From Lysobacterales bacterium (lineage in GTDB: Bacteria; Pseudomonadota; Gammaproteobacteria; Xanthomonadales; SZUA-5): DNA of 64,000 nt. Each line of letters opens with the position of its first letter. The stretch's first letter is position 1. This document shows, piece by piece, positions 1-64,000 of this stretch. The notes beneath the pieces are model-generated. The model ran no database searches, was not told the DNA's origin, and was given only the letters and a program-made list of their open reading frames with translations. Location: positions 1 through 64,000 of the forward strand of contig JALHMH010000018.1 of assembly GCA_022844165.1 (NCBI GenBank), in the 5' to 3' direction. Made by a program: the position numbers and the translations under genes.

Positions 1-1687
1 CGTGCTGAAGGCGCTGAATCGCGACCCGCTGCGCCGTTATCCGTCGGCGCAATCGCTGCGCGACGACCTCGAACGCTTCCTCGCCCACCAGCCGATCAAG
101 GCGCGACCCGACAGCGTGGGTTATCGGGTGCGCAAGTGGCTGCGCCGCAATCGCACCATGGCGGCGGTCGCAACGTTCGCCGCAATCGGCCTGCTCATCG
201 CAGCGGTGCTGGTGGTCCAGGAACGCAATCGGGCGATTCGCAACGCGCAAGTGGCCGATGCCACCAAGCGCTTCGTGCTGAAGGCATTTACCGGCGCCAA
301 TCGCTGGCAGACAAGCCAGGACATGAGCGCACGCGACCTTGCCTTGCGAGGCCTGGCCGAGGTCCAGGTCGAGCTCAAGGACCAACCCGAAGCGCGGATC
401 GAAATGTACGATACGCTTGGGCAGGTATTCGGCAGCAGTGGTCCCTTAACTGCCGCAGTGCAGGCGCGCGAGGCGCAGCTGCGCGAGATGAAGCAATTGG
501 GTAACTACTCCAAGGAAGCCCTGATCGAGGTGGAATTACGCTTGTTGCTGGCGTACGTCGCCCAGGAGAACTTCATCAAGTCGCGTGATTACGCACGCCG
601 GATCGAGGCGGAGTATGGGGATCGGCTGAACGCTTACGACCGCATGTTCATGTTGCAGCTGCAGGCGCAGGCTGCTGCTTCGCTGGGAGATTTCAAGGAC
701 TTTTCCCAGTTGTTGCCGGAACTCCTCGATCCCGCGCACCTGCAGGCAGCCGCTGCCGCAGCAAAAACGGCGCGCAGCCCGCGGCGTGCACAAGAAGCCA
801 GAACTTTCGAAAGCTGGGCACGAACCTATGTACTTCGGGTAGCGGTCCAGCAACGACACGATCGTGCGGCGGCCACGCAGGCGCTCACGACCCTGCAGAC
901 GATCACCCGCGACATCGCTCCGGACGATCTGCAGCGCGCCAACCTGGCCGCCCACCCGGTCGATGCGCTGATGCGGGTCAGTCGCGACCCGGCCCTGCTC
1001 GCACTGGCGGATCGCTCGGCGCGCTGGTCCAACGAGCAATACGGCGGGCCCGGCGCTGCGCTGGAGGCCAGGCGTTTCATGGCCGAGCAGGATGGCGATC
1101 TCGAGCTGGCGAGCCGTTATCACGAGCAACTGGAGTCGCTCGCGCAAGCGTCGGGTAGCGAGTTGGGCCCGGGGATCTGTCGAGATCTTTTTCTTCCTTC
1201 CGGTGGCCTCGCGCTCGCCCAGGGCCAACGCACCCTGGCGCGGCAGCGCTACGAAAAATCGCTGCAGTGCGCCCGCGAGTTCGAAGGCCCGGACTGGCAG
1301 TCGCCGCAAGCGCGTGCTGCGCAAGCGGGCTTGGTCTATCTGGATGTACTGGAAGGCAAGGCCGATATCAGCGCCCTGCAGCGCTTGGCGCTGGCGCAAA
1401 GGGAGCACGATGACGGCGCATGGTGGCTGAGCGCTTTCTGGCTTGCCGAGCGGTGCCTCGAAGGCAGCGACGACGCGCCTTGCCGGGCGCAAGTGCAGCA
1501 AATCGAGGACTGGCACGTCGAACGCGGCGCCCGCCGCGACGCGCGATTGTCGGCACTCTATGCGCGAGTCGGGTTGCCGGTTCCCACGCAGCCACTTTAC
1601 CCAGTGGCCGAAGCCGTACGCCTCGGCTCCATCCTGATCGCCGACGGCGAGCGCATCGTCGCGCAGCGGCGGGCGAGCAAGGGGTAA
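1..1687 (+). CDS. Membrane-anchored Ser/Thr protein kinase, C-terminal part (5' end outside window)
   Basis: Begins with a kinase C-lobe motif (LKALNRDPLRRYPSAQSLRDDLERFL..PIKARP), then KWLRRNR, a TM helix and a helical TPR-like region. Confidence 0.85.
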   Translation, partial: VLKALNRDPLRRYPSAQSLRDDLERFLAHQPIKARPDSVGYRVRKWLRRNRTMAAVATFAAIGLLIAAVLVVQERNRAIRNAQVADATKRFVLKAFTGANRWQTSQDMSARDLALRGLAEVQVELKDQPEARIEMYDTLGQVFGSSGPLTAAVQAREAQLREMKQLGNYSKEALIEVELRLLLAYVAQENFIKSRDYARRIEAEYGDRLNAYDRMFMLQLQAQAAASLGDFKDFSQLLPELLDPAHLQAAAAAAKTARSPRRAQEARTFESWARTYVLRVAVQQRHDRAAATQALTTLQTITRDIAPDDLQRANLAAHPVDALMRVSRDPALLALADRSARWSNEQYGGPGAALEARRFMAEQDGDLELASRYHEQLESLAQASGSELGPGICRDLFLPSGGLALAQGQRTLARQRYEKSLQCAREFEGPDWQSPQARAAQAGLVYLDVLEGKADISALQRLALAQREHDDGAWWLSAFWLAERCLEGSDDAPCRAQVQQIEDWHVERGARRDARLSALYARVGLPVPTQPLYPVAEAVRLGSILIADGERIVAQRRASKG

Positions 1688-1807
1688 CGCAGTCTGCTGG
1701 CGCAACGCCAGACCATTCCGCCGGATATTTCTTCGAACATCGTTAGTGCCCTGCAAGGCTCATCCGATCGGTGTCGGATGGGAATCGATCAACGCAGGGG
1801 AAGACTC

Positions 1808-3349
1808 ATGATCCGTCTCGCAATGGCCCTATTGGCTGCCACACAGTTCAACATCGCAACTGCCGCCGATAAGATCGAGCAGCAGGAACAGCTGATTTTC
1901 GACACGCAGAAGGGCACGGGACTGCCCGGTGCGCTCGATACCAGCTTTGGCACTGGCGGGCGCTTGACGATCAGCATCGATCCCTCGCCGACCCTGGAAG
2001 ACGACGCCATCATCGCTGCGCCGCGCTCGGGTGGTGGCTATCTCATCTACGGCTACTTGCCATCGACCGGCGACATCGTGATCAACGGACGCACCGAAAT
2101 CGGCGCCGTCGATACCAGTTTCGGCGTTAACGGTCGTGTGACCCACGACCGCCAATTCCTGTCGGTCGAAGCCGCCGCCATCGATAACCAGGGGCGCGTG
2201 CTGATTGTCGGCAACTCGCGCGAGTCCGGCAGCCCGAGCAGCGATTTCGATCCCTACGTGTGCCGCTTCACGGCCGGCGGTTTTCCCGACACCGCCTTCG
2301 CCAGCGCCACCGGCTGTGCGTTGTTCCCGGTCGACATCATCGCCAATGGGTTCGACTACGCCACCAGTGTCGCCACCGACGCCAGCTTCGTTTATGTGGC
2401 CGGACAAATGCAGCGCGACACCATCGACGACTACGACTTCCTGGTGATGAAGATTCGCGCATCCGATGGAACGCTGGTCACGTCTTTCGATGGCGACGGC
2501 ATGGTGTTCATTCCATTCGATATCAACGCCACCGAGCCAGGCGGCGACATCGACGCCGCGCTCGCCATCGTGCGCGACGGCGATGCCGGCCTGTACATCG
2601 CCGGTTACGCCGACAACGATGGCGACTTCGATAATGATTGGGCGATCGCCAAAATCGACATTTTCAGCGGCGCTTATGTCACCAGTTTTTGCCCCAACCA
2701 AACCGCATGTCCAGGCAGCGAAGTGCTGGCCGGACGCCGGCATCTGCCGATCATCACTACTTTCGGCGAGAACAGCGAGCAAATCCAGGCGCTGGCCTTG
2801 GCTGCGGATGGCGATCTGCTGATGGCGATCCAGCGTGGCGCGCAGGTGAGCGGCAATCCGGTCAACCAGATCGAAACGCTGAAGCTCAATCGCACCACCG
2901 GCGCGACTATCGCGGGTCAAAACGACGCACGCACATACCTTCGTTATGCCAGCGTCAGCGATATGGCCATCGACAGCACCGGCAACGTGCTGCTGAGCGG
3001 TGTCAGCAGCCAATCGTTGGGCCTCTTCGGCGCCGACCCCGGCCGCGTGATCTTCGTCACGCGCCTGACGCCCACGCTCGACGGCGACAACAGCTTCGCC
3101 ACCGCGCTCGGCGGCGGCCCGTCGCCCACCGCGCTGATCGATTTCCCACGGAATCCCAGCTCCACGCTGCTCGATCACCGCAGCAAGGAGATGGTGATCG
3201 ACGCATCCGGGCGGATCGTCGTCGCCGGCTCCCGCCTCTGGCGCCGCGACACCGCGACCAACGTGTTCGACTACGACCACGCCATTTTCCGCCTGTACGG
3301 CAGCGGCGCGCCGGCAGGGCCGAACATCTTTGCCAATGGCTTCGAATAG
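1808..3349 (+). CDS. Secreted delta-60-repeat-like beta-propeller protein with C-terminal IFANGFE
   Basis: Signal peptide MIRLAMALLAATQFNIATA; repeated LDTSFGTGG, VDTSFGVNG, LVTSFDGDG motifs; ends NIFANGFE; alternative ATG at 1778. Confidence 0.8.
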   Translation: MIRLAMALLAATQFNIATAADKIEQQEQLIFDTQKGTGLPGALDTSFGTGGRLTISIDPSPTLEDDAIIAAPRSGGGYLIYGYLPSTGDIVINGRTEIGAVDTSFGVNGRVTHDRQFLSVEAAAIDNQGRVLIVGNSRESGSPSSDFDPYVCRFTAGGFPDTAFASATGCALFPVDIIANGFDYATSVATDASFVYVAGQMQRDTIDDYDFLVMKIRASDGTLVTSFDGDGMVFIPFDINATEPGGDIDAALAIVRDGDAGLYIAGYADNDGDFDNDWAIAKIDIFSGAYVTSFCPNQTACPGSEVLAGRRHLPIITTFGENSEQIQALALAADGDLLMAIQRGAQVSGNPVNQIETLKLNRTTGATIAGQNDARTYLRYASVSDMAIDSTGNVLLSGVSSQSLGLFGADPGRVIFVTRLTPTLDGDNSFATALGGGPSPTALIDFPRNPSSTLLDHRSKEMVIDASGRIVVAGSRLWRRDTATNVFDYDHAIFRLYGSGAPAGPNIFANGFE

Positions 3350-3474
3350 GTGCTGTGGCGAAGGCGAACGATCGCTCGCTCAGATTTCTGGGCGAGCGCT
3401 TGCGATAGCGCGTCGACCTGTCCCGAGCCTTCGACTGGCGACAGGTCAAATGCTTGTCTTGTAGCGCCGCGGCG

Positions 3475-3867
3475 TCAGCTCCACAGTTCCAAGCGCAGTC
3501 CCGGTACTCGCTCGAATTCGCGCGTGTTGTGAGTAACTAAGGTCGCGTCCTCGGCAAGCGCGTGCGCTGCGATGAGCATATCCATACCGCCAATGGGCAT
3601 GCCGGAGCGCTCCAGGCTGGATCGAAGCGACGCGTAGTGCGAGGCCGCGGTCAGCGGCCAATCGCGAACCGATATGCCGCCGAGGAATTTCTCAATCGTC
3701 GCGCTCAAGGCTGCGGATCCCCGCTTGACCGCGCCGAACCGCAACTCCGCCGCCACCAGCGCAGAGATTGCGATTTCATTCACCGGTATGTCCCGAAAAC
3801 GCTCAATCACCGTCCTCGGATGAGCGCGCAAGACGTAGCTGCAGATGTTGGTATCAAGCATTCTCAT
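3475..3867 (-). CDS. vapC: VapC PIN-domain toxin
   Basis: [11 protein letters not shown]...ELRFG...[38 protein letters not shown]; start overlaps the antitoxin end. Confidence 0.93.
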
Positions 3868-4111
3868 CGCGGAACCATTCGCGATCTTGCGCTGCCGCTT
3901 GCTCGCGATTCTCCAGAAAATCCGCCGGCACGGGTTCCGTGGTGGCGTAGAGATCCGACAGCCATTCGCCCAGCGTGACGGGTTTCGGCCGCAACAGCAC
4001 GCCGTTAGCAACGCGTTCTACAAACACCTCCTTGCCCTCGAACCGAAACTCCGCCGGCAAACGCACGGCTTGGCTGCGTCCATTGATGAATAGCTTTGCG
4101 GTCTGCGGCAT
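3854..4111 (-). CDS. vapB: VapB antitoxin (AbrB/MazE fold)
   Basis: [21 protein letters not shown] signature; directly upstream of the PIN toxin. Confidence 0.93.
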
Positions 4112-4294
4112 CGTCGATCCGGTATATATCTTCGGAATAGATCAGAGTTTACGCGGAGTCGGCCGATGGGTCCATGGTCAAGCGGACAAGCAAAGCGCTG
4201 ACGCCCGACAGCGGTTGAGCCAGGGCGTGAAATTCCTGCCGGATTTTTCGACGGCTTGCGTTTGGTAGAGACAGACCCCCTTCGGAGGTGCCGG

Positions 4295-4567
4295 ATGTCT
4301 CGTCAGACCATCTTGCTGTTCATCGCGCTGGGGCTGCTGATGTCGCAGCTCGGCGCACGGTCCAGCGCCAGTTATCAGATCCCGAGACAGTCGGTCGATG
4401 CCGGCGCCGGGGCAGCCAGCAGCGCGAGCTATCAGCTGCGCGGCACGCTCGGACAGCCCGATGCCGGCGCAACGTCGAGCGCCAGCTATTCGCTGACGGG
4501 CGGTTTCCACAAGGCCGCCGTTGCCGGCCCGCAGCCGGATCCGATTTTCGCCAACGGTTTCGAATGA
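4295..4567 (+). CDS. Small secreted protein (90 aa) with three SSASY repeats and C-terminal IFANGFE
   Basis: GGAGGT RBS at about 4284; signal peptide MSRQTILLFIALGLLMSQLGA; GTLGQPDAG...YSLTGGF; ends DPIFANGFE. Confidence 0.8.
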   Translation: MSRQTILLFIALGLLMSQLGARSSASYQIPRQSVDAGAGAASSASYQLRGTLGQPDAGATSSASYSLTGGFHKAAVAGPQPDPIFANGFE

Positions 4568-4604
4568 ACACTCATCCAAACACCGCCGCATCCAGGAGTG
4601 CGCC

Positions 4605-6887
4605 ATGACTTTCCGCGTCCGTCCCTTCGTTCTTGCCATGGCGCTGGCCATGTCGAGTTTCGCTTCCGCGCAGGTGCCGATTTCCGCCGAGTTCACTTAC
4701 CAGGGTGAGCTGCGCGTCGCCGGCAGCCCGGCGAACGCCAACTTCGATATGGAATTCCGGCTCTACAACGCATTCTCTGGCGGCAGCCAGATTGGTTCTG
4801 CGGTCACCAGCCTGGGCGTGGCGGTCAGCAACGGCCTGTTTACGACGCAGCTGGACTTTGGCGCCGCGCAGTTCGCCGGCGATGCGCAGTGGCTGGAGAT
4901 CCGCATCAAGCCCTCCGGCAGCGGCGCCTTTGAGGTCCTATCGCCGCGCACCGCGCTGAGCGTATCGCCGTACGCCTGGGCCGCCCGCAATGCCCTCGGC
5001 AACTCGGTCACCGGCACCAGCATCGTTGATGGCAACGTGACCAGTATCGATATCGCCGACGGTAGCATCGCCGCCTTCGATCTGGCCGCCGGCGCCGTCA
5101 ACAGCAGCAAAATCGAAGACGGTACCGTGGGCCTCGCCGATATCGACACCGACCAGGTCCAGGGTCGCGTTTCTGGGTTTTGCCCAGCCGGATCGAGCAT
5201 CCGGGAAGTGCTCGCGAACGGCAGCGTCACCTGCGAAACCGACGATGGTGGCGGGGGCGGCGGAACCGTCACCAGCGTGGCGACTGGCGCCGGCTTGACT
5301 GGCGGGCCGATCACCACCAGCGGCACGCTCAGCATCGCGTCTGGCGGCGTGACCAGCGCGATGATCGCCGATGGTACGGTGACGAATGCCGACCTGGCAG
5401 CGAACTCGGTCAATGCCGGCAACATCGTCGATGGCACCGTGGGTTCGGCAGAGATCAACAGCGCGCAAGTGCAAACGCGCGTCAGCGGCGCGTGCGTCGT
5501 TGGCAGCGCTGTGCGGGCAATCAACGCCGACGGTACGGTGAGTTGCGAGAGCGATGACATCGGCTGGAGCCTGGGCGGCAATCTCGGCACCAATCCGGCA
5601 ACCAACTACATCGGCACCTTCGATGCCCAGCCGTTCGTGATTCGCACGCAAAACGCGCGCAGCTTGCGCATCGAGCCTAGCGCCGAGCAATTCAGTGGCG
5701 CCCCGATCACGACCAATATCATCGCTGGATCGAGCGCGAACAACGTCACCAGCGGCGTGCGCGGAGCGACCATCGCTGGTGGCGGTTTGCCGAATGGAAA
5801 CAGCGATCCGTTCTTTTCTGCGGAGGCCCCGAATCGGGTGACGGACTTGTTCGGCACCGTGGGCGGAGGGTTCGGCAACCTTGCAGGCAACGACATCGGC
5901 ACATTGACCGATTCGCGCCTTGCGACTGTCGGCGGTGGGGAAGGCAACATCGCCTCAGACAACTGGAGTACCGTGGGCGGTGGTCTGACCAACCTCGCCA
6001 GCGGCGTTACCAGCATCGTGGCAGGCGGCTTGAGAAATACGGCAGCAGGTTCGTCCAGCATGGTGCTTGGCGGCGATTTCAATTGTGCCGGTGGTGTTGG
6101 CGCCATGGCCGGCGGCTTCCGCGCTAAGGTTCGGGTGCGCGCAGGCGTGACGGCTCAGGAAATCGGAATCGGGTGCGCCGGTGTGCCCAATTCCGGCGAT
6201 GCTGACGGCGATGAAGGCAGTTTCGTGTGGGCTGATTTACAGATCGGAGACTTCGTGTCGAGTGGACCGAATCAGTTTCTGGCGCGTGCGGATGGCGGTA
6301 TCGGCTTCAATCGCGACCCCGGACCGAACGACGACTTGGTACTCAAAGCGCGCGCGGTAGCGGGCGATGCCAGCGCTGACCTCAGAATGTACACTCGCCT
6401 TGAGAAGACGGCTGCCTTCCAACTGGAAGAATCCAGCGGTTCCTTGCGGATCTCGGTACCCTCGATCGTGGGCAGCAGCCCGCGCCTGGTGGTCGAGGGA
6501 GGCAGCGGCGGCCTCGCCACACTCACCAACGGCGGCAGCTGGACCAATGCCTCTTCGCGCAGTTTCAAGGCCGGATTCCACGCCGTCGACACCTTGGACG
6601 TTCTGGCGCGCGTGGTCGATTTGCCGATCACCACCTGGAACTACATCGGCTCGGCCGAAGGCCTGCACATGGGCCCGGTAGCCGAGGACTTCAAAGCCGC
6701 ATTCGGACTGGCGGGCGATGGCAAATCCATCTCCACCGTCGATGCCGATGGCGTGGCGCTGGCAGCGATTCAAGGCCTGAACCAGAAACTCGAAGCGGAG
6801 AACGCAGCGCTGCGCAAAGAGATCGAAGCGCTGCGCGAGCTGGTGCTCACGCGTGTCGCGTCCCAACCGGCCGAGTCGGACTATTGA
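4605..6887 (+). CDS. Secreted fibre-like protein with C-terminal peptidase S74-like (intramolecular chaperone) domain
   Basis: AGGAG RBS; signal peptide MTFRVRPFVLAMALAMSSFASA; FTYQGEL N-domain; IxDGxV repeats; TVGGGxxN repeats; C-terminal SSRSFK...HMGPVAEDF...ALAAIQGL plus coiled coil. Confidence 0.82.
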   Translation: MTFRVRPFVLAMALAMSSFASAQVPISAEFTYQGELRVAGSPANANFDMEFRLYNAFSGGSQIGSAVTSLGVAVSNGLFTTQLDFGAAQFAGDAQWLEIRIKPSGSGAFEVLSPRTALSVSPYAWAARNALGNSVTGTSIVDGNVTSIDIADGSIAAFDLAAGAVNSSKIEDGTVGLADIDTDQVQGRVSGFCPAGSSIREVLANGSVTCETDDGGGGGGTVTSVATGAGLTGGPITTSGTLSIASGGVTSAMIADGTVTNADLAANSVNAGNIVDGTVGSAEINSAQVQTRVSGACVVGSAVRAINADGTVSCESDDIGWSLGGNLGTNPATNYIGTFDAQPFVIRTQNARSLRIEPSAEQFSGAPITTNIIAGSSANNVTSGVRGATIAGGGLPNGNSDPFFSAEAPNRVTDLFGTVGGGFGNLAGNDIGTLTDSRLATVGGGEGNIASDNWSTVGGGLTNLASGVTSIVAGGLRNTAAGSSSMVLGGDFNCAGGVGAMAGGFRAKVRVRAGVTAQEIGIGCAGVPNSGDADGDEGSFVWADLQIGDFVSSGPNQFLARADGGIGFNRDPGPNDDLVLKARAVAGDASADLRMYTRLEKTAAFQLEESSGSLRISVPSIVGSSPRLVVEGGSGGLATLTNGGSWTNASSRSFKAGFHAVDTLDVLARVVDLPITTWNYIGSAEGLHMGPVAEDFKAAFGLAGDGKSISTVDADGVALAAIQGLNQKLEAENAALRKEIEALRELVLTRVASQPAESDY

Positions 6888-7043
6888 TCCGCCCAGAATC
6901 ACCCGGCGATTTAAGTTCAGCGACGGGGCAGGGGGCGGGGGAGGGAGGCCAAGCGCTTCGTCGATGCCGTTGACCGCTTTAGCCTGGCAGACGCAGGAAA
7001 GTGCTTACGAAGGGGTTCATGCTCGGCCCGTGACCCCCGCCCC

Positions 7044-8819
7044 TCACTCAAACCCGTTCGCGAACACCGAGTTACTGCTATAGCGAACATCCAGGAACGG
7101 GCGTGCACTGCCGATCGTTTCGGCGAGGCCGCGGTGGCTCAGGGCCGAGCCAGCCACCCGCCGGATTGGCGTGGTGCCGTCCGCCTGCAGCTGCTGCACC
7201 TCATCGATCGTGGTCCGCAGCTCAGCCTCCGCGGGCAAGACCGCGTCGCCGTCCTTGAAGCGCACGTTGTCGACGCCGGCATTGGTGGCGTTGAAGCTCA
7301 GCCGAAACTGGGTCAAGCCACCGGTGTGGATCGCCGCTATCCCGGACGGATCCAGATCGATCCGCAGCGCGTCGAACTCGTTGACGACCGAACCGACGAA
7401 ACAACCCACATTGCTGGCATCGGCTTCTTCGGTCGCATCGCCCGGCTCCACTTCCGGCGCGCCGAATCCGCCACCGGCAATGTCCAGTCGCGGCGCGCCG
7501 AGCGCGCCTGTAGTGAACGGATTGCTGCCGCTGCGCCCGTCCTGCAACAAGTACAGAGCGGCTGATTCAATCACGGCATCGGCCGGAATCATGCTGGTGT
7601 CGAAGGACACCATGCCGTGGACCAGTCGGCTGCCATCGTCCCCAACGATGATCGACCCGTTGCCGGTTTGGACGCCGTTGGTCCAGCCATCGAAGTTGCC
7701 GCCCTGTGAAGAGATACTCAGCGAAACCTCGCCTCGGAAGCGGGGAAAGAAGTGGGTCTCGGCCTGCACCGCGACCTTGTACCGATAGCCTTCTTCATCG
7801 AGGTGAATCGGATCGGCCGAAATGCCGAAGTTGGTGCGGAAGTTCTCGCGCAGACTCGGCCGGTTCGGCTGACCGGCTGGGAAAGGCAGATAATCCGGCG
7901 CCGACTGGCCCGGCCGCGGCAGCACGCCGGGCGCGGCCACGCCATCACCGTAGTAGTGGTGCATCTCGCCGACAGCGTGATCGAAAAACAGTCGCGTATC
8001 GGCGTTCGTCCAGCCGATCCGGCTGGCTTCCACGTCGACAATCATCGCGTTGATCTGGGCGTCGGTGACCAGATCATTGTCCGGGTTGCGGCTAAGGTCG
8101 CGCCGTTTTGGGCAGGCGTAGATGAAGCACCAAAGAGCCGATACATTGAAGTTTGGATATTCGTAGCTGGACACCAGCACATCCAGCCCCGGCCGCACCG
8201 CCAGGAAGGCCTGCGCGATGCTGTCGCTGTGGGCGAGGATACGCGCGAACAAGGCCGCTTCCGATCCGGGCACGTCCAGGTCCATGTCTTTGTACCAGCC
8301 GCCACCCGAGCGTCCCGCCAGCACATCGTTGCCCCCCAGGCTGAACACGACTGTGTCGATCGTTGGCAGGGTCTGCAACTCGCTGACCACATTGGCGATC
8401 CACGGATAGCTGGCGGTGTTGACCCACTCGCGCGCCTCACTGCCCGAGATTGCGTATTCCGGCCCGCTGTGACCCGGGCCTGGGTTCTCGCCCAGCGAAC
8501 GGCTCACTGCGAGCTTGTCGGCATGCCCGAAGCGATCGAAGATCTGGTTGTGCGTATCGTCATCCCACATGAACTGCGCCCAGCTGTCGCCAGCGATCAG
8601 TACGCGTGGCGCAGCCTGCGTGGCCGGACAAGCTCCAGCGATACGCGCGGGTTGCGCGTCGCGATCGCGCGTGCCGCTGTAGTTCCACGGGTAGGGCCCG
8701 TTCCAGCTCGAACCCTGCGTGGTGGCAGGGCCCGCAGAGCAGGCAGCCTGCGAAATCAGCATGCACAAGAGTGCCAGCGCGCCTGCGAGGGTAGTTTTTG
8801 TGTGATTCATGAGGTTCAT
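7044..8819 (-). CDS. Secreted SGNH/GDSL-family hydrolase with C-terminal beta-rich domain and VFANGFE
   Basis: Signal peptide; IAGDSW (block I), AISGS (II), SLGGND (III), DPIH (V); ends NSVFANGFE. Confidence 0.8.
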   Translation of the reverse strand: MNLMNHTKTTLAGALALLCMLISQAACSAGPATTQGSSWNGPYPWNYSGTRDRDAQPARIAGACPATQAAPRVLIAGDSWAQFMWDDDTHNQIFDRFGHADKLAVSRSLGENPGPGHSGPEYAISGSEAREWVNTASYPWIANVVSELQTLPTIDTVVFSLGGNDVLAGRSGGGWYKDMDLDVPGSEAALFARILAHSDSIAQAFLAVRPGLDVLVSSYEYPNFNVSALWCFIYACPKRRDLSRNPDNDLVTDAQINAMIVDVEASRIGWTNADTRLFFDHAVGEMHHYYGDGVAAPGVLPRPGQSAPDYLPFPAGQPNRPSLRENFRTNFGISADPIHLDEEGYRYKVAVQAETHFFPRFRGEVSLSISSQGGNFDGWTNGVQTGNGSIIVGDDGSRLVHGMVSFDTSMIPADAVIESAALYLLQDGRSGSNPFTTGALGAPRLDIAGGGFGAPEVEPGDATEEADASNVGCFVGSVVNEFDALRIDLDPSGIAAIHTGGLTQFRLSFNATNAGVDNVRFKDGDAVLPAEAELRTTIDEVQQLQADGTTPIRRVAGSALSHRGLAETIGSARPFLDVRYSSNSVFANGFE

Positions 8820-8867
8820 CCTGACAACGAGCGAGGCTCCGCCTTGCCGGTCGCCCTTGCCACTGTT

Positions 8868-9698
8868 TCAGGCGACCCCATCTGGCGGCAGCGTGACGCA
8901 GCGATTGCGGCCGGCATTCTTGGCAGCGTACATCGCCCGGTCAGCGCGCGCCAGAAGTGCATCGGCAGTGTCGTTGGCATCGCCCAGACAGGTCACCCCG
9001 AGACTTGCGGTCACGCTACCTCTTCCGGCCATGCCGCCCCAGTCGAAAGGCATCGATTCGAGCGTAGCGCGGATGCGCTCGGCTGCTGCGTTCGCCTGCG
9101 CCAGCGTGGTACCGGGCAGGAGCGCGACGAACTCCTCGCCGCCGTAGCGTGCGATCAGGTCGTACGGCCGAAGCGCCTCGGCCAGCACCTGACCGAGGCG
9201 CTCCAGCACGGCGTCGCCCGCGGCGTGACCGAAGGAGTCGTTGATCGCCTTGAACTGGTCGACATCGATCAGGATCAGCGCGAGCGACTGCGGCTCGCGC
9301 CGACTGCGTTCGATCTCTTCCCGCAGGCGCGCCAGGAAATAGCCCCGGTTGAAGAGTCCCGTCAGGTGGTCGCGGATCACCGCAATCTGCAGCAATCCGC
9401 GGGCTTGTTCCACTTCGAAGAGCAGCCCAACCGCGTAGTAGCTGGCCAGTGGCGCGATCACCAGGGGCACGGTGAAGGCGATCGCAAGGTCGAGCGCCAG
9501 ATTGGCGATGTTGTCGACCGCCACATTGATCAGTGTGGTCAGGACCAGCGACATCAGTATGGATGCAGCCGTGATCACGGCCACCGTCGGTTTGTGCCCC
9601 ACACGCAACATCCAGCTTCGCCAGCCGTTGGTATCACCTCCGCCGAAGTCGGTCGGGGCGTTGCGGGAACCACTGGGCGGGGCGGGACGCGTTTCCAT
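8868..9698 (-). CDS. Membrane diguanylate cyclase (GGDEF)
   Basis: Two TM helices; DHLTGLFNR, DVDQFKAINDSFGHAAGD, RPYD I-site, RYGGEEF; start uncertain (9611 or 9698). Confidence 0.9.
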   Translation of the reverse strand: METRPAPPSGSRNAPTDFGGGDTNGWRSWMLRVGHKPTVAVITAASILMSLVLTTLINVAVDNIANLALDLAIAFTVPLVIAPLASYYAVGLLFEVEQARGLLQIAVIRDHLTGLFNRGYFLARLREEIERSRREPQSLALILIDVDQFKAINDSFGHAAGDAVLERLGQVLAEALRPYDLIARYGGEEFVALLPGTTLAQANAAAERIRATLESMPFDWGGMAGRGSVTASLGVTCLGDANDTADALLARADRAMYAAKNAGRNRCVTLPPDGVA

Positions 9699-10296
9699 CG
9701 GCCCGGATAGTACAGGCCGCCTGCCATGACGAAACGAGGAACCGCCCTTTTGCACACACTTTTTGCAGATGCGTGTGCACACGCGGTTCTGCCAGAGGGC
9801 AGGCACAGGAAGATACGGTTCGAATTCAATTGGTGTCGTGCGCGCGCAACGCGCCGGGCGCAGCCGGCGGTCAGCTTGAGCGAGAACCTGCCCTGACCCC
9901 GGTCTCCGGCAGGCGCCGGCTCCTGTGGCGGCTCACGGCGCGCCGACCGGCATCCCGCGCCCGTCGGGTGCACTGGCATCCTAACGGTAGTTCTCTGACC
10001 AGGTCGCCCATCCAGGCCCTCCCGTTACATAGGCGGCACCGAAGCCCCCGGTGGCACCAGGAACCGATTGTTGATCGCCTGCATGTTCGCGTAAGTGCCG
10101 CCCCCTTGCGCCTCCAGCACGAGGTTCCATGCGCTGGTGTGGAATGGTCGGTCAGCGGCGGCAGGGCAAGCGCCAGTCCGTGTGGGTGCGCAGGACTTAT
10201 GCGCTTGAGCGAGTGGGGTCCGGTCGTTCTGCAGGCCTGCGGCGTGCCGCGACAGCCGACGACAATCGGCCGCATGGGTGTGCGCATCGAGGACGC

Positions 10297-10989
10297 CTAA
10301 AGCAAAAGCCCACGCAGATCCGTCACAAATGCGCGGCCGACCGGCAGTTGCGCGCCATTGGACAAGCGTAGTCGCCAGCGGCTGCCGGGCAGGGCGCTGA
10401 AGTGCTGAACGTGCCGCAGATTCACCAACCACGTCCGATGGCAGCGCACGAATTCCATGGGCAGCAGGCTGAACAAGCGACCGAGTGGTTTGTCGTGGAT
10501 CTCGGATCGTGCGGCCAGTACAACTTCGCTGTGTTCACCATCCGCACGAAAAGCGAGCACGTCATCGAGACTGACCAGCGCGGTGCCGCGCGGCCGCCAG
10601 ACGCTCAGCCAGCGCATCGCACCGGGCCGATACTGCGCCGCACCGGCAAGGCGATCCAGCGCCAGGCCAAGGCGCTCGCGATTGAACGGTTTGGCGACGA
10701 AATCCAGCACACCCAGGGCGAAGGCTTCAAGCGCTCGTTCGGCGTGGGCGGAGACCACAACGGTGTGAAACGAACGCGCGCAGCAGCGACGCAGCAGTTC
10801 GAATCCGTCCTCGCCCTCGAGGTTGAGATCCAGCAGCACACCGTCGTAGCTGGCGCGGACCAGATGTTCCTCCGCGTCAGCCAGATCGCCCACCGCATCG
10901 AAACGCATTTTGCTCCCGGCGTGTTCGCTCGCCTGCCGCAACAAGCGTTGCCGTACCAGGGGCTCGTCTTCTACGATCAGGACCCGCAC
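10297..10989 (-). CDS. LytTR-family response regulator
   Basis: VLIVEDEP, LLDLNL, VLDFVAKP receiver domain; FVRCHRTWLVNL and LPVGR LytTR motifs; GTG start overlaps the kinase stop. Confidence 0.9.
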   Translation of the reverse strand: MRVLIVEDEPLVRQRLLRQASEHAGSKMRFDAVGDLADAEEHLVRASYDGVLLDLNLEGEDGFELLRRCCARSFHTVVVSAHAERALEAFALGVLDFVAKPFNRERLGLALDRLAGAAQYRPGAMRWLSVWRPRGTALVSLDDVLAFRADGEHSEVVLAARSEIHDKPLGRLFSLLPMEFVRCHRTWLVNLRHVQHFSALPGSRWRLRLSNGAQLPVGRAFVTDLRGLLL

Positions 10990-12707
10990 GGCCACTCCAG
11001 TTCGCTGCACCAGCGCCCCTCCTGCGGGCCGTCGGCGAACGACGCACCCTGCGGCCACAGGCGCTTCAGGCTGGCACGCACGTATCGAGTGCCAGTGCCG
11101 CCATCGGGCGTTGGCGGGGGCCGAGCGGGCGCCAACGGTGCGCACAGTACCAGGCGCAATCGGTCCCCGGGGCGTTCGATGCGGAGTGCGAATCCCTGCT
11201 CGACGCAGGCGCGAAACCCGGCGTGCGTCAAACCGTTCTCCACCAGGCAGTGCAGAACGCCGGGCGGCAGATGGATGCCAGCCGCGTCGCCCTCTACGCG
11301 AAGTTCCACATGGCCCCGTTGGGCAAGACCGGCGATGTCCAGTTGCACGCGACACAAGGCCAGCTCGTCCGCGAGCGAAACCTGATCGCGCTCACTATGC
11401 GCGCGCAGCAATCCGAAATGCTCGGCCAGCAGCTCCACCAATCGACTGGCGCGCTCGGGCGCTTGTTCGATCAGCTCTTGCAAGGACGTCAGGCTATTCA
11501 TCAGCCAATGCGGCTGTATCGCGCGGCGCAGCAACTGCAGACGCAGGCGATCACGTTCCGCGCTGAGCCGCGCATGCAGCTCGCCCAGGCGTCGCGTGTG
11601 AGCGGCGTGGTCGAGCATCAGGCATACCATCAGCAGCGCCAGCACGACAAAGTAAAGGCCATCGAGAAACGCGCCTGGCCAGTACATCGCCATTAGCGCG
11701 GCACTTAGCAGTAGCGCACACAGCGGGCGCACCTCAGGCCTGGCTCGCCAGGGTGGGCAAACGACCACGAGCGCCAACACCAGACCGCCAAACTGCACGA
11801 CCCAACTGCGCACATCGTAGCCATCCAGGCTCAGGGCCAGCGCGAGCAATAACAACCACGCCGCCCCCAGAGCACCCAGGCGCACACGGGTTGCAGCGGC
11901 GAATCGAGCGACCAGATAACAGGGTAAGAACAGCGCTGCGGCGGCATGCAGCCAGAAGATCGTCGCCAGTCGGATGGCATGCCAGTCGTAGGTATAGCCG
12001 AACAAAGATCGCCACGACTCCGCCAGCGGCAACAGCAAACCGACCGCGCCCAAGGCCAGCAGCCAGGGGCGGCCGAGATCGCGCGCCACGGTCGATTGCG
12101 CGCGTAAGTCAATAGCCCAGTAGGCCAGCGCGCTGGCGATCGCGCCCAGGGCCAGGGCGACGATCAACCAACGCCAAGCGTAGCGACGCGCCTGCGCGTA
12201 ACTGAGCACACGGATACCTGCATCGGCACTGGCCATGGATCCGATGCGATGGCTCGATGCGCGGATCATCAGCACGTGCTCATCTGGGCCGGAGATGGCA
12301 CGATCCAGAACGAACTGGCTGTCGACGCGCCCAGGCACTTCGTCTATGGCCTGAGCTGCCGGTACGCCGTTGCTGCCGATGAAACGGCCGTCCCAATACA
12401 CCTCGCTGGCGGCGCGCAGCGACAGGGTCAGCAGCCAGGCGTGGTGCGCGCCAGCATCGGGCGCTCGAACGCTAAAGCGTAACCAGTAAGGATCGCGCCA
12501 ACGCGCCAGCTCAGGCTGATCGAGCGGGCGCCATGCGTTCGTAGGCAGAGCGTTCGCCAGATCGATGGTGGATGCTGGGGCGGCGGTCATCTCCGCTTGC
12601 TCCACGGTCCACGCAGAATCGTCCTGCATATCGCTCGCCACCAGCCACAATCCAGCCAGGGCAGCGAGCAGTATCTGCAGTAGAAGGGTTTGAAATCGCC
12701 AGCTCAT
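10977..12707 (-). CDS. LytS/YehU-type sensor histidine kinase with multi-TM sensor
   Basis: IQPHWLMNSLTSL H-box, LHCLVENGLTHA, GTGT G-box; periplasmic domain followed by several TMs. Confidence 0.87.
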   Translation of the reverse strand: MSWRFQTLLLQILLAALAGLWLVASDMQDDSAWTVEQAEMTAAPASTIDLANALPTNAWRPLDQPELARWRDPYWLRFSVRAPDAGAHHAWLLTLSLRAASEVYWDGRFIGSNGVPAAQAIDEVPGRVDSQFVLDRAISGPDEHVLMIRASSHRIGSMASADAGIRVLSYAQARRYAWRWLIVALALGAIASALAYWAIDLRAQSTVARDLGRPWLLALGAVGLLLPLAESWRSLFGYTYDWHAIRLATIFWLHAAAALFLPCYLVARFAAATRVRLGALGAAWLLLLALALSLDGYDVRSWVVQFGGLVLALVVVCPPWRARPEVRPLCALLLSAALMAMYWPGAFLDGLYFVVLALLMVCLMLDHAAHTRRLGELHARLSAERDRLRLQLLRRAIQPHWLMNSLTSLQELIEQAPERASRLVELLAEHFGLLRAHSERDQVSLADELALCRVQLDIAGLAQRGHVELRVEGDAAGIHLPPGVLHCLVENGLTHAGFRACVEQGFALRIERPGDRLRLVLCAPLAPARPPPTPDGGTGTRYVRASLKRLWPQGASFADGPQEGRWCSELEWPCGS

Positions 12708-12744
12708 GCGTTGGCATCCTAGCGATGTCCAGCCCTTGCTGGAT

Positions 12745-12774
12745 GCAGTTAAACCTGCGCGTGGAGACGTTCAG
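12745..12774 (+). promoter_or_regulatory. Putative LytTR binding site (two 9-bp direct repeats, 12-bp spacer)
   Basis: GCAGTTAAA-N12-GACGTTCAG resembles the LytTR consensus [TA][AC][CA]GTTN[AG][TG]; lies between the LytS/LytTR operon and the divergent hydrolase. Confidence 0.45.
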
Positions 12775-12830
12775 CAGTCTGCCGGCCTGGTGACATGGAG
12801 ATCCTCGGCACACTGGCGCTCCCTTGATCG

Positions 12831-14405
12831 ATGGAGCACTGCATGTCCGCACGCTCACTTCTGCGCTGCACGCTGCTTTCTGCGGCCGCACTCTTTGCCA
12901 GTCTCGCCGATGCGAAAATGACTTTCGAAGCCCATCGCTTCGAAACCTTGGCGCATGGCACACACGATGCGGAGGTGGCCTTCCTCGACGTGCCGCAGCG
13001 TCACGCAAATCCCGATGGTCCGCGTTACAAACTCCGCGTGGTGCGGTTGGCTGCGCGACAACCCATGCCGGGTGCGATGCCCATCGTCTATCTCGCTGGC
13101 GGTCCCGGTGGGTCTGGCGTCGGCACCGCGCGCGGGCCGCGCTGGCCGATCTTCGACCAGATGCGCGCACAGCACGACGTGTTGTTGTTCGATCAGCGTG
13201 GCACGGGCATGTCGGATGTGCCGCCGCCCTGCGCCTTCGAGCCCTCGCCGACAGCGAACGATTTGCCCACCGCGCGTCTGGATTCGCAAGCCATTGCGCG
13301 CCGTTGCGTGGCCGAATGGCGCAGCAAGGGCATCGATCTCGACAGTTACACAACGCGCGAGAGCGCAGCCGACTTAAAGGCGCTGCAACGGGCCTACGGC
13401 AGTGCGCAAATTCAGCTGTGGGGGATGAGTTACGGAACGCATCTGGCCATCGCAGTGTTGCGCGAGCATCGGGAGATCGTATCGCGCGCCGTGCTGATGG
13501 GTGTCGAAGGCCCAGACGAAACACTGAAACTGCCGCTCAGCGCCGACCGCATGCTCGCAAGGCACGCCGCGCTGCTCGCTGCCGATCCGGCAACCCGTGC
13601 GCAATTTCCAGACCTCGTCGGCGACACCACGGCTTTGCTCGCCGAGTTGCGCGCGCGACCGCGTATAGCCAGCCGCTGGCGCCCCGGCGATACGCGTGAA
13701 GTGCAGATCACCGAATTTGCGGCGCAACGCGCCATTACAGGGAGTTTGGGTCACCGCACTACGGCACGGCGCGTGCCGTTGATGGTGCAACTGGCGCGCC
13801 AGGGCGACGACGTTCTTCTGGCCGAGTTTGTCTATGCCGTTGACCAGAGCGCCGGGCAGTTGATGGCCATGCCGCTCGCCATGGACTACGCTTCCGGCGC
13901 CAGCGCGGAGAGGTTGCAGCAGATCGAAACGGAAGCCGCGCAGAGCCTCTTCGGCCATGCGCTGAACTTTCCTTTTCCCGAAATCGGTACAGACCTTGGC
14001 TTGCCGCAGTTGGACGATGACTTTCGTGCGCCGCTGCAAAGCGCCGTACCCATCCTCATGGTCAGCGGCGATCTCGATTTGCGCACGCCGCCAGAAAATG
14101 CCGAGCGCCTGGCGCAAGGCTTGACCCAGGCCGGCCATCTGCGCATCGCAAATGCCTTGCATGACGACGACCTCTGGCTCAGCCACCCAGAGATCAGCAC
14201 CATCCTGCAGAACTTCTTCGCCGGCACCACACCGCTCGACCAACAATTGCAAGCACTGCCACCGGACTACGCCCACAACATATACGCCGAAGGCTGGCGC
14301 GAGTTCAAAACGCCCATCCTCGTCCTGATTGGAGTTCTTGTCACGCTGGCCTTGGCGTTGAGATTCGGTTGGCGCTGGTGGCGGCGGAAGTCGCTCAATG
14401 CTTAG
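12831..14405 (+). CDS. Alpha/beta hydrolase (TAP-like, peptidase S33-type) with C-terminal membrane anchor
   Basis: LAGGPGGSG, FDQRGTGMS, GMSYG nucleophile, SGDLDLRTP, His in ANALHDD; N-terminal signal; C-terminal TM plus WRWWRRK. Confidence 0.85.
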   Translation: MEHCMSARSLLRCTLLSAAALFASLADAKMTFEAHRFETLAHGTHDAEVAFLDVPQRHANPDGPRYKLRVVRLAARQPMPGAMPIVYLAGGPGGSGVGTARGPRWPIFDQMRAQHDVLLFDQRGTGMSDVPPPCAFEPSPTANDLPTARLDSQAIARRCVAEWRSKGIDLDSYTTRESAADLKALQRAYGSAQIQLWGMSYGTHLAIAVLREHREIVSRAVLMGVEGPDETLKLPLSADRMLARHAALLAADPATRAQFPDLVGDTTALLAELRARPRIASRWRPGDTREVQITEFAAQRAITGSLGHRTTARRVPLMVQLARQGDDVLLAEFVYAVDQSAGQLMAMPLAMDYASGASAERLQQIETEAAQSLFGHALNFPFPEIGTDLGLPQLDDDFRAPLQSAVPILMVSGDLDLRTPPENAERLAQGLTQAGHLRIANALHDDDLWLSHPEISTILQNFFAGTTPLDQQLQALPPDYAHNIYAEGWREFKTPILVLIGVLVTLALALRFGWRWWRRKSLNA

Positions 14406-14469
14406 CGAGGCTTCGCCTCAGACCACCGAGCATGGTTGACTTCGCTCGACAGCGTACTTGCCACAACCC
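14403..14469 (+). repeat. Partial copy (67 bp) of the repeat element at 47.2-47.5 kb
   Basis: tagcgaggcttcgcctcagacc...acttgccacaaccc matches 47341-47407 at 59/67 positions by manual alignment. Confidence 0.85.
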
Positions 14470-14674
14470 CCATCGAGCGCTGCGCGTATTTCCGGCCCGG
14501 CGGCACAGCAGCCGGTTGTTCGGCTCGGCACACGCCTTGCGGCGTTTAAGCGCCTCAGGCATGCGGCTATCCGTTTGCCCGCTCGCCGATCATGCGTTAG
14601 GCTCGCGTTCATCCGTTGAACGCAGGCGTTTGGGAGGACGCCTGCGTTTTGCGCCTTGCTCCTGAGAGTCGCGC

Positions 14675-16270
14675 ATGCCCAATCACTCCCGACTGCAAAT
14701 TCAAGCCCCGCACCACCCGGATGCGGCACGCGTTTTGAGCGCCGACGCGCTCGCGTTTCTCGAAGGCGTCGCGCGCCGATTCGAACCCGAGCGCCAGCGG
14801 CTGCTGGCTGCACGCGTGGCACGCCAGGCGCGCATCAACGCCGGCGAGCTGCCGGGCTTTAACCCCGACACCGCGGCGATTCGGGCGGGCAACTGGCGCG
14901 TGACTTCCATACCGTGGGACTTACAAGACCGCCGTGTCGAAATCACCGGCCCGGTGGATCGCAAGATGATCGTCAATGCGCTGAACTCGGGCGCGAAGAC
15001 CTTCATGGCGGACTTCGAGGATTCGAATGCGCCGACCTGGGTCAATCAAATTGGCGGGCAAGTCAACTTGTACGACGCGATCCGGCGGCAAATCGACTTC
15101 ACCTCGGCTGAGGGCAAGCACTACGCGCTGAAACAAAAGACCGCGACTCTGATCGTGCGCCCACGCGGCTGGCATCTGGATGAGGCGCATGTGTTGCTGG
15201 ACGGCCAGCCGATTTCTGGCTCGCTGTTCGACTTCGCGTTGTTCTTGTTTCACAACGGCCGCGAGTTGATAACGCGTGGCTCGGGCCCGTACTTTTATCT
15301 GCCCAAACTCGAAAGTCATTTTGAAGCGCGCCTGTGGAATCTGGTGATCGATCACTGCGAGGCCGAACTGGGCCTGCCGCGTGGTTGCGTCAAGGTCACG
15401 GTGCTGATCGAAACGCTGCTCGCGGCCTTCGAGATGGACGAGATCCTGTACGAGTTGCGCGAGCACATCGTGGGCCTGAACTGCGGCCGCTGGGATTACA
15501 TCTTCAGCTATATCCGCGCGTTTCAGACCGATGCCGCTCGTGTGCTGCCCGATCGCGCTCAGGTCACGATGGCGCAAGGCTTCCTGCGTGCCTATTCACA
15601 GCGACTGATCCAAACATGCCATCGCCGCGGCGCCTTTGCGATGGGCGGCATGGCAGCGCAAATTCCGATCAAAAACGATCCGGCTGCCAACGACGCGGCG
15701 CTGGCCAAAGTGCGCGCCGACAAAGAGCGCGAAGCCAGCGATGGGCACGATGGCACCTGGGTGGCACATCCGGCGCTGGTACCGGTGGCGATGGAGATCT
15801 TTGATCGATTGATGCCAACGCCGAATCAGCTGCATCGCCTGCGCGAAGATGTCAGCGTCAGCGCAGAGGACTTGATCCGCCCGCAGCCAGGTGCAATCAC
15901 TGAAGCCGGCGTGCGCATCAACATCAACATCGCGCTGCAGTACCTGGCCGCATGGTTCACCGGCAATGGTTGCGTGCCGATCCACAATTTGATGGAAGAC
16001 GCGGCGACGGCGGAGATTGCGCGCGCGCAACTCTGGCAGTGGACGCACGCTGGCGCGGCGATGGACAACGGCCAAACCGTTTCGCACGAACTCGTGGAGC
16101 GCCTGCTCCAGGACGAGCTGATTAAGCTGCAATCGAATGCATCGCATCCCACCGCAGCCGATTTTGCGGCAGCAGCCGGTTTGCTGCGCGAGATGGCGCT
16201 TGGCGCAACCTTCGAGAGATTCCTGACACTCCCGGCCTACGGGCTACTACTGCAACGCGAACGAGGCTAG
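14675..16270 (+). CDS. aceB: Malate synthase A
   Basis: [42 protein letters not shown] motifs. Confidence 0.97.
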
Positions 16271-16272
16271 AC

Positions 16273-17562
16273 ATGGCGTTTTTGAGCGAAAAAGAGCTGC
16301 AAGCCGATTGGCAGAACAACCCGCGCTGGAAAGGCATCAAGCGCGCCTACTCGGCTGCGGATGTGATTCGTTTGCGCGGCACGGTGCCGGTCGAGCACAC
16401 ACTTGCCAAACTCGGCTCAGAAAAGCTCTGGCGCTATTTGCACACGGAAGACTTTGTCAACGCACTCGGCGCGCTGACCGGCAACATGGCGATGCAACAG
16501 GTGAAGGCTGGCCTCAAGGCGATTTACCTTTCCGGTTGGCAGGTGGCTGCAGATGCCAATACCGCCGGCGCGATGTACCCGGATCAGTCGTTGTATCCGG
16601 TCGATTCGGTGCCCAATGTCGTACGCCGCATCAACAATGCGCTCAAGCGCGCCGATGAGCTGCACCACGCCGAGGGCGGCGAAAACATCGATTGGATGCA
16701 GCCGATCGTGGCTGACGCCGAAGCTGGATTCGGCGGCGTGTTGAACGCCTTCGAGTTGATGAAGCACATGATTGAAGCCGGCGCTGCCGGTGTGCATTGG
16801 GAAGACCAACTGGCCAGCGCCAAGAAGTGCGGCCACATGGGCGGCAAGGTCCTCGTGCCCACCCAGGAGGCCGTGCAAAAGCTGATCGCAGCACGTCTGG
16901 CTGCCGACTGCGCCGGCGTGCCGAGCATCATCGTTGCGCGCACCGACGCACTCGCCGCCGATTTGATTACCAGCGATGTGGACGACAACGACAAGCCGTT
17001 CTGCACCGGCGAGCGCACCGTGGAAGGCTTTTATGTCACCAATATGGGTCCCGATCAAGCCATCAGCCGCGGCCTCGCTTACGCGCCATACGCCGATTTG
17101 ATCTGGTGCGAAACCGGCAAGCCAGATCTCGAATTCGCCAGACAGTTCGCCGAGGCGATTCACGCCAAATACCCCGGCAAGTTGCTCGCCTACAACTGCT
17201 CGCCGAGCTTTAACTGGAAGAAGTATCTGGACGATGCGACCATCGCCAAATTCCAGCGCGAACTCGGCGCGATGGGTTACAAATTCCAATTCATCACGCT
17301 GGCCGGATTCCACGCCCTGAACTTCTCGATGTTCCAGCTCGCCAAAGGCTACAAAGCCCGCCAGATGGCCGCGTACGTCGAGCTGCAACAAGCCGAATTT
17401 GCCGCCGAACCGCAGGGTTACACCGCGACCAAACACCAACGCGAAGTCGGCACCGGTTACTTCGATCAGGTCACCCAGGTCATCGCCGGCGCACAGTCGT
17501 CGATCACCGCGCTCAAGGGCTCGACTGAAAACGAGCAGTTTCATGCGGAGGCGGTGCACTAA
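16273..17562 (+). CDS. aceA: Isocitrate lyase
   Basis: [11 protein letters not shown] active-site motif, [10 protein letters not shown]; 2 bp after aceB. Confidence 0.98.
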
Positions 17563-17571
17563 GATGGATTC

Positions 17572-17600
17572 GGCAGGCCGCGCTTGCGGCCTGCCATTTT
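17572..17600 (+). terminator. Rho-independent terminator after aceA
   Basis: GGCAGGCCGC-gctt-GCGGCCTGCC 10-bp stem followed by ATTTT. Confidence 0.75.
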
Positions 17601-17664
17601 AGATCGCTCAAACGGTTTTTTCGCCCGGGACAAACTGCCAGGCCGTGCTTTCACCCGTGCCTCG

Positions 17665-18438
17665 CTATCTGCTGCGCAGCGTTTCGGCAAAAAAGTCATC
17701 CATCATGTTATAGGCGCGATTCGCCACCGTGGCGTTGTATTCGGCTTGCCCCTTCATATTGGCATCGACGTCGGTGAAGGAGTGCACGGCGCCACCGAAG
17801 CTGACCAGCTGCCAATCGACATTGGCGGCGCGCATTTCGGCCTCGAATGCGTCGACCTCGGCTTTTGGCACATAAGGATCGTCCGCGCCGTGTAAAGCCA
17901 AGACTTTGGCGGTGACGTTACTACCCGCTTTGGCGCCGGTACCAAGGCCGCCGTGGAAAGAAACGACGGCCGGAAGGCTGGCACCGCTGCGCGCCAACTC
18001 GAGCACGACGGTTCCACCAAAACAGAAACCAATTGCACCGGTCGATGTCAGGTTGACCGGTGCATGGTCCTGTCCCAGAAACGTCGTCAGCGCGGCGTTG
18101 ATGCGGGTGCGCATTGCTTCAGTATCGCCCTTGACGGCGCCAGAGGCTTTGCCCGCTTCTTCCATGCTGGTTGGGCGCACATCTTTGCCATACATGTCGA
18201 CAACGTAAACCGTGTAACCGCGCGCTGCAATCTCATGCGCTTGTTTCAGGTTCGCCGCATTGATGCCCATCCAATTCGGCACCAGCAGCATTGCGCGCGG
18301 TGCGGGTTTGTCGGGGTCGTGAATCAGCGTTCCCGCGAACTCTGTGCCGTCGATCTTGAACGACAACGCCTTTTCGGCCGGGGCGGCGACAGCCATTTGA
18401 CAAGCGAAGGTGAGAACAGCAGGAAGCAAAGTGCGCAT
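17665..18438 (-). CDS. Dienelactone hydrolase family protein (exported)
   Basis: Signal peptide MRTLLPAVLTFACQMAVA; GFCFGG nucleophile, SFHGGL, HGADDP, GAVHSFT. Confidence 0.9.
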   Translation of the reverse strand: MRTLLPAVLTFACQMAVAAPAEKALSFKIDGTEFAGTLIHDPDKPAPRAMLLVPNWMGINAANLKQAHEIAARGYTVYVVDMYGKDVRPTSMEEAGKASGAVKGDTEAMRTRINAALTTFLGQDHAPVNLTSTGAIGFCFGGTVVLELARSGASLPAVVSFHGGLGTGAKAGSNVTAKVLALHGADDPYVPKAEVDAFEAEMRAANVDWQLVSFGGAVHSFTDVDANMKGQAEYNATVANRAYNMMDDFFAETLRSR

Positions 18439-18505
18439 GGTTTGGCTCCGTTGGACAGTCGGGTCAGGAGCATACGGTGTTGTTCGTGCCTCGAATTCTC
18501 TGTAT

Positions 18506-19891
18506 TCACTTTCCGATACAAAATGAGGCGAAAATTTCGCCGAGCAATTGATCGCTGTCGACGCGACCAACGATATCGCCCAAATGCGCGTGAGCGTAGC
18601 GCAGCGATTCGGCGGCGAGTTCGCCAACCCCGTCGCTGGCCTGAGTCCGGGCCATCGCGATGTCGTTCTGGGCAAGCTCCAGAGCATGCAGATGGCGCGT
18701 CCGCGCGCTGAATGTGCCGTTCGCTGAGGTCACACCGGCACGCCCCAAAATGGCGTCGCGCAGCAGCTCCAATCCGGCTTCCTTGCGTGCACTCAAATGT
18801 ACGATCTCGATGCCCTCCCGCTGCTCGCGTCGCGGCGCCTCTTCCAGCAGATCGATCTTGTTTCGTACGACGATTGCATCGAGGTGCGTTGGTACCGGCT
18901 GCGATGAGGGATCGCCGGCATCGATGACCAGGAGCGCCAGGTCGGCGCGTTGCGCCTCTGCCTGGGCGCGGCGCATGCCTTCGCGCTCGATCGCATCGTC
19001 GCTGTGTTCGCGCAGGCCCGCGGTGTCGACGATCGTCACCGGCACGCCGCCAACATCGACCCATTCCCGCAACACATCGCGCGTAGTGCCGGCAACGGCG
19101 CTGACGATGGCGCGGTCACTGCCGGCCAGCGCGTTCAACAGGCTCGACTTGCCGACGTTCGGCGCGCCAAGAACCACGATATGGAGTCCATCGCGCAGCC
19201 GGCGACCGGTCCGCGCCGCCGCCAGCAGCGCCGTGAGATCGCTTTCGATGCTGGCAAAGCGCGCACGTACCTCCTCGGTCCGCAGAAAGTCGATTTCCTC
19301 TTCTGGAAAATCGATGGCGGCCTCAAGGTAAACGCGCAACTTCAGGACAGCGTCTGCCAACGCGTGCACACGCGCGCTGAAAACGCCATCGAGCGAACGC
19401 CGCGCCGCGCGCGCCGCTTCCATGCTGCCCGCAGCGATCAGATCGGCGACGGCTTCGGCTTGTATCAGGTCGAGCTTGCCATTGAGGTACGCACGCTCGC
19501 TGAACTCGCCCGGTCGCGCCGGCCGTGCACCCAGACTCAGGCAACGCTGGACCAGTGCCGCCAGAACCACGGGCGACCCATGCGCCTGCAATTCCACGAC
19601 ATCTTCCCCAGTAAACGAATTCGGTGCCGGAAAGGCCAACAACAAGCCATCGTCGATGACCTCGCCGTTGTCGGCTTTGAATCGCAGATAGTGCGCGTAC
19701 CGCGGTGTCGGACTCCGTCCGAGCACGGACGCAGCGATGGCCAAAGCATCGCGACCCGAAACGCGCACCACGCCAATGCCGCCGGCGCCGACGGGCGTCG
19801 CGATCGCCGCGATCGTCTCGAAACCTGCGGTCGCCGGAGACTGCGCGGCGAGGTCATTCCGTGGATTGGAGGGGTGCTCAGAATTCTTCAT
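18506..19891 (-). CDS. mnmE: tRNA modification GTPase MnmE
   Basis: TIAAIAT, SFTGEDVVE, GAPNVGKSS, GTTRD, DTAG, NKID, C-terminal FCIGK. Confidence 0.97.
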   Translation of the reverse strand: MKNSEHPSNPRNDLAAQSPATAGFETIAAIATPVGAGGIGVVRVSGRDALAIAASVLGRSPTPRYAHYLRFKADNGEVIDDGLLLAFPAPNSFTGEDVVELQAHGSPVVLAALVQRCLSLGARPARPGEFSERAYLNGKLDLIQAEAVADLIAAGSMEAARAARRSLDGVFSARVHALADAVLKLRVYLEAAIDFPEEEIDFLRTEEVRARFASIESDLTALLAAARTGRRLRDGLHIVVLGAPNVGKSSLLNALAGSDRAIVSAVAGTTRDVLREWVDVGGVPVTIVDTAGLREHSDDAIEREGMRRAQAEAQRADLALLVIDAGDPSSQPVPTHLDAIVVRNKIDLLEEAPRREQREGIEIVHLSARKEAGLELLRDAILGRAGVTSANGTFSARTRHLHALELAQNDIAMARTQASDGVGELAAESLRYAHAHLGDIVGRVDSDQLLGEIFASFCIGK

Positions 19892-19913
19892 TCGCGAAGT
19901 CGCTTCACCCCTC

Positions 19914-20360
19914 TCAAACATAGCCGGTGAAGCGAAACGCGCTTCCGGCAATCAAAAGCAGCGCTGCGATGACCAGTTGCAAAAGCAAACACAAACCCAG
20001 TCTCGGAATGCGCTCAGGACCCAGTGTCGGCAGCACTCTCGCGCGTTGGTACGCGTAGACCAGAAACGCAGTCAGCAGCAGCGAGAACTTCGTCAGAATG
20101 GCGGCACCATGCGGTAACTCGCGGTTGAACCACAACGCCGTCTCCGGCAACCAGTGGTAAGCCAGTACGCATCCCGTGAGCGTCGCAACAATCAGCGCCG
20201 GCAGCCCGAGGCGATCGAAGCGCCCAATCGCGTCGACCAACAATCGGGGATCGCGACTGCGCCACGCTTCCGGCAGATACCCGATGACCAGAACCGCAAG
20301 CCCGCCAAGCCAAACGGCCGCCGAGATACCGTGCAAGATCAGTAGCGCTCTGTGCGACAT
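19914..20360 (-). CDS. CopD-like integral membrane protein
   Basis: LHGISAAVWLGG first helix, four TMs; ATG abuts the stop of the upstream gene. Confidence 0.65.
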   Translation of the reverse strand: MSHRALLILHGISAAVWLGGLAVLVIGYLPEAWRSRDPRLLVDAIGRFDRLGLPALIVATLTGCVLAYHWLPETALWFNRELPHGAAILTKFSLLLTAFLVYAYQRARVLPTLGPERIPRLGLCLLLQLVIAALLLIAGSAFRFTGYV

Positions 20361-22295
20361 TCACTCGAATCCATTGGCGAACAGGTTTTCGCCGCTGGGC
20401 GCCAACCGTGCTCCTGTCAGCCGGGCGACCAACCCACTTTCGCCAGCGGCCGAGCTGCTACCCCAGGTCGGGACGTTGGTCGTTGGCACCGCGTTGCCCA
20501 ATGGCAGGTTGGCAGCATCGACGAGATTGGAGCCGACGGTAACAACAGCGTCAGGCGAAAACGCAATGCCTGACAGCCGCGTGTTGTCGCCCCCTGCGCC
20601 GGTCGAAGTGTCCCAGGCGCCGACGATCAATGAGCTGTAGCGCAGCCCGCTCAAGTCCGGCGTATAAACCCGCACGAACTGATTCCAGGCGCCCGCTGGT
20701 GGGTTACTCTGATTCGGGCGCGGCATCAGTTGAAATGCATCGGTGGTGGTTATCGTTCGCCGACCTTTGCACAACACGCCAACGGCACCATCCGTAGCAA
20801 TGGCGATTTCGCCGGAGAACCCGGCATCTGCGCCGCAGCGAGTGGTGTTCACGTCTGGCCATCCCGCGTTTGGGTTAGGCCAGCCGCCGAGCAGCGGATC
20901 CGGGTGAGCGGCGCCGTAGTTGTTGCCGCCTTCGACGAACTCAGCCAAATAGGTTGCGGCAAGTACGCGCCCGTCGTTGAGGCGAAAACTACCCAGCCAG
21001 CTGATGTGGATATTGCCATTGGTCCCGGTAAACTGATTCTGAAATCCGTTGCTGCCAGAACTGGCAGCGAGCGCATTGCCGCGCCAGAAGTTGATCGTAT
21101 TATTGCCGTGCGTGCGCGCCAGTACGATCAGGCGGTTTTGCCCATGGTCGATGGCCAGGCCATCAACATATTGATCCGGAGAAGAGTTGGCCGAGGTCTC
21201 CTGATACAACCGATCCCACCAACGCAACTGCCCATTCGCCGTCATTGCGACCACCGCCGGTTCGAAATCCGGATTGCCGCCGGGCAACACCGATTGCGTG
21301 CTATAGCCGAAATACAAGTCGCCGTTGCGGCGATCGAGCGTGATCGCGCCAACACGCTGCGTACGTGCCGAGTTGGCGCGATAGCCGGTGTATCCTGGGC
21401 CTGTATTCGGACATGTGTTCGTGCCCGCCAGCGCGCACGCACCGGTGTGGTAATAGTCGTCTGGGAATTTGCCCTGGCGGCCCGCGTTGCCATTGGCGTC
21501 GCTGCCGAGCAGCGCATAGTCGGCGGCGTTGATCGAACGTAAGCTGCCGCGCCGATTAACCTTCATCACCACTGCGCTGTATCGAAGCGGCGCGCTCGCG
21601 GCGTTCGGATAACTCGATGCCGGCGTGCCATCCCATTCGCTGAAATTGCCCTCGCTGCCATGCCAATGCGCGTGCCAATGTTCGATCACGCGGCGCCCAC
21701 CGCTGGCGTCGATCGTCTCGATTGCAGCCCAGTTGGTATCGAAGCCGCGGCCCGTGGCATAGAACACATTACCCTGCCCATCCACATCCCACGGCTGGCG
21801 ATCCTTGTGATCGCCGCTCGCGCGAACGTTGAAGATCATCGCAACACCGCTCGGTGGCGCCGATACGAAGTTCCCGTTGAGCCTCGCCAGGTAATAACCA
21901 TCATTGGTCGAGCCATCGCGGCTGCCGGAGATAAAAACGTTCCCAGTGGGACTTCCAGGCACTTCCGTTGTGCGAATCTTGAACACATCGCGCACGGTGC
22001 CGTTGGGAAAGTGCACAACCCGCAATGGCGTCGCCAGATCGGCCGACACGTGCAGTACGAATCCCACGTTACCGGCCGAAGTCGAGTCGATACCGGTCGC
22101 AGTCAAGGCAATGCGCGGTAGCGATGGTGCGAGCCAATTGAGGTTTTGCGCCTGTCCAGCAATCAGATACGTGCCATCGGACAGCCGATGCACGTCATTG
22201 AAACGCTCTCGTTCTGCTGCGCCGGCGAAAAACACGCGGTTCTGCGCAGATGCCACGCTCGTGATCGACAGCAATACGAACCAAAGCCAGCGCAT
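20361..22295 (-). CDS. Secreted uncharacterised beta-rich protein with C-terminal LFANGFE
   Basis: Signal peptide MRWLWFVLLSITSVASA; Gly/Asn/Trp-rich with propeller-like strands; ends ENLFANGFE. Confidence 0.75.
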   Translation of the reverse strand: MRWLWFVLLSITSVASAQNRVFFAGAAERERFNDVHRLSDGTYLIAGQAQNLNWLAPSLPRIALTATGIDSTSAGNVGFVLHVSADLATPLRVVHFPNGTVRDVFKIRTTEVPGSPTGNVFISGSRDGSTNDGYYLARLNGNFVSAPPSGVAMIFNVRASGDHKDRQPWDVDGQGNVFYATGRGFDTNWAAIETIDASGGRRVIEHWHAHWHGSEGNFSEWDGTPASSYPNAASAPLRYSAVVMKVNRRGSLRSINAADYALLGSDANGNAGRQGKFPDDYYHTGACALAGTNTCPNTGPGYTGYRANSARTQRVGAITLDRRNGDLYFGYSTQSVLPGGNPDFEPAVVAMTANGQLRWWDRLYQETSANSSPDQYVDGLAIDHGQNRLIVLARTHGNNTINFWRGNALAASSGSNGFQNQFTGTNGNIHISWLGSFRLNDGRVLAATYLAEFVEGGNNYGAAHPDPLLGGWPNPNAGWPDVNTTRCGADAGFSGEIAIATDGAVGVLCKGRRTITTTDAFQLMPRPNQSNPPAGAWNQFVRVYTPDLSGLRYSSLIVGAWDTSTGAGGDNTRLSGIAFSPDAVVTVGSNLVDAANLPLGNAVPTTNVPTWGSSSAAGESGLVARLTGARLAPSGENLFANGFE

Positions 22296-22419
22296 ATCGG
22301 ACCTGAGGAGCAGCGACGGCTGTAACGCTATCAGACGCCACTTTCGTCGGCGATAGCCGTGTTGTGAAGCCCGTCGCGCTCAGCGCTTCCGCCCGCGGCG
22401 GGCATCGGTCAAGCCCGAG

Positions 22420-23046
22420 CTACACCGGCTTAACGGACTGCTCGGCACGGCGATCCATCACGGCATCGATCAAGCCATAGGCTTTCGCATCCTCCGCACT
22501 CAGGAACTTATCGCGATCGGTGTCGTTGGCGATACGGTCGATCGGCTGCCCGGTGTGGTGCGCGAGAATCCGATTGAGACGCTCGCGGATCAGAAGGATT
22601 TCACGGGCATGGATATCAATGTCAGATGCCTGTCCGGAAAAACCACCGAGCGGCTGATGGATCATGACGCGCGAGTTGGGCAGGCAGTAGCGTTTGCCCG
22701 CTGCACCCGCCGCGAGCAACACCGCACCCATGCTGGCTGCCTGGCCGATGCACATGGTGCTGACCGCTGGTTTGACGAACTGCATGGTGTCGTAGATTGC
22801 CATGCCGGCAGTGACATGGCCGCCCGGGCTATTGATGTACAGACTGATGTCCTTGTCCGGATTTTCCGACTCCAGAAACAACAGCTGCGCAACGATGACG
22901 TTGGCCATGTAGTCATCGATCGGGCCTACGCAAAAAATCACGCGCTCTTTGAGAAGGCGCGAATAAATGTCGTACGCACGCTCGCCGCGCGCGCTTTGTT
23001 CAACAACGATAGGAACGAGGTTCAGCGCTCGAACGTCGTGGGACAT
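22420..23046 (-). CDS. clpP: ATP-dependent Clp protease proteolytic subunit
   Basis: [39 protein letters not shown]. Confidence 0.98.
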
Positions 23047-23180
23047 GGATAGAGCTCCGCATGAGGGTTGGGAGCAGTATGCCTTCTTGCGTGTGGCGGC
23101 GTTGTCTTTAAATTTTCGCAACGATCAGCACGCGCGAGGCGCCGCGTGCTGCGGCGCCCCACGAAACGGACAACGGCGGC

Positions 23181-24494
23181 TTAGCTCGCGACGCCAGGTT
23201 GCAGCAGTTCCTGGAAGGTGCGCTCAACGCGCGTCGTTTGCGCGTGGTCGGCGATCCACTCGGCTACTTGTTCATCCATCACGCGCGAACGCAGACCTTG
23301 CATCAAACGCTGATCTTGCTGATACATCTGCACGACTTCGTTGGGATCTTCATAGGTCGATGCGATCGCTGCCAACGCTGCACGCACACGGTTTTCGTCG
23401 AGGCGAAGGCTGTGTTGCAGTGCGATCTCGTTGAGCAGCAAACCGGCGCGCACGCGCTTGCGTGCGATCTCGCGTAAGCTCTCGACAGCCGGCTCAGGCG
23501 GTACCGGCTGATTGGCACGCCGCGCGCGCTCCGTGTTCTCGGCGATCGCCTGGCGCTGGATGGCATGCGCTTCTTCGGTCACCAACGATTCGGGCACCTT
23601 GGTGCCTTCGAATTTTGCGAGCAGTTTCTCGACCACAGCCGTGCGCAGACGCATCGACAAGGTCTGCTTCAACTCGCGCTCGAGGTTGCCGCGCACTTCT
23701 CGACGGAAGGCTTCGACACCGCCGCCCACGTTGAAGCTGGCGGCAAAGGCATCGTCGACGTCGGGCATGACACCTTCATTCACCCGCGTTACGGTGACGG
23801 TGATCGAGGCCGTTTTTCCGGCAAGGCGCTCGTCCCGATAGTCGTCCGGGAAGGTGGTGCCAATGGTCTTGGTTTCACCAGCCGAGAGGCCAATCAATGC
23901 TTCCTCGATTTCTGGCAGCACCGCTTTCTGGCCAATTGCCGTCAGTCCGCGCTCCAAACCTTGCTCCGGAATCCGCACGCCCTCGCCTTCGATGGAGAAC
24001 TCAAAGGCCACATAGTCACCAGACTGCGCCGCTCGCTCGGCGGGTTTGAACGACATCCGCTGGCGCCGAAGGGTGTCGATCATGCGATCGATATCGGCAT
24101 CGCCGACATCGGCCACTTCGCGCTCGACTGCAATATCCGACACGTCGATCGTATCGAATTCCGGCAGCACATCGAAGGTGGCTTCGTAGCTGAAATCGCC
24201 TTCGTTGCTCGGCGGCGTGATGCGCGGAGACAGCGCCGGGCGCAGCTTCTCCTGGCTCACCGCCTGCGACAGGCTTTCGCGAACCAACTCCTGCATGACC
24301 TCATCGCGCAACTGCTGGCCGTAGCGCTGCTCGATGATCATCGGCGGCACTTTGCCCTGACGGAAACCTTGCAGACGTACCGTCTTCGACAGCTCGCGGA
24401 TACGCGCGTGGATGCCGTCGGTGAAACGTTCACGCGGCAGGACGATTTTCAAGCGGCGTCCGAAGTCGTCAATTTTTTCAACTGAAACCTGCAT
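23181..24494 (-). CDS. tig: Trigger factor
   Basis: MQVSVE start, GFRQGKVP ribosome-binding motif, FKBP-like middle domain; upstream of clpP. Confidence 0.96.
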   Translation of the reverse strand: MQVSVEKIDDFGRRLKIVLPRERFTDGIHARIRELSKTVRLQGFRQGKVPPMIIEQRYGQQLRDEVMQELVRESLSQAVSQEKLRPALSPRITPPSNEGDFSYEATFDVLPEFDTIDVSDIAVEREVADVGDADIDRMIDTLRRQRMSFKPAERAAQSGDYVAFEFSIEGEGVRIPEQGLERGLTAIGQKAVLPEIEEALIGLSAGETKTIGTTFPDDYRDERLAGKTASITVTVTRVNEGVMPDVDDAFAASFNVGGGVEAFRREVRGNLERELKQTLSMRLRTAVVEKLLAKFEGTKVPESLVTEEAHAIQRQAIAENTERARRANQPVPPEPAVESLREIARKRVRAGLLLNEIALQHSLRLDENRVRAALAAIASTYEDPNEVVQMYQQDQRLMQGLRSRVMDEQVAEWIADHAQTTRVERTFQELLQPGVAS

Positions 24495-24543
24495 GCAAAG
24501 CCTCCAAACAAATTCTGGCCAGCGCCGAACGGCGCGAGCGACT

Positions 24544-24628
24544 TGGTGCGAAAGGAGAGACTCGAACTCTCACGGGTTGCCCCACTGGATTCTAAGTCCA
24601 GCGCGTCTACCAGTTTCGCCACTCTCGC
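24544..24628 (-). tRNA. tRNA-Leu(TAG)
   Basis: GCGAGAGTGGCGAAACTGGTAGACGCGCTGGA-CTTAGAA-TCCAG, long variable arm, GTTCGAG, ends CCA. Confidence 0.95.
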
Positions 24629-24743
24629 GGTGTAGCTGTCGAACGTCGAAGTCAAAGTGCCGGCAGATCGCAAACCCGCCAAAGTCCAGCCCGATCATGT
24701 GCCACCGACGACTTCACTTCCAACCATCGCGTGTAGCGCGATT

Positions 24744-24818
24744 TGGTGGGCTGTCAGGGACTCGAACCCCGAACCTACTGATTAAGAGTCAGCTGCTCTA
24801 CCATTGAGCTAACAGCCC
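24744..24818 (-). tRNA. tRNA-Lys(CTT)
   Basis: GGGCTGTTAGCTCAATGGTAGAGCAGCTGA-CTCTTAA-TCAGT...GTTCGAG...CCA. Confidence 0.95.
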
Positions 24819-24860
24819 GTACTACGGTCGGGCATCGACTTGTGGTCGCAACCCAAAAAA

Positions 24861-24937
24861 TGGGGCGGATAACGGGGATCGAACCCGTGACACCTGGAAT
24901 CACAATCCAGTGCTCTACCGACTGAGCTATATCCACC
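24861..24937 (-). tRNA. tRNA-His(GTG)
   Basis: GGTGGATATAGCTCAGTCGGTAGAGCACTGGA-TTGTGAT-TCCAG...GTTCGAT...CCA, including G-1. Confidence 0.95.
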
Positions 24938-25000
24938 ATCGGCATTTCCAAAACGGCAACTGCTGCACCGCGGCCGCGCTGGCTGCAATACAGCGATACG

Positions 25001-25077
25001 TGGCGCGCCCGACAGGAATCGAACCTGCAACCCCCGGCTTAGAAGGCCGGTGCTCTATCCGGTTGAGCTACGGGCAC
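25001..25077 (-). tRNA. tRNA-Arg(TCT)
   Basis: GTGCCCGTAGCTCAACCGGATAGAGCACCGGC-CTTCTAA-GCCGG...GTTCGAT...CCA. Confidence 0.95.
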
Positions 25078-25114
25078 GTTTATTCGTACGCCGCTCATTC
25101 TACTTCCAGGAGCA

Positions 25115-25191
25115 TGGTCGGGGCAGAGGGATTCGAACCCCCGACTTTCAGCGCCCAAGGCTGACGCGCTACCAGACTGCGCTATACCCCG
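25115..25191 (-). tRNA. tRNA-Pro(TGG)
   Basis: CGGGGTATAGCGCAGTCTGGTAGCGCGTCAGC-CTTGGGC-GCTGA...GTTCGAA...CCA. Confidence 0.93.
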
Positions 25192-25336
25192 ATGCTCCAC
25201 CGCAATTCGAGCCAGCCACGCTGGATCGAACACTTAAATGACCGATTCGCTTCCGCTGATCGGTCAAAACCCACCGTCCATGGCAGGGTTCCACAACGCA
25301 CAACGCCCGAGCGGAGCCGGGCGTCGGGAGGGCATT

Positions 25337-25413
25337 TGGCGCGCCCGGAAGGATTCGAACCTCCGACCACCTGGTTCGTAGCCAGGTACTCTATCCAACT
25401 GAGCTACGGGCGC
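25337..25413 (-). tRNA. tRNA-Arg(ACG)
   Basis: GCGCCCGTAGCTCAGTTGGATAGAGTACCTGG-CTACGAA-CCAGG...GTTCGAA...CCA. Confidence 0.95.
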
Positions 25414-25477
25414 TCGTAAGACGCGGAAGTATCCTTGGCGACCACGGAGCCGTCAAGTCGGCGGCGCAACGCCATGT

Positions 25478-26359
25478 TCAGCGAACGCGCAGCCAGAAGC
25501 TGCCGCCGCTCATGCCATGTCCATCGGGCCTGTTCAGTGCCGCGATCACTTCCTCACCCAGAACCGCAGCCGCATAGGCAGACCCGAACAGCACCTCAAA
25601 GCGCGTCGAGTACATCAGCAGGGCCTGCAAGACGTATTGTTCATTCCAACTGCGGTTCTCGTCGATGACCCAGACTTTGGGGTACTCGAGCGGCAGAAAA
25701 ATATCGTGCACGTGGATCAACACACCTGGCGCCAGGCGCGGCAGTACGTCGAAGAACAAGAAGTTCACATCACTGCCGGTTTTGGCGACGTGCGAGCTGT
25801 CGATGAACAGCACATCGCCGGCGCCAAGTCCTTCGAAGATCTGGGCTGGCAAGTTCTCAGCACGCTCGACAAGCAACTCATGGATACCCGGCACCCCGCG
25901 CAGTAAGAAAGCGCGCGGGTAGGGCTCGATGCAACAGAACCGAGAACCGGGCAGGTATCGCTGTGCGACATCAGCGATCAACAAAGATGAAAAGCCAGAA
26001 CCGACTTCGATGATCCGACGTGGACGGAGATGGCGCAGGATCACGTAGAGCGCGCGTGGATCCAACCAGCTGAACTGGTCGTTATTGTGGAAGTAAGACG
26101 TTGGCTCGTGCACATCGCCTTCGTCCGGATAGTCGTAATCCGGCAAGTAAAGGGGGAACCATTCCCGCAGGATTTGCCGATGGCGTTCGTGCTGGAAGTC
26201 GATTCCTGCCAAATCGCGGCGAGCCGCGAACAGTGTCTCGCTCAAGGTGGCTGGATCGACGATCGGCGAATAGAAATGACCGATTGGAAACGCGATCTTC
26301 AGTTGCGGCGGCAAGGTCTCCGCGGTCTGCTCCGGTGTTGAGTCCGGCTCGTTCACCAT
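25478..26359 (-). CDS. Class I SAM-dependent methyltransferase (Methyltransf_24-like)
   Basis: IIEVGSGFSS, CIEPYP, LFIDSSH, HVHDIFLP, WNEQY motifs. Confidence 0.88.
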   Translation of the reverse strand: MVNEPDSTPEQTAETLPPQLKIAFPIGHFYSPIVDPATLSETLFAARRDLAGIDFQHERHRQILREWFPLYLPDYDYPDEGDVHEPTSYFHNNDQFSWLDPRALYVILRHLRPRRIIEVGSGFSSLLIADVAQRYLPGSRFCCIEPYPRAFLLRGVPGIHELLVERAENLPAQIFEGLGAGDVLFIDSSHVAKTGSDVNFLFFDVLPRLAPGVLIHVHDIFLPLEYPKVWVIDENRSWNEQYVLQALLMYSTRFEVLFGSAYAAAVLGEEVIAALNRPDGHGMSGGSFWLRVR

Positions 26360-26844
26360 GCCTGCCCAGCCTCGAGAATGGCCGCATCGTGATCCGCACG
26401 AGCGGCGGCGAGCATCGCCTCATGGTTGGTTTGCGCCGCCGTGCGGCAATTGTCGGCCTGATCGGCCGGCACCTGCATGCACAGCTTCATTTCTTTCTCA
26501 AACTGGCGGTTGGCCGCGTTGTTTGCCAGCGCCAGAGCCTTCTTCGCCTCAGCTGTTCGTGCGCTGATCTCGAATTCGCGGCGTTGGCCCTCGGGAATCT
26601 CATACACGCTGCCTTCGGGGGCCGGCGCCAGCGCAGTATCGGCAATCGGCGGTGGCGCCGCGACCGATGGCGGCGCTGCCGCTACCGTCGCCACAGCCGG
26701 CTCGGCAGGTTCCGGTGCTACGACCGGAGCAATAGGCTGCGGCGCCGGCGATGGCGTTTCCCGCTCGCAGCCCCCGGCACAGAGCATCGTGGCGATCAGT
26801 ACGACGCGTTTAGACCGACGCCAGCTCACCTTCGAATCCGTCAT
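26353..26844 (-). CDS. Hypothetical lipoprotein with Pro/Ala-rich linker
   Basis: Basic N-terminus, hydrophobic stretch, AGGC lipobox-like site, PA-rich linker, helical C-domain with two Cys; overlaps both neighbours. Confidence 0.6.
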   Translation of the reverse strand: MTDSKVSWRRSKRVVLIATMLCAGGCERETPSPAPQPIAPVVAPEPAEPAVATVAAAPPSVAAPPPIADTALAPAPEGSVYEIPEGQRREFEISARTAEAKKALALANNAANRQFEKEMKLCMQVPADQADNCRTAAQTNHEAMLAAARADHDAAILEAGQAW

Positions 26845-27067
26845 CGCGATCTTCCTTCAGCCAGGCATCGATGCGTTGGACAACCGATCGCGCTTGTGGT
26901 TCGGCGCTGTCGGGCACTTTGATTTCGATCAACCCAGATACCGGTAACTCGCCCATCGCACCGGTGAGTGCCACGCCGACTATGAACGCCGGGATGTCAG
27001 CTGATTCGAGCGCGTCCTTGACGAGTTGAGCGTCGATGACATTCTCGGCCTGATAGACAGTGCGCAT
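26810..27067 (-). CDS. DUF2007 (putative signal-transducing) family protein
   Basis: MRTVYQAENVIDAQLVKDALESADIPAFIVG...GELP...IKV pattern. Confidence 0.8.
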   Translation of the reverse strand: MRTVYQAENVIDAQLVKDALESADIPAFIVGVALTGAMGELPVSGLIEIKVPDSAEPQARSVVQRIDAWLKEDRDDGFEGELASV

Positions 27068-27113
27068 ACGTGATCGCAGCCACAATAGTGCCTGCACTGT
27101 ATCATCGATACGT

Positions 27114-27500
27114 ATGCAAGCACGCTTACAACGACTGCTTCTCGAAGTGGCGACAACCGATACGCACGCGATTTTCGATACACAGGGTTGGCGCAGCAAA
27201 TGCCTGCACTGCAAGACGCCCGTCGGTTTGACCCCGGACGGCACGCCGTGGCCTGGCACCACACTCGAACATATTGTGCCGCGCTCCTGGTTCAAACGCC
27301 CGGCGGCGCGCGTGTTGACCCGCGCCTTCGTCTCACCCGACGATCTTCGCAATCTGGCGCTGGCATGCGCGCGCTGCAATCACGGCAAAGGCCGGCGCAT
27401 CGATGTCGCGGGCCCGGCCAACGCCCGCGCGCTTGATGTTGTTGTCGCGCTTCTGGCAGCACGCGCGGCGCGCTGGCGCACCGTCGCTGAGAGTCGATGA
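27114..27500 (+). CDS. Stand-alone HNH endonuclease
   Basis: CLHC...TLEHIVPRS...NLALACARCNHGKG zinc-binding HNH motif. Confidence 0.85.
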   Translation: MQARLQRLLLEVATTDTHAIFDTQGWRSKCLHCKTPVGLTPDGTPWPGTTLEHIVPRSWFKRPAARVLTRAFVSPDDLRNLALACARCNHGKGRRIDVAGPANARALDVVVALLAARAARWRTVAESR

Positions 27501-27590
27501 ACAAGCCGGACCCGGTTTTCGAGCGCTTCACCCCGAAACGCCGTGCCTCAACAATGCGAGCTTATCGGTATGCGGCAAAGGCGGACCAGC

Positions 27591-27869
27591 TCAGTTCGCC
27601 TCAACCGCATCGATTTTTTCGCGACGCACGACAATACTGTTGTATTGCTGGTTGGCCATCACGATGGCGTCCGGGCCAATCGCTTTGACGACGCCTGCGA
27701 TAGACTCGCCACCGACGTGAACCACGACACCGCGCTTGTTGGCGTGGCTGGCCTTCAGCAACTTGGCGACCTCTCGTTCGAAAGTGTCGGCGGCGGCGAC
27801 GTCCTGGGCTTGGATGGATGAGCTGGTCACAGCAGCGGCACTCAGCAGAATGGCGGTGAAAAATCGCAT
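27591..27869 (-). CDS. Small secreted hypothetical protein (possible Sm-like fold)
   Basis: GGAG RBS; signal peptide MRFFTAILLSAAAVTSSSIQA; helix followed by about five short beta strands. Confidence 0.7.
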   Translation of the reverse strand: MRFFTAILLSAAAVTSSSIQAQDVAAADTFEREVAKLLKASHANKRGVVVHVGGESIAGVVKAIGPDAIVMANQQYNSIVVRREKIDAVEAN

Positions 27870-28001
27870 ATCTGTCTCCGGTTGGCGTTCGTTCGTTTCA
27901 TCTCGGCGCATTCTCTGTAAGAACGTGATGGAGCGCAAAAGCGGTCATGGCCCTGGCGCGAGAGAATTCACGTATTCATCTTCATCGAACAGGGGAGCGT
28001 C

Positions 28002-30140
28002 ATGCGCGCATTGGCATTGCTGTTGTTTCTCGCGCCGACCATGGTCGCCGCCCAGGCGACACCGCATCCCATCTTGTTCGTCACGCAAGTGCCGGTGCCG
28101 GTCGATTTTGCCGCCGTCGGCAGCACTTTCGCCAATCATCTGGCTGACATGGGCAGCGTCTGGCGCGGAGGCGATCTTTGGATACGCTATCCCGACGGCA
28201 GCTTGCGAAATCTGACCGCCGAGGCTGGTTTCGGCAATGCGGGTTTTCAGGGCACGGGGGCGATCGCCGTGCGCGACCCCGCAATGCATTGGGACGGCGA
28301 GCGCGCTGTGTTTTCGATGGTCGTGGGTGCACCGCCGAATCAGTTCCAGCAACTTTCGTTTCGCTGGCAAATGTATGTTGTGACGGGTTTGGGACAGGGC
28401 GAAACGGCATCGATCACGCTGGTGCCGAATCAGCCGCCGTACAACAACGTGATGCCCGCCTTTTTGTCGGACGGCAGTCTGGTGTTCTCCTCCGATCGCG
28501 CCCGCGATGGCTCGGCGCACCTGTATCCGCAGCACGACGAATACGAGTCCACCGAAACGGTTACGGGTCTTTGGCGCCTCGCGCCAGACGGCGCATTGAC
28601 CTTACTCGACCATTCGCCCTCAGGCGACTTTGATGCTTTTGTCGATAGTTTTGGGCGACTGTTGTTCACGCGCTGGGATCATCTGCAACGCGACCAACAG
28701 GCCGAAGTTCCCAGCAACCAAAACTTCGACTGGGCTTCCGAGGCAGCGAATGCCGCCACATCGGTGCCCAGCGAGGTATTTCCCGAACCGCGACTGGCTG
28801 TGGCGGGGTCGGGCGTCAACGGGCACCGTTTGAACAGTTTTTTTCCGTGGGAGCTGCGTCAGGATGGCACCCACGCCGAGTTCCTCAATCACCTGGGCCG
28901 CCACGAGCTGCAGGTGTATTTCGACCGCAGCTTTTCGAGCGACAACAACTTGCGCGAGTTCATCGCCGAGATCAGCGGTCGCACCAATCCGCGCGGCATC
29001 GAAAACATGTTCCAGATCAGCGAACACCCGAACACGCCGGGCCGCTATCTCGCCATCGACGCGCCCGAGTTCAATACCGCAGCCTCGGGGCAACTGCTGC
29101 GGTTCGATGCAGCCCCGAGCGTCAACCCCGACGATGTGGTGATCGATTATTTGACGCCGCGCAGCACCTTCGGCACAGCGCCAGCGGCCGATCACAGCGG
29201 CCACTATCGCAATCCAATTTACTTGAGCGACGGCAGCATCGTGGTCGCGCACACGAGCGAGCAGGGCGGCCTCGCCAACGTCGGCACCAATACAGCACCA
29301 CAGCCGAACTACCGCTTCCGACTCAAACGGATGGTCAATGGCGTGGGCGGCTTTTTGACGGCGGGCACGCCGTTGACCAACGGCATCAACAAGACCGTGA
29401 ATTGGTGGAGCCCAGATGTTGCGGTCAGCTACAGTGGCGAACTCTGGGAGTTGAGCCCGGTCGAAGTCCGCGCCAGAACGGTGCCGCCATTGACAAGCGA
29501 ACCGCCGCTCGCGGCGCCCGAAGCCGCCGCGTTTGCGGCTGCCGGCGTTGCACCGAGCACGTTCAAGGCCTTCTTGCGCGCACAGAATTTGGGATTGATC
29601 ACGGTGCGCAACAACACCGCACGCGATGATGCCGACCGCCAACAGCCGTTCCGTCTTCGTGTGCCCGGCGGCGTTAGTCATTTGCCCGGTACCGGTGCGA
29701 TTTACGACATACGCCATTTTCAACTCGTGCAAGGGGATCAGGTGCGGGGCATCGGTGGCGCGGCCAGCCCAGATCCAGGCCGTCGCGTCCTGGCGCGCTT
29801 CATGCACGGTCTGCCGGCAACGCTCAATCCCCCGAATCCCACCGGCCCGGCGAGCAGCGTCGGTATTTTTAGCGACGGCTCGTCCGCTTCGTTTGTGCCG
29901 ACACGTCGGGCGCTCAGTTGGCAAACCACCGATCCGGGCGGAACGCCTGTCGTCCGCGAGCGATTCTGGCTGACGCTGCAACCGGGCGAAATCCGTGCCT
30001 GCGATGGTTGCCACGGCGTCAACCGTGCCGGCCAGTCTGGACAATCGGCGGCTACCAATACGCCACAAGCGTTGATCGATTTGCTGCAGCGCTGGAGTCA
30101 GGCGAACGGCGGACTCATGTTCGCCGACAACTTCGAGTAA
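28002..30140 (+). CDS. Secreted hydrazine synthase alpha-like (propeller plus HZS_alpha-like) c-type heme protein with C-terminal MFADNFE
   Basis: Signal peptide; TolB-like VRDPAMHWDGERAVFSM and LVFSSDR; LLFTRWDH; ERFWLTLQPGEIRACDGCH (CxxCH); ends LMFADNFE. Confidence 0.75.
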   Translation: MRALALLLFLAPTMVAAQATPHPILFVTQVPVPVDFAAVGSTFANHLADMGSVWRGGDLWIRYPDGSLRNLTAEAGFGNAGFQGTGAIAVRDPAMHWDGERAVFSMVVGAPPNQFQQLSFRWQMYVVTGLGQGETASITLVPNQPPYNNVMPAFLSDGSLVFSSDRARDGSAHLYPQHDEYESTETVTGLWRLAPDGALTLLDHSPSGDFDAFVDSFGRLLFTRWDHLQRDQQAEVPSNQNFDWASEAANAATSVPSEVFPEPRLAVAGSGVNGHRLNSFFPWELRQDGTHAEFLNHLGRHELQVYFDRSFSSDNNLREFIAEISGRTNPRGIENMFQISEHPNTPGRYLAIDAPEFNTAASGQLLRFDAAPSVNPDDVVIDYLTPRSTFGTAPAADHSGHYRNPIYLSDGSIVVAHTSEQGGLANVGTNTAPQPNYRFRLKRMVNGVGGFLTAGTPLTNGINKTVNWWSPDVAVSYSGELWELSPVEVRARTVPPLTSEPPLAAPEAAAFAAAGVAPSTFKAFLRAQNLGLITVRNNTARDDADRQQPFRLRVPGGVSHLPGTGAIYDIRHFQLVQGDQVRGIGGAASPDPGRRVLARFMHGLPATLNPPNPTGPASSVGIFSDGSSASFVPTRRALSWQTTDPGGTPVVRERFWLTLQPGEIRACDGCHGVNRAGQSGQSAATNTPQALIDLLQRWSQANGGLMFADNFE

Positions 30141-30225
30141 GTGCCGCGCCTTTGCGCGCCGAATCGGCGCGCCTGCTCCGCACGAACGGCGCAACGCGTA
30201 GTCTTGTCAGCCTCTCGATGACCGG

Positions 30226-32931
30226 ATGTCGCTCATGGCTACGCTGTATTTGATCGACGGCTCAAGTTTCATGTATCGCGCGTTCCACGCGCTACCGCCG
30301 CTGAGCAACTCGGCCGGTGAACCGACCGGCGCGCTGTTCGGCGTGGTCAACATGCTGCGTAAAATTATGAGCGAGGCCAAACCGGAGTATCTGGCCTTCG
30401 TGTTCGATGCGTCGGGCCCGACCTTCCGAGATGCGCTGTATTCCGAGTACAAGGCCAATCGCCCGCCGATGCCGGAAGACTTGCGCGCGCAAATCGAACC
30501 GTTGTTGACTTTAGTCGAAGCGCTGGGCGTACCGATACTGCGCGAGTCCGGGGTCGAGGCCGACGACGTGATCGGAACACTCGCGCTGCAAGGACTGGCC
30601 GCGCAGCAGGAAGTGGTCATCGCCACCAGCGATAAAGACTTGACGCAATTGGTTCGGCCCGGGATTCGCTGGCAGAACTCGATGACCGGAGAGACGCTCG
30701 ACAGCGCTGGTGTGGCCGTGAAGTTTGGCGTTCCGCCGGAGCGCATCATCGACTATCTGGCGCTGATGGGCGATAGCGTCGACAACGTTCCTGGTGTCGA
30801 GAAGTGCGGGCCAAAAACCGCTGCCAAATGGATCGCAGAATTCGGCTCGCTCGAGGGCGTCATGGCACGCTCGGGCGAGGTCTCCGGCAAAATCGGCGAG
30901 TATCTGCGCGCGGCACTCGATCGGCTGCCGCTCAATCGCCAGTTGGTGACGGTAAAGACCGACGTTGCACTGCCGGTCGGCGTGACCGACTTGAAGCGCA
31001 CCGAGCCCAACATCGAGAAGTTGCGAGAACTCTACTTCCGATACGGATTCAAGCAGGCGCTCAATGAAATCGGCGGACCGCCCGCAGCGGCGCCGAAGCC
31101 GGAAGTGGTCGCCAAACCGATTGAAAAGCACTATGCGCTGATCATGGATATGACGGCGCTTCAGCTGTGGATCGCCAAGCTGCAAGCAGCGGATGCATTC
31201 GCATTCGATACCGAAACCACCAGCATCGACGCGCAACAGGCGGAACTCGTTGGCGTCTCTTTCGCCGTTGCACCCGGCGATGCGGCTTACCTGCCGCTGG
31301 CGCACGATTTTCCCGGAGCACCGCCACAACTGGAGTGCAAGCGCGTGCTGGATGCACTCAAGCCGATTCTTGAAGATGCAGGCAAGACCAAGATCGCGCA
31401 GCACGGCAAGTACGATATCAACGTGCTAACGCGCTATGGCATTGACATTGCCGGGTTCCGCTACGACACGATGCTCGAATCCTACGTGCTCGACTCGACT
31501 GCGACGCTGCACAATATGGATGCGCTCGCCAAACATTACCTGGGCATTCAGACCGTTGCGTACGAAGAGGTTGCAGGCAAAGGCGCGAAACAAATCGGCT
31601 TCTCGCAGGTGGCGCTCGACGATGCAATGAACTATGCCGCGGAAGACGCCGATGTGACCTTGCGCCTGCATCACCATTTGTGGCCGAAGCTGCAAGAGAC
31701 GCCCGCCTTGAAGCGCGTATTCGAAGACATCGAAATGCCGCTGGCACCGGTGCTGGCGCGCATGGAACGACGTGGCGTACTAATCGATGCCGCGTTGATG
31801 CGGCAACAAAGCAACGAGCTCGGTAAAGCGATGCACCAGCTGGCTATGGCGGCTGAAGCACTGGTTGGACATCCGTTTTCGCTGGACTCCCCAAAACAGC
31901 TGGCGCAGGTGTTGTACGTCGAACGTGGCCTGCCGATCAAACAGCGCACGCCGTCGGGCGCGCCGTCGACCAACGAAGATGCCCTCGAAGATCTGGCCGA
32001 TGTCGATGAGCTGCCGAAGAAGATCCTCGAATACCGCTCGTTGGCGAAACTCAAAGGTACCTATACCGACAAGTTGCCGGAGCTCATCAACCCACGCACC
32101 GGGCGCGTACACACGAGTTTCCATCAAGCCGTCGCCGCCACCGGTCGATTGTCCTCATCCGATCCGAACTTGCAGAACATTCCGATCCGCACCGCCGAAG
32201 GCCGGCGCATTCGCCAGGCTTTCGTTGCACCGCCCGGCTGGGTCTTGCTCGCCGCCGACTACTCGCAAATCGAGTTGCGCATCATGGCGCATCTGTCGAA
32301 CGATACGGGCCTGCTGAGCGCATTCGGCGCAGGCGCCGATATTCATCGCGCCACCGCGGCCGAGGTTTTCGGCAAGAGTCTGGCCGAGGTCAGCAGCAAT
32401 GAGCGTCGCGCCGCCAAAGCGATCAACTTCGGATTGATTTACGGCATGAGCGCTTTCGGCCTGGGCAAACAACTGGGCATTGGCCGCGCCCAGGCGCAGC
32501 AGTACGTCGATCTGTATTTCCAGCGTTATCCCGGCGTACGCGCGTATATGGACGAAACGCGCAAATCCGCGCGCGCCAAGGGCTATGTCGAAACCGTGTT
32601 CGGCCGCCGCCTGTATCTCCCGGACATCGCTGCAAAGAGCTTCGCTGCCCGCGGCGGCGCCGAGCGGGCCGCGATCAATGCGCCGATGCAGGGCACCGCC
32701 GCCGACATCATCAAGCGCGCGATGATCGAACTCGACCGCTGGCTCGCAGACAAAGATGACGCAGCGCGGATGCTGCTGCAGGTCCACGACGAGTTGGTGT
32801 TCGAGGTGCGCGAGGATGCGATCGATGCCTTCAAGACCGGCATCGCCGACCGTATGCAAGCCGCCGCTACGCTCAAAGTGCCGCTGCTCGTCGACGTCGG
32901 CACTGGCCGGCACTGGGATGCGGCGCATTGA
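30226..32931 (+). CDS. polA: DNA polymerase I
   Basis: LIDGSSFMYRAFHA 5'-3' exonuclease, FDTET 3'-5' exonuclease, TGRLSSSDPNLQNIP, DYSQIELR, QVHDEL. Confidence 0.99.
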   Translation: MSLMATLYLIDGSSFMYRAFHALPPLSNSAGEPTGALFGVVNMLRKIMSEAKPEYLAFVFDASGPTFRDALYSEYKANRPPMPEDLRAQIEPLLTLVEALGVPILRESGVEADDVIGTLALQGLAAQQEVVIATSDKDLTQLVRPGIRWQNSMTGETLDSAGVAVKFGVPPERIIDYLALMGDSVDNVPGVEKCGPKTAAKWIAEFGSLEGVMARSGEVSGKIGEYLRAALDRLPLNRQLVTVKTDVALPVGVTDLKRTEPNIEKLRELYFRYGFKQALNEIGGPPAAAPKPEVVAKPIEKHYALIMDMTALQLWIAKLQAADAFAFDTETTSIDAQQAELVGVSFAVAPGDAAYLPLAHDFPGAPPQLECKRVLDALKPILEDAGKTKIAQHGKYDINVLTRYGIDIAGFRYDTMLESYVLDSTATLHNMDALAKHYLGIQTVAYEEVAGKGAKQIGFSQVALDDAMNYAAEDADVTLRLHHHLWPKLQETPALKRVFEDIEMPLAPVLARMERRGVLIDAALMRQQSNELGKAMHQLAMAAEALVGHPFSLDSPKQLAQVLYVERGLPIKQRTPSGAPSTNEDALEDLADVDELPKKILEYRSLAKLKGTYTDKLPELINPRTGRVHTSFHQAVAATGRLSSSDPNLQNIPIRTAEGRRIRQAFVAPPGWVLLAADYSQIELRIMAHLSNDTGLLSAFGAGADIHRATAAEVFGKSLAEVSSNERRAAKAINFGLIYGMSAFGLGKQLGIGRAQAQQYVDLYFQRYPGVRAYMDETRKSARAKGYVETVFGRRLYLPDIAAKSFAARGGAERAAINAPMQGTAADIIKRAMIELDRWLADKDDAARMLLQVHDELVFEVREDAIDAFKTGIADRMQAAATLKVPLLVDVGTGRHWDAAH

Positions 32932-33270
32932 TGATCGGCAGCGCTGGCTGTGTTGGCTTCGATCCGGAATCGCGTCCAGCGCAATCATCCGGGCGCGATT
33001 GGCTCTGTCACGGAAAGAGAAGTCGAAAATCGGAATGAACAGCAAGTCGTAGACAGGCGGCGTGCGACTGAAGGATGAGTCAGTTCAAATTGCGCATCCA
33101 GCGAGCTGTTTAACTGGATCGAAGAGGCCTATCGCGCTGCATGAGGCCTGGTGGCAACCAACACGCCTGCAGCCCGAAGTCCCAATTGACGGACACTGAG
33201 CGACAACCGCTGCACTGGATCTCAACGCTATCCTGCACATGTGCGGCATTGGCGAAACAGGAGCATTTGG

Positions 33271-34554
33271 ATGCATCAGGCCCCACGCGCCACGGCGGCT
33301 GCGGTCGTCGGCACGGTCTTCGAATGGTTCGACTTCTTTCTCTACGGCAGCCTCGTTGCGGTTCTGAGCGCGCAGTTTTTTCCTTCAGATCAACCGACCG
33401 CAGGACTGTTGGCAGCGCTCGCCGCCTATGGCGCAGGCTGGATCGTGCGGCCGCTGGGCGCACTGTACTTTGGGCGTATGGGAGATCGGATCGGGCGTAA
33501 GAAGACGTTCTTGATCACGATTTCGCTGATGGGCGGCGCGACCGTTGCGATCGGTTGTTTGCCAACCTATGCCCAGGTGGGGCTGCTCGCACCCACGCTG
33601 CTCGTCGCGCTGCGCTTACTGCAGGGATTTGCGGTGGGCGGCGAGTTTGGTGGTGCGGCTACGTACGTCGCGGAACACGCGCCCGATCGGCATCGCGCGC
33701 TGTACACGAGTTTGATCCAGGGTACGGGAACCTTGGGCTTGTTGTTAGCGCTGTTGGTGATCGGCGGCGTGCGTGCCGCGCTCGGCGCCGAGGCGTTTAA
33801 CGACTGGGGATGGCGGGTGCCGTTCCTGCTGTCGATTCTGCTGCTTGCGCTGTCGATTTACATGCGCTTGTCGCTGCACGAGTCGCCGTTGTTTGCACGC
33901 GCACAGGCGGCCGGGCAGCTCTCCAAATCGCCATTGAAGGAAGCGTTTTCCAGTCGCGAACACGTACGCTCGATGGGTCTTGCCATTCTCACGCTGACGA
34001 TGGCGCAAGGCGTGGTCTGGACCACCGGGCAGTTCTTCCCGTTGGTGTTCATGCAATCGACACTGGGGCTTGACGTGGGTGTCGCTTCGGGCGTGATGGC
34101 GGCGGTGCTCGCGGCCAGCGCGCCTTTGTTTCCCGCTGCGGGTTGGCTCGCCGATCGTATCGGTCGCCGTCCGGTGGTGATTGGTGGCTTTGTGCTGTCG
34201 GCGCTACTGATCATGCCGGTGTTCAAGGGTCTGGGCGCGGCCGCAGCGCCATTTTCGTTCGGCGCGGCATTCGCCTGGCTGATGCTGCTTGCGATACCAG
34301 TCGCATTGGTGTGTGCACCCGCGAGCGCCTATCTCGTGGAGTTGTTCCCCACACGCATTCGCTACAGCGCGATGGGCTTGCCCTACCACTTGGGCAACGG
34401 CTGGTTCGGCGGTTTCATGCCGCTGGCCACCGCGGCCATCGGCGCACACTTTGGCGATCCCTATGCGGGCTTTTACTACTCGATCGCATTGTCCATTGCG
34501 TGCGCACTTGCGGCCTTTTTTCTCATGCCAGAGACACGCGGGCGAGCGCTGTAG
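33271..34554 (+). CDS. MFS transporter, metabolite:H+ symporter family
   Basis: GTVFEWFDFFLY, GDRIGRK, GGEFGGA, WGWRVPF, ELFPTRIRY; AGGAG RBS. Confidence 0.93.
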   Translation: MHQAPRATAAAVVGTVFEWFDFFLYGSLVAVLSAQFFPSDQPTAGLLAALAAYGAGWIVRPLGALYFGRMGDRIGRKKTFLITISLMGGATVAIGCLPTYAQVGLLAPTLLVALRLLQGFAVGGEFGGAATYVAEHAPDRHRALYTSLIQGTGTLGLLLALLVIGGVRAALGAEAFNDWGWRVPFLLSILLLALSIYMRLSLHESPLFARAQAAGQLSKSPLKEAFSSREHVRSMGLAILTLTMAQGVVWTTGQFFPLVFMQSTLGLDVGVASGVMAAVLAASAPLFPAAGWLADRIGRRPVVIGGFVLSALLIMPVFKGLGAAAAPFSFGAAFAWLMLLAIPVALVCAPASAYLVELFPTRIRYSAMGLPYHLGNGWFGGFMPLATAAIGAHFGDPYAGFYYSIALSIACALAAFFLMPETRGRAL

Positions 34555-34589
34555 CGCCGCCACGGAGCGGCGGCGCGTCCGATCACGCG

Positions 34590-36790
34590 TTATTCGAAGC
34601 CATTCGCAAACACACCGTCATTGTCGAAGGTATGCGACCAGACGCCACGGCCCAGCGTGCCTGCATAGAGCGTCTGAGTGGATGGCACGTAGCGCAGGTC
34701 GAATACCAATACGTCCGGTAACGCGCTGCCGAGTTGCGACCAGACAGCGCTATCGACGGCCGCTGTGTAAACGCCCGATCGTGTGCCCAGTGCGACCTCC
34801 CCGCGGCCAGCGAGAAACTCAATCGTGCGGAAGTCGACGGACGAGATCGCGCCTAGATTTCCGGTGACATCGGTCCAGGTCACGCCGGCGTCCGTTGAGC
34901 GAAACACCTGGTTGTCATCGATCGCGAAGACCAGGTTGCTGGTGGCTGGGTCCATCGCCACGTCAGTGATCGTAGCAGCACCAGCAGGCAAGGCCGAAGT
35001 GACCACAAAGGTGGCCGTTCCCGGCGCGCGGTAATGCACGGCTGCGCTGCGACCGACGTAGGCAACTTCGGGTGCGGCCGTCGCACCGTAAGCCATCGCG
35101 TTGCGATTAGCGCCAGGGCCGCCGAGCGACGTGAGTGTCGGTGCGCCGCTGTCGGCGTTCGTCGATTCATAGATGGTATTGACCCCGCCGACCAACAATC
35201 GCGATGGATTTGCGGCGCTCAGTTCGGTGGGCGTAACGAATTGCGGGTCGGCAATGTTCGGCATCCCCAAATTCCCGGTCTGCGTGTTCGTCATATCAAA
35301 CGCGGCACGGCGAAAACCGCCGAGGTTCTGTGCGCTAATGAAGCGGAAACTGCTCGCCGGCGTGCGCGCGCGATCGTCGATCACAACATCGCCGCCGTCG
35401 CCACTGTTAATCCAGCGCCATCGCGGATCGACCGCCGTGACCTGCATATGCGTGCCGTTATCCTGGGTACCGATCACCAGGATGTTACTGACGCTGTCGT
35501 GATCCAGATCGTGCACCTCCATCACATTGAGATTTCCGTTGACCGATACCCACGCCCGCGTGGAGGCGCCTGGGTTGCTCAAGCGATAGACGCCGCCGTC
35601 GTCGCTTTGCAGAAGATTTCCGGCGGCATCGAACGCCATCGCACGGCTGTCGGCATGGGGCGCCGTGTTGTTCGCACCGCCGTCGACGACCGAAGTCGCC
35701 TGGGCACCCAGCGTCGAGGCTGCGTTAACGCGAAACACACTGCCTGTGAACGGGCTGGCTGTGATGCGGTCCCCAGCGATGTAAACCACATTCCCATCCA
35801 GCGGATCGGCGGCGATCGACGTATTGGTACCGCCCTGGCCTCCGGGGTGGATGTTCGGTTCATCGAGCGCAACCCAGGTTGCGCCTCGATCCGGCGAGCG
35901 CATCAACGCAGTAATTCGCCCGGCCTGGACAACAATGACGAAGACGCTCTGCCCAGGCCCAACTGCGATACGAATCCGACTATTCGCCGGCGCCACGTCG
36001 GTCAACCCGGCGGTGATGTCAGTCCATGTCGCGCCGAAATTTTCGCTGCGATGCACAGTGCCGTTGCGCACTGCGGCGTAGAGCCGGTTGCTATTGGCCG
36101 GATCGACGACCAAATCGTGGATGCCGCCGGTGGGCAAGACGCTGCCTGAGACGTTGGTCCAAGTCGCACCCGTATCCGACGAGCGGAACAAGCCGCCGCC
36201 AAACGACGCTGCCAAGATCTCTGCGCCGCGCGCTTGCACGCCAACGAGTTTCTGACCAAGCAGATCCGTACTGCCGAGCAGCGTCCAACTCAGACCGCCA
36301 TTGGTTGTGCGGTACACGCCAATCTCATCGTCGCCGCGCTGCGCGAAATTGCTCCAGCGGCCAAGACCGGCCACGAGTGTCTGTGAGGTCGCATCGGTCG
36401 GGTCGAAACTGATGGCACCGATCGATTGCGACGGCATCCCGTCGGTCAGCGGCGCCCAACTCGGACGCGCGGCGAGCGCGTCGTTGGTTCGCCAAACGCC
36501 ACCATTGACGCCGCCGATATAGAGAATGTTCGCATTCGTTGGGTGCGGCGCGAGCGCGTGCACAGCGCCCGAAACTTCGTTGTCCGGGGGACTCTGACTT
36601 GCGCCGAAAATGTTGGCGCTGGACCGCGTTCGATCCAGGTCGCACCGCTGCCGCGATCAGACTGCATCGGCGGGACGATCGCGGGCCGCTCCTCGGAAGG
36701 GTCCACCGGTTCGGCATCGCCGAGTACGGTTGGTCGCGACACACAACCGGTTAAACAGCTCAATGCAAGAATCAGGAGGATGCGGTTCAC
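34590..36790 (-). pseudogene. Lipoprotein with Asp-box/BNR beta-propellers and C-terminal VFANGFE; 1-nt frameshift at G5 run 36586-36590 (pseudogene or sequencing error)
   Basis: GTG at 36790 gives MNRILLILALSCLTGC (lipobox). One extra C joins ..AQVRVPPDNEVSGAVHALAPHP to the 34590..36563 ORF, which has RTTNGGLSW, RSSDTGATW and RSTDAGVTW Asp-boxes. Confidence 0.8.
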
Positions 36791-36866
36791 AGCAGTCGGT
36801 CGAGGGCCAAAGACCGCGAGAAGATCGCGCAGATTCGACGTCTTCGCCAGTGCCATCGCGAGAAAA

Positions 36867-37538
36867 TCAGCCCAGCGACATCGGCTTGGATATCCCGAGC
36901 CACATCGCAGCAAAAATTGCGATCCAGATCACCCAGACAATCGGCTTGACCTGCGCGATGATTCTGCGCATTGCCGTCTCATCCTCCGCCGTGGCGAGGC
37001 CGTTGGCGACCTTGGCCAGCAACGGACCGAAGGGCAATAACTGTCGGCGGATCACGAGGCCACAGACAATAATCGCGGCGAATAGCCCGACTTTGGCCTG
37101 CAGCCAGAATTGATCAGCCAACGGTGCACCGCGGCGGATGCTCTGAATCAACATCGCCACAAGGCCCAGTGCGATTGCGATTCGCAGCAGCCAGTCGAAG
37201 CGACGCAGGCGCTCGCCCAACGCTGAATGCTCGCGCAGGTGCACGGCCCAGACCATGACCAGCCAGGCAAGGCAGAACACCAGCACAGCGACAACCCCGG
37301 GGCCGTCGATGGATAGAAAGCCCATTACCTGCGCCAGCGCCATTCCGCTGCCCAACATCAGCACCAGACACGTCCGCGGAATCATGTCCGCCAACAACAT
37401 CAGTTTTGCTGCATACATGCGGACCGCGGCGGGGCGTTGGCGGTCGATGACATGATTGCTGACCAGGTAGACGACCAGATCTGAGCCCAACCAATAGATG
37501 ACGCACAACAAGTGAAACAACAGGGCAAGGGTGTACAT
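36867..37538 (-). CDS. Integral membrane protein (CopD/DUF2269-like clan, tentative)
   Basis: About six TMs; FHLLCVIYWLG first helix, WLQAKV, C-terminal GISKP. Confidence 0.7.
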   Translation of the reverse strand: MYTLALLFHLLCVIYWLGSDLVVYLVSNHVIDRQRPAAVRMYAAKLMLLADMIPRTCLVLMLGSGMALAQVMGFLSIDGPGVVAVLVFCLAWLVMVWAVHLREHSALGERLRRFDWLLRIAIALGLVAMLIQSIRRGAPLADQFWLQAKVGLFAAIIVCGLVIRRQLLPFGPLLAKVANGLATAEDETAMRRIIAQVKPIVWVIWIAIFAAMWLGISKPMSLG

Positions 37539-37848
37539 GGGTCGTCGTGTTTGCCGTTCGGTTGAGGTCTGATTCTCGCATTCACGCGCCGAGCGCTAAA
37601 CCCGCATTCCGCCTTTTCTCGCCCCACTCCGGCGCAAAAGAACCTCTCTAGCGGCGCAGCCGCCAATCGTTCAGTCTGGCGCGCAGCTCGCGCTGCGCAA
37701 GCTCGCCGGCGTCCAGTCTGGTGCGGCGGCGCGGTTGTCGGGTGGAGCTGTTGCCCTGAATCCGGCGCGCTGCTGGTGCGAAGCGGTAAAAACCCCACCC
37801 GCCCCAAGTCCCCGTTACGCTAAGAACCGCCCATACCGGAGACGCTTC

Positions 37849-40800
37849 ATGCGCCTGCTCGTGCTGCTCTTCCTGCTACCTTTCCAAGCCTTCGCCCAGA
37901 CGCCAACGACGCCGCGCGAGTCGCCGCCGCAGATCTGGATTGACCCGAGCGCTGGGGACCTCAAACCCATCGTACTGGGCGATGTGACGATCGACATCCG
38001 AACTTCTGGTTTCATCGCCCGCACGTCCATAGAGCTGCGTTTCGACAATCCGAATTCGCGTGTGCTCGAAGGCGAGTTTGTGTTCCCGTTGAGCGCTGGT
38101 CAGACGGTGGCAGGTTACGCGCTGGAGGTGAACGGCGCGATGCGCGAGGGTGTCGTGGTGGAGAAGGAAACGGCGCGGGTGGCGTTCGAGGACATCACGC
38201 GCCAGCAGGTCGATCCGGGACTGGCGGAAATCACCCAGGGCAATGTGTTTCGCACGCGGCTCTATCCGATTCCGGCGCGAGGCAGCAAACGCGTGCGACT
38301 GTCGTTCGAGCAGGTGATGAGCAATGGCGATAAGGCTTGGCGGTATGAGCTGCCGCTGCATTTCACGCAGACGGTGGGACGCTTTACGGTGCGGGTGCGC
38401 GCGGCTTTGGCGAGCGCCGCGCCGAGTGGCGGGGAGTTTGCGTTCGAGCGCGCGGGCACCGAGTGGTTTACCGAACTGACGCGCGAGAATGTGACGCCGC
38501 AGCGGCGCTTGCAGTTCGACATTCCGAAGGGCGAGGGCAGCCAGATCGTCGAAGCCGTCGATCCGATCGAGCCGCAGTGGCGCAGCGTGGTCGCGCTGAT
38601 CGCGCCGCCGGCGGTCAAGGATGTGGTGATCCCCAAACGTCTGGCGTTGTTTGTCGATGCTTCCGCCAGCGCGCGCGATCAGGATTGGGCGCGCGTCAAC
38701 GCGGTGCTGCGGCGCTATTTCGAGCGCATCGGTTCGGCGGAGGTGCGACTGGTGGTGTTTCGCAATGAGGCCGATCCCCCGCAAACCTTTGCCGTGCGCG
38801 GCGGGCGAGCGCCGGAACTGCTGGCGGCGTTGGCAGCGCTGACGTTCGATGGCGGATCGAGCTATGGGTCGCTGACGTTGCCGGCGGGCAGCGATGCGGC
38901 GCTGATCATCGGCGACGGCCTGAGCAACTTCGGCACCGCAACGGCGACGCTGCCGGTACCCACCACCGCACTGCACGCCGCACAGCGCTTCGATACGGCG
39001 CACTTGCAGCGTCTTACGCGCGGCGCGGCGGTGGTCGATGCGCATGGCGATGTCGACGCTGCCAGTGCGGCGCTGCTGGGCGCCGTGTGGCGGATGAACT
39101 CGCGTGGCAATTGCGAGCAGCAGCATTTGGAAACGCGCCTCGGGCAGCTCATCTGGTACGGGCGCTGCAAGGGGCAGGGCACACTGGCGCTGACGTTGGC
39201 GAAGGGCCGCGAGCGTGCCGAGGTGCCGATCGCATTCGGCGTTGGGAACAGCGATCTCAACGAGACCGTGCATCGGCTCTGGGCGCAGTCGCAATTGGCG
39301 GAGTTGGGTCGCAGCAGCCCGACCGATCGCGCTGCGATGATCGCACTCGGCAAGCGCTATGGCGTGGTCACCGAGGGCACCTCGCTGCTGGTGCTCGATC
39401 GCGTTGAGGACTATGTGCGTTATCGCGTCGAGCCCAGGGAACCCGAACTGCGCGCGCAGTACTTGCAGCAACTGGCGGCGCTGCCGAAGACGCCGGCCGA
39501 TCCGGATCGCGCGCAGCGTATCGCGCAGTTGATTCAGCGCTGGCAGGCGTTCAAGGCCTATCACGCGGCGAGCTATCCGAATGTGGAGAGCGTGCTGGTG
39601 CCAATCGCGGAGCAGGAATCGGCGGCGTGGCCGAATACGCACATCAAGGATGTTGCAGCAGGCTTTCAACAGGCGCAGGCGTTGCTGACGGATGCGCGCA
39701 CGTTGGTGTCGCGGTTCGCGCGCGATGGCGCGGAGCCGGATTCGGCCGCAAAGTGGCGGCGGGAAGCGAGTGCGTTGATGATGGCCATTGAGGCGCTGCG
39801 CAAGCGGCGCGAGTCGATGCCGTTGGTGGCGCAGGCTGCAGATGAGCTGGCGCGCGAACGCGATGACTCGAATGTGGTGTCTTCCCGTGCTGTCGCGCAA
39901 AGTGCGCCACGCGAAGAGCTGGTGATGGCGGCCGGTTTCGCGGCCGATGCACCACGCGCGGCGGCGCCGCCGTCCCCGGCTGCTGCAGCCGTCGCCGAAT
40001 CGATGGAACCCGTTCTTGCCGAAAACAAAGCCGTCGGCGGCAGCGCGACTGAGCTCGAGCCTGTGCGCGCCACCATCGAGCTGACCGGCTGGACGCCCGA
40101 CTCGCCCGATGTTCTTGCGATCCGCGAGGCGCGCGATAGTTACGCTGCGTACTTATCGGCGCGGGAACGACTTGCAAGTTCGCCGGCGTTCTTCTTGGAT
40201 GTGGCGGATGTTCTGCGCGGCAAGAAGCAGGATCGACTAGCGCTGCGCGTGCTGTCGAATCTCGCCGAGATGGACGTGGACAACGCCGCGCTGGTGCGTG
40301 TTCTCGCATATCGCCTGAGCGAGTGGGAGCGCTTCGATCTGGCGGTGCCGCAATTCGAAAAAGCGCTGGCGTTGCGCGGCGAGGAACCGCAGAGTTATCG
40401 CGATCTGGCATTGGCGCTGTACCGCCAACAAGCACCCGAACATCACCGCGCAATCGATCTGTTGTGGCAGGTCGCTACTGGCGATTGGCATGGGCGATTT
40501 CCGGATATCGAGCTGATCGCGCTGCATGAGATGAATCAGGTGCTGGTAAGCGCGCCGGGCGCGACAGCGAGCGTCGCGCGATTGGGCATTGCGCCGGAGC
40601 TGATCGATCCGGTGGCCGTCGGATTGCGCGTGGTGTTGAGCTGGGACGCGGATAACACCGACATCGATCTGTGGGTGGTCGATCCGAGCGGCGAGAAGGC
40701 GTATTACAGTGACCCGGAAACGCCCACCGGTGGTCACGTCAGCCGCGATTTCACGCAAGGCTATGGGCCAGAGGTGTTCACCATCCGGCGCCCGTTGCCG

Positions 40801-40983
40801 GGCACATATGTTGTGCTCGCGAACTACTACGGCGATCGGCGGCAAAGCCTCACCGGGCCGGTGACGCTGCAGCTCGAATTCCAGACGCGATTCGGGACGG
40901 CGGCGAGCACACGAGCGGTGACCACGCGGCGCTTGAGCGAGGGCAAGGAGACCATCGAGATCGGGCGGTTTACGGTCGAATAG
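37849..40983 (+). CDS. Secreted VIT + vWA-like + TPR + DUF2135-like protein
   Basis: Signal peptide; FDNPNSRVLEGEFVFPL and DPGLAE VIT motifs; VDASAS and IGDG vWA motifs; TSLLVLD; LSWDADNTDIDLWVVDPSGE...GYGPE. Confidence 0.85.
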   Translation: MRLLVLLFLLPFQAFAQTPTTPRESPPQIWIDPSAGDLKPIVLGDVTIDIRTSGFIARTSIELRFDNPNSRVLEGEFVFPLSAGQTVAGYALEVNGAMREGVVVEKETARVAFEDITRQQVDPGLAEITQGNVFRTRLYPIPARGSKRVRLSFEQVMSNGDKAWRYELPLHFTQTVGRFTVRVRAALASAAPSGGEFAFERAGTEWFTELTRENVTPQRRLQFDIPKGEGSQIVEAVDPIEPQWRSVVALIAPPAVKDVVIPKRLALFVDASASARDQDWARVNAVLRRYFERIGSAEVRLVVFRNEADPPQTFAVRGGRAPELLAALAALTFDGGSSYGSLTLPAGSDAALIIGDGLSNFGTATATLPVPTTALHAAQRFDTAHLQRLTRGAAVVDAHGDVDAASAALLGAVWRMNSRGNCEQQHLETRLGQLIWYGRCKGQGTLALTLAKGRERAEVPIAFGVGNSDLNETVHRLWAQSQLAELGRSSPTDRAAMIALGKRYGVVTEGTSLLVLDRVEDYVRYRVEPREPELRAQYLQQLAALPKTPADPDRAQRIAQLIQRWQAFKAYHAASYPNVESVLVPIAEQESAAWPNTHIKDVAAGFQQAQALLTDARTLVSRFARDGAEPDSAAKWRREASALMMAIEALRKRRESMPLVAQAADELARERDDSNVVSSRAVAQSAPREELVMAAGFAADAPRAAAPPSPAAAAVAESMEPVLAENKAVGGSATELEPVRATIELTGWTPDSPDVLAIREARDSYAAYLSARERLASSPAFFLDVADVLRGKKQDRLALRVLSNLAEMDVDNAALVRVLAYRLSEWERFDLAVPQFEKALALRGEEPQSYRDLALALYRQQAPEHHRAIDLLWQVATGDWHGRFPDIELIALHEMNQVLVSAPGATASVARLGIAPELIDPVAVGLRVVLSWDADNTDIDLWVVDPSGEKAYYSDPETPTGGHVSRDFTQGYGPEVFTIRRPLPGTYVVLANYYGDRRQSLTGPVTLQLEFQTRFGTAASTRAVTTRRLSEGKETIEIGRFTVE

Positions 40984-41177
40984 GCGCTGCGCTACTCGGC
41001 GCCGGGCGAGAAAAGTAACGATTTGCCGGGATCAAGTCGTTCGGCGTTTCGATCTATGCTCCTCACACACTGTGCATCCGCACCGAATTTCGGTATCGCG
41101 TGGTGCCGGCGAACCGAGCGTCCTGCGTCCGATTTGTTCCGGACGTTCCGCGGTGTTTGAACTTCGAAGGGGGATTT

Positions 41178-44100
41178 ATGCGATCAGTAACGTTGGCTGC
41201 GGCGCTTGCCGCATTGTGTTCGTCCTGGGCAAGCGCGCAAACCGAAAGCGAGCCGTTGTCTTTCCTCACCGAGAAGCCGTGGTCATTGAGCCAGCACGGG
41301 CCAATACTGGGTGCCGAGGCGGCCAATCGGGCGCTGAGCTGCGCATTGGCAAAAAGCCCGATCGCGCGCATGGCGCTGCCCAAAGGGGGTCAAATCGCGC
41401 TCACCAAACCTGAGCCCGGCGCTGACCTCGCGATCCCGGACAATTACCGCAGCGCCAGCGGCAAGCACAAGTTGATGGTCAGCGGCGTTGGCTTTGGCGC
41501 GCTCAAGTCCATCGGTGCGGACAACATCCAAGACTATGGCAGCTTCCTGGTGGCTGATGTCGATGCGCGCGCCGTGAGTGCATTGAAAGCGCTGAGCAGC
41601 ACCGAGCCGACGTATGTCGATTACCAGAATCTGATTCAGATCGGGCAGCGCTTGTTCGATACCACCGACGCTGCGGTCAAAGCGCGGTCGCGCGACGCCA
41701 GCGAGTCCGGGCAACGGATCGTGCAGTTTTCGGGCCCGATCAAGGACGAGTGGTACGCAGCTCTGCAGGCCACCGGCGCTGCTATTGTCGGCTACCTGCC
41801 GAGCAATGCCTATGTCGTGGCAGGCGGCGCGAAGGAACTAGAGCGCGTGCAACGCTTCGCCCGCGAGGCCAGTTACGTGCAGTGGCAAGGGCCGGTGTTG
41901 ATCGAAGACAAACTCACAGTTGGAGCGGATCAGCACCTGAAGTCGTTGCGCCCCGGCGAACCTGCGCCAGGCGGCATCTACACAGTACAGGTGTTGCGCG
42001 ACACGCCCATGAGTGTACAAACGCGCGCACTCATCACCACCAGCGCTACCGGCCGGATCATCAACGAATACGACATTCTCGAATACACCAATATCTTGCT
42101 GCCGCTCAGCGTCGCGAGCTTACGTGAGATCGCGGCGCGACCGGATGTCGTAGTGGTCGAGTCTTATGTGTCCCCTACCAAGCTTGACGAACGCCAGAAC
42201 ATGATCGTCGCCGGCAATATCACTGGTAACGGCCCGACGCCAGGCGACTACTTCAGTTTGCTCTCTACCTGGGGCTTCAACCAGGCGCAGTTCACCACGT
42301 CCAACTTCGGCGTCGATGTCTCGGACAGCGGCATCGACAACGCCACCACCACACCGAACCACTTTGGGCTGCGACTCGCCGGCGCGATCGGCGGCACCAG
42401 CCGCGTTGTCTACAATCGCCTCGAAGGCACGGCGAACGTGGGTTCGACGCTGCAAGGATGCGATGGCCACGGCAATCTCAACGCGCACATCATCGGCGGC
42501 CACACCGGATCGCGAACCGCGGCACCGCATGCCGACGCACAAGGTTTCCGCTATGGATTGGGCGTCAACCCGTTCATCAATCGGATCGGCAGCAGCGTGA
42601 TTTTCGATCCCAGTACCTTCACGAACCCCAATCTGCCGAATCTGCAATCGCGCGCTTACAACGATCAGATGCGGCTGAGCAGCAACAGTTGGGGTTCCGC
42701 CGCTAACGGCGCCTACACCACAACATCGCAAACCTTCGACGCGCTCACGCGCGACGCCCAACCCACCGGAAGCACCTTCGCCAACGCCGGAAACCAACAA
42801 ATGGTGGTGCTGTTTGCGGCCGGCAACAGCGGACCCGGCGTTGATACGATGGGCGCCCCGGGAACGGCCAAAAACGTGATCACGGTGGGCGCGTCCGAGA
42901 ACGTCCATCCCTTTGGCGCCGCGGACCAATGCGGCACCACGGACAGCGGCGCCGATAACCTCAACGACATTATCGCTTTCAGCTCGCGCGGCCCGACCGA
43001 CGACGGTCGTGTCAAGCCGGACATCGTCGCGCCCGGTACGCATGTCTCCGGCGGCGTCTTTCAAGCGACGCACTCCGATGCCGGCAACGGCGCGGCAGCC
43101 GCCTGTTTCGACGCGAGCGGGGTTTGTGCCGGCCCTGGCGCCAGCGATTTCTGGCCGCTGGGCCAGCAGTTCTACACGGCCTCCTCGGGCACCAGCCACT
43201 CCACACCCGCCGTCGCTGGCGGCGCGTCGCTGGTGTACCAGCAGTTCCTCAACAACCCGACGTACCTGTCCGATCGTCTGCCGGCCGGCGCCCAACCGCC
43301 GAGCCCGGCAATGGTCAAGGCCTATTTGACCAATACCACGCGCTACATGACCGGGGTGAGCGCGAACGACAACTTGTACTCGAATAACCAAGGCATGGGC
43401 CTGATGGATCTCGGCCGGGCATTCGACACCACGCCGCGCATCATTCGCGACCAGGTGGCAGCGCAAGCGTTTGCCAACACGGGCGAATTGCGAGTGTTCA
43501 CCGGCAGTGTCAGCGACGCATCGCGGCCGTTCCGCGTGTCGTTGGCGTGGACCGACGCACCGGGTGCGACCACTGGAAACAGCTTCAGCAACAATTTGGA
43601 TCTGACGGTTACGATCGCTGGCCAAACCTATCGAGGCAACGTTTTTTCGGGCGCACTGTCGGTGCCTGGCGGTTCGGCTGATATCGCTAACAACCTCGAA
43701 AGCGTCTTCCTGCCGGCCGGCTTTCCGGTTGGTACGCCATTTTTGGTCACCGTCAGGGCCACCAACATCACCGCGAATGGCATTCCGAACGACGGCGCCG
43801 CCGACCCGACGGACCAGGACTTTGCGCTGGTCGTCTACAACGGCGCGACCGCGTCGTTGCCGGTGATCCAGGGAACGGCCACGATCGTCGGCGGAACCTG
43901 TCCTGCCAACGGCACGGCGCCCGATCCGGGCGAGACCCTTGAAGTCAGCATTGCGCTGCAAAACATTGGTACGGCCAACACCGGCAACCTGAACGTGCAA
44001 CTGCTGAACCAGAGCGGCGTCACGCTGGCCTCGGGCACGCCCGTCAACTACGGCACGCTCGTCGCCGGTGGTGCTTCTGTTGCTCGTGCGCACGGTCTGC

Positions 44101-45851
44101 GCGTGGATCCAGCCCTGGTCTGCGGCAACAGCTTCACGCCGATCGTGCGCATGAACGATGGTGGCGCCGTCGTGAATCAGGATCAGAGCTTGAACACCCA
44201 GATCACAGGCGTAGCCAACATTCCGTTGGCTGAGAACTTCGACGGGGTGGTTGCCCCGGCCTTGCCGGCTGGCTGGACCGCGTCGCTGCCGCTCGGCAGC
44301 GGCCCGACCTGGACGACGACAACTACGCTGCCCAGCGACAGCGGAACTAATAAGATCTTTACGCCAAATCCCGCCACGCCCTCCGACAGTCGGATCAACT
44401 CGCCATCGGTCGCCATTCCGGCCGGGCCGACTGCATCGGTGCTCGTGTTCCGCCACCGCTTCTTGACTGAGAATCGATTCGATGGTGGCGTGTTAGAGAT
44501 CTCCATCGGCGGTGGCGCTTTCGCTGACATCATCACGTCGGGCGGTACCTTCGTTGCCGGCGGCTACACCAATACGCTGAGAACGGACCTCGGAACGACC
44601 AATCCGCTCGCAGGGCGTTCGGCCTGGACGGGCACACAGACCGCCTTCGGCACGGTGCAGGTCACGCTGCCCCTCAGCGCCAACGGCCAGAACATCGTGC
44701 TGCGCTGGCGCTTTGGAACGGATAACCTGGTCAATGCGACGGGCTGGTTCGTCGATTCCATTCAGATATCGTCCGGGCGCACATGCGTCTTGGGATGCCA
44801 GGGCACAACGATGTCGATCAATGATGTGAGCGTCAGCGAAGGCAACAGCAGCACTACGTCGATGACCTACACGGTGACGCGCAGCAATCCGCTGCTCACG
44901 CAGTCGGTCAGCGCGCAGACGATCGCTGGCGGCACCGCTACAGCGCCAATCGACTTCACAGCCGTGGGTCCGACGACGCTGACCTTCAGCGGCGCCCAGA
45001 CCACCCAGAATTTCACAGTGTCCGTGAACGGCGATAACGACGTGGAGACTGACGAAACGGTGTTCGCACAGCTGAGTGCGATCACCGGCGGCGTGGCGCT
45101 GACGGATCCTGATGGCATCGGCACCATCCTGAATGACGACAATGCCATTGCAACGACGACCACCATCACCAGCGATGCGCCCGATCCTTCCACCGCCGGT
45201 CAGCCGTATGCGGTGAATGTGACCGTGTCGAGCGGCAGTGTGTCGCCCACGGGCAGCGTGACGGTGAGCGATGGCACCATCAGTTGCGGCCCCGTGGCAC
45301 TGCTTCCCGGTACCGCGCCCAACAGCACCGCCTCGTGCAACTTGAGTAGCACCACCGTTGGCGCGCTCACACTGACAGCAACCTATGCGCCGTCGGGTTC
45401 GTTCAGTGGCAGCACCGATACCGAACCGCATACGGTCAATCCCGCGGCGAGCGGTGGCGATGTCAGCGTGACCTTGACCGACGCGCCCGATCCGGTGTCC
45501 GCGGGCGGCCAGCTCACCTATGTTGCAACGCTGACCAGTAACGGTCCGGGTAATGCCGATAACGCCAGCATCTCGCTGCCGTTGCCGGGCACAACCGTAC
45601 TGGTGTCGGCCAACGCTGGCGCCGGCGGCAGTTGTAGCGGCAACCCGGTGGTTTGTACCTGGCCAGGCGCAACCGCACCCAGCACCACGCGCATCGCGAC
45701 GATTGTCGTCACCGTGCCGGCCTCGGCCAGCGGTACCCTGAGCGCCACCGTCACTGCAGGCGCCAGCAACGATGGCAACGTGGGCAATAACACCGCTGGC
45801 ACCACCACCTTGATCTCGCGCCGACGCATTATTCCGCCGCCGGGACCGTAA
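41178..45851 (+). CDS. Secreted S8 subtilase with Calx-beta, Ig-like and DUF11-like domains
   Basis: Signal peptide; SDSGID, HGNLNAH, FAAGN, FSSRGP..DGRVKPD, SGTSHS; SINDVSVSEG Calx-beta; DAPDPV..GGQLTY..NN DUF11-like. Confidence 0.9.
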   Translation: MRSVTLAAALAALCSSWASAQTESEPLSFLTEKPWSLSQHGPILGAEAANRALSCALAKSPIARMALPKGGQIALTKPEPGADLAIPDNYRSASGKHKLMVSGVGFGALKSIGADNIQDYGSFLVADVDARAVSALKALSSTEPTYVDYQNLIQIGQRLFDTTDAAVKARSRDASESGQRIVQFSGPIKDEWYAALQATGAAIVGYLPSNAYVVAGGAKELERVQRFAREASYVQWQGPVLIEDKLTVGADQHLKSLRPGEPAPGGIYTVQVLRDTPMSVQTRALITTSATGRIINEYDILEYTNILLPLSVASLREIAARPDVVVVESYVSPTKLDERQNMIVAGNITGNGPTPGDYFSLLSTWGFNQAQFTTSNFGVDVSDSGIDNATTTPNHFGLRLAGAIGGTSRVVYNRLEGTANVGSTLQGCDGHGNLNAHIIGGHTGSRTAAPHADAQGFRYGLGVNPFINRIGSSVIFDPSTFTNPNLPNLQSRAYNDQMRLSSNSWGSAANGAYTTTSQTFDALTRDAQPTGSTFANAGNQQMVVLFAAGNSGPGVDTMGAPGTAKNVITVGASENVHPFGAADQCGTTDSGADNLNDIIAFSSRGPTDDGRVKPDIVAPGTHVSGGVFQATHSDAGNGAAAACFDASGVCAGPGASDFWPLGQQFYTASSGTSHSTPAVAGGASLVYQQFLNNPTYLSDRLPAGAQPPSPAMVKAYLTNTTRYMTGVSANDNLYSNNQGMGLMDLGRAFDTTPRIIRDQVAAQAFANTGELRVFTGSVSDASRPFRVSLAWTDAPGATTGNSFSNNLDLTVTIAGQTYRGNVFSGALSVPGGSADIANNLESVFLPAGFPVGTPFLVTVRATNITANGIPNDGAADPTDQDFALVVYNGATASLPVIQGTATIVGGTCPANGTAPDPGETLEVSIALQNIGTANTGNLNVQLLNQSGVTLASGTPVNYGTLVAGGASVARAHGLRVDPALVCGNSFTPIVRMNDGGAVVNQDQSLNTQITGVANIPLAENFDGVVAPALPAGWTASLPLGSGPTWTTTTTLPSDSGTNKIFTPNPATPSDSRINSPSVAIPAGPTASVLVFRHRFLTENRFDGGVLEISIGGGAFADIITSGGTFVAGGYTNTLRTDLGTTNPLAGRSAWTGTQTAFGTVQVTLPLSANGQNIVLRWRFGTDNLVNATGWFVDSIQISSGRTCVLGCQGTTMSINDVSVSEGNSSTTSMTYTVTRSNPLLTQSVSAQTIAGGTATAPIDFTAVGPTTLTFSGAQTTQNFTVSVNGDNDVETDETVFAQLSAITGGVALTDPDGIGTILNDDNAIATTTTITSDAPDPSTAGQPYAVNVTVSSGSVSPTGSVTVSDGTISCGPVALLPGTAPNSTASCNLSSTTVGALTLTATYAPSGSFSGSTDTEPHTVNPAASGGDVSVTLTDAPDPVSAGGQLTYVATLTSNGPGNADNASISLPLPGTTVLVSANAGAGGSCSGNPVVCTWPGATAPSTTRIATIVVTVPASASGTLSATVTAGASNDGNVGNNTAGTTTLISRRRIIPPPGP

Positions 45852-45860
45852 CACGCCTGA

Positions 45861-45897
45861 CGCCTGGATCGCCCGGCACAGCCTGGCGATCCAGGCG
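45861..45897. terminator. 13-bp inverted repeat after the S8 gene
   Basis: CGCCTGGATCGCC-N11-GGCGATCCAGGCG; no U-tract. Confidence 0.5.
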
Positions 45898-46201
45898 CCA
45901 AAGCCGCTGAATTGGGGACAACACCGACTGCGCGGGCGAACGCTGCAGCGGGCATTGGAGCGTTTGCAGGAGAACGCTTCGCGGATGCCAGCTGTGCCTG
46001 GACACCAGACATCGAGAACGGTGGTGACGAGCAAGGCAGCATTCGTGCCGGCCCGGTTCATACATCGAAGAGCGAATGTCGATTGCAGACGACAGGATAC
46101 GGACGCCGCCGAAAAATCGTGTCGTTCGCGATGCATTGACCGCCGCAACGCTATGCTGTGCTCAGCGTCAGTGCCCAAAACCAAACCAGAGCCAGGTAAC
46201 G

Positions 46202-46753
46202 ATGTATAGCCGTACCAGTGAACCGGTCAAGTTCGAGCGCGACTGCGCTGCCGTGATGGTGCCGAGCGGCGAGACCGTCAGTTTGCCTGCTGGTAGCGTT
46301 GGCTACATCACGCAAGCGCTTGGCGGCAGCTTTACGGTGTATGTGGAGGGTAACCTGTTCCGCATCGCCGGCAGCGACGCCGACGCAATCGGCAAACCGC
46401 CCGTTGCTGCGCCGACACTGCCCGATGGCGCGACCAATGCCGATGTCGAGTCCCTGATCTGGGAGCAGCTGCGCACGTGTTTCGATCCGGAGATTCCCGT
46501 CGACATCGTTGAGCTCGGTTTGGTCTACGAATGCAACGTGTTTGCCGAGGACGACGGCCAGCGCCGTGTCGAGATCAAGATGACGCTCACAGCGCCGGGC
46601 TGCGGCATGGGCGAAACGCTGATCAGCGATGTGCGCAACAAGATCGAAATGATCCCAACAGTCGCACAAGCTGACGTCGATCTGGTGTTCGATCCGCCTT
46701 GGAATCAAAGCATGATGAGCGAGGCCGCGAAACTCGAGACTGGGATGATCTAG
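46202..46753 (+). CDS. sufT: Fe-S cluster assembly protein SufT (DUF59)
   Basis: ITQALGGSFTVYVEGNLFRIAG, DPEIPVDIVELGLVY, TLTAPGCGMG, VFDPPW. Confidence 0.92.
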   Translation: MYSRTSEPVKFERDCAAVMVPSGETVSLPAGSVGYITQALGGSFTVYVEGNLFRIAGSDADAIGKPPVAAPTLPDGATNADVESLIWEQLRTCFDPEIPVDIVELGLVYECNVFAEDDGQRRVEIKMTLTAPGCGMGETLISDVRNKIEMIPTVAQADVDLVFDPPWNQSMMSEAAKLETGMI

Positions 46754-46755
46754 CC

Positions 46756-47178
46756 GTGGCGCTCAGCATCAGGCGGTTAACGGAACAAGAGTATGCGTCG
46801 ATTCCCGACTTGTTCTTGCTGCTGGAGCCGCACCAGGACCCGGCACAGATCGCCGAGCGCTGTGCCGAGATGCGCCAGGCAGGCTGGTTCTGCATCGGCG
46901 CCTTTCAGGGCGGTACGCTGCAAGCGATGGCTGGCATTTCGTTGCGCACACACTTGTTCAGTGGCCGCGTGGCTTTCGTCGAAAACGTTGTGGTGTTGGA
47001 CGAATATCGGGGACGTGGGCATGGCCGATTGCTGATGGCATGGATCGAAGAATTTGCCCGCGGCCGCGGTTGCCGCATGGTGACGCTTGATGCGTATCAG
47101 AAGAACTTACCCGCCCGTGCGTTTTACGAACGCCTCGGTTACGACGCGCGCGGCGTGCATTTTGTGATCGAACTCTAA
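46756..47178 (+). CDS. GNAT family N-acetyltransferase
   Basis: VVLDEYRGRGHGRLLM acetyl-CoA motif, N..ARAFYERLGY. Confidence 0.88.
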   Translation: MALSIRRLTEQEYASIPDLFLLLEPHQDPAQIAERCAEMRQAGWFCIGAFQGGTLQAMAGISLRTHLFSGRVAFVENVVVLDEYRGRGHGRLLMAWIEEFARGRGCRMVTLDAYQKNLPARAFYERLGYDARGVHFVIEL

Positions 47179-47507
47179 CGAGGCTTCGCCTCAGACCGCC
47201 GAGCATTGCTGGCTTCGCCAGACACCGAACTTGCCACAACCCGCGCTTCGCGCGCCCCTTAACTTAAGGGGCTGCAAAAGCCAAAGCCGCTCCTAAGAAA
47301 ATTTGACTCAAATGACAAGATCCAGCTTCATCAAGGACTCTAGCGAGGCTTCGCCGCAGACCAACGAGCATTGTTGGCTTCGCCAGACACCGAACTTGCC
47401 ACAACCCGCGCTTCGCGCGCCCCTTAATTTAAGGGGCTGCAAAAGCCAAAGCCGCTCCTAAAAAATTCGACTCAAATGACAAGATCCAGCTTCATCAAGG
47501 ACTCTAG
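47172..47507 (+). repeat. Tandem direct repeat of two units (165 and 164 bp) bounded by ACTCTA(A/G)
   Basis: Units start at 47172 and 47337, with a third ACTCTAG at 47501; each unit holds a GCCCCTTAA-n-TTAAGGGGC palindrome; a few substitutions separate the copies. Confidence 0.92.
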
Positions 47508-47508
47508 G

Positions 47509-48585
47509 ATGAGTGCAACACTGACGATCGTGCTTTACGGGGGCGATCGCGTGCGACGCGAAGCGCTGCGGGCGACGGCAATGGCGGTTGCGGGCGAACA
47601 TGCAGTCGTCGTTTTGTCGGTTGAGCGCCAGGCGGACGCTGAAGGCGACACGTCGATCGACGTATCGTCGCACCACGCCGCGCAGTCGCTGGTGGATGTG
47701 CTTGCCGCGCATCGAGATTTCGAGCGCGTTGGGCTGTTCGGCGCTATTGCGGGTGGTCTTGAGGTGAGCGCTGGCGCTGTTGTGCACGGTGCGAATGTAC
47801 CTTTCGGAGGGCTGGGAATGGCCACCGCACAGGCAGCGCTGCTGACACGCGCTGCTGAACCCATGAGCGACCGCGGGCGCGTGGTCTGGATTGCGCTGTT
47901 ATCGGCGGCCATCAAGTCCCTGTCGCCAGCTGGACAGCGAATCCGTCCAATGATCGCGATCGCGATGCAAGGCTGGCTGTACTCGCGCGCGTTGCGTTTG
48001 CTCGGCTGGAATCTTGCAGCCGTCGCCTTCGGTGGGTTCTTGATGGGCGCCTGGGCCTGTTCGCAAGGCGTGCTGCTGCAATGGTTGCTGGTGGGCGATG
48101 CGCTCATCGTCGCGCTGAAGGTGCTGGCTAACGAAGCCGCAGGGTTCATCGGCGTTAACGCGCCGCCATTGGCCTTGCTGCTGATCGTCTGGGTTGCGGC
48201 GCATGGGTTGATCGTGGCGGTCGGTACCGCAATGGCATGGCGGCGGCGATTCGATGCGCCGCCTGAGCGCATCGTGGCCTTCGGATTGATGGTGCCGAGC
48301 GGCGATCGCCGCTGGTGGCAGACGCTGGTCCATGCGTTTCGCGAGTTGCTCCGGCCTACGTTCTGGTTGCCGCTCGTGCTGATTCTAGGCGCACTGGCTT
48401 GGGCCGGTCAGCCGCAACAGAGCCTGGTCTTTGTTGCGCTGCGCGCCATGACGATTGCGCTCATCCTGATGGTCCTGGTGCAGCGATTGAATCTATCGGC
48501 GCTGCCAGAACGACTGCAAAAACTGGGTTATTGGGGCCCGGCGCTGGCATGGCGCCAGGCCCTGGTGCGCCTAGGCCTGCGCTGA
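47509..48585 (+). CDS. Hypothetical multi-pass membrane protein
   Basis: Long ORF with several hydrophobic helices; no family recognised; alternative ATG at 47476 lies inside the repeat. Confidence 0.7.
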   Translation: MSATLTIVLYGGDRVRREALRATAMAVAGEHAVVVLSVERQADAEGDTSIDVSSHHAAQSLVDVLAAHRDFERVGLFGAIAGGLEVSAGAVVHGANVPFGGLGMATAQAALLTRAAEPMSDRGRVVWIALLSAAIKSLSPAGQRIRPMIAIAMQGWLYSRALRLLGWNLAAVAFGGFLMGAWACSQGVLLQWLLVGDALIVALKVLANEAAGFIGVNAPPLALLLIVWVAAHGLIVAVGTAMAWRRRFDAPPERIVAFGLMVPSGDRRWWQTLVHAFRELLRPTFWLPLVLILGALAWAGQPQQSLVFVALRAMTIALILMVLVQRLNLSALPERLQKLGYWGPALAWRQALVRLGLR

Positions 48586-49356
48586 CAGTGCGATCACATA
48601 CGTCAGCGCGCCGGTCGGGTCGCCGATCATGCCAATGCGGCCAACGCCTGGGGCATCGAACGCCGGCACGCAGACCGATCCGCCCAGTTCCACAGCGCGT
48701 TCGATCGTCTCGTCGGTGTTGGCCACGACCACATAAAGCGACCAGGCAGAAGGCATGTCGCCCCATTCTTTTGTCATTGGGATAAAGCCGCCGTAACGCG
48801 TATCGCCGGCCGAATACTCGGTATACATCAGATCGGCAAAATTCGGCATCGGCGATTCCTTATAAGACCAGCCGAAAAGCTCACCATAGAAGTGGCGCAT
48901 GCCCGGTACATCGCGTGTCGCCAATTCGACCCAACCAAAGGCGTTCTCCTCGAACATTGCAAAGTCGCCGTCGCCGCTGGTGGCCGATTGCCACAGCGCA
49001 AAGACGGCGCCGCCTGGATCGGCCAGGAAAACGCCGCGGCCATGGCCTGGCGCCTCGAAGGGTTCCATGAAGACGTTCGCCCCAAGCGATTTCGCTTTCG
49101 CGATGCTGGCTTCAAGGTCGGCCACTGCAAAATACGCGGCCCAGCGCGAAGGCCCATCGACGCCAGGTGGCATACCGGCCAGTGCGCCGACCGTGCCGGT
49201 GGTATTGCGTAAAAAGGTGTACGGGCCCATTCCCACGTGGTTAACCTCGCCCTGCCAGCCGAACAGAGCGCCGTAAAACACGGCTGACGCATCGGGATTC
49301 GTGCTGGACAGCTCGAACCAGCATGGAGCGCCCATCGGCAGCGATACGATTGCCAC
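48571..49356 (-). CDS. VOC/glyoxalase family protein (two VOC modules)
   Basis: PCWFELSS..FYGALFGW..DPGGAVFALWQ and GWVELAT..FYGELFGW..DPTGA; GAGAGG RBS before GTG. Confidence 0.9.
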   Translation of the reverse strand: MAIVSLPMGAPCWFELSSTNPDASAVFYGALFGWQGEVNHVGMGPYTFLRNTTGTVGALAGMPPGVDGPSRWAAYFAVADLEASIAKAKSLGANVFMEPFEAPGHGRGVFLADPGGAVFALWQSATSGDGDFAMFEENAFGWVELATRDVPGMRHFYGELFGWSYKESPMPNFADLMYTEYSAGDTRYGGFIPMTKEWGDMPSAWSLYVVVANTDETIERAVELGGSVCVPAFDAPGVGRIGMIGDPTGALTYVIALSAQA

Positions 49357-49467
49357 GACACAACCTCTCGTTTTCGAATGCGAACCTGGATTCTGCGAGC
49401 GAAAGGTGGCGCCGTAAAGGTATCGTCGCCGCATACTGCACCACGAACCGATGGTTGAGAGCGAGCC

Positions 49468-50010
49468 ATGAGCCTGGAAAAAGTCCCCGCTGGCGCCGAT
49501 GTGCCCAACGAAGTGAACGTCATCATCGAAATCCCGATGAATGCGGAACCTGTCAAGTACGAAGTCGACAAGGCCTCCGGGGCGATTTTCGTGGATCGCG
49601 TACTGACCACGCCAATGCGCTACCCATGCAACTACGGCTACATCCCGCGCACATTGTCGGGTGATGGCGACCCATCCGACGTACTGGTTGTGATGCCGCT
49701 GCCACTGATCCCTGGCTCGGTGATCCGCGTACGCCCCATTGGCCTGCTCTCGATGGAAGACGAAGCGGGCGAGGACACCAAGTTGATCGCTTTGCCGATC
49801 ATCAAAGTGTTCTCCGCATACGCACACATGCACACGATCGATGACGTGCCACAGCACACGTTGGATCGCATTCGACACTTCTTCGAACACTACAAAGACC
49901 TCGAAAAAGGTAAGTGGGTCAAGGTGCGCGGCTGGCAAGGTATTGATGCGGCCAAACAAGACATCTTAGATGCCGTTGCGCGATACGCTGGCGGCAGCGC
50001 AGGCGCGTAA
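49468..50010 (+). CDS. ppa: Inorganic pyrophosphatase
   Basis: [35 protein letters not shown]. Confidence 0.97.
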
Positions 50011-50166
50011 AGCCATTGCAGCCGTCGTGAATTCTCACCGGAAGTGAGAATGTTGCGGCATGCGGCTTTGCGTGTTCCGAAATTGACCCTCAATCACGCT
50101 TCCTCGATTTACTTCGCTTCTGCATCGGCGTAACTTCGGCTCGACAAGACCGTATCGGGCAGGGCG

Positions 50167-51684
50167 ATGGTCGAAATCGAAGAGACATTTCAATTTGCTG
50201 CGGAGGTCGAGTCGCTCGAGCCATGGAATGTGCTCGTGGTCGACGACGAGCCGGCGGTTCACGAGGTGACCAAGCTGGTTCTCGGCAGTTTTACGTTCGA
50301 AGACCGCCCGCTAAAGTTCCTGCATGCCTATTCGGCCTCGCAGGCGCGCGAGCTGATGCGCGCAAGCTCAGATCTGGCCGTGTTGTTGCTGGATGTGGTG
50401 ATGGAGTCGGATCAAGCCGGCCTTGATCTGGTCAAGTATGTGCGCAGCGAGTTGCACAACCATTTTGTCCGCATCGTCTTGCGTACCGGTCAACCAGGGC
50501 AGGCACCCGAGCATGAAGTCATTACCAACTACGACATCAACGATTACAAGGACAAAACGGAACTGACGGCCCAGAAGCTGCGCACCATGATGTACGCAAC
50601 GCTGCGTGCCTATCGCGACGTGATGCTGATCGAACGTAATCGCCAGGGACTGGAACGCGTTATCGCCGCATCGGCGCATATTTTTTCGCACCAGAAATCG
50701 CACGAGTTCGCTTCCGCTGTGCTGGGCCAGCTCGGCAATGTCGTCGGCCTCGCGAAAGGGGCGATGTATTGCAAACCCGTTGAGCAAGGCGAGAGCCGGC
50801 AGTTGGTGGTCGCAGCAGCAACCGGCGACTACGAAAAATTCGTCAACGAAACGGTCGATCAGGCGTTGCCAAAACACTTGATTGACTCGCTCCGCATGGC
50901 GTTCTCGCAAAAGCAGAATTTGTTTGCGGACGATCACTACGTACTGCACTTCACCGACAGCCATGCGACCGAGAGTTTGTTGTACGTGGGCGAAACACCG
51001 CGCCTGCGCGAGGTGGACTATCGCCTGGTGCAGCTGTTTTGCACCAATGTATCGATCGCCTTCGAGAACCTGCACCTCAACAAAGAGCTGTTCGAGAGTC
51101 AGCTGGAGATGGTCTATCTGCTGGCCGGCGCTGCCGAAACGCGTTCCCGGGAAACGGCGAATCACGTGCGGCGAGTGGGTCTGCTGGCGGAGCTGATCGG
51201 ATTGCAGTGCGGTTTGGACCAGAACGATGCCGCGATGTTGCGTTTTGCCGCGCCGCTTCACGATATCGGCAAAATCGGCATTCCCGATTCGATACTCAAC
51301 AAGCCGGGTGCACACACACCGGAAGAGTCTGTCGTCATGCGTTCGCATGCCGAACTCGGTGCGCAGATGTTGGGCGCGTCCAAGCGCCCGCTGATGCAGC
51401 TCGCGGCTCAGGTCGCCCGCGAGCATCACGAAAACTGGGATGGGTCTGGCTACCCGAGCGGAACGAGAGGTGATCGGATCGGTCTGGCCGGGCGAATTGT
51501 TGCACTGGTAGACGTGTTCGATGCGCTTGGCAGTCACCGCTGTTACAAGCGCGCCTGGGGCGATGACGAGGTAAGGGCTTTTATTCAGGGCCAGTCCGGG
51601 CGCAAATTCGACCCGCAGCTGGTCGAGGTGCTGTTTTCGGTGTGGGATCAAGCGCAGGAAATTCGGCGAACGCTGCCGGACTGA
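50167..51684 (+). CDS. Response regulator with DUF3369-like and HD-GYP domains
   Basis: VVDDEP, LLDVVME, RTGQPGQAPE, YDINDYKDK; LHDIGKIGIPD, HHENWDGSGYP. Confidence 0.92.
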   Translation: MVEIEETFQFAAEVESLEPWNVLVVDDEPAVHEVTKLVLGSFTFEDRPLKFLHAYSASQARELMRASSDLAVLLLDVVMESDQAGLDLVKYVRSELHNHFVRIVLRTGQPGQAPEHEVITNYDINDYKDKTELTAQKLRTMMYATLRAYRDVMLIERNRQGLERVIAASAHIFSHQKSHEFASAVLGQLGNVVGLAKGAMYCKPVEQGESRQLVVAAATGDYEKFVNETVDQALPKHLIDSLRMAFSQKQNLFADDHYVLHFTDSHATESLLYVGETPRLREVDYRLVQLFCTNVSIAFENLHLNKELFESQLEMVYLLAGAAETRSRETANHVRRVGLLAELIGLQCGLDQNDAAMLRFAAPLHDIGKIGIPDSILNKPGAHTPEESVVMRSHAELGAQMLGASKRPLMQLAAQVAREHHENWDGSGYPSGTRGDRIGLAGRIVALVDVFDALGSHRCYKRAWGDDEVRAFIQGQSGRKFDPQLVEVLFSVWDQAQEIRRTLPD

Positions 51685-51702
51685 AGCGTCATTGCGGCAC
51701 GG

Positions 51703-53052
51703 TCATTTGTCCTTCTGCAGCTCCCGCCAGTCGAATTCGTAATCCCATAGATCGAAGTACAGATTGCCACCACGCCACTCGACCTCGCCGCGCTGCGAAT
51801 CGACGGTCTCGCTGCGCGCGAACTGTTTGGCAGGCGAAAACGGCCGACCCCAGTCGTCGTTGAACACGATGCGATAACCATCCATCCCGCCAAAATAGAA
51901 GTGACGCACACGCGGATCTTCGCTGGTGAGCAGACCGTGGGTCGGGTCGAGCGGCACCCATCCCCAGGGCGGCAACCACACTTGCAGCCAATCGTGCATC
52001 GTATCGAACTCGGTCGGCGAGAGCTGCCATCCCGATTGCCAGCGCGCCGGGATTCCGCGCGCGCGCAGCGCCGCAATCAACAACATGGCTTTTTCGCCGC
52101 AGTCGGCGGAAGGCGACATCAAGGCATGTTCTGCCAGATGCTCAATGGTGGAGTATTCGCGCGCCACGGCCCAAGGTTTGGCCGCCACTTGCGTAAACAA
52201 GCGACGCGCAATGTCCAAAGAACTGTCGTCATCGGCCGGTGCGCCGGCAAATTGGGCGATCGCCGGCGTCACCACCAGATGTGGCGCCCGTGGCTCCAGA
52301 TCCGCTACCCATCGCATTCGATCTGGTACGCGGGGTTGCTCAGCCCCGGCGGAATCGAGCAACGCAACGCGCGTGTACGTCCGCAGCCTGTAGCGAATCC
52401 AGACGTGTGTCGCCAAGTTCTCCTGGGCGACGGTTTCGAGATAAACCGTGCGCTGCAGATCTGAGTTCGGCGCCACCCGTGCAGGCACCGATGCCGCCAG
52501 CAGTTCGATTTGGTCTTGCGTCCCGGCGACTTCGCGTGGAAACGGTATCCAGATCCGCAGGGTCTCGCCAGCTGGTACTGCGCCAGCGGCAACGGTCATA
52601 CGATGCGTCACCTCAAATCGTCGCGGATCCAATGAAACGAGCGAGTGGCGCGCCCCCGCCGCCTCGCCGGCGGCGAGCCAAAGCGCATGCAGAGGATGTG
52701 CCCCGTACAGCGGGCCATCATCAATGGCCGGCTTGAGGGCAAGACGTGCCGCATCGGCATCAATCAGCGGCAGATTGCGCACGGCGCGGTGGAACCATCG
52801 GCGCTCCCCGTCAAGTACCAGTGACGGCAACAGTCCCTGCTGAGTGTAGCGATCAAGCATGGCATCGTTGCCGCCGTCGACGTGCTCTCGCAGTTGCTTA
52901 AGCGTGGCCGCCCGATCATGCGGGAAATCGAGCGCGATACGCCGCGCCAGCTCGCCGCGGTCAATATCCACTGCGCTGGCGCCTTGTACCCAAAAGGCCA
53001 AAACCAGCGTACTATTTTGGAGAATGCGCGAGTGAATCCGGAACCTGAACAT
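51703..53052 (-). CDS. Transglutaminase-like domain protein
   Basis: ADCGE, RARGIPARWQSG, HDW...WVPLD Cys-His-Asp triad; start uncertain because it overlaps the divergent gene. Confidence 0.85.
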   Translation of the reverse strand: MFRFRIHSRILQNSTLVLAFWVQGASAVDIDRGELARRIALDFPHDRAATLKQLREHVDGGNDAMLDRYTQQGLLPSLVLDGERRWFHRAVRNLPLIDADAARLALKPAIDDGPLYGAHPLHALWLAAGEAAGARHSLVSLDPRRFEVTHRMTVAAGAVPAGETLRIWIPFPREVAGTQDQIELLAASVPARVAPNSDLQRTVYLETVAQENLATHVWIRYRLRTYTRVALLDSAGAEQPRVPDRMRWVADLEPRAPHLVVTPAIAQFAGAPADDDSSLDIARRLFTQVAAKPWAVAREYSTIEHLAEHALMSPSADCGEKAMLLIAALRARGIPARWQSGWQLSPTEFDTMHDWLQVWLPPWGWVPLDPTHGLLTSEDPRVRHFYFGGMDGYRIVFNDDWGRPFSPAKQFARSETVDSQRGEVEWRGGNLYFDLWDYEFDWRELQKDK

Positions 53053-53557
53053 GAGAAGTGCCATACTGATTTTTCTGTCGATGCTGATTGTGAGCAGTGC
53101 TCAGGCCATCACGGACCCCAATCGCCCGTTGCAACTCGATGAGATTGCGGACGAAGCACAGCTTGCTGTGGATCTCGCGCGTTCCGGCCAGTATGGCAAG
53201 CTTTCGACACGCCAGATCAAATTGGTCAATGCAGCGCTCGATACCATCCAGGCGATCGCCCAAACAAACGCCTCGCTGGGCGATCTGGACCAGACCGAAC
53301 GGCGCGAGTTGCGCAATTCGCGCATCCGAATGGACAAAATTCTGCGCGTTCGTAACAAACACCGCATCGTATGCACGAGCGAGGCAAAGACAGGCAGTCG
53401 ACTTGGACGCCAATTGTGCCTGACGGTCGCGCAGCGCGAAGAGCGTGCGCGCAATTCAAAACGCCAGGCACGCGACCTCCAGCGGGGTTATTGCATACCC
53501 GGCGAAAATGCACGATGCGAACTGCTTCAACCGATTGGATCTGGAACCGGTTCGTAA
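53051..53557 (+). CDS. Secreted Cys-containing hypothetical protein, paralog 1
   Basis: Signal peptide; IVCTSEAKTGSRLGRQLCLT motif; near-identical to the next gene. Confidence 0.8.
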   Translation: MRSAILIFLSMLIVSSAQAITDPNRPLQLDEIADEAQLAVDLARSGQYGKLSTRQIKLVNAALDTIQAIAQTNASLGDLDQTERRELRNSRIRMDKILRVRNKHRIVCTSEAKTGSRLGRQLCLTVAQREERARNSKRQARDLQRGYCIPGENARCELLQPIGSGTGS

Positions 53558-53630
53558 GGTGGCTCACATCGCGGTCGGCTTTCGATCGGCGTACGGTTCC
53601 GACGCAGTTTCGCCAAGGGAGGGTTTGTCG

Positions 53631-54113
53631 ATGAGAAGTACCCTGATGATTCTATTTTGGATGCTGATTGTGAGCAGTGCTCACGCCATCACGGATCCCA
53701 ATCGGCCTTTGCAACTCGACGAAATCGCCGACGAAGCTCAGCTCGCGGTCGACTTGGCGCGCTCTGGTCAATATGGCAAGCTTTCGACTCGGCAGATGAA
53801 GTTGGTCAATGCAGCGCTCGACACCATCCAGTCGATCGCGCAGAAAAATGCGTCGCTCGGCGATCTGGACGAAACGGAACGGCGCAATTTGCGCAATGCC
53901 CGGATTCGCATGGACAAAATACTGCGCGTTCGAAACAAGCACCGCATCGTATGCACGAGCGAGGCAAAGACAGGCAGTCGACTTGGACGCCAATTGTGCC
54001 TGACGGTCGCGCAGCGCGAAGAGCGGGCACGCAATTCGAAACGACAGACGAGAGATTTGCAGCGCGGCTACTGCATTCCAAGCCCGGCATCGGCGTGCAC
54101 GAAAGCGAATTGA
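53631..54113 (+). CDS. Secreted Cys-containing hypothetical protein, paralog 2
   Basis: GGGAGG RBS; same core as 53051..53557 with a different C-terminal tail. Confidence 0.82.
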   Translation: MRSTLMILFWMLIVSSAHAITDPNRPLQLDEIADEAQLAVDLARSGQYGKLSTRQMKLVNAALDTIQSIAQKNASLGDLDETERRNLRNARIRMDKILRVRNKHRIVCTSEAKTGSRLGRQLCLTVAQREERARNSKRQTRDLQRGYCIPSPASACTKAN

Positions 54114-54206
54114 CCCGCAGCGCGTCACGGTCCCGTCGGGCCCCGTGGCAAGCCGCTGGGCGTTCGCCGTCTGGGCCGGCATGCCGATCCCGCACCGTCA
54201 GAGGCG

Positions 54207-54887
54207 TCAGTGCGAAAACCAACCGGAGATCGCCAACCTCGGGACGTTGGCCATGGCGCCGACCGCTGTAACATGGTGCAAGTGCGGTACTCGGAAGATT
54301 AGTAGTCGATTGAACGTAGGTTTGATTGCGTACTGCACGTCGTCGCGTTCATCCGTGAATGCCAGCAACCCGCCGAAGTCGCTCTGCCAGCCTTGCGTCA
54401 GATACAACACATAAGCGAAGCGGCGGCGCTCTTCTTCCAGCACATCATTGTGCGTCCGCAAGAAATGGCCTGGGCGATACCGCGTCGCCTGTGCGTCGAC
54501 GCGGCGAATCGCCGCATCGCCCGTCATCGTGCGCGCAACGCCGAGAAACGCGGGACTGTTGAAGTACTCCAAAAGTTCGCGCAACAGCGGCACGCGTCGA
54601 TCGTTCGCCAAATGCGCTTTAACCAGGTGGTAACCATCGTACAAGTAAGTAAAGCGCTGCTGGCTCGTCGACAGAGATTGCAGGGCGTGCTGTTCGGCGA
54701 TTGCATCGACATCGGTTTCCAGATCCTGGCCATCGATTCGATACGCAAGCCGGTATGGCGTCTGGTCCGCCAATACCCGGTAAAGCGCATTCGCACGCTC
54801 GGGGATCAGTACATTCGGTATGTCGACCAGCCCATACTGTTGCAGCGTTCGGCCGAAGTCCGACCAGGAGATCGAATCATTGAGCAT
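54207..54887 (-). CDS. 2OG-Fe(II) oxygenase (prolyl-hydroxylase-like)
   Basis: YRPGHFLRTHND (HxD), FAYVLYL, GGLL, PTFNRL, HHV, RLAISGWF. Confidence 0.88.
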   Translation of the reverse strand: MLNDSISWSDFGRTLQQYGLVDIPNVLIPERANALYRVLADQTPYRLAYRIDGQDLETDVDAIAEQHALQSLSTSQQRFTYLYDGYHLVKAHLANDRRVPLLRELLEYFNSPAFLGVARTMTGDAAIRRVDAQATRYRPGHFLRTHNDVLEEERRRFAYVLYLTQGWQSDFGGLLAFTDERDDVQYAIKPTFNRLLIFRVPHLHHVTAVGAMANVPRLAISGWFSH

Positions 54888-54971
54888 CGGCGTTCGTCGT
54901 CGGTGCGGTGCTGGCATTCTGCGTGAATTTGGACCGCATCGCTCGGTTTTGCCATCGAATCGAAAGAGCCT

Positions 54972-55802
54972 ATGTTGCCTTCTTCCATCCGTCGACTATT
55001 GCTGCTGATCTTGCTACTGCCAGCGATGGCCTGGGTGGCTGCGGTAGCGATGATCTGGTGGACGCAAGAACGGCTGCTCTTCTTTCCCACCGTCTTGCCG
55101 CCAGATACGCCGTTAGCCATCGCGCCGAAGGTTTTCGAACGCAGCGTCGAGGTTTCCGGCGCACGATTATCGTTGCTCGAACTGCGGCTGGACGCGCCAA
55201 GCGGCGTGGTTTTTTTCCTACATGGTAACGGCGGCAGTTTGCGCGAGTGGTTCGTCGACCCGGAGCTCTACCGGCAGGCGAATTTCGATTTGGTGATGAT
55301 GGACTACCGCGGCTACGGCAAGAGCAGTGGAGAAATCGAAAGCGAAGCGCAGTTGCATTCCGATGTGCGCCGGGTATGGGATACCGTGGCGCCCAGATAC
55401 AAAGACCTGCCGATCGTGATCTATGGGCGCTCGCTTGGCACCGCGCTGGCGGCCCAGCTGGCCAGCGAGATCGATCCACAGTTGACGGTATTGGTATCGC
55501 CCTATCGCAGCATGGTCGCCCTGGCGCGGCATGACTATCCCTGGGTGCCACCGTTTGCGGTGCGCTATCCACTACGGACCGACGCTGCACTGCTCGGCGT
55601 CACTGGCCCGGTGCTCATTTTCCACGGCGACCGCGATACATTGATTCCGCTGGAGCATGGTCGCGCATTGGCCGCTATGCACCCCAGTGCGCGCCTGCAC
55701 GCTATCGCTGGCGCAGGTCATGACGATGTGCACCATTTCGATCAGTATCGCCATGCGCTCGCAGGTGCTTTGCAGGCCATTGCATTGAAGCGAGACAACT
55801 GA
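54972..55802 (+). CDS. Alpha/beta hydrolase (Bem46/ABHD13-like)
   Basis: N-terminal TM, QERLLFFP, HGNGG, DYRGYGKS, GRSLG, HGDRD, AGHDD. Confidence 0.9.
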   Translation: MLPSSIRRLLLLILLLPAMAWVAAVAMIWWTQERLLFFPTVLPPDTPLAIAPKVFERSVEVSGARLSLLELRLDAPSGVVFFLHGNGGSLREWFVDPELYRQANFDLVMMDYRGYGKSSGEIESEAQLHSDVRRVWDTVAPRYKDLPIVIYGRSLGTALAAQLASEIDPQLTVLVSPYRSMVALARHDYPWVPPFAVRYPLRTDAALLGVTGPVLIFHGDRDTLIPLEHGRALAAMHPSARLHAIAGAGHDDVHHFDQYRHALAGALQAIALKRDN

Positions 55803-55844
55803 GACATGGCGCGCTTTGCGTCAACTGGCGAGCCGCTTCAAGGA

Positions 55845-56246
55845 TCAGGCCCGGTGCGATGCGCCGGGCGATGGCGATCGCAGGTTGCGTTGCGCAGCAG
55901 CCGCTATTACCAGCAATGCAATCGCGACAACATCCGCGATCACGACGGGCATCAGCGCGTCTGGCAAGCCGCCCACCAACGCGATGCATAGAAAGCCGAT
56001 GTCGCTGAGCAGTACCAGAGAAATGGCGATTGGCCGCAGCACCGCGTTGCGCATCGCCACCAGCAGCAGGGCGGCGAAGAGCGCGAACATCATGGCGCGA
56101 TGGCGCAGCAGCAGCAGCGAGGTAGCGTCGATGTTGTCGAGGTCATAAAGCGCTTGCAGTTGCGTCGCCCCGAGCACGCCGGGCAGCGGCAGCAAGTGAA
56201 TCAACGCGACCAGCGCCAGCGCTGCCAACACGATTTGCTGTCTCAT
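55845..56246 (-). CDS. Small membrane protein
   Basis: IHLLPLPGVLG..LQALY..LLRHRA motif, four TMs; 4-bp overlap with the upstream gene. Confidence 0.7.
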   Translation of the reverse strand: MRQQIVLAALALVALIHLLPLPGVLGATQLQALYDLDNIDATSLLLLRHRAMMFALFAALLLVAMRNAVLRPIAISLVLLSDIGFLCIALVGGLPDALMPVVIADVVAIALLVIAAAAQRNLRSPSPGASHRA

Positions 56247-56644
56247 GGTGCGACCGCCGCCGATTGACCCAATCCGACGTACTGAAGTCCGGCAAAGACC
56301 GCCACCGCAAGCGCCTGGCCAACCAGCAACACGATGCCTGGGGTACTCGGCTGGATCCAGTCCGACCCTGCGAGCAGCAGGCTGGCAACCATCCAAAGCG
56401 AGTTGCCAGCGATGACGACCCACACCCACCGTGTATCGATCCGCGGTTTCGTGCTGAACCAACCGATCGTCAAACCATAGCTCAACATAAACAAACCGGC
56501 AGCGGAAGTCGTGGCAGCGCTCGCGCCCAACCAGGTCGCGACCGAGCTCTTGCCAATCAACGTCAGCGCACCCACGAGGGAGCTGCCGGCGGCATCAAGA
56601 CGTAACGCGAATCGAAGCAATGGGGACATGAAAAGCATGAACAT
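56243..56644 (-). CDS. Small membrane protein
   Basis: LRFALRLDA...VIAGNSLW...QALAVAVFAGLQY; four TMs; start among several Met codons. Confidence 0.72.
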   Translation of the reverse strand: MFMLFMSPLLRFALRLDAAGSSLVGALTLIGKSSVATWLGASAATTSAAGLFMLSYGLTIGWFSTKPRIDTRWVWVVIAGNSLWMVASLLLAGSDWIQPSTPGIVLLVGQALAVAVFAGLQYVGLGQSAAVAP

Positions 56645-56699
56645 GGCGAACACTCCGTATGAGGTGGCGATAGCTTCGGTGTCGCCAGTAACGGTGTCG

Positions 56700-56716
56700 A
56701 TTACCTGTTGGGTAAT
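56700..56716. promoter_or_regulatory. Putative operator palindrome for the XRE regulator
   Basis: ATTACC-N5-GGTAAT in the divergent intergenic region. Confidence 0.5.
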
Positions 56717-56750
56717 GGGTCGCAGCAGCGATCCGAGCTAAGATCGCCCA

Positions 56751-57548
56751 ATGAAAAACATTGAATTGGGCGCACTGTTGCGCGACTGGCGTCAGCGCCG
56801 CCGATTGAGTCAACTCGATCTGGCGGGTGATGCGCGCATCTCAACGCGCCACTTGAGTTTTATCGAAACCGGACGCTCTCGCCCCAGTCGCGGCTTGATC
56901 TTGCATTTGGGCGAGTTGTTGGACTTGCCGCTACGCGAGCGCAATCGTTTGCTGCTTGCCGCCGGTTTTGCGCCGCACTTTGCCGAGAACGCACTGGTGT
57001 CCGCGCCTCTGCAACCAGCAATCGATGCGCTGCAGCAGCTGTTACGCGTACACGATCCGAATCCAGCTGTGGTTGTCGATCGCCATTGGAACCTGGTGCT
57101 TGCCAACCGCATGGCGGAACGCTTGCTGGCCAATGTCGCGCCCGAATTGTTGCCACCCAACTGCAATGTGCTGCGACTGACGTTGCATCCCCAAGGCCTG
57201 GCCCCGGCGATCGTTAATCTGGGCGAGTGGCGTGCGCATTTGTTGTCGCGGCTGCGGCGTCAGATCGCGATGAGTGGCGACACCAAGCTGTCTGAACTGC
57301 TCCGGGAACTGAGTGGTTACGCGCCGCTGCCCGATGAAGATCAGCCTGGCGGCTACGCCTCGCCAGCACCCGATGTGCTGGTGCTGTTCCGTTTGCGCAG
57401 CCCGGTCGGCGAACTGAGGTTGTTCAGCACCATGACCGTGTTCGGCACACCCGTGGACATCACGCTTTCCGAACTGGCGCTGGAGTCGTTTTATCCGGCC
57501 GACGCCAGCACAGCCGACAACCTGCGAAAACTGGCGAATTCGCCGTAA
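56751..57548 (+). CDS. XRE-family HTH regulator with MmyB-like ligand-binding domain
   Basis: LRDWRQRRRLSQLDLA..ISTRHLSFIETGRSRPS; PAVVVDRHWN; TVFGTP.DITLSELALESFYPAD. Confidence 0.92.
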   Translation: MKNIELGALLRDWRQRRRLSQLDLAGDARISTRHLSFIETGRSRPSRGLILHLGELLDLPLRERNRLLLAAGFAPHFAENALVSAPLQPAIDALQQLLRVHDPNPAVVVDRHWNLVLANRMAERLLANVAPELLPPNCNVLRLTLHPQGLAPAIVNLGEWRAHLLSRLRRQIAMSGDTKLSELLRELSGYAPLPDEDQPGGYASPAPDVLVLFRLRSPVGELRLFSTMTVFGTPVDITLSELALESFYPADASTADNLRKLANSP

Positions 57549-57562
57549 CGAACGCCGCGCGC

Positions 57563-58522
57563 TCAACGCGCTACGCTGGCCGCTTTGGCTGCCAGAAATT
57601 CGCACAGTTGTTCTGCGTTTGCCTGTGTCTTTCGTGTCAGCGAAAACGCGTGTTCGGCATCGAGTACCCGATCCAGCCAAATGCCGCCCTCGGCACTCAA
57701 CGCCGGCCGCGTTGAGCCCAACCATAACGCGGTATCGCCGCCCTCTTCGGCGCTGCGCAGGTGGCTGCGCAGCACTGCGCGAAAAGCGGGCAGAGCCGTT
57801 CGCACACCCGCGGTATCGACCCAGCCGGGATGCATCACATAGGCGCGCGGTTGCCCTGACCAGCGCTGATTCCATGCCCGAGTCAGTTCAACTTGAGCGC
57901 GCTTGTGAAGGGCATACGCGGCCATACCGTCGTGCGCAATGGCAGTGGTTGCGCACATCTCCTCAAGCTTGAGCGGCGCGCCATACATGCCACCGGAACT
58001 CATGTTGATCACCGCGGCGCCGTTCGCGAACCGGTGTGCAGCGAGAAGATCCTCGGTGAGAACGAAGTGGCTTAGCAGGTTCGTCACGAATGAGGTTTCC
58101 ATACCCTCGGTCGTCAACTCGAATCGGTCCAATAACAAACCAACATTGTTCACCAATACGTCGACGCGCTCACCGCGTTCGACCAGGCCTCGAACCAGGC
58201 GCCGGGTATCGGCAACGCTGGAGAAATCCACCTTGAGTGGCACGATTGCATTGTTCTCGCCCGCTTCTTGCGCGCACGTACGAACCAGATCCGCCAGCTT
58301 GCTTTCGCTACGTGCCGCCGCGAGCACTCGCGCCCCGCGTGTATGGGCGGCGTGCGCAATGGCGGCGCCAATGCCGCCACTGGCGCCGGTGACCAACCAT
58401 GTTTGACCGTCAAGCCGCTCCGGATATGCCTGCCAGGAGCGCTGGCGATCGCGCAATCCCACGCGACTGAACCGTGTGAAAAAACGCGCGTAGAAGAAGA
58501 GACTGGCAATCGCTCTGAGCAC
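57563..58522 (-). CDS. Short-chain dehydrogenase/reductase (DHRS12-like)
   Basis: TGASGGIG, LVNNVG, MSSGGMY, YALHK, MHPGWVDT. Confidence 0.92.
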   Translation of the reverse strand: MLRAIASLFFYARFFTRFSRVGLRDRQRSWQAYPERLDGQTWLVTGASGGIGAAIAHAAHTRGARVLAAARSESKLADLVRTCAQEAGENNAIVPLKVDFSSVADTRRLVRGLVERGERVDVLVNNVGLLLDRFELTTEGMETSFVTNLLSHFVLTEDLLAAHRFANGAAVINMSSGGMYGAPLKLEEMCATTAIAHDGMAAYALHKRAQVELTRAWNQRWSGQPRAYVMHPGWVDTAGVRTALPAFRAVLRSHLRSAEEGGDTALWLGSTRPALSAEGGIWLDRVLDAEHAFSLTRKTQANAEQLCEFLAAKAASVAR

Positions 58523-58620
58523 GGTCCACGCCTTTGATCACGGTGCGAGCATTAGAGGGCCAAAAGGTGTGAGAACTGCGTGACGTGCGCGACAACACGA
58601 TGCAGATTCGGCGTGTCGGA

Positions 58621-60540
58621 TCAGGCCCTGGCATCTTCGTTGTGAGTGGCGAAAAATGCCTCTACGTCCGCGAGTACGCGCGTGCGCCGAAACGCTGGTA
58701 GCGCGGCGATAAACTCGCGGCCGTAGGATTTGCTGACAAGGCGCGGGTCGCACAACATCAGCACACCGCGATCGCGGCTGCTGCGGATCAGGCGTCCGGC
58801 ACCCTGCTTGAGCGCCAGCACGGCCGATGGCAACTGGTAGTCGCGAAACGGATTGCCGCCGCTCTGCCGAATCGCATCCAGGCGCGCTTCCATGACTGGA
58901 TCGCCCAATTGCGCGAACGGGAGTTTGTCGATCACCACCACGCTAAGTGCGTCGCCGGGCACATCGACACCCTCCCAAAAGCTGGCCGCACCGAGCAGTA
59001 CGCCATTGCCGCTGGCGAGGAAATCGGCCAGCAGGGCGGGGCGCGGGCGCTCTCCTTGCACAAAGAGCGGAAATGGCGACGTCAGGCGCAGGATCTCGGC
59101 CGCCTCACGCAGTGCGCGATGCGAAGTGAACAACAAAAATGCGCGGCCACCGCTGGCGCGCAAAACGGGCATCGCGGCGGCAACCACACCTTCGACATAA
59201 CGGTCGGTGTTCGGTTCGGGCATTCCGGCAGGCTGGTAGAGCAGCGCCTGATTCGGATAGTCGAACGGGCTATCGAGACACAGTGTCTGCGCGCGGTCGA
59301 GCCCGGTGCTCTGTTGGAACAAATCGAACCGGCCGGATACGGCCAGCGTGGCTGAGGTGGCGATCCACGCGGCATGTGTGGAGTCGCGATACGACTTGAG
59401 CGGCTCGGCGGCGTCCAGCGGCGTTGCGTGCAAAGCAAAGCCGCGCTGGAACAATTCGTACCAGCACACTTCTCCATCCTGGCGCTGGGCGACGCGTTCC
59501 AAACGCAGCGCGACGTCGGCGGCGCGAGCCGCGCAACTCTGCAAACCAGTGCTGCGCTCGGCCTGCTCGCCCAACGCGCCGGACAGCCCGGCGATCGCGT
59601 TTTGCAGGCGCTCGTGCGTGGCAATCACTTCGCCACTCTCTGCAGCGTGCCACCAGGGGCCTTTGATCGGCAAAGGATCGAGTGCCAGTCGAAACTCGCG
59701 TAGTCGCTGCTGCGTCTCGTCGACGGGTGGTTGCAGCAACGCCAAGGCGCCCTGTTGCTGGGACGCTTCGTTCAGCGCATCGCGCGTCAGCTCAACGATC
59801 TGCCGGTAACTGATGGACGTAGTGAAGAAAGTACTCGCGACGTCGCCGATCTGGTGCGCCTCGTCGAGAATGAAGGCCTCCGCGCCGGGGAGGATTTCGC
59901 CAAAGCCCTCGCGCTTCAGGGCCAGATCGGCGAACAACAAATGGTGATTGACAATAACGAGGTCGGACTCCTGAGCTTTGCGCCTGGCCTTGACGACGAA
60001 GCACTCGGCATATCGCGGGCAATCTTGCCCCAGACAGTTGTCGGCACTCGATGTCACCCATGGCCAGATGCTCGAGTCCTCGGGCACACGATCCAGCTCC
60101 ATCCGATCGCCCTCGCGAGTGATTCGCGCCCACGCCCTCACCTCCGCCAGCTCTTTCACCGCGTCTTTGCTGGCGAGCCGTGCCTGCTCTTCAGACAGAT
60201 CCAGGCGATGCAGGCACAGGTAGTTGGCGCGACCCTTCAGCAGCGCCTTTTTTGGAGTGATCTGCAAGGTCTTGCACACGCGTGGCAGATCGCGATGGAA
60301 CAGCTGATCTTGCAGCGTCTTGGTGCCCGTCGAGACGATGATGCGCATGCCGGCGAGCAGCGCCGGTACCAGATAGGCGAAGGTCTTGCCCGTGCCTGTG
60401 CCTGCCTCCACGAGCAGCGTCGAGCGTTCGATCAACGCGCGTTCCACGGCTTGGGCCATCGCCAATTGTTGCTCGCGCGGCGTAAACAGCGGATCGGCGC
60501 TGAACGGCCCATCGGCGCCAAGCGCGTTGGTGGCAGACAT
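58621..60540 (-). CDS. yoaA: DinG-family ATP-dependent DNA helicase (YoaA-like)
   Basis: EAGTGTGKT, KGRANYLC and Fe-S Cys residues, DEAH, SATL, FWEGVDV, QGAGRLIR. Confidence 0.9.
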   Translation of the reverse strand: MSATNALGADGPFSADPLFTPREQQLAMAQAVERALIERSTLLVEAGTGTGKTFAYLVPALLAGMRIIVSTGTKTLQDQLFHRDLPRVCKTLQITPKKALLKGRANYLCLHRLDLSEEQARLASKDAVKELAEVRAWARITREGDRMELDRVPEDSSIWPWVTSSADNCLGQDCPRYAECFVVKARRKAQESDLVIVNHHLLFADLALKREGFGEILPGAEAFILDEAHQIGDVASTFFTTSISYRQIVELTRDALNEASQQQGALALLQPPVDETQQRLREFRLALDPLPIKGPWWHAAESGEVIATHERLQNAIAGLSGALGEQAERSTGLQSCAARAADVALRLERVAQRQDGEVCWYELFQRGFALHATPLDAAEPLKSYRDSTHAAWIATSATLAVSGRFDLFQQSTGLDRAQTLCLDSPFDYPNQALLYQPAGMPEPNTDRYVEGVVAAAMPVLRASGGRAFLLFTSHRALREAAEILRLTSPFPLFVQGERPRPALLADFLASGNGVLLGAASFWEGVDVPGDALSVVVIDKLPFAQLGDPVMEARLDAIRQSGGNPFRDYQLPSAVLALKQGAGRLIRSSRDRGVLMLCDPRLVSKSYGREFIAALPAFRRTRVLADVEAFFATHNEDARA

Positions 60541-60592
60541 CCAGCATTCCCAGGCGATATAAGATTCCCGGAAGTCTATCGGGATCGCTCAC

Positions 60593-61615
60593 GTGTCGCT
60601 GTACTCCCTCGCCAAACCGCTGCTTTTCGCCCTTGATGCCGAGCGCGCGCATGATTTGGGCTTACTTAGCATCGAACTGGCCTGGCGTGCTGGCTTGAAT
60701 CCGCTGCTGGCGGTCAAACCCAAGACCCTGCCCACGCGGGTATTCGGCATCGAGTTTCCGAATCCCGTCGGACTGGCGGCCGGCCTGGACAAGAACGGCG
60801 CGCATATCGACGCGTTGGCGAGCCTGGGCTTCGGCTTTATCGAAGTCGGCACGATCACACCCAGGGCGCAATCCGGCAATCCCAAGCCACGCATGTTCCG
60901 GTTGCCCGAGCAGCGCGCGGTGATCAACCGGCTGGGATTCAACAACGGCGGCATTGAGGCTTTGGCAAAGAACCTCGAATGCACGCGCTTTGGTGGCGTG
61001 CTCGGGATCAACATTGGCAAGAACAAGGACACGCCGAACGAGCGCGCCGTCGACGACTATGTGTACTGCCTTGAGCGCGTGTATGCGCGCGCCAGCTACA
61101 TCACAGTCAATATCTCATCGCCGAACACACAGGGTTTACGCGATTTGCAGCATGAGGACGCGCTGAAGGCATTGATCGGTACTCTGCGCGAGACGCAGGA
61201 GCGCCTCGGTGCGCTGCATGGGCGCAAGCCAATGTTGCTCAAAGTCGCGCCGGATTTAACCGATGCGGAACTGGATTCGATGGCTGCCGTGTTGCTGTCG
61301 AGCGCCATCGATGGCGTTATCTGCGGCAACACCACCATTGATCGCGCCTCGATTGCCGGACATCCGCTCGCGCGCGAGATCGGCGGCCTGTCTGGCGCAC
61401 CGCTGATGGCCAAAGCCACCGCGACTCTGCGCGGCATGGCCGCGCGCGTGGGCGGCAAGCTGCCGATCATTGGCGTCGGCGGCATTCTATCCGGGCGCGA
61501 TGCGACGGAAAAAGTTGCCGCTGGCGCGTCACTGGTGCAGTTCTATACCGGCCTCATCTATCGCGGGCCGGCGTTGATCGTCGAGTGCGTCGAGGCGATT
61601 CGTGCGCGTCGTTGA
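60593..61615 (+). CDS. pyrD: Quinone-dependent dihydroorotate dehydrogenase
   Basis: [41 protein letters not shown]. Confidence 0.97.
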
Positions 61616-62603
61616 GCAGGCACCCCTGCGGGCGCTGAATTCCTTTGGCGTCGATGCCCGGGCGCGCTTCCTGGTGCGCGCCAATTGCTCCGATGAATTG
61701 CTCGCCGCGCAGGATTTCGCGGCCGCCAGATCGCTACCGCTGGTAGTGCTGGGCGGTGGCAGCAATATCGTCATCGCGCGCGACCTTGAGGTGGTAGTGC
61801 TGACGCCAGATCTGCGCGGCATCGACGTCGAGCGCGGCGGTGATTCGATAGTGATCGAGGCCGCCGCGGGCGAAAACTGGGCGGAGTTTGTGCAACGCTC
61901 GGTGGACATTGGCGCGTGCGGTCTGGAGAACCTGGCGGCGATTCCGGGTTCCGTGGGTGCCGCGCCCATTCAGAATATCGGCGCGTACGGCGTAGAACTC
62001 GAGCGCTTCGTCGAGCAAGTTGAAATTCTCGATCTGAGGACGCACGAACAGAAGCATCTGAGCCGGGCGGATTGCGAGTTTGGCTATCGCGATAGCCGCT
62101 TCAAGCGAGAGCCGAACGAAATCGTGACACGCCTGCGCCTGCGCCTGCCGACCCAGGCTGACCTCACCATCGACTATCCCGGTGTACGCGAAGAACTGGC
62201 CGCGATGGGTGCGCTACCATCGCCGCGCACCGTACACGATGCGATCACCGCCATCCGCTGGCGCAAATTGCCGCGCCCGGAGGTGCTCGGCAATGCTGGC
62301 AGCTTCTTCAAAAATCCGATCCTGGACGCGGCACAAAAAGACGCGCTTCTAGGCTTGGCGCTGGCTCCGATCTATCCACACGCAAGCGCATTCAAGGCAT
62401 CGGCCGCGTGGCTCATCGATGCCTGCGGTCTCAAGGGATTCGTACTCGGGCGAGCCGCAGTCCATCGCGAACACGCCTTGGTCATCGTCAACCTGGGCGG
62501 TGCGAGCGGAGCGGAAATCCTCGCGCTCGCAGCGCACATCCAAACGCGGGTGTTCGAACGATTTGGTATCACACTGGAGGTGGAGCCGCGGGTGCTCCAG
62601 TGA
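61602..62603 (+). CDS. murB: UDP-N-acetylmuramate dehydrogenase
   Basis: [50 protein letters not shown]. Confidence 0.96.
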
Positions 62604-62606
62604 GCG

Positions 62607-63539
62607 CTAATCGGGAAGGCGATGGCAACGCATCATCGCACGCACATGCGCCACCGAGCTTTCGCGCAAAGCGGCAAGCGAATAGCCACCTTCGAGCGTC
62701 GAGACGATGCGGCCGTGCGCGTGGCGCTCGGCCAGGCGAACCAATTCAGTCGTGATCCATGCAAAGTCGGCAGCATCGAGATTCAGATCCGCCAGCGGAT
62801 CGAGTCGGTGCGCATCGAAGCCGGCGGAAATGATGATCAGCTCCGGTGCGAACGCGTCAACCGCCGGCAGCAAGGTGCTCGACCAAAGCGCACAAAATGC
62901 GTCCGAGCCGCTACCCGGTCTGAGCTCACCGTTGACGATATTGCCGACGCCACGTTCGCTGGCCCGCCCGGTGCCGGGATACAACGGCGACTGGTGCGAG
63001 GACACAAATTGCACGCGCGGTTCGTTCTCGAAAATGTCCTGTGTCCCGTTGCCATGATGTACATCGAAGTCGACGATGCTGATGCGTGCACAGCCGTGTG
63101 CTGCGAGCGCATGATGCGCCGCCACAGCGACATGATTGAACAGGCAAAATCCCATCGCTTCGTTGCCAGTGCTGTGATGTCCCGGTGGACGGACGGCGCA
63201 AAAACCGCGCTCGTTGCGCAGGACAGCAGCATCGACGGCTGCACACAATGCACCACTCGCGCGATAGCTCGCTTCCAGCGAGGCCGGGGACATCACCGTG
63301 TCGGCATCGACTCGAATCAGGCCGTGAGCGGGTGCGTTGCGTTTCAGCAGATCGATGAAGGCAGGAACGTGCGCGCGACCCACCTGCGCCTCGTCGCCGA
63401 GCGGCGCCTCACACCACGTCAGAGCATCGGCAAACTCCGTGCGGAGCGCGTCGAGTATCGCCGCAAGGCGTCCGGCGTGTTCCGGATGACCGGCGCCGGT
63501 GTCGTGATCGAGACAACGCTGATGCGTGTAGATGTTCAT
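62607..63539 (-). CDS. Histone deacetylase family protein
   Basis: HPE, RPPGHH, GFCLFN, DFDVHHGNGT, SAGFDAH, LEGGY. Confidence 0.95.
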   Translation of the reverse strand: MNIYTHQRCLDHDTGAGHPEHAGRLAAILDALRTEFADALTWCEAPLGDEAQVGRAHVPAFIDLLKRNAPAHGLIRVDADTVMSPASLEASYRASGALCAAVDAAVLRNERGFCAVRPPGHHSTGNEAMGFCLFNHVAVAAHHALAAHGCARISIVDFDVHHGNGTQDIFENEPRVQFVSSHQSPLYPGTGRASERGVGNIVNGELRPGSGSDAFCALWSSTLLPAVDAFAPELIIISAGFDAHRLDPLADLNLDAADFAWITTELVRLAERHAHGRIVSTLEGGYSLAALRESSVAHVRAMMRCHRLPD

Positions 63540-64000
63540 CGTCGCGATACGCTCAGGGCACGTTTCAGCCAGCGCGCCCGCTGCGCACGGCCCACGACCG
63601 CGGCGACCAGGTGTTTTGGCCGCAACGGTTTTTTCAGGAAGTCATCGCCGCCAGCGGTGAGCGTTTCGAAACGCCGTTCCTGGTCGTCGTCGCCGGAGAT
63701 GAGTATGACGGGTGTGAATGCCGTTTTCGGATGCGCGCGAAACAAACTCAGCAATTCGAGCCCGTTCAAGTTCGGCATGTGCAAATCGAGCAAAATGACG
63801 TCGGGATCGAAACTCTCGATGGCCTCGAGCGCACGGGTCGGGTCATGGACAACGCGCGTTGCCATGCCGGAGCGTCTCAACACCGACTCGACTACCATCG
63901 TCATCGACAGATCATCGTCGACGAACAGCGCGCGGTACGGATCGAGTCGGTCGGCGAGCGTAGCGACGATTTCGCGGGCGAGCTGGTCGACGTCGGCGGG
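63536..64000 (-). CDS. Response regulator receiver protein (5' end outside window)
   Basis: ALFVDDD upstream, ILLDLHMP, ISG, DFLKKP; overlaps the deacetylase start by 4 bp. Confidence 0.85.
   Translation of the reverse strand, partial: PADVDQLAREIVATLADRLDPYRALFVDDDLSMTMVVESVLRRSGMATRVVHDPTRALEAIESFDPDVILLDLHMPNLNGLELLSLFRAHPKTAFTPVILISGDDDQERRFETLTAGGDDFLKKPLRPKHLVAAVVGRAQRARWLKRALSVSRR

Follow-up and report, generated by a model that had tools for sequence, protein, structure and literature searches.

Many different cargo proteins carry one tag in the PEP-CTERM/exosortase, IPTL-CTERM, MYXO-CTERM and LPXTG/sortase systems, as these are presented in one source (10.1101/2023.06.07.544157). 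The GlyGly-CTERM/rhombosortase system, with VesB of Vibrio cholerae among its cargo, is described along similar lines, as a short C-terminal signal that numerous Sec-exported proteins of a single lineage share although they are otherwise unrelated (PMC3237569, PMC13393428). [quoted passage not shown] The prevailing view, as given in one source, is that the determinants of T2SS substrates are structural rather than linear (PMC7949064), and another describes the second periplasmic domain of GspC as thought to dock substrates (PMC11981180). In our search of the literature, we came across no description of a linear T2SS signal that is conserved.

Here we describe about sixty unrelated exported proteins of a soil/water bacterium that share a seven-residue C-terminal ending, which looks like an undescribed label for export or surface display. 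The analysis started from a 64,000-nucleotide stretch of DNA (hereafter the window) of a member of the Lysobacterales and was extended to the source genome (4.68 Mb) and to other genomes of the order.

A shared C-terminal heptapeptide on unrelated exported proteins

A preliminary description of the window listed six genes with a FANGFE-type ending, and the ends of all six open reading frames (ORFs) proved to be as claimed, each encoding [ILVM]-F-A-[ND]-[GN]-F-E followed by a stop codon. The first gene (plus strand, positions 1808-3349; longest-ORF start at 1778) encodes a delta-60-repeat propeller with the Sec signal MIRLAMALLAATQFNIATA and the end NIFANGFE (tag codons 3326-3346, stop codon 3347-3349). 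It is followed on the same strand by a gene (4295-4567; alternative TTG start at 4256) for a 90-residue, Ser/Ala-rich protein with SASYQ repeats, a signal peptide and the end PIFANGFE (tag codons 4544-4564). Two genes on the minus strand encode, respectively, an SGNH/GDSL-like hydrolase with a Sec signal, a beta-rich C-terminal part and the end SVFANGFE (7044-8819; tag codons 7047-7067), and a 644-residue exported protein with the Sec signal MRWLWFVLLSITSVASA and the end NLFANGFE (20361-22295; tag codons 20364-20384), for which no family match was found in Pfam or NCBIfam. The fifth gene (plus strand, 28002-30140) encodes a 712-residue exported protein that combines a PD40 repeat, an HZS-alpha-like domain and one CxxCH haem motif (residue 667) with the variant tag LMFADNFE (codons 30117-30137). 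The main frame of the sixth (minus strand, 34590-36656) encodes an Asp-box/sortilin-like propeller that ends GVFANGFE (tag codons 34593-34613).

All six proteins had been credited with an N-terminal Sec or lipoprotein signal, and this holds in frame for five of them. The main frame of the sixth gene, which opens at 36656, has no signal peptide of its own; the lipoprotein signal (..LILALSCLTGC, with the lipobox LTGC and the Cys codon at 36743-36745) lies upstream in a different, overlapping frame of the minus strand (36448-36856), which points to either an assembly error or an apparent frameshift located somewhere from about 36656 to 36448. The remaining genes of the window are housekeeping or cytoplasmic and lack the tag, and no dedicated machinery was evident among the window genes checked, both as originally noted. 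Among the window genes, the seven tag codons vary in their wobble bases and each of the three stop codons is represented; thus, as first proposed, the peptide is conserved and the tag is not a DNA repeat.

Across the source genome, the consensus of the tag is D-x-[LVIM]-[FL]-x-[NDS]-G-F-E-COOH. The hexapeptide F[AS][NDG][GNDS]FE is terminal in 30 of the 44,225 ORFs of at least 60 amino acids, and GFE closes 58 of the 3,649 crude gene calls compared with 0.53 expected from composition, a roughly 100-fold excess; the second-commonest C-terminal tripeptide in these calls occurs 20 times. Only nine copies of the hexapeptide are found away from the C-terminus, four of them 1-2 residues from the end; copies of the motif elsewhere include two immediately behind a signal peptide and three that lie within domains or in between them. 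A transmembrane (TM) helix, a basic tail or a hydrophobic stretch is absent from the ..GFE ends of the 58 gene calls and, as already observed, from those of the six window proteins. The same genome also encodes about 8-10 proteins with classical IPTL-CTERM-like tails, so that a tripartite system and the heptapeptide tag coexist.

The bodies of the tagged proteins are indeed unrelated, with 15-29% pairwise identity in forced alignments (n=55) and assignments to different Pfam and NCBIfam families. The cargo families recognised are all of extracellular types and include subtilases, reprolysins, M28 peptidases, FG-GAP, beta-helix, choice-of-anchor Q and D and delta-60 proteins, as well as an M36 peptidase, the sister models of which are T9SS-, myxosortase- and rhombosortase-dependent (tallies for the 55 tagged proteins, covering the best 25 of 44 Pfam and the best 25 of 40 NCBIfam families). 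By a strict signal-peptide heuristic of our own, used in place of SignalP, 35 of 54 tagged proteins have a signal peptide compared with 409 of 3,347 other genes (odds ratio 13, p = 6e-19); a lenient version of the heuristic yields 51 of 54 compared with 1,091 of 2,467.

No NCBIfam model matched this ending. When ten 40-residue tag tails were compared with NCBIfam at E-values up to 10, the sole match was to choice_anch_Q, which lies upstream of the tag; no sorting-signal model is among the best 25 of the 40 NCBIfam families matched by the 55 tagged proteins, and none of the papers listed by a literature search for the string contained the motif. Of 249 genomes assigned to the order Lysobacterales by record title, 140 contain the pattern F-x-[ND]-G-F-E-stop, with up to 76 matches per genome, compared with 0-2 for the reversed pattern in the same order; 298 genomes from other orders of the class have at most two matches, similar to this control background.

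Conservation of the tag and its place outside the cargo fold

Within families of orthologues, the tag is conserved to the degree of catalytic residues despite the variable linker in front of it. In an alignment of 70 orthologues of the M28 peptidase, with identities of 51-87%, columns of the tag carry 3.2-4.1 bits, with 1.7 bits at the variable x position, compared with 0.9-1.9 bits in the linker, which also contains indels. Two AlphaFold2 models place the tag outside the predicted cargo fold. In the model of the M28 peptidase (pLDDT 91.2), the last helix spans residues 419-438, and residues 441-449 are without secondary structure (mean pLDDT 58); the alignment of this cargo to the solved Aeromonas/Vibrio aminopeptidase ends at residue 430. 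In the model of the SGNH protein of the window, the last strand spans residues 575-580, and residues 587-591 of the tag (585-591) have pLDDT below 50. The tag is thus modelled as an unstructured tail in both proteins and not as an integral strand of the cargo, the possibility that had been raised against a sorting role.

Outside the family to which the source genome belongs, the motif frequently lies short of the C-terminus. In the M28 family, the motif is bare-ended in 62 homologues and followed by 1-5 extra residues in 41, and in the SGNH family it is bare in 7 homologues only and followed by 1-6 residues in 36 and by 7-30 in 55. Given that related lineages often add 1-30 unconserved residues behind the motif, a free C-terminus is no general requirement.

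The homologues of the SGNH protein indicate what stands in place of the tag elsewhere. Among the matches listed, 98 of 120 have the motif within the last 45 residues, and the other 22 have a different sequence behind the same ..PFLD.. junction. Ten of these 22 match PF13860, and the two of the ten that were scanned (P0224 and P0231) reach the cut-off of the T9SS type A model TIGR04183 (26.1 and 25.5 compared with 23 bits); four of the 22 have a hydrophobic helix and a basic tail. The tag holds the position that is occupied in homologues from elsewhere by a T9SS C-terminal domain (CTD) or a TM-anchor sorting signal.

Signal-peptide enrichment, extracellular cargo, conservation, the structural models and this equivalence of position all support the sorting-tag reading put forward in the preliminary description. 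In this reading, the heptapeptide forms the core of a genuine sorting tag that is specific to the lineage and is added, via a short variable linker, to unrelated extracellular proteins exported by Sec.

A possible link to a type II secretion variant and competing explanations

Profiling of co-occurring gene families showed that the best correlate of the tag, in a correlation among related genomes, is a T2SS whose GspC bears a PDZ-like domain. Such a GspC was detected in 118 of the 128 genomes that have two or more tags compared with 25 of the 121 that have fewer, and in 80 of the 82 that have ten or more, although Fisher values overstate this association because the genomes are related. In the source genome, gspC adjoins gspD on contig C16, and its product matches T2SSC with 69.7 bits and PDZ models with E-values of 1e-4 to 5e-4, under the Pfam cut-offs; one of five GspC orthologues exceeds the cut-off of PDZ_6. 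The independent contrasts are few (G136 in family f2; a subgroup of f12; G104 versus G090 in genus g44; g29). Within families that are otherwise negative, this GspC follows the tag. In f2, a PDZ-like GspC is encoded in one of 38 genomes, G136, the sole tag-rich member of the family. In f12, ten genomes hold the tag; nine of them, with 2-12 tags each, are those with the nine strong GspC matches, and the tenth, G141, has one tag match and no GspC match. No T2SSC match above the family cut-off was found in the tag-free genomes G052, G023 and G212, and that in G111 is only partial. In a hand-picked sample of 32 sequences, the beta1-beta2 loop of the GspC PDZ is long (PVMxxGKxxGVRL) in 21 genomes, 19 of which have at least four tags, and 6-7 residues shorter in 11, one of which has at least four; all six zero-tag g14 genomes have the short loop.

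The correspondence has exceptions in both directions. Neither a protein search nor PF11356 detected GspC in ten genomes with 2-24 tags (eight from f8, plus G030 and G149), and 25 genomes with a PDZ-like GspC, including 18 of the 21 sampled from g14, have at most one tag. Moreover, many other Gammaproteobacteria have a GspC of the PDZ type (EpsC, OutC), and these lack the tag in our sample of the class, so that the PDZ domain by itself is no explanation of the tag. Cargo, tag and T2SS type co-vary as a package, with the one cargo tested, the M28 peptidase, itself missing from tag-free genomes; the order of dependence is therefore not readable from these data.

On balance, it seems somewhat probable that the tag works inside the type II secretion route, with the PDZ-type GspC variant recognising the tagged cargo. 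The tagged proteins would cross the inner membrane by Sec and then fold in the periplasm, where a component of this T2SS variant would recognise them through the tag and the cargo would then be handed to the secretin. Our preferred candidate for the reader is the PDZ-like domain of GspC, to which the peptide might bind in the form of a strand or of a small hairpin with an N-G turn; we propose such direct reading tentatively, and the motif is often non-terminal and in a few copies internal, so that classical PDZ binding of a free carboxylate cannot account for everything. Still more doubtful is the full proposition that the heptapeptide is the first linear, portable T2SS targeting signal, an N-G-turn hairpin read by the GspC PDZ. 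Alternatively, the T2SS might only export the cargo, with the tag acting later. If the tag does direct cargo into type II secretion, one lineage would use a simple tag to bring to the secretin some 40-80 folded proteins per genome that are unrelated to one another.

A different explanation, which we consider rather unlikely, is that the motif is a site of cleavage or transpeptidation after export, cut after Asn/Asp or Glu by a sortase-like periplasmic or surface peptidase such as a PorU-like C25 enzyme, with the cargo becoming attached to a surface polymer such as LPS and the residues beyond the site discarded. Those residues are unconserved and number from 0 to about 30, as for a leaving group, and the Asx position is mostly N or D (48 of the 54 tags in the source genome and 64 of the 70 M28 orthologues). 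Asparaginyl endopeptidase ligases such as butelase and OaAEP1 recognise an Asx, a small and a hydrophobic residue near the C-terminus plus a short leaving group, and Asx-Gly-hydrophobic resembles such sites; however, Ser takes the Asx position in 6 of the 54 tags, and the distribution of C13 peptidases (legumain/GPI8) is unrelated to the tag, with PF01650 in 38 of 38 f12 genomes (mostly tag-free), 2 of 35 from f10 and none of 7 from f3 (all tagged), so that identity with a C13 site is rejected. In favour of C25, the tag takes the place of T9SS CTDs, which are cut off by the C25 enzyme PorU, and two C25 proteins are encoded in the source genome. PF01364 was detected in 81 of the 128 genomes with at least two tags compared with 12 of the 121 others, its carriers in f12 are exactly the nine genomes with 2-12 tags, and in two of these nine (L181, L183) the C25 gene is immediately preceded by a gene for a beta-helix protein with FADGF[DE] and 8 and about 24 further residues, respectively, and a glycosyltransferase-like gene is close by. 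Nevertheless, PF01364 is missing from 47 of the 128 genomes, which leads us to reject dependence on a T9SS-type C25; 24 genomes with at least ten tags lack it, including G136 (100% complete) and 16 of 18 of genus g33, and 12 C25-bearing genomes have at most one tag. The PorU-like C25 peptidase is thus associated with the tag but dispensable. Furthermore, copies directly behind a signal peptide are hard to reconcile with cleavage at the C-terminus, and our searches identified no candidate acceptor or other enzyme.

It is improbable, in our estimate, that the motif is a docking strand bound through strand complementation by a receptor with an incomplete beta-sandwich, which would display the enzymes on cells or vesicles. 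The motif would then equal the first beta-strand of a domain type starting ..F-x-[ND]-G-F-E-x-G-D-x-x-x-W.., a likeness that we in part presume. Internal and N-terminal copies in the source genome continue ..GFETNDTGGNW.. and ..GFEVGALAQYTPNQANW.., 15 of the 120 listed SGNH homologues (some with source labels of Acidobacteriota or Deltaproteobacteria) end F-x-D-G-F-E-[ST]-G-D-x-S-x-W-S-A-T-V-P, and the position of the motif is flexible (N-terminal, internal or C-terminal), as for a docking peptide. Yet our searches revealed no receptor. Genes that recur next to the tagged ones encode only regulators (ECF sigma factors and Ser/Thr kinases), and the giant beta-helix relatives of a tagged protein have 0-1 copies of the motif in 150 listed representatives, so that it is not a module boundary. 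The least credible reading assigns the ending no sorting role, as a habit of the lineage (for example a cap that resists proteases, an aid to folding or an ending inherited neutrally) or a DNA-level repeat that includes the stop codon. The cargo families are lineage-specific and some endings could be shared by descent, but the cargo folds are unrelated, codons and stops vary, the tag retains 3-4 bits beside an unconserved linker at 51-87% identity, its excess over expectation is some 100-fold, other lineages have a sorting domain at the same junction, and the tag is restricted to proteins with signal peptides.

Comparison with known sorting systems

Type I secretion signals are uncleaved, span about 50 C-terminal residues, often lie behind RTX repeats and function without an N-terminal signal peptide. 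The tagged proteins have N-terminal signal peptides, which excludes a signal of this type; no RTX-type family is among the best 25 of 44 Pfam or the best 25 of 40 NCBIfam families. The outer-membrane-protein beta-signal is the last strand of a beta-barrel, with an aromatic final residue, and was rejected because the last residue of the tag is Glu, the cargo proteins are propellers and soluble enzymes, and the tail is unstructured in the models. The T9SS type A CTD (TIGR04183, PorU) resembles the tag as a TM-less C-terminal signal on diverse secreted enzymes; however, it folds into a domain with a length of about 70-100 residues, whereas the heptapeptide is matched by no model, and identity was rejected given that the tails match neither TIGR04183 nor TIGR04131.

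With the PEP-CTERM, IPTL-CTERM, MYXO-CTERM and LPXTG systems, the tag shares its location behind NCBIfam 'choice-of-anchor' domains, its restriction to a lineage and its dozens of copies per genome. Those signals, as described, are tripartite (motif, TM helix and basic cluster), whereas the tag consists of the motif only; identity with any of them, or with GlyGly-CTERM, is rejected because TM helix and basic cluster are absent and the ten tails compared match no curated NCBIfam sorting-signal model. GlyGly-CTERM, as characterised in the sources cited for it above, combines a TM helix with a basic tail, and a rhomboid protease cleaves it within the membrane; the tag has 7-9 residues and no hydrophobic segment, which makes an intramembrane processing enzyme unlikely. 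The likeness to T2SS substrates is that of folded periplasmic proteins chosen for passage through the secretin: the tagged proteins have signal peptides by our heuristic, a periplasmic intermediate is predicted, and the source genome, as in the case of VesB, encodes a T2SS with a PDZ-bearing GspC. If the type II secretion reading is right, a portable heptapeptide would represent a new form of T2SS signal.

A C-terminal heptapeptide shared by unrelated exported proteins

Translation of the window shows that all six ORFs described as carrying a common C-terminal tag indeed end in it, the last residues before the stop codon being NIFANGFE (end at 3349, + strand), PIFANGFE (4567, +), SVFANGFE (7044, -), NLFANGFE (20361, -), LMFADNFE (30140, +) and GVFANGFE (34590, -). 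The codons vary between copies, as had also been stated, with different wobble positions and with TAG, TGA and TAA all used as stops. In the complete assembly (hereafter G000; 4.68 Mb in 59 contigs, the window being C18:1-64000), the pattern F[AS][NDG][GNDS]FE is terminal in 30 of the 44,225 ORFs of at least 60 aa, and 70 ORFs of this set end in GFE. Among 3,649 crude gene calls, 58 end in GFE compared with 0.53 expected from the amino acid composition; the second most frequent C-terminal ending occurs 20 times. The sequence logo of 54 tagged gene calls reads D(-9), x, [LVIM](-7), [FL](-6), x (mostly A), [N35/D13/S6](-4), G, F, E.

When 55 tagged proteins are forced into one alignment, identity is 15-29% and the tail alone aligns, in agreement with the preliminary description, in which the bodies were considered unrelated. 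The Pfam and NCBIfam families that most of these proteins match are all of extracellular types, among them subtilases, reprolysin-like and M28 peptidases, FG-GAP, PKD and Big domains, right-handed beta-helices, sortilin/Asp-box and DUF5122 propellers, endonuclease I and CotH. The NCBIfam matches include choice-of-anchor Q (4 proteins), choice-of-anchor D (1), CSLREA and delta-60 repeats (5), and the top NCBIfam scores of one tagged M36 peptidase are to the models of T9SS-dependent, myxosortase-dependent and rhombosortase-dependent M36 peptidases.

By our own heuristic (not SignalP), signal peptides are enriched: under strict settings they were called in 35 of 54 tagged proteins compared with 409 of 3,347 other gene calls (odds ratio 13, p = 6e-19), and under lenient settings in 51 of 54 compared with 1,091 of 2,467. 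Most of the 19 tagged proteins that fail the strict heuristic have ordinary signal peptides by eye. The earlier claim that all six window genes encode N-terminal export signals holds for five, in which the signal peptide is in frame, but not for the Asp-box propeller gene (34590-36656, -), whose own frame lacks one; a lipoprotein signal is encoded upstream in a different frame, with an apparent frameshift between about 36656 and 36448. This gene (34590-36856, -) thus comprises two frames, the lipoprotein signal running from 36856 to 36448 and the body being open from 36656, and is either a frameshifted pseudogene or the product of an assembly error. Its paralogue L154 is intact, and the alignment of the two begins at residue 44 of L154.

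The gene for the 90-aa tagged repeat protein (4295-4567, +) overlaps the start of that for a 788-aa exported protein (4521-6887, +) with a C-terminal Peptidase_S74 (endosialidase intramolecular chaperone) domain. The same pair recurs at loci L086, L017 and L039 of other genomes, the last with three small tagged ORFs.

Position of the tag relative to the cargo fold and to known sorting signals

The relation of the tag to its cargo was analyzed in the tagged M28 peptidase L129 and in the SGNH protein of the window (7044-8819, -). All 120 best homologues of L129 (52-87% identity) have preserved the terminal motif, exactly or nearly so: it is bare, i.e. at the very end, in 62, followed by 1-5 extra residues in 41, and replaced by a variant such as ADQFE or RDSFE in 17. 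In an alignment of 70 M28 sequences, the linker after the last helix carries 0.9-1.9 bits and contains indels; the tag columns reach 2.4, 3.5, 1.7, 3.2, 3.5, 4.1 and 4.0 bits, on par with the catalytic core. The alignment with the solved Aeromonas/Vibrio aminopeptidase extends to residue 430 of the 449 residues of L129. In the AF2 model of L129 (pLDDT 91.2, pTM 0.91), the last helix ends at 438 and residues 441-449 have no secondary structure (mean pLDDT 58); in the weaker model of the SGNH protein (pLDDT 71, pTM 0.77), the last strand spans 575-580 and residues 587-591 have pLDDT below 50. The possibility, raised in the preliminary description, that each cargo fold includes the motif as an integral strand is not borne out in these two modelled cargoes because the tails lie beyond the last helix or strand and are disordered in the AF2 models. 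In both, the tag is predicted to be an add-on rather than part of the fold.

Among the 120 best homologues of the SGNH protein, 98 have the motif in their final 45 residues, invariably past the same ..PFLD[VI]RY.. junction, and the remaining 22 have a different sequence at this junction in its place. Ten of these 22 match PF13860, and the two of them that were scanned (P0224 and P0231) score above the threshold of the TIGR04183 model for T9SS type A sorting domains; four others (P0220, P0226, P0237 and P0240) have a hydrophobic helix followed by a basic tail, and yet others have an extra domain. In the tagged protein L118, the choice-of-anchor Q domain stops 18 residues short of the C-terminus and is followed by the tag. 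No NCBIfam model was found for the tag in ten 40-residue tails, even at E-values up to 10, and no NCBIfam or Pfam model covered it in the searches of the window and the tagged proteins. G000 also encodes about 8-10 classical IPTL-CTERM-like tails with a helix and a basic cluster, so that the FANGFE-type tag represents a separate, far more numerous system. Such proteins, with an IPTL or IPVN motif, a hydrophobic helix and an RR tail, are encoded, for example, at C25:50126-54157, C18:74909-78229, C18:78393-80966 and C26:57145-65067.

Many copies of the motif are not strictly terminal. Of the 98 motif-bearing SGNH homologues, seven are bare, 36 have 1-6 extra residues, 40 have 7-30, and 15 (P0151, P0152, P0159, P0175, P0176, P0207, P0209, P0211-P0216, P0218 and P0222) share a longer conserved ending, F-x-D-G-F-E-[ST]-G-D-x-S-x-W-S-A-T-V-P, which has no NCBIfam match in the two scanned (P0176 and P0212); some of the latter group come from MAGs whose sources label them Acidobacteriota or Deltaproteobacteria. 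In the family to which G000 belongs, the tag is bare. Given that most SGNH homologues have residues past the motif, a free carboxylate cannot be generally required, and the genome surveys described below, which scored only the motif followed by a stop, underestimate the motif. Within G000, nine hexapeptide copies lie away from the terminus, four of them 1-2 residues before the end, two right after the signal peptide and three between or inside domains. In the protein encoded at C41:24767-27226 (-), the motif (..LLFANGFEGTSD..) is located in a linker between the rest of the protein and an N-terminal part that, by eye, we take to resemble an AA10 LPMO or a chitin-binding module; the arrangement resembles a fusion of a tagged protein with an enzyme downstream. 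A role of the motif as a generic linker was rejected: in the best 150 L118-related representatives, many giant beta-helix proteins contain 0-1 copies, and the motif is found only in the orthologues of about 480 residues.

Distribution of the tag and the search for a partner

Of 39 relatives, 30 have the FANGFE-stop pattern, among them every one of the 22 from the same family, with no matches for the reversed control. A scan of one genome per species with a DNA pattern returned at least 117 stretches; among the 80 titles listed, 54 are of Lysobacterales type (Dokdonella, Tahibacter, Aquimonas, Rudaea, Ahniella, Pseudolysobacter, Rhodanobacteraceae and Lysobacterales), a further 18 belong to generic proteobacterial MAGs and three to Alcanivoracaceae MAGs, and there are one Marinicella, one Pirellulales and three false matches. 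The matches in L029 and L072 (titled Acinetobacter), in L108 and in L044 (titled Lachnospiraceae) were discarded as internal FANGFE-W in unrelated proteins, a consequence of the TRR of the DNA pattern also reading TGG.

The wider pattern F-x-[ND]-G-F-E-stop was searched in 249 genomes of the order, each at least 90% complete, and found in 140 of them. It is present in every genome of families f1 (that of G000; 13/13), f3 (7/7), f4 (27/27, with up to 76 matches per genome), f5 (2/2), f6 (2/2), f9 (10/10) and f10 (35/35), and in some genomes of f2 (2/38, one of which, G136, has 21), f7 (14/38) and f8 (17/38), both with low counts, and f12 (10/38). In 298 genomes from other orders of the class, there are at most two matches per genome, which equals the background given by the reversed pattern. 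In the sporadically tagged genomes G217, G242, G177, G067 and G136, the tags are dispersed around the chromosome, which speaks against an island origin.

No machinery had been evident in the window, and we concur: the neighbours are PolA, ClpP, trigger factor, MnmE, malate synthase and similar proteins. Untagged genes in the window also include that for a PIN-domain protein (3475-4011, -) between the first two tagged genes, and a 1,082-aa VIT/DUF2135 protein (37735-40983, +) followed by a 1,610-aa ORF (41019-45851, +). Clustering of 1,186 ORFs, drawn from 117 tag-bearing loci of other genomes, revealed no recurrent sorting enzyme beside the tagged genes; the only recurrent untagged neighbours are regulators, namely ECF sigma factors and Ser/Thr kinase-TPR proteins (10, 6 and 6 of the 117 loci). 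Such ECF sigma factors (PF07638) and Ser/Thr kinases with TPR repeats adjoin tagged genes both in G000 (C55:16816-19446, C9:51303-54260, C3:25335-28244 and C47:28560-29315) and at 6-10 of the 117 loci of other genomes (L004, L017, L039, L040, L043, L062, L074 and L104), which suggests that the tagged secretome is under ECF/kinase control.

Two peptidase families were considered as partners. The C13 legumain/GPI8-like peptidases (PF01650), candidate Asx-specific transpeptidases, show no co-distribution with the tag. The PorU/gingipain-type C25 peptidases (PF01364), two of which are encoded in G000, are present, across the 249 genomes surveyed for the tag, in 81 of 128 with at least two tags compared with 12 of 121 others, and in f12 coincide exactly with the nine genomes that have 2-12 tags; however, they are missing in 24 genomes with at least ten tags and are thus associated with the tag but not required as an obligatory partner. 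At two f12 loci, L181 (G217) and L183 (G177), the gene for a beta-helix protein with FADGF[DE] near the end directly precedes that for a C25 peptidase (about 930-950 aa), and a glycosyltransferase-like gene is found nearby.

[quoted passage not shown] This protein matches T2SSC with 69.7 bits and has weak PDZ matches, above the PDZ_6 cut-off in one of five orthologues. GspC of this type is present in 118 of 128 genomes with at least two tags compared with 25 of 121 with fewer, and in 80 of 82 with at least ten. Within families, the only f2 genome (of 38) that encodes it is G136, the nine strong matches in f12 are the nine genomes with 2-12 tags, and the two genomes of genus g29 that lack it have no tags. 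The tag-free genomes G052, G023 and G212 have no T2SSC match above the cut-off. According to published work, Xanthomonas XpsC has a single helix in place of the PDZ domain of OutC and EpsC (PMC11981180). Of 32 hand-picked GspC sequences, those of 21 genomes have a long PDZ beta1-beta2 loop, and 19 of these genomes contain at least four tags; in the other 11 the loop is 6-7 residues shorter, and only one of them contains as many; all six g14 genomes with no tags in this set have the short loop. On the same contig, about 6 kb from gspD-gspC and separated by genes that look unrelated, a tagged protein (..DSVFSSGFE) with an N-terminal sequence that by eye is alpha/beta hydrolase-like is encoded at C16:8049-8684 (+).

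Several observations count against involvement of the T2SS. Ten genomes with 2-24 tags, eight of them from f8, have no GspC, also when searched with PF11356, and 25 genomes have GspC of the G000 type with at most one tag. Because the genomes are related, the statistics overstate independence. In the one case examined, the M28 peptidase, tag-free genomes also lack the cargo itself: in five of these, there is no orthologue, only paralogue cores at 31-37% identity. PDZ-type GspC, as in EpsC and OutC, is common in other Gammaproteobacteria, which are tag-free in the class sample. A complex prediction for the GspC PDZ region (195-305) and the last 40 residues of the SGNH protein, run without controls, gave a score of 0.00 (mark, 0.32) and weighs neither for nor against this link.

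Possible function of the tag and comparison with known systems

The tag is a conserved peptide outside the fold of exported proteins that takes the position of known sorting signals, and its distribution follows that of one T2SS variant. It is very probably a sorting tag of some kind; the view that it has no sorting role appears highly improbable. We lean slightly towards a link between the tag and the PDZ-type T2SS route, in which the cargo would be exported by Sec and would fold before the tag is read. The preferred reader would be the PDZ-like domain of GspC. This fits the view of this region of GspC as a substrate dock (PMC11981180) and the finding that V. cholerae requires the EpsC PDZ domain for one C-terminally tagged substrate, VesB, with transferable information (PMC12369372); direct reading by this domain is a tentative proposal. 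The invariant N/D-G would favour a tight turn, so that the motif, non-terminal copies included, could bind as a small hairpin. Internal hairpin ligands of PDZ domains are known.

The main rival to T2SS-linked sorting, which we regard as rather unlikely, is that the motif is a sortase-like cleavage or attachment site; this would explain the unconserved extensions past the motif as a leaving group and fits the partial association with C25 peptidases, but no consistent enzyme was found. That the tag acts as a docking strand seems improbable.

Among the publications listed for the motif strings, none contained FANGFE, FADGFE or ANGFE, and NGFE and DGFE occurred solely as acronyms; those listed on the T2SS or C-terminal signals in Xanthomonadales mention no such motif in their titles and abstract openings. 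New here are the order-wide survey, the out-of-fold evidence, the exchange with a T9SS domain, the copies of the motif away from the terminus, the dismissal of C13 and of a strictly required C25, and the correlation with the PDZ-type GspC. Whether the tag is linked to the T2SS or is a sortase-like site, it allows simple sequence-based prediction of the Lysobacterales secretome and may serve as a compact export tag in biotechnology.

Substrate choice by the T2SS is a long-standing question, on which an order with up to 76 heptapeptide-marked proteins per genome bears; the co-variation of an out-of-fold tag with one T2SS variant makes it directly testable. In the prevailing view (PMC7949064), the determinants of T2SS substrates are structural and not transferable as a peptide. 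If the link to the T2SS holds, the tag would be the first of its type; should it instead prove to be a site of sortase-like attachment, no shorter signal of this sort would be known, nor any earlier one outside the T9SS that lacks a membrane anchor.

Follow-up and report, generated by a model that had tools for sequence, protein, structure and literature searches.

A small tail-bearing exported protein as candidate docking partner of an S74-type fibre in a Lysobacterales bacterium

How can an exported fibre be addressed to the cell surface when it carries no C-terminal tag of its own? This question is raised by a pair of neighbouring genes in a 64,000-nucleotide stretch of a Lysobacterales genome (assembly GCA_022844165.1, contig JALHMH010000018.1, positions 1 to 64,000), which we call the window. 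A sequence-only reading of the window had described a two-gene module and proposed that the small first protein binds the N-terminal FTYQGEL domain of the fibre and may supply a C-terminal tag in trans. The module itself is borne out by translation: a 90-aa exported open reading frame (ORF) is followed, after 37 bp, by a 760-aa exported fibre (Table 1). The small protein contains three S-A-S-Y-x-[IL] strand motifs, one in each repeat. The neighbouring genes encode a PIN/MazE pair of the VapBC type, a GGDEF protein, a LytTR regulator and its associated kinase, a hydrolase, malate synthase, and isocitrate lyase. Genes resembling those for pilins, chaperones, or ushers were not found near the pair. 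A scan for promoters and terminators detected no promoter-like site and 5 terminator-like ones (2.6 expected), none of these 5 inside the spacer.

Table 1. Features of the small-protein/fibre gene pair (window coordinates)
Feature	Coordinates	Strand	Basis and remarks
Small exported protein gene, adaptor candidate, 90 aa	4295..4567	+	Translation, stop included; RBS GGAGG 7 nt 5' of ATG
Signal-peptide-like N-terminus of small protein, residues 1-21	4295..4357	+	Sequence reading; relatives share A-Q/S-S boundary
Three-repeat core of small protein, residues 22-74	4358..4516	+	Conserved columns; strands at Y27, Y46, Y65; GQPDAG; GGF
Pro/Ala-rich linker of small protein, residues 75-83	4517..4543	+	Translation; outside predicted interface
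IFANGFE tail of small protein, residues 84-90 ("GFE" tag)	4544..4564	+	Same ending genome-wide
37-bp spacer between small gene and fibre gene	4568..4604	+	Contains fibre-gene RBS AGGAG, 8 nt before ATG
Fibre gene, 760 aa, exported (signal-peptide-like start read from sequence)	4605..6887	+	Translation, stop included
Fibre N-terminal beta-sandwich domain (N-domain), residues 23-135; FTYQGEL at 30-36	4671..5009	+	Family conservation, AF2 model; predicted docking site
Phage-tail-fibre-like repeats of fibre, ~residues 133-313, paired cysteines	5001..5543	+	PHROG matches
YadA/UspA1-head-like Gly-rich repeats of fibre, residues 411-510	5835..6134	+	PDB sequence match
Peptidase_S74 intramolecular chaperone domain of fibre, residues 650-700; Ser650/Lys655	6552..6707	+	Pfam profile
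Coiled-coil-like C-terminal stretch of fibre, ~residues 720-748	6762..6848	+	Heptad-like pattern read from sequence; most relatives end alike

The C-terminus of the fibre had been read as an S74-like chaperone followed by a coiled coil. Pfam agrees with this assignment: Peptidase_S74 (PF13884) matches with 27.4 bits against a cut-off of 22 (29.6 bits in a six-frame search), and a heptad-like stretch follows it. At E ≤ 0.1, Pfam returned no other family for the fibre and no C-terminal beta-barrel anchor domain. The accessible text of Caulton et al. 2024 (PMC10769870) quotes the S74 catalytic dyad as SDxxxK; the corresponding motif here, S650-S-R-S-F-K655, keeps the Ser/Lys spacing with D replaced by S, and an S74 fibre paralogue on another contig of the genome (C51) has the canonical SDRNLK. 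The body of the fibre matches phrog_13518 (E, 1e-10) and phrog_892, a tail fiber protein (E, 5e-10), in its repeat region, and the head of UspA1 (PDB 3pr7; E, 3.9e-7) at residues 411 to 510; both repeat types are known from trimers.

The N-domain belongs to a family of conserved 113- to 126-aa beta-sandwiches that follow a signal-peptide-like start. Its AF2 model is confident (pLDDT, 81; pTM, 0.72), and a fold search found no close PDB fold. Up to 23 matches to this family occur per genome in our order sample (described below), and the C-terminal parts of these proteins vary, including S74, collagen, BNR/sortilin, LVIVD, YadA head, FGE-type, and VgrG-like regions. The same N-domain thus carries varied tips, with S74 present or absent, which is the multi-paralogue pattern of the mosaic adhesive trimeric (MAT) fibres. 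It also heads proteins that are not fibres, and for those the binding of a trimer is not obvious.

We found 59 relatives that are close to the small protein in length, and its family comprises 13,238 representative clusters at E ≤ 1e-3. There is no Pfam family for it, its profile found nothing in the PDB at E ≤ 1, and a literature search for the strings GQPDAG, TIGQPDA, and IGQPDAG returned nothing; ESM Atlas look-ups for the small protein and the fibre led to unnamed clusters only. Modelled alone by AF2, the small protein folds with low confidence (pLDDT, 66.9; pTM, 0.25), which would be expected if it acquired its fold upon binding. The small domain also occurs as tandem copies inside large multidomain proteins (P0184 and P0276).

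Members of this family end in different ways. The small protein of the window fits a pattern consisting of a signal peptide, as read from its residues, and a C-terminal hydrophobic-[FL]-x-[DNS]-G-F-E. This genome encodes 68 ORFs ending in [DNEGS]GFE among 44,225 stop-to-stop ORFs of at least 60 aa, and 58 of these 68 have the stricter seven-residue form; the same patterns placed at internal offsets, our control for chance, gave 0 to 2 (loose) and 0 (strict) matches. Among 205 proteins of the small family, 125 have GFE-type tails, 13 have YLP-like tails, and 4 have FYRL-type tails; the rest include a dockerin (PF00404), an IPTL-CTERM tail (TIGR04174; 21.5 bits versus a cut-off of 20.5), and a transmembrane (TM) helix. 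The YLP-like label comes from a regular expression, and the NCBIfam YLP models did not match P0275, P0281, or P0057 at E ≤ 0.01. The swapping of C-terminal anchors by lineage that the sequence-only reading had suggested looking for does occur, and the family fits the pattern that NCBIfam names "choice-of-anchor", in which one domain bears lineage-dependent C-terminal sorting or anchoring signals.

The proteins headed by the N-domain, on the other hand, carry no real GFE tail (0 of 115; a single regular-expression match sits inside a coiled coil). It had been argued that a protein shedding its S74 domain cannot keep a C-terminal tag. That argument is too narrow, since the tag is also missing where no S74 domain was detected. 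A broader explanation is that the C-terminus forms the distal tip.

Co-occurrence of the two families had been proposed as a check. In an order sample of 199 genomes, 119 have both families, 6 have the N-domain only, 1 has the small family only, and 73 have neither. Three families in which the genes are sporadic (f2, f8, and f12) show the same correspondence, with the same 1, 3, and 7 genomes, 11 altogether, carrying both. A phylum sample of 200 other genomes contained two positives for the small family, both also positive for the N-domain with the genes about 330 nt apart, and two further genomes with weak N-domain matches only.

The genes are also physically linked. We took the best small-gene match from each of 40 genomes out of the 120 positive ones, and in 36 of these 40 loci the two genes are direct neighbours. 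The N-domain begins within 500 nt downstream of the small gene in 25 loci. In 8 the fibre is upstream with both genes on one strand, and in 2 it is a divergent neighbour; by eye, one more locus has a fibre cut by the contig end. One locus has an intervening gene, and three have no fibre in the sequence covered. In four Lysobacterales metagenome-assembled genomes (MAGs), a fibre lies beside the small gene at all eight loci, with the N-domain directly downstream in seven and directly upstream in one (L008), and small/fibre pairs are arrayed in tandem on one contig. Of 80 metagenome loci, many very short, 42 have an N-domain or S74 match; among those with long flanks, from unrelated lineages, the figure is 13 of 17, the other 4 being orphan small genes within the sequence covered. 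In the genome of the window itself, all three intact N-domain genes adjoin a gene for a small exported protein with short repeats, and both S74 fibres adjoin a GFE-tailed protein of about 90 aa. A type-B pair on C51 consists of a small protein with GRF repeats and its own fibre. The pairing is therefore conserved yet not universal. Orphan small genes are found among housekeeping genes at L035, L067, L076, L078, and L123. N-domain copies exceed small-family matches in many genomes (23 versus 14 in G020, for example), either because one adaptor serves several fibres or because partners were missed. No natural fusion of the small domain with the N-domain occurs among 321 proteins.

To ask how the partners might fit, we predicted a complex of one small protein with three N-domains, 3:1 being the sole stoichiometry tried. 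The complex scored 0.64 (0.58, 0.64, and 0.69 in separate runs) against 0.00 for the best of three controls; this score is a model's confidence, obtained in a set-up unlike that of the tool's calibration. Of 80 solved complexes, 58 attain the mark used for the score, as do 2 of 110 mismatched pairs; these counts are only rough here because our own alignments and three copies were used. The runs have at least 84% of contacts in common, and the pLDDT of the partner is at least 63. Reproduction of a known structure is an unlikely source of the result because neither partner has a solved relative. In the model, repeats 1, 2, and 3 (residues 27-29, 46-49, and 66-67) each touch residues 35 to 38 of a different fibre copy, so that each repeat is predicted to pair with the conserved FTYQGEL strand of one copy. 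Residues 22 to 74 of the small protein all belong to the predicted interface, while residues 75 to 90 lie outside it and leave the tail free. On the fibre side, the predicted interface takes in residues 30-40, 75-80, 97-101, and 110-123, including six of the seven invariant N-domain columns (Y32, G34, L36, G77, F79, and P122). An interface is predicted for the combination that the sequence-only reading had put forward, one adaptor with three N-domains. With the co-occurrence described above, two of the three conditions that would have refuted that reading were examined, and neither held.

Given these results, we think it probable that the small protein clasps the three N-domains of a fibre trimer and carries the surface-sorting or anchor signal that the fibre lacks. 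The fibre would be exported by Sec and would most likely trimerise assisted by the S74 chaperone at its C-terminus; the chaperone would then cleave itself off and expose the distal tip. One copy of the small protein would clasp the three N-terminal beta-sandwich domains of the trimer, each short repeat adding a beta-strand beside the FTYQGEL edge strand of one subunit. The linker and tail would stay free, bearing whichever surface-sorting or anchoring signal the lineage uses: the GFE tail here, and a dockerin, IPTL-CTERM, membrane helix, or YLP-like end elsewhere. The untagged fibre would thereby be addressed and tethered in trans. The GFE tail may act as an anchor in this scheme, although it could equally be an export signal. 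Co-occurrence, the predicted interface, and anchor swapping all speak for the idea of a tag supplied in trans.

Other roles for the small protein deserve consideration. It may bind the N-domains as an assembly factor (a trimerisation clamp, a periplasmic holdase, or an export pilot) rather than as a lasting anchor, its tail serving only its own routing or turnover. The genomic and interface evidence fits a transient partner as well as a permanent one. Moreover, assembly genes of phage tail fibres come after the fibre gene, as does the small gene in about one in four of the order loci sampled; a factor used transiently would also accommodate the many genomes in which small-family matches are fewer than N-domain matches. 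However, the S74 domain is already a folding chaperone in cis, according to the accessible part of PMC10769870, and the small domain is consistently joined to a dockerin, an IPTL-CTERM signal, or a TM helix, an arrangement sensible for a tether and needless for a transient chaperone. We regard an assembly role as rather unlikely. It is improbable that the two proteins are merely co-regulated surface or secreted proteins that make no contact, the smaller being an independent matrix or adhesive peptide. The orphan genes amid housekeeping genes and the tandem domains within large multidomain proteins would suit such independence, yet presence and absence match almost perfectly over 199 genomes, down to the same 11 in the sporadic families; adjacency recurs in distant lineages; and the residues conserved in each partner fall on the predicted interface (0.64 versus 0.00 for controls).

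We give still less weight to the idea of a pilus-type polymer in which the small protein would serve as a PamT-like tip or donor-strand subunit and the fibre as an accessory. The sole library match of the small family is NF058579 (CPR pilus protein PamT), and a preprint (PMC13278184) reports that pam operons have a conserved tail-fibre-like gene nearby. That match is partial, covering the N-terminal third of the model at a score far under the cut-off of 240, the small protein has no Ig-like domain, and no pilus assembly genes were found beside the window's pair. Least credible of all is a prophage or tailocin remnant made up of a tail fibre and its assembly protein. The PHROG tail-fibre matches and the S74 domain point that way; against it stand the Sec-type signal peptides read from both sequences, the absence of phage genes within about 10 kb of the pair, and the presence of up to 23 N-domain matches per genome. 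Neither family was found in phage records: tblastn of the small protein and the N-domain found no match in 50,697 phage records, and a survey of 2.9 million viral contigs yielded no relative of the small family among 53 pattern matches and one relative of the N-domain, located by an alanyl-tRNA-synthetase-like ORF at a contig edge, which is probably host flank. The cellular origin argued for in the sequence-only reading is upheld by these searches and by the neighbouring genes.

What is new here is a very widespread, uncatalogued small family as the candidate partner of the S74-fibre N-domain, with a concrete predicted binding mode (three repeats adding beta-strands to three subunits); cellular phage-like S74 fibres were known before from the predator Bdellovibrio. 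If the small protein does clasp the fibre trimer, this would account for the addressing of untagged fibres and enzymes to the surface, for the different anchors that the small protein bears in different lineages, and for the swapping of binding heads while the anchor is left untouched. It would also offer a way to learn what the GFE tail does.

Several known systems resemble parts of this pair. PamT is the proposed tip pilin of the CPR Pam pilus (NF058579; PMC13278184, as far as the available text of the preprint goes). Its N-terminal 80 or so model positions match the three-repeat core, with 28.3 bits for P0001 and 15 to 34 bits for ten diverse members, always at model positions ~3 to 83. Neither the truncated Ig-like domain nor the pam operon is present here, and we rejected membership at 28.3 bits versus 240 over model positions 9 to 78 of 241. 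The trimeric autotransporter adhesins YadA and UspA1 share the UspA1-head repeats at residues 411 to 510, and one source labels relatives "trimeric autotransporter adhesin". A C-terminal beta-barrel is the defining part of these adhesins, whereas none was detected in the fibre, which would be anchored N-terminally, in trans; membership was rejected for want of the anchor domain, despite the head-like repeats.

Phage fibres and tailspikes with an S74 domain (PF13884) include the K1F endosialidase and the T5 L-shaped fibre (cited in the accessible text of PMC10769870), and a keyword search of the literature on S74 intramolecular chaperone and tail fiber domain proteins returned phage and virus papers only. 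The fibre resembles them in its S74 domain, above the Pfam cut-off, in its tail-fibre-like repeats, and in its expected polarity, with the N-terminus proximal and the C-terminal tip distal. Unlike them, it has a signal peptide and no phage context, searches of phage records recovered neither its N-domain nor its partner, and its attachment would be to a cell-surface adaptor rather than a virion baseplate. With its cellular neighbours and no phage-record matches, we did not class it as a prophage or tailocin fibre.

The closest counterparts are the MAT fibres of Bdellovibrio bacteriovorus, in particular the S74 subgroup exemplified by Bd3182 (Caulton et al. 2024, PMC10769870). As described in the accessible text, these are likewise exported, chromosomal, and members of a multi-paralogue family, and their conserved N-terminal domain is described there as having no close PDB fold, as is the case for the N-domain. 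The differences are that the Lysobacterales host here shows no sign of predation, that the S74 motif is SSxxxK instead of SDxxxK, and that a candidate partner gene is identified here, while the accessible text of PMC10769870 describes none for MAT fibres and states that the partner of their N-terminal domain "awaits further study"; the available part of a 2026 review (PMC13689555) adds nothing on this partner. The small protein is a candidate for the cell-side anchor of MAT fibres. Bdellovibrio names do not appear among the 120 matches listed out of 6,858 to the N-domain.

Finally, cohesin and dockerin form a docking pair. As in that pair and in the "choice-of-anchor" families, a small conserved module sits on interchangeable anchors and a docking domain heads varied cargo. 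We tentatively suggest that the small domain and the ~115-aa N-domain may constitute a general, undescribed two-part surface docking system with a role like that of cohesin and dockerin, in which a pseudo-threefold adaptor on any anchor would hold three N-domain copies of a cargo, be it fibres or enzymes. Such a system might also provide the missing anchor of the MAT prey-recognition fibres and might make PamT a fibre dock rather than, or besides, a pilus tip. It would nonetheless differ from cohesin-dockerin in that the folds and sequences are unrelated, docking is predicted to proceed by beta-strand addition, and three docking domains would share one adaptor.

The small protein gene and the fibre gene lie on contig C18 of a 4.68-Mb genome assembled in 59 contigs, separated by a spacer of 37 bp that contains an AGGAG site. 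The sequence-only reading had described a two-gene module, a tagged small protein followed 37 bp downstream by an S74 fibre, and both the open reading frames and the Pfam match to Peptidase_S74 confirm this description. The S74 domain keeps the Ser...Lys spacing (S650...K655). The surroundings of the module are cellular, comprising a PIN/MazE-type toxin-antitoxin pair, a GGDEF protein, a LytTR regulator and its kinase, a hydrolase, malate synthase, and isocitrate lyase. The toxin-antitoxin pair, of the VapBC type (3475-4111, minus strand), is the immediate upstream neighbour of the small gene and runs opposite to it, with the PIN domain at 3475-3879 and the MazE-like antitoxin at 3854-4111.

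Features of the small protein and the fibre, with the basis of each assignment
Feature	Position	Strand	Basis or content
Small protein gene, 90 residues	4295-4567	+	Translation
Small protein N-terminus, signal-peptide-like			Read from sequence
Small protein strand motifs S-A-S-Y-x-[I/L], three	Y27, Y46, Y65
Small protein, other motifs			GQPDAG, GGF
Small protein C-terminal part			Pro/Ala linker, then terminal heptapeptide IFANGFE
Fibre gene, 760 residues	4605-6887	+	Translation
Fibre N-terminus, signal-peptide-like			Read from sequence
Fibre N-domain	Residues 23-135		Conserved, starts with FTYQGEL
Fibre phage-tail-fibre-like repeats	Residues 133-313		PHROG matches
Fibre Gly-rich repeats	Residues 411-510		Match to UspA1 head (trimeric adhesin), E 3.9e-7
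Fibre Peptidase_S74 domain	Residues 650-700		Pfam, 27.4 bits (cut-off 22); 29.6 bits in a second search
Fibre C-terminal stretch, heptad-like			Read from sequence

The tail of the small protein is a genome-wide tag. This genome has 44,225 ORFs (stop to stop, 60 aa or longer), of which 68 end in [DNEGS]GFE and 58 in a stricter seven-residue form, while the same patterns at internal offsets occur 0-2 times (loose) and 0 times (strict). The genes flanking the module, at 1778-3349 (plus strand) and 7044-8819 (minus strand), both encode exported proteins with this tail at the C-terminus. One of these flanking products is a delta-60-repeat protein (TIGR02608, 75.1 bits, slightly below the cut-off of 76.5), and the other is GDSL/DNRLRE-like by weak matches. 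A variant in which N replaces G closes a 712-aa exported protein (28002-30140, plus strand; ...MFADNFE).

The family of the small protein is very large and uncatalogued, and its members have interchangeable C-terminal ends. A word-indexed search gathered 59 relatives of 49-158 aa, and with a profile 13,238 of 1.84 billion representatives matched at E<=1e-3 (2,161 of them at E<=1e-10). Pfam gave no match to the small protein, and a search for solved structures related to the family found none. Its sole NCBIfam match is to the CPR pilus protein PamT, a partial one (model positions 9-78) that scores 28.3 bits where 240 are required and recurs, equally far below threshold, in ten diverse members of the family; identification as PamT was rejected on this score. 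The conserved core consists of three Y-x-[IL] strand motifs with Gly-rich turns between them, and 2-3 copies of it occur in 12 proteins. The sequence-only reading had asked whether the C-terminal anchor is swapped between lineages, and swapping is observed: after the core, 125 of 205 family proteins carry a GFE-type tail, 13 a YLP-like end, and 4 an FYRL-type end, and others continue into dockerin repeats, an IPTL-CTERM sorting domain, a membrane helix, or a larger domain.

The N-domain of the fibre is also widespread. Residues 1-140 retrieved 115 relatives, with records from Lysobacterales-like bacteria, Planctomycetota, Verrucomicrobiota, Binatia, and Fimbriimonadales, and a profile search for longer proteins gave at least 6,858 matches among 8,000 scored. 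The C-terminal parts of N-domain proteins are highly diverse (S74, collagen, BNR/sortilin, LVIVD, YadA head, FGE-type, alpha-galactosidase, and VgrG-like). Non-fibre proteins headed by the domain (P0352, P0358, P0328, P0387, and P0409) have FGE/sulfatase-modifying-type, alpha-galactosidase, lysophospholipase-like, and VgrG-like-plus-S74 architectures, and its presence on such proteins suggests that it may have a general docking role. None of the 115 relatives ends in a true GFE tail. It had been argued that a fibre shedding its S74 domain cannot keep a C-terminal tag; this is reasonable but too narrow, since the tag is also missing from N-domain proteins with no detected S74 domain, a pattern consistent with a general polarity whereby the working tip is C-terminal. 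Between the source genome and its nearest relative (L001), the small protein is 97% identical, the fibre 77%, and residues 1-140 of the fibre 100%, indicating rapid divergence of the fibre's body and tip and constancy of the dock and the adaptor candidate. AF2 models the N-domain confidently as a beta-sandwich (pLDDT 81, pTM 0.72), for which a PDB search found no match at E<=0.001, the top TM-scores of 0.38-0.51 all belonging to generic Ig-like folds.

Small and fibre genes tend to occur together. In the source genome, both S74 proteins adjoin an exported, GFE-tailed protein of about 90 aa. The second of these pairs (type B; C51, approximately 759-2703, minus strand) comprises a 556-aa S74 fibre with a canonical SDRNLK and an N-domain starting WTYRGTL and, one base downstream, an exported protein of about 90 aa with three G-R-F repeats and a DIFRDGFE end; type B pairs recur in loci L002 and L008 with the gene order reversed. 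The third intact N-domain gene, on C4, encodes 262 aa without S74 and is followed by a 205-aa exported protein whose start weakly matches the small family. An isolated N-domain fragment on C4 (72908-73342, minus strand; model positions 59-106 only), just upstream of a 1427-aa GFE-tailed gene, may be the remnant of a lost fibre gene. In a genome collection, the small gene was adjoined by a fibre in 8/8 loci from four Lysobacterales MAGs, and one 40.6-kb contig (L002 and L004; also L090) carries small-adaptor and fibre genes alternating in tandem, with at least five fibres, plus type B pairs.

Of 199 genomes of the order, 125 carry the N-domain and 120 the small family; as the proposal requires, the two co-occur, with both in 119 genomes, the N-domain alone in 6, the small family alone in 1, and neither in 73. 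These counts come from manual comparison of two genome lists and carry no P-value because the genomes are related and not independent. Where the genes are rare within a family (f2, 1/25; f8, 3/24; f12, 7/24), the two are found in the same genomes. For adjacency, we took the best small-gene match per genome in the first 40 listed of the 120 positive genomes, 3 contigs of which overlap the genome-collection set. In 25 of these loci an N-domain follows in the same orientation, starting less than 500 nt away, and in 8 a co-oriented fibre precedes the small gene; in 1 more an upstream fibre, recognised by eye, is truncated by the contig end. Divergent neighbours account for 2 loci, one intervening gene for 1, and 3 loci, one of them on a 2.4-kb contig, have no fibre.

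Outside the order, 200 other genomes of the phylum yielded the small family in 2, from one genus and both N-domain-positive, weak N-domain matches alone in 2, and neither family in 196. In this genus, which is distant within the phylum (G259:C85, G259:C211, and G377:C144), the three-repeat domain forms the N-terminus of giant proteins (open frames of 1253-2443 aa) about 330 nt from N-domain genes. In the metagenome loci, which belong to a distant subfamily, a further domain with the ending FFRL..P comes after the small domain; an N-domain or S74 match is present in 42 of 80 such loci. An S74 domain ends within 500 nt upstream in 20 of the 67 loci with at least 400 nt of upstream sequence, and an N-domain starts within 500 nt in 6 of the 49 with at least 500 nt downstream. 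Among 17 loci with long flanks, 13 have a fibre domain and the other 4 are orphans among housekeeping genes. Searches of 50,697 phage records by tblastn matched neither the small protein nor the N-domain, which, with the cellular neighbours, supports the earlier view that the module is not a prophage remnant. A viral contig collection held 0 relatives of the small family among 53 pattern matches and a sole N-domain relative (L129, 3435-6281, a 949-aa open frame), at the edge of a 49.6-kb contig beside an alanyl-tRNA-synthetase-like ORF; this is probably host DNA within a "viral" record.

Folded alone, the small protein gave no confident fold (pLDDT 66.9, pTM 0.25). The one stoichiometry modelled combined one mature small protein (22-90) and three N-domain copies (23-135), with a separate alignment for each partner; this complex scored 0.64 (runs 0.58, 0.64, and 0.69) against 0.00 for the best of three controls. 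Of solved complexes 58 of 80 attain that mark, and of mismatched pairs 2 of 110, a calibration that is only rough here, given custom alignments and three copies. The runs share at least 84% of contacts, with partner pLDDT of at least 63, and a score due to a memorised structure is unlikely because neither partner has a solved relative. The lowest-error contacts are predicted between repeat 2 (46-49) and residues 35-38 of copy 1, repeat 3 (66-67) and residues 36-37 of copy 2, and repeat 1 (27-29) and residues 35-38 of copy 3. On each fibre copy the predicted interface spans residues 30-40, 75-80, 97-101, and 110-123, including 6 of the 7 invariant N-domain columns (Y32, G34, L36, G77, F79, and P122); on the small protein it covers residues 22-74, leaving linker and tail (75-90) outside. 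The prediction supports binding of the small protein to the N-domain, short of showing it, at the one-to-three ratio that had been suggested for modelling.

Gene pairing, co-occurrence, and the swapping of anchors are observed, and with the predicted interface they lend computational support to the adaptor-fibre interpretation. The fibre would be a cellular, exported, probably trimeric protein on the cell surface; its S74 chaperone, presumably by cleavage, would mature the distal end; one three-repeat adaptor would clasp the three proximal N-domains; and the free tail of the adaptor, GFE in this lineage, may bear the lineage's sorting or anchoring signal. We consider this four-part account the simplest of the readings and probably the right one. 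The main rival, that the small protein is a transient assembly or export factor, seems to us less likely, although it too is compatible with the present data.

We found no paper in the open-access literature that describes the small family, alone or paired with these fibres. The fibre was considered as a trimeric autotransporter and rejected because it has no barrel anchor. The available sections of Caulton et al. 2024 (PMC10769870) describe 21 exported MAT fibres in Bdellovibrio, including 13 with a terminal S74 domain and its SDxxxK motif, and an N-terminal domain without a PDB homologue; those of a 2026 review (PMC13689555) add nothing further on that domain. As far as these sources go, the window's fibre appears to share the anatomy of MAT fibres and on that basis is MAT-like, short of proven membership. 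The fibre adds a member to a kind already known, and what is new is the partner and the proposed three-in-one docking. More tentatively, the same docking could be a general system that also serves enzymes, the Bdellovibrio MAT fibres, and PamT of the CPR.
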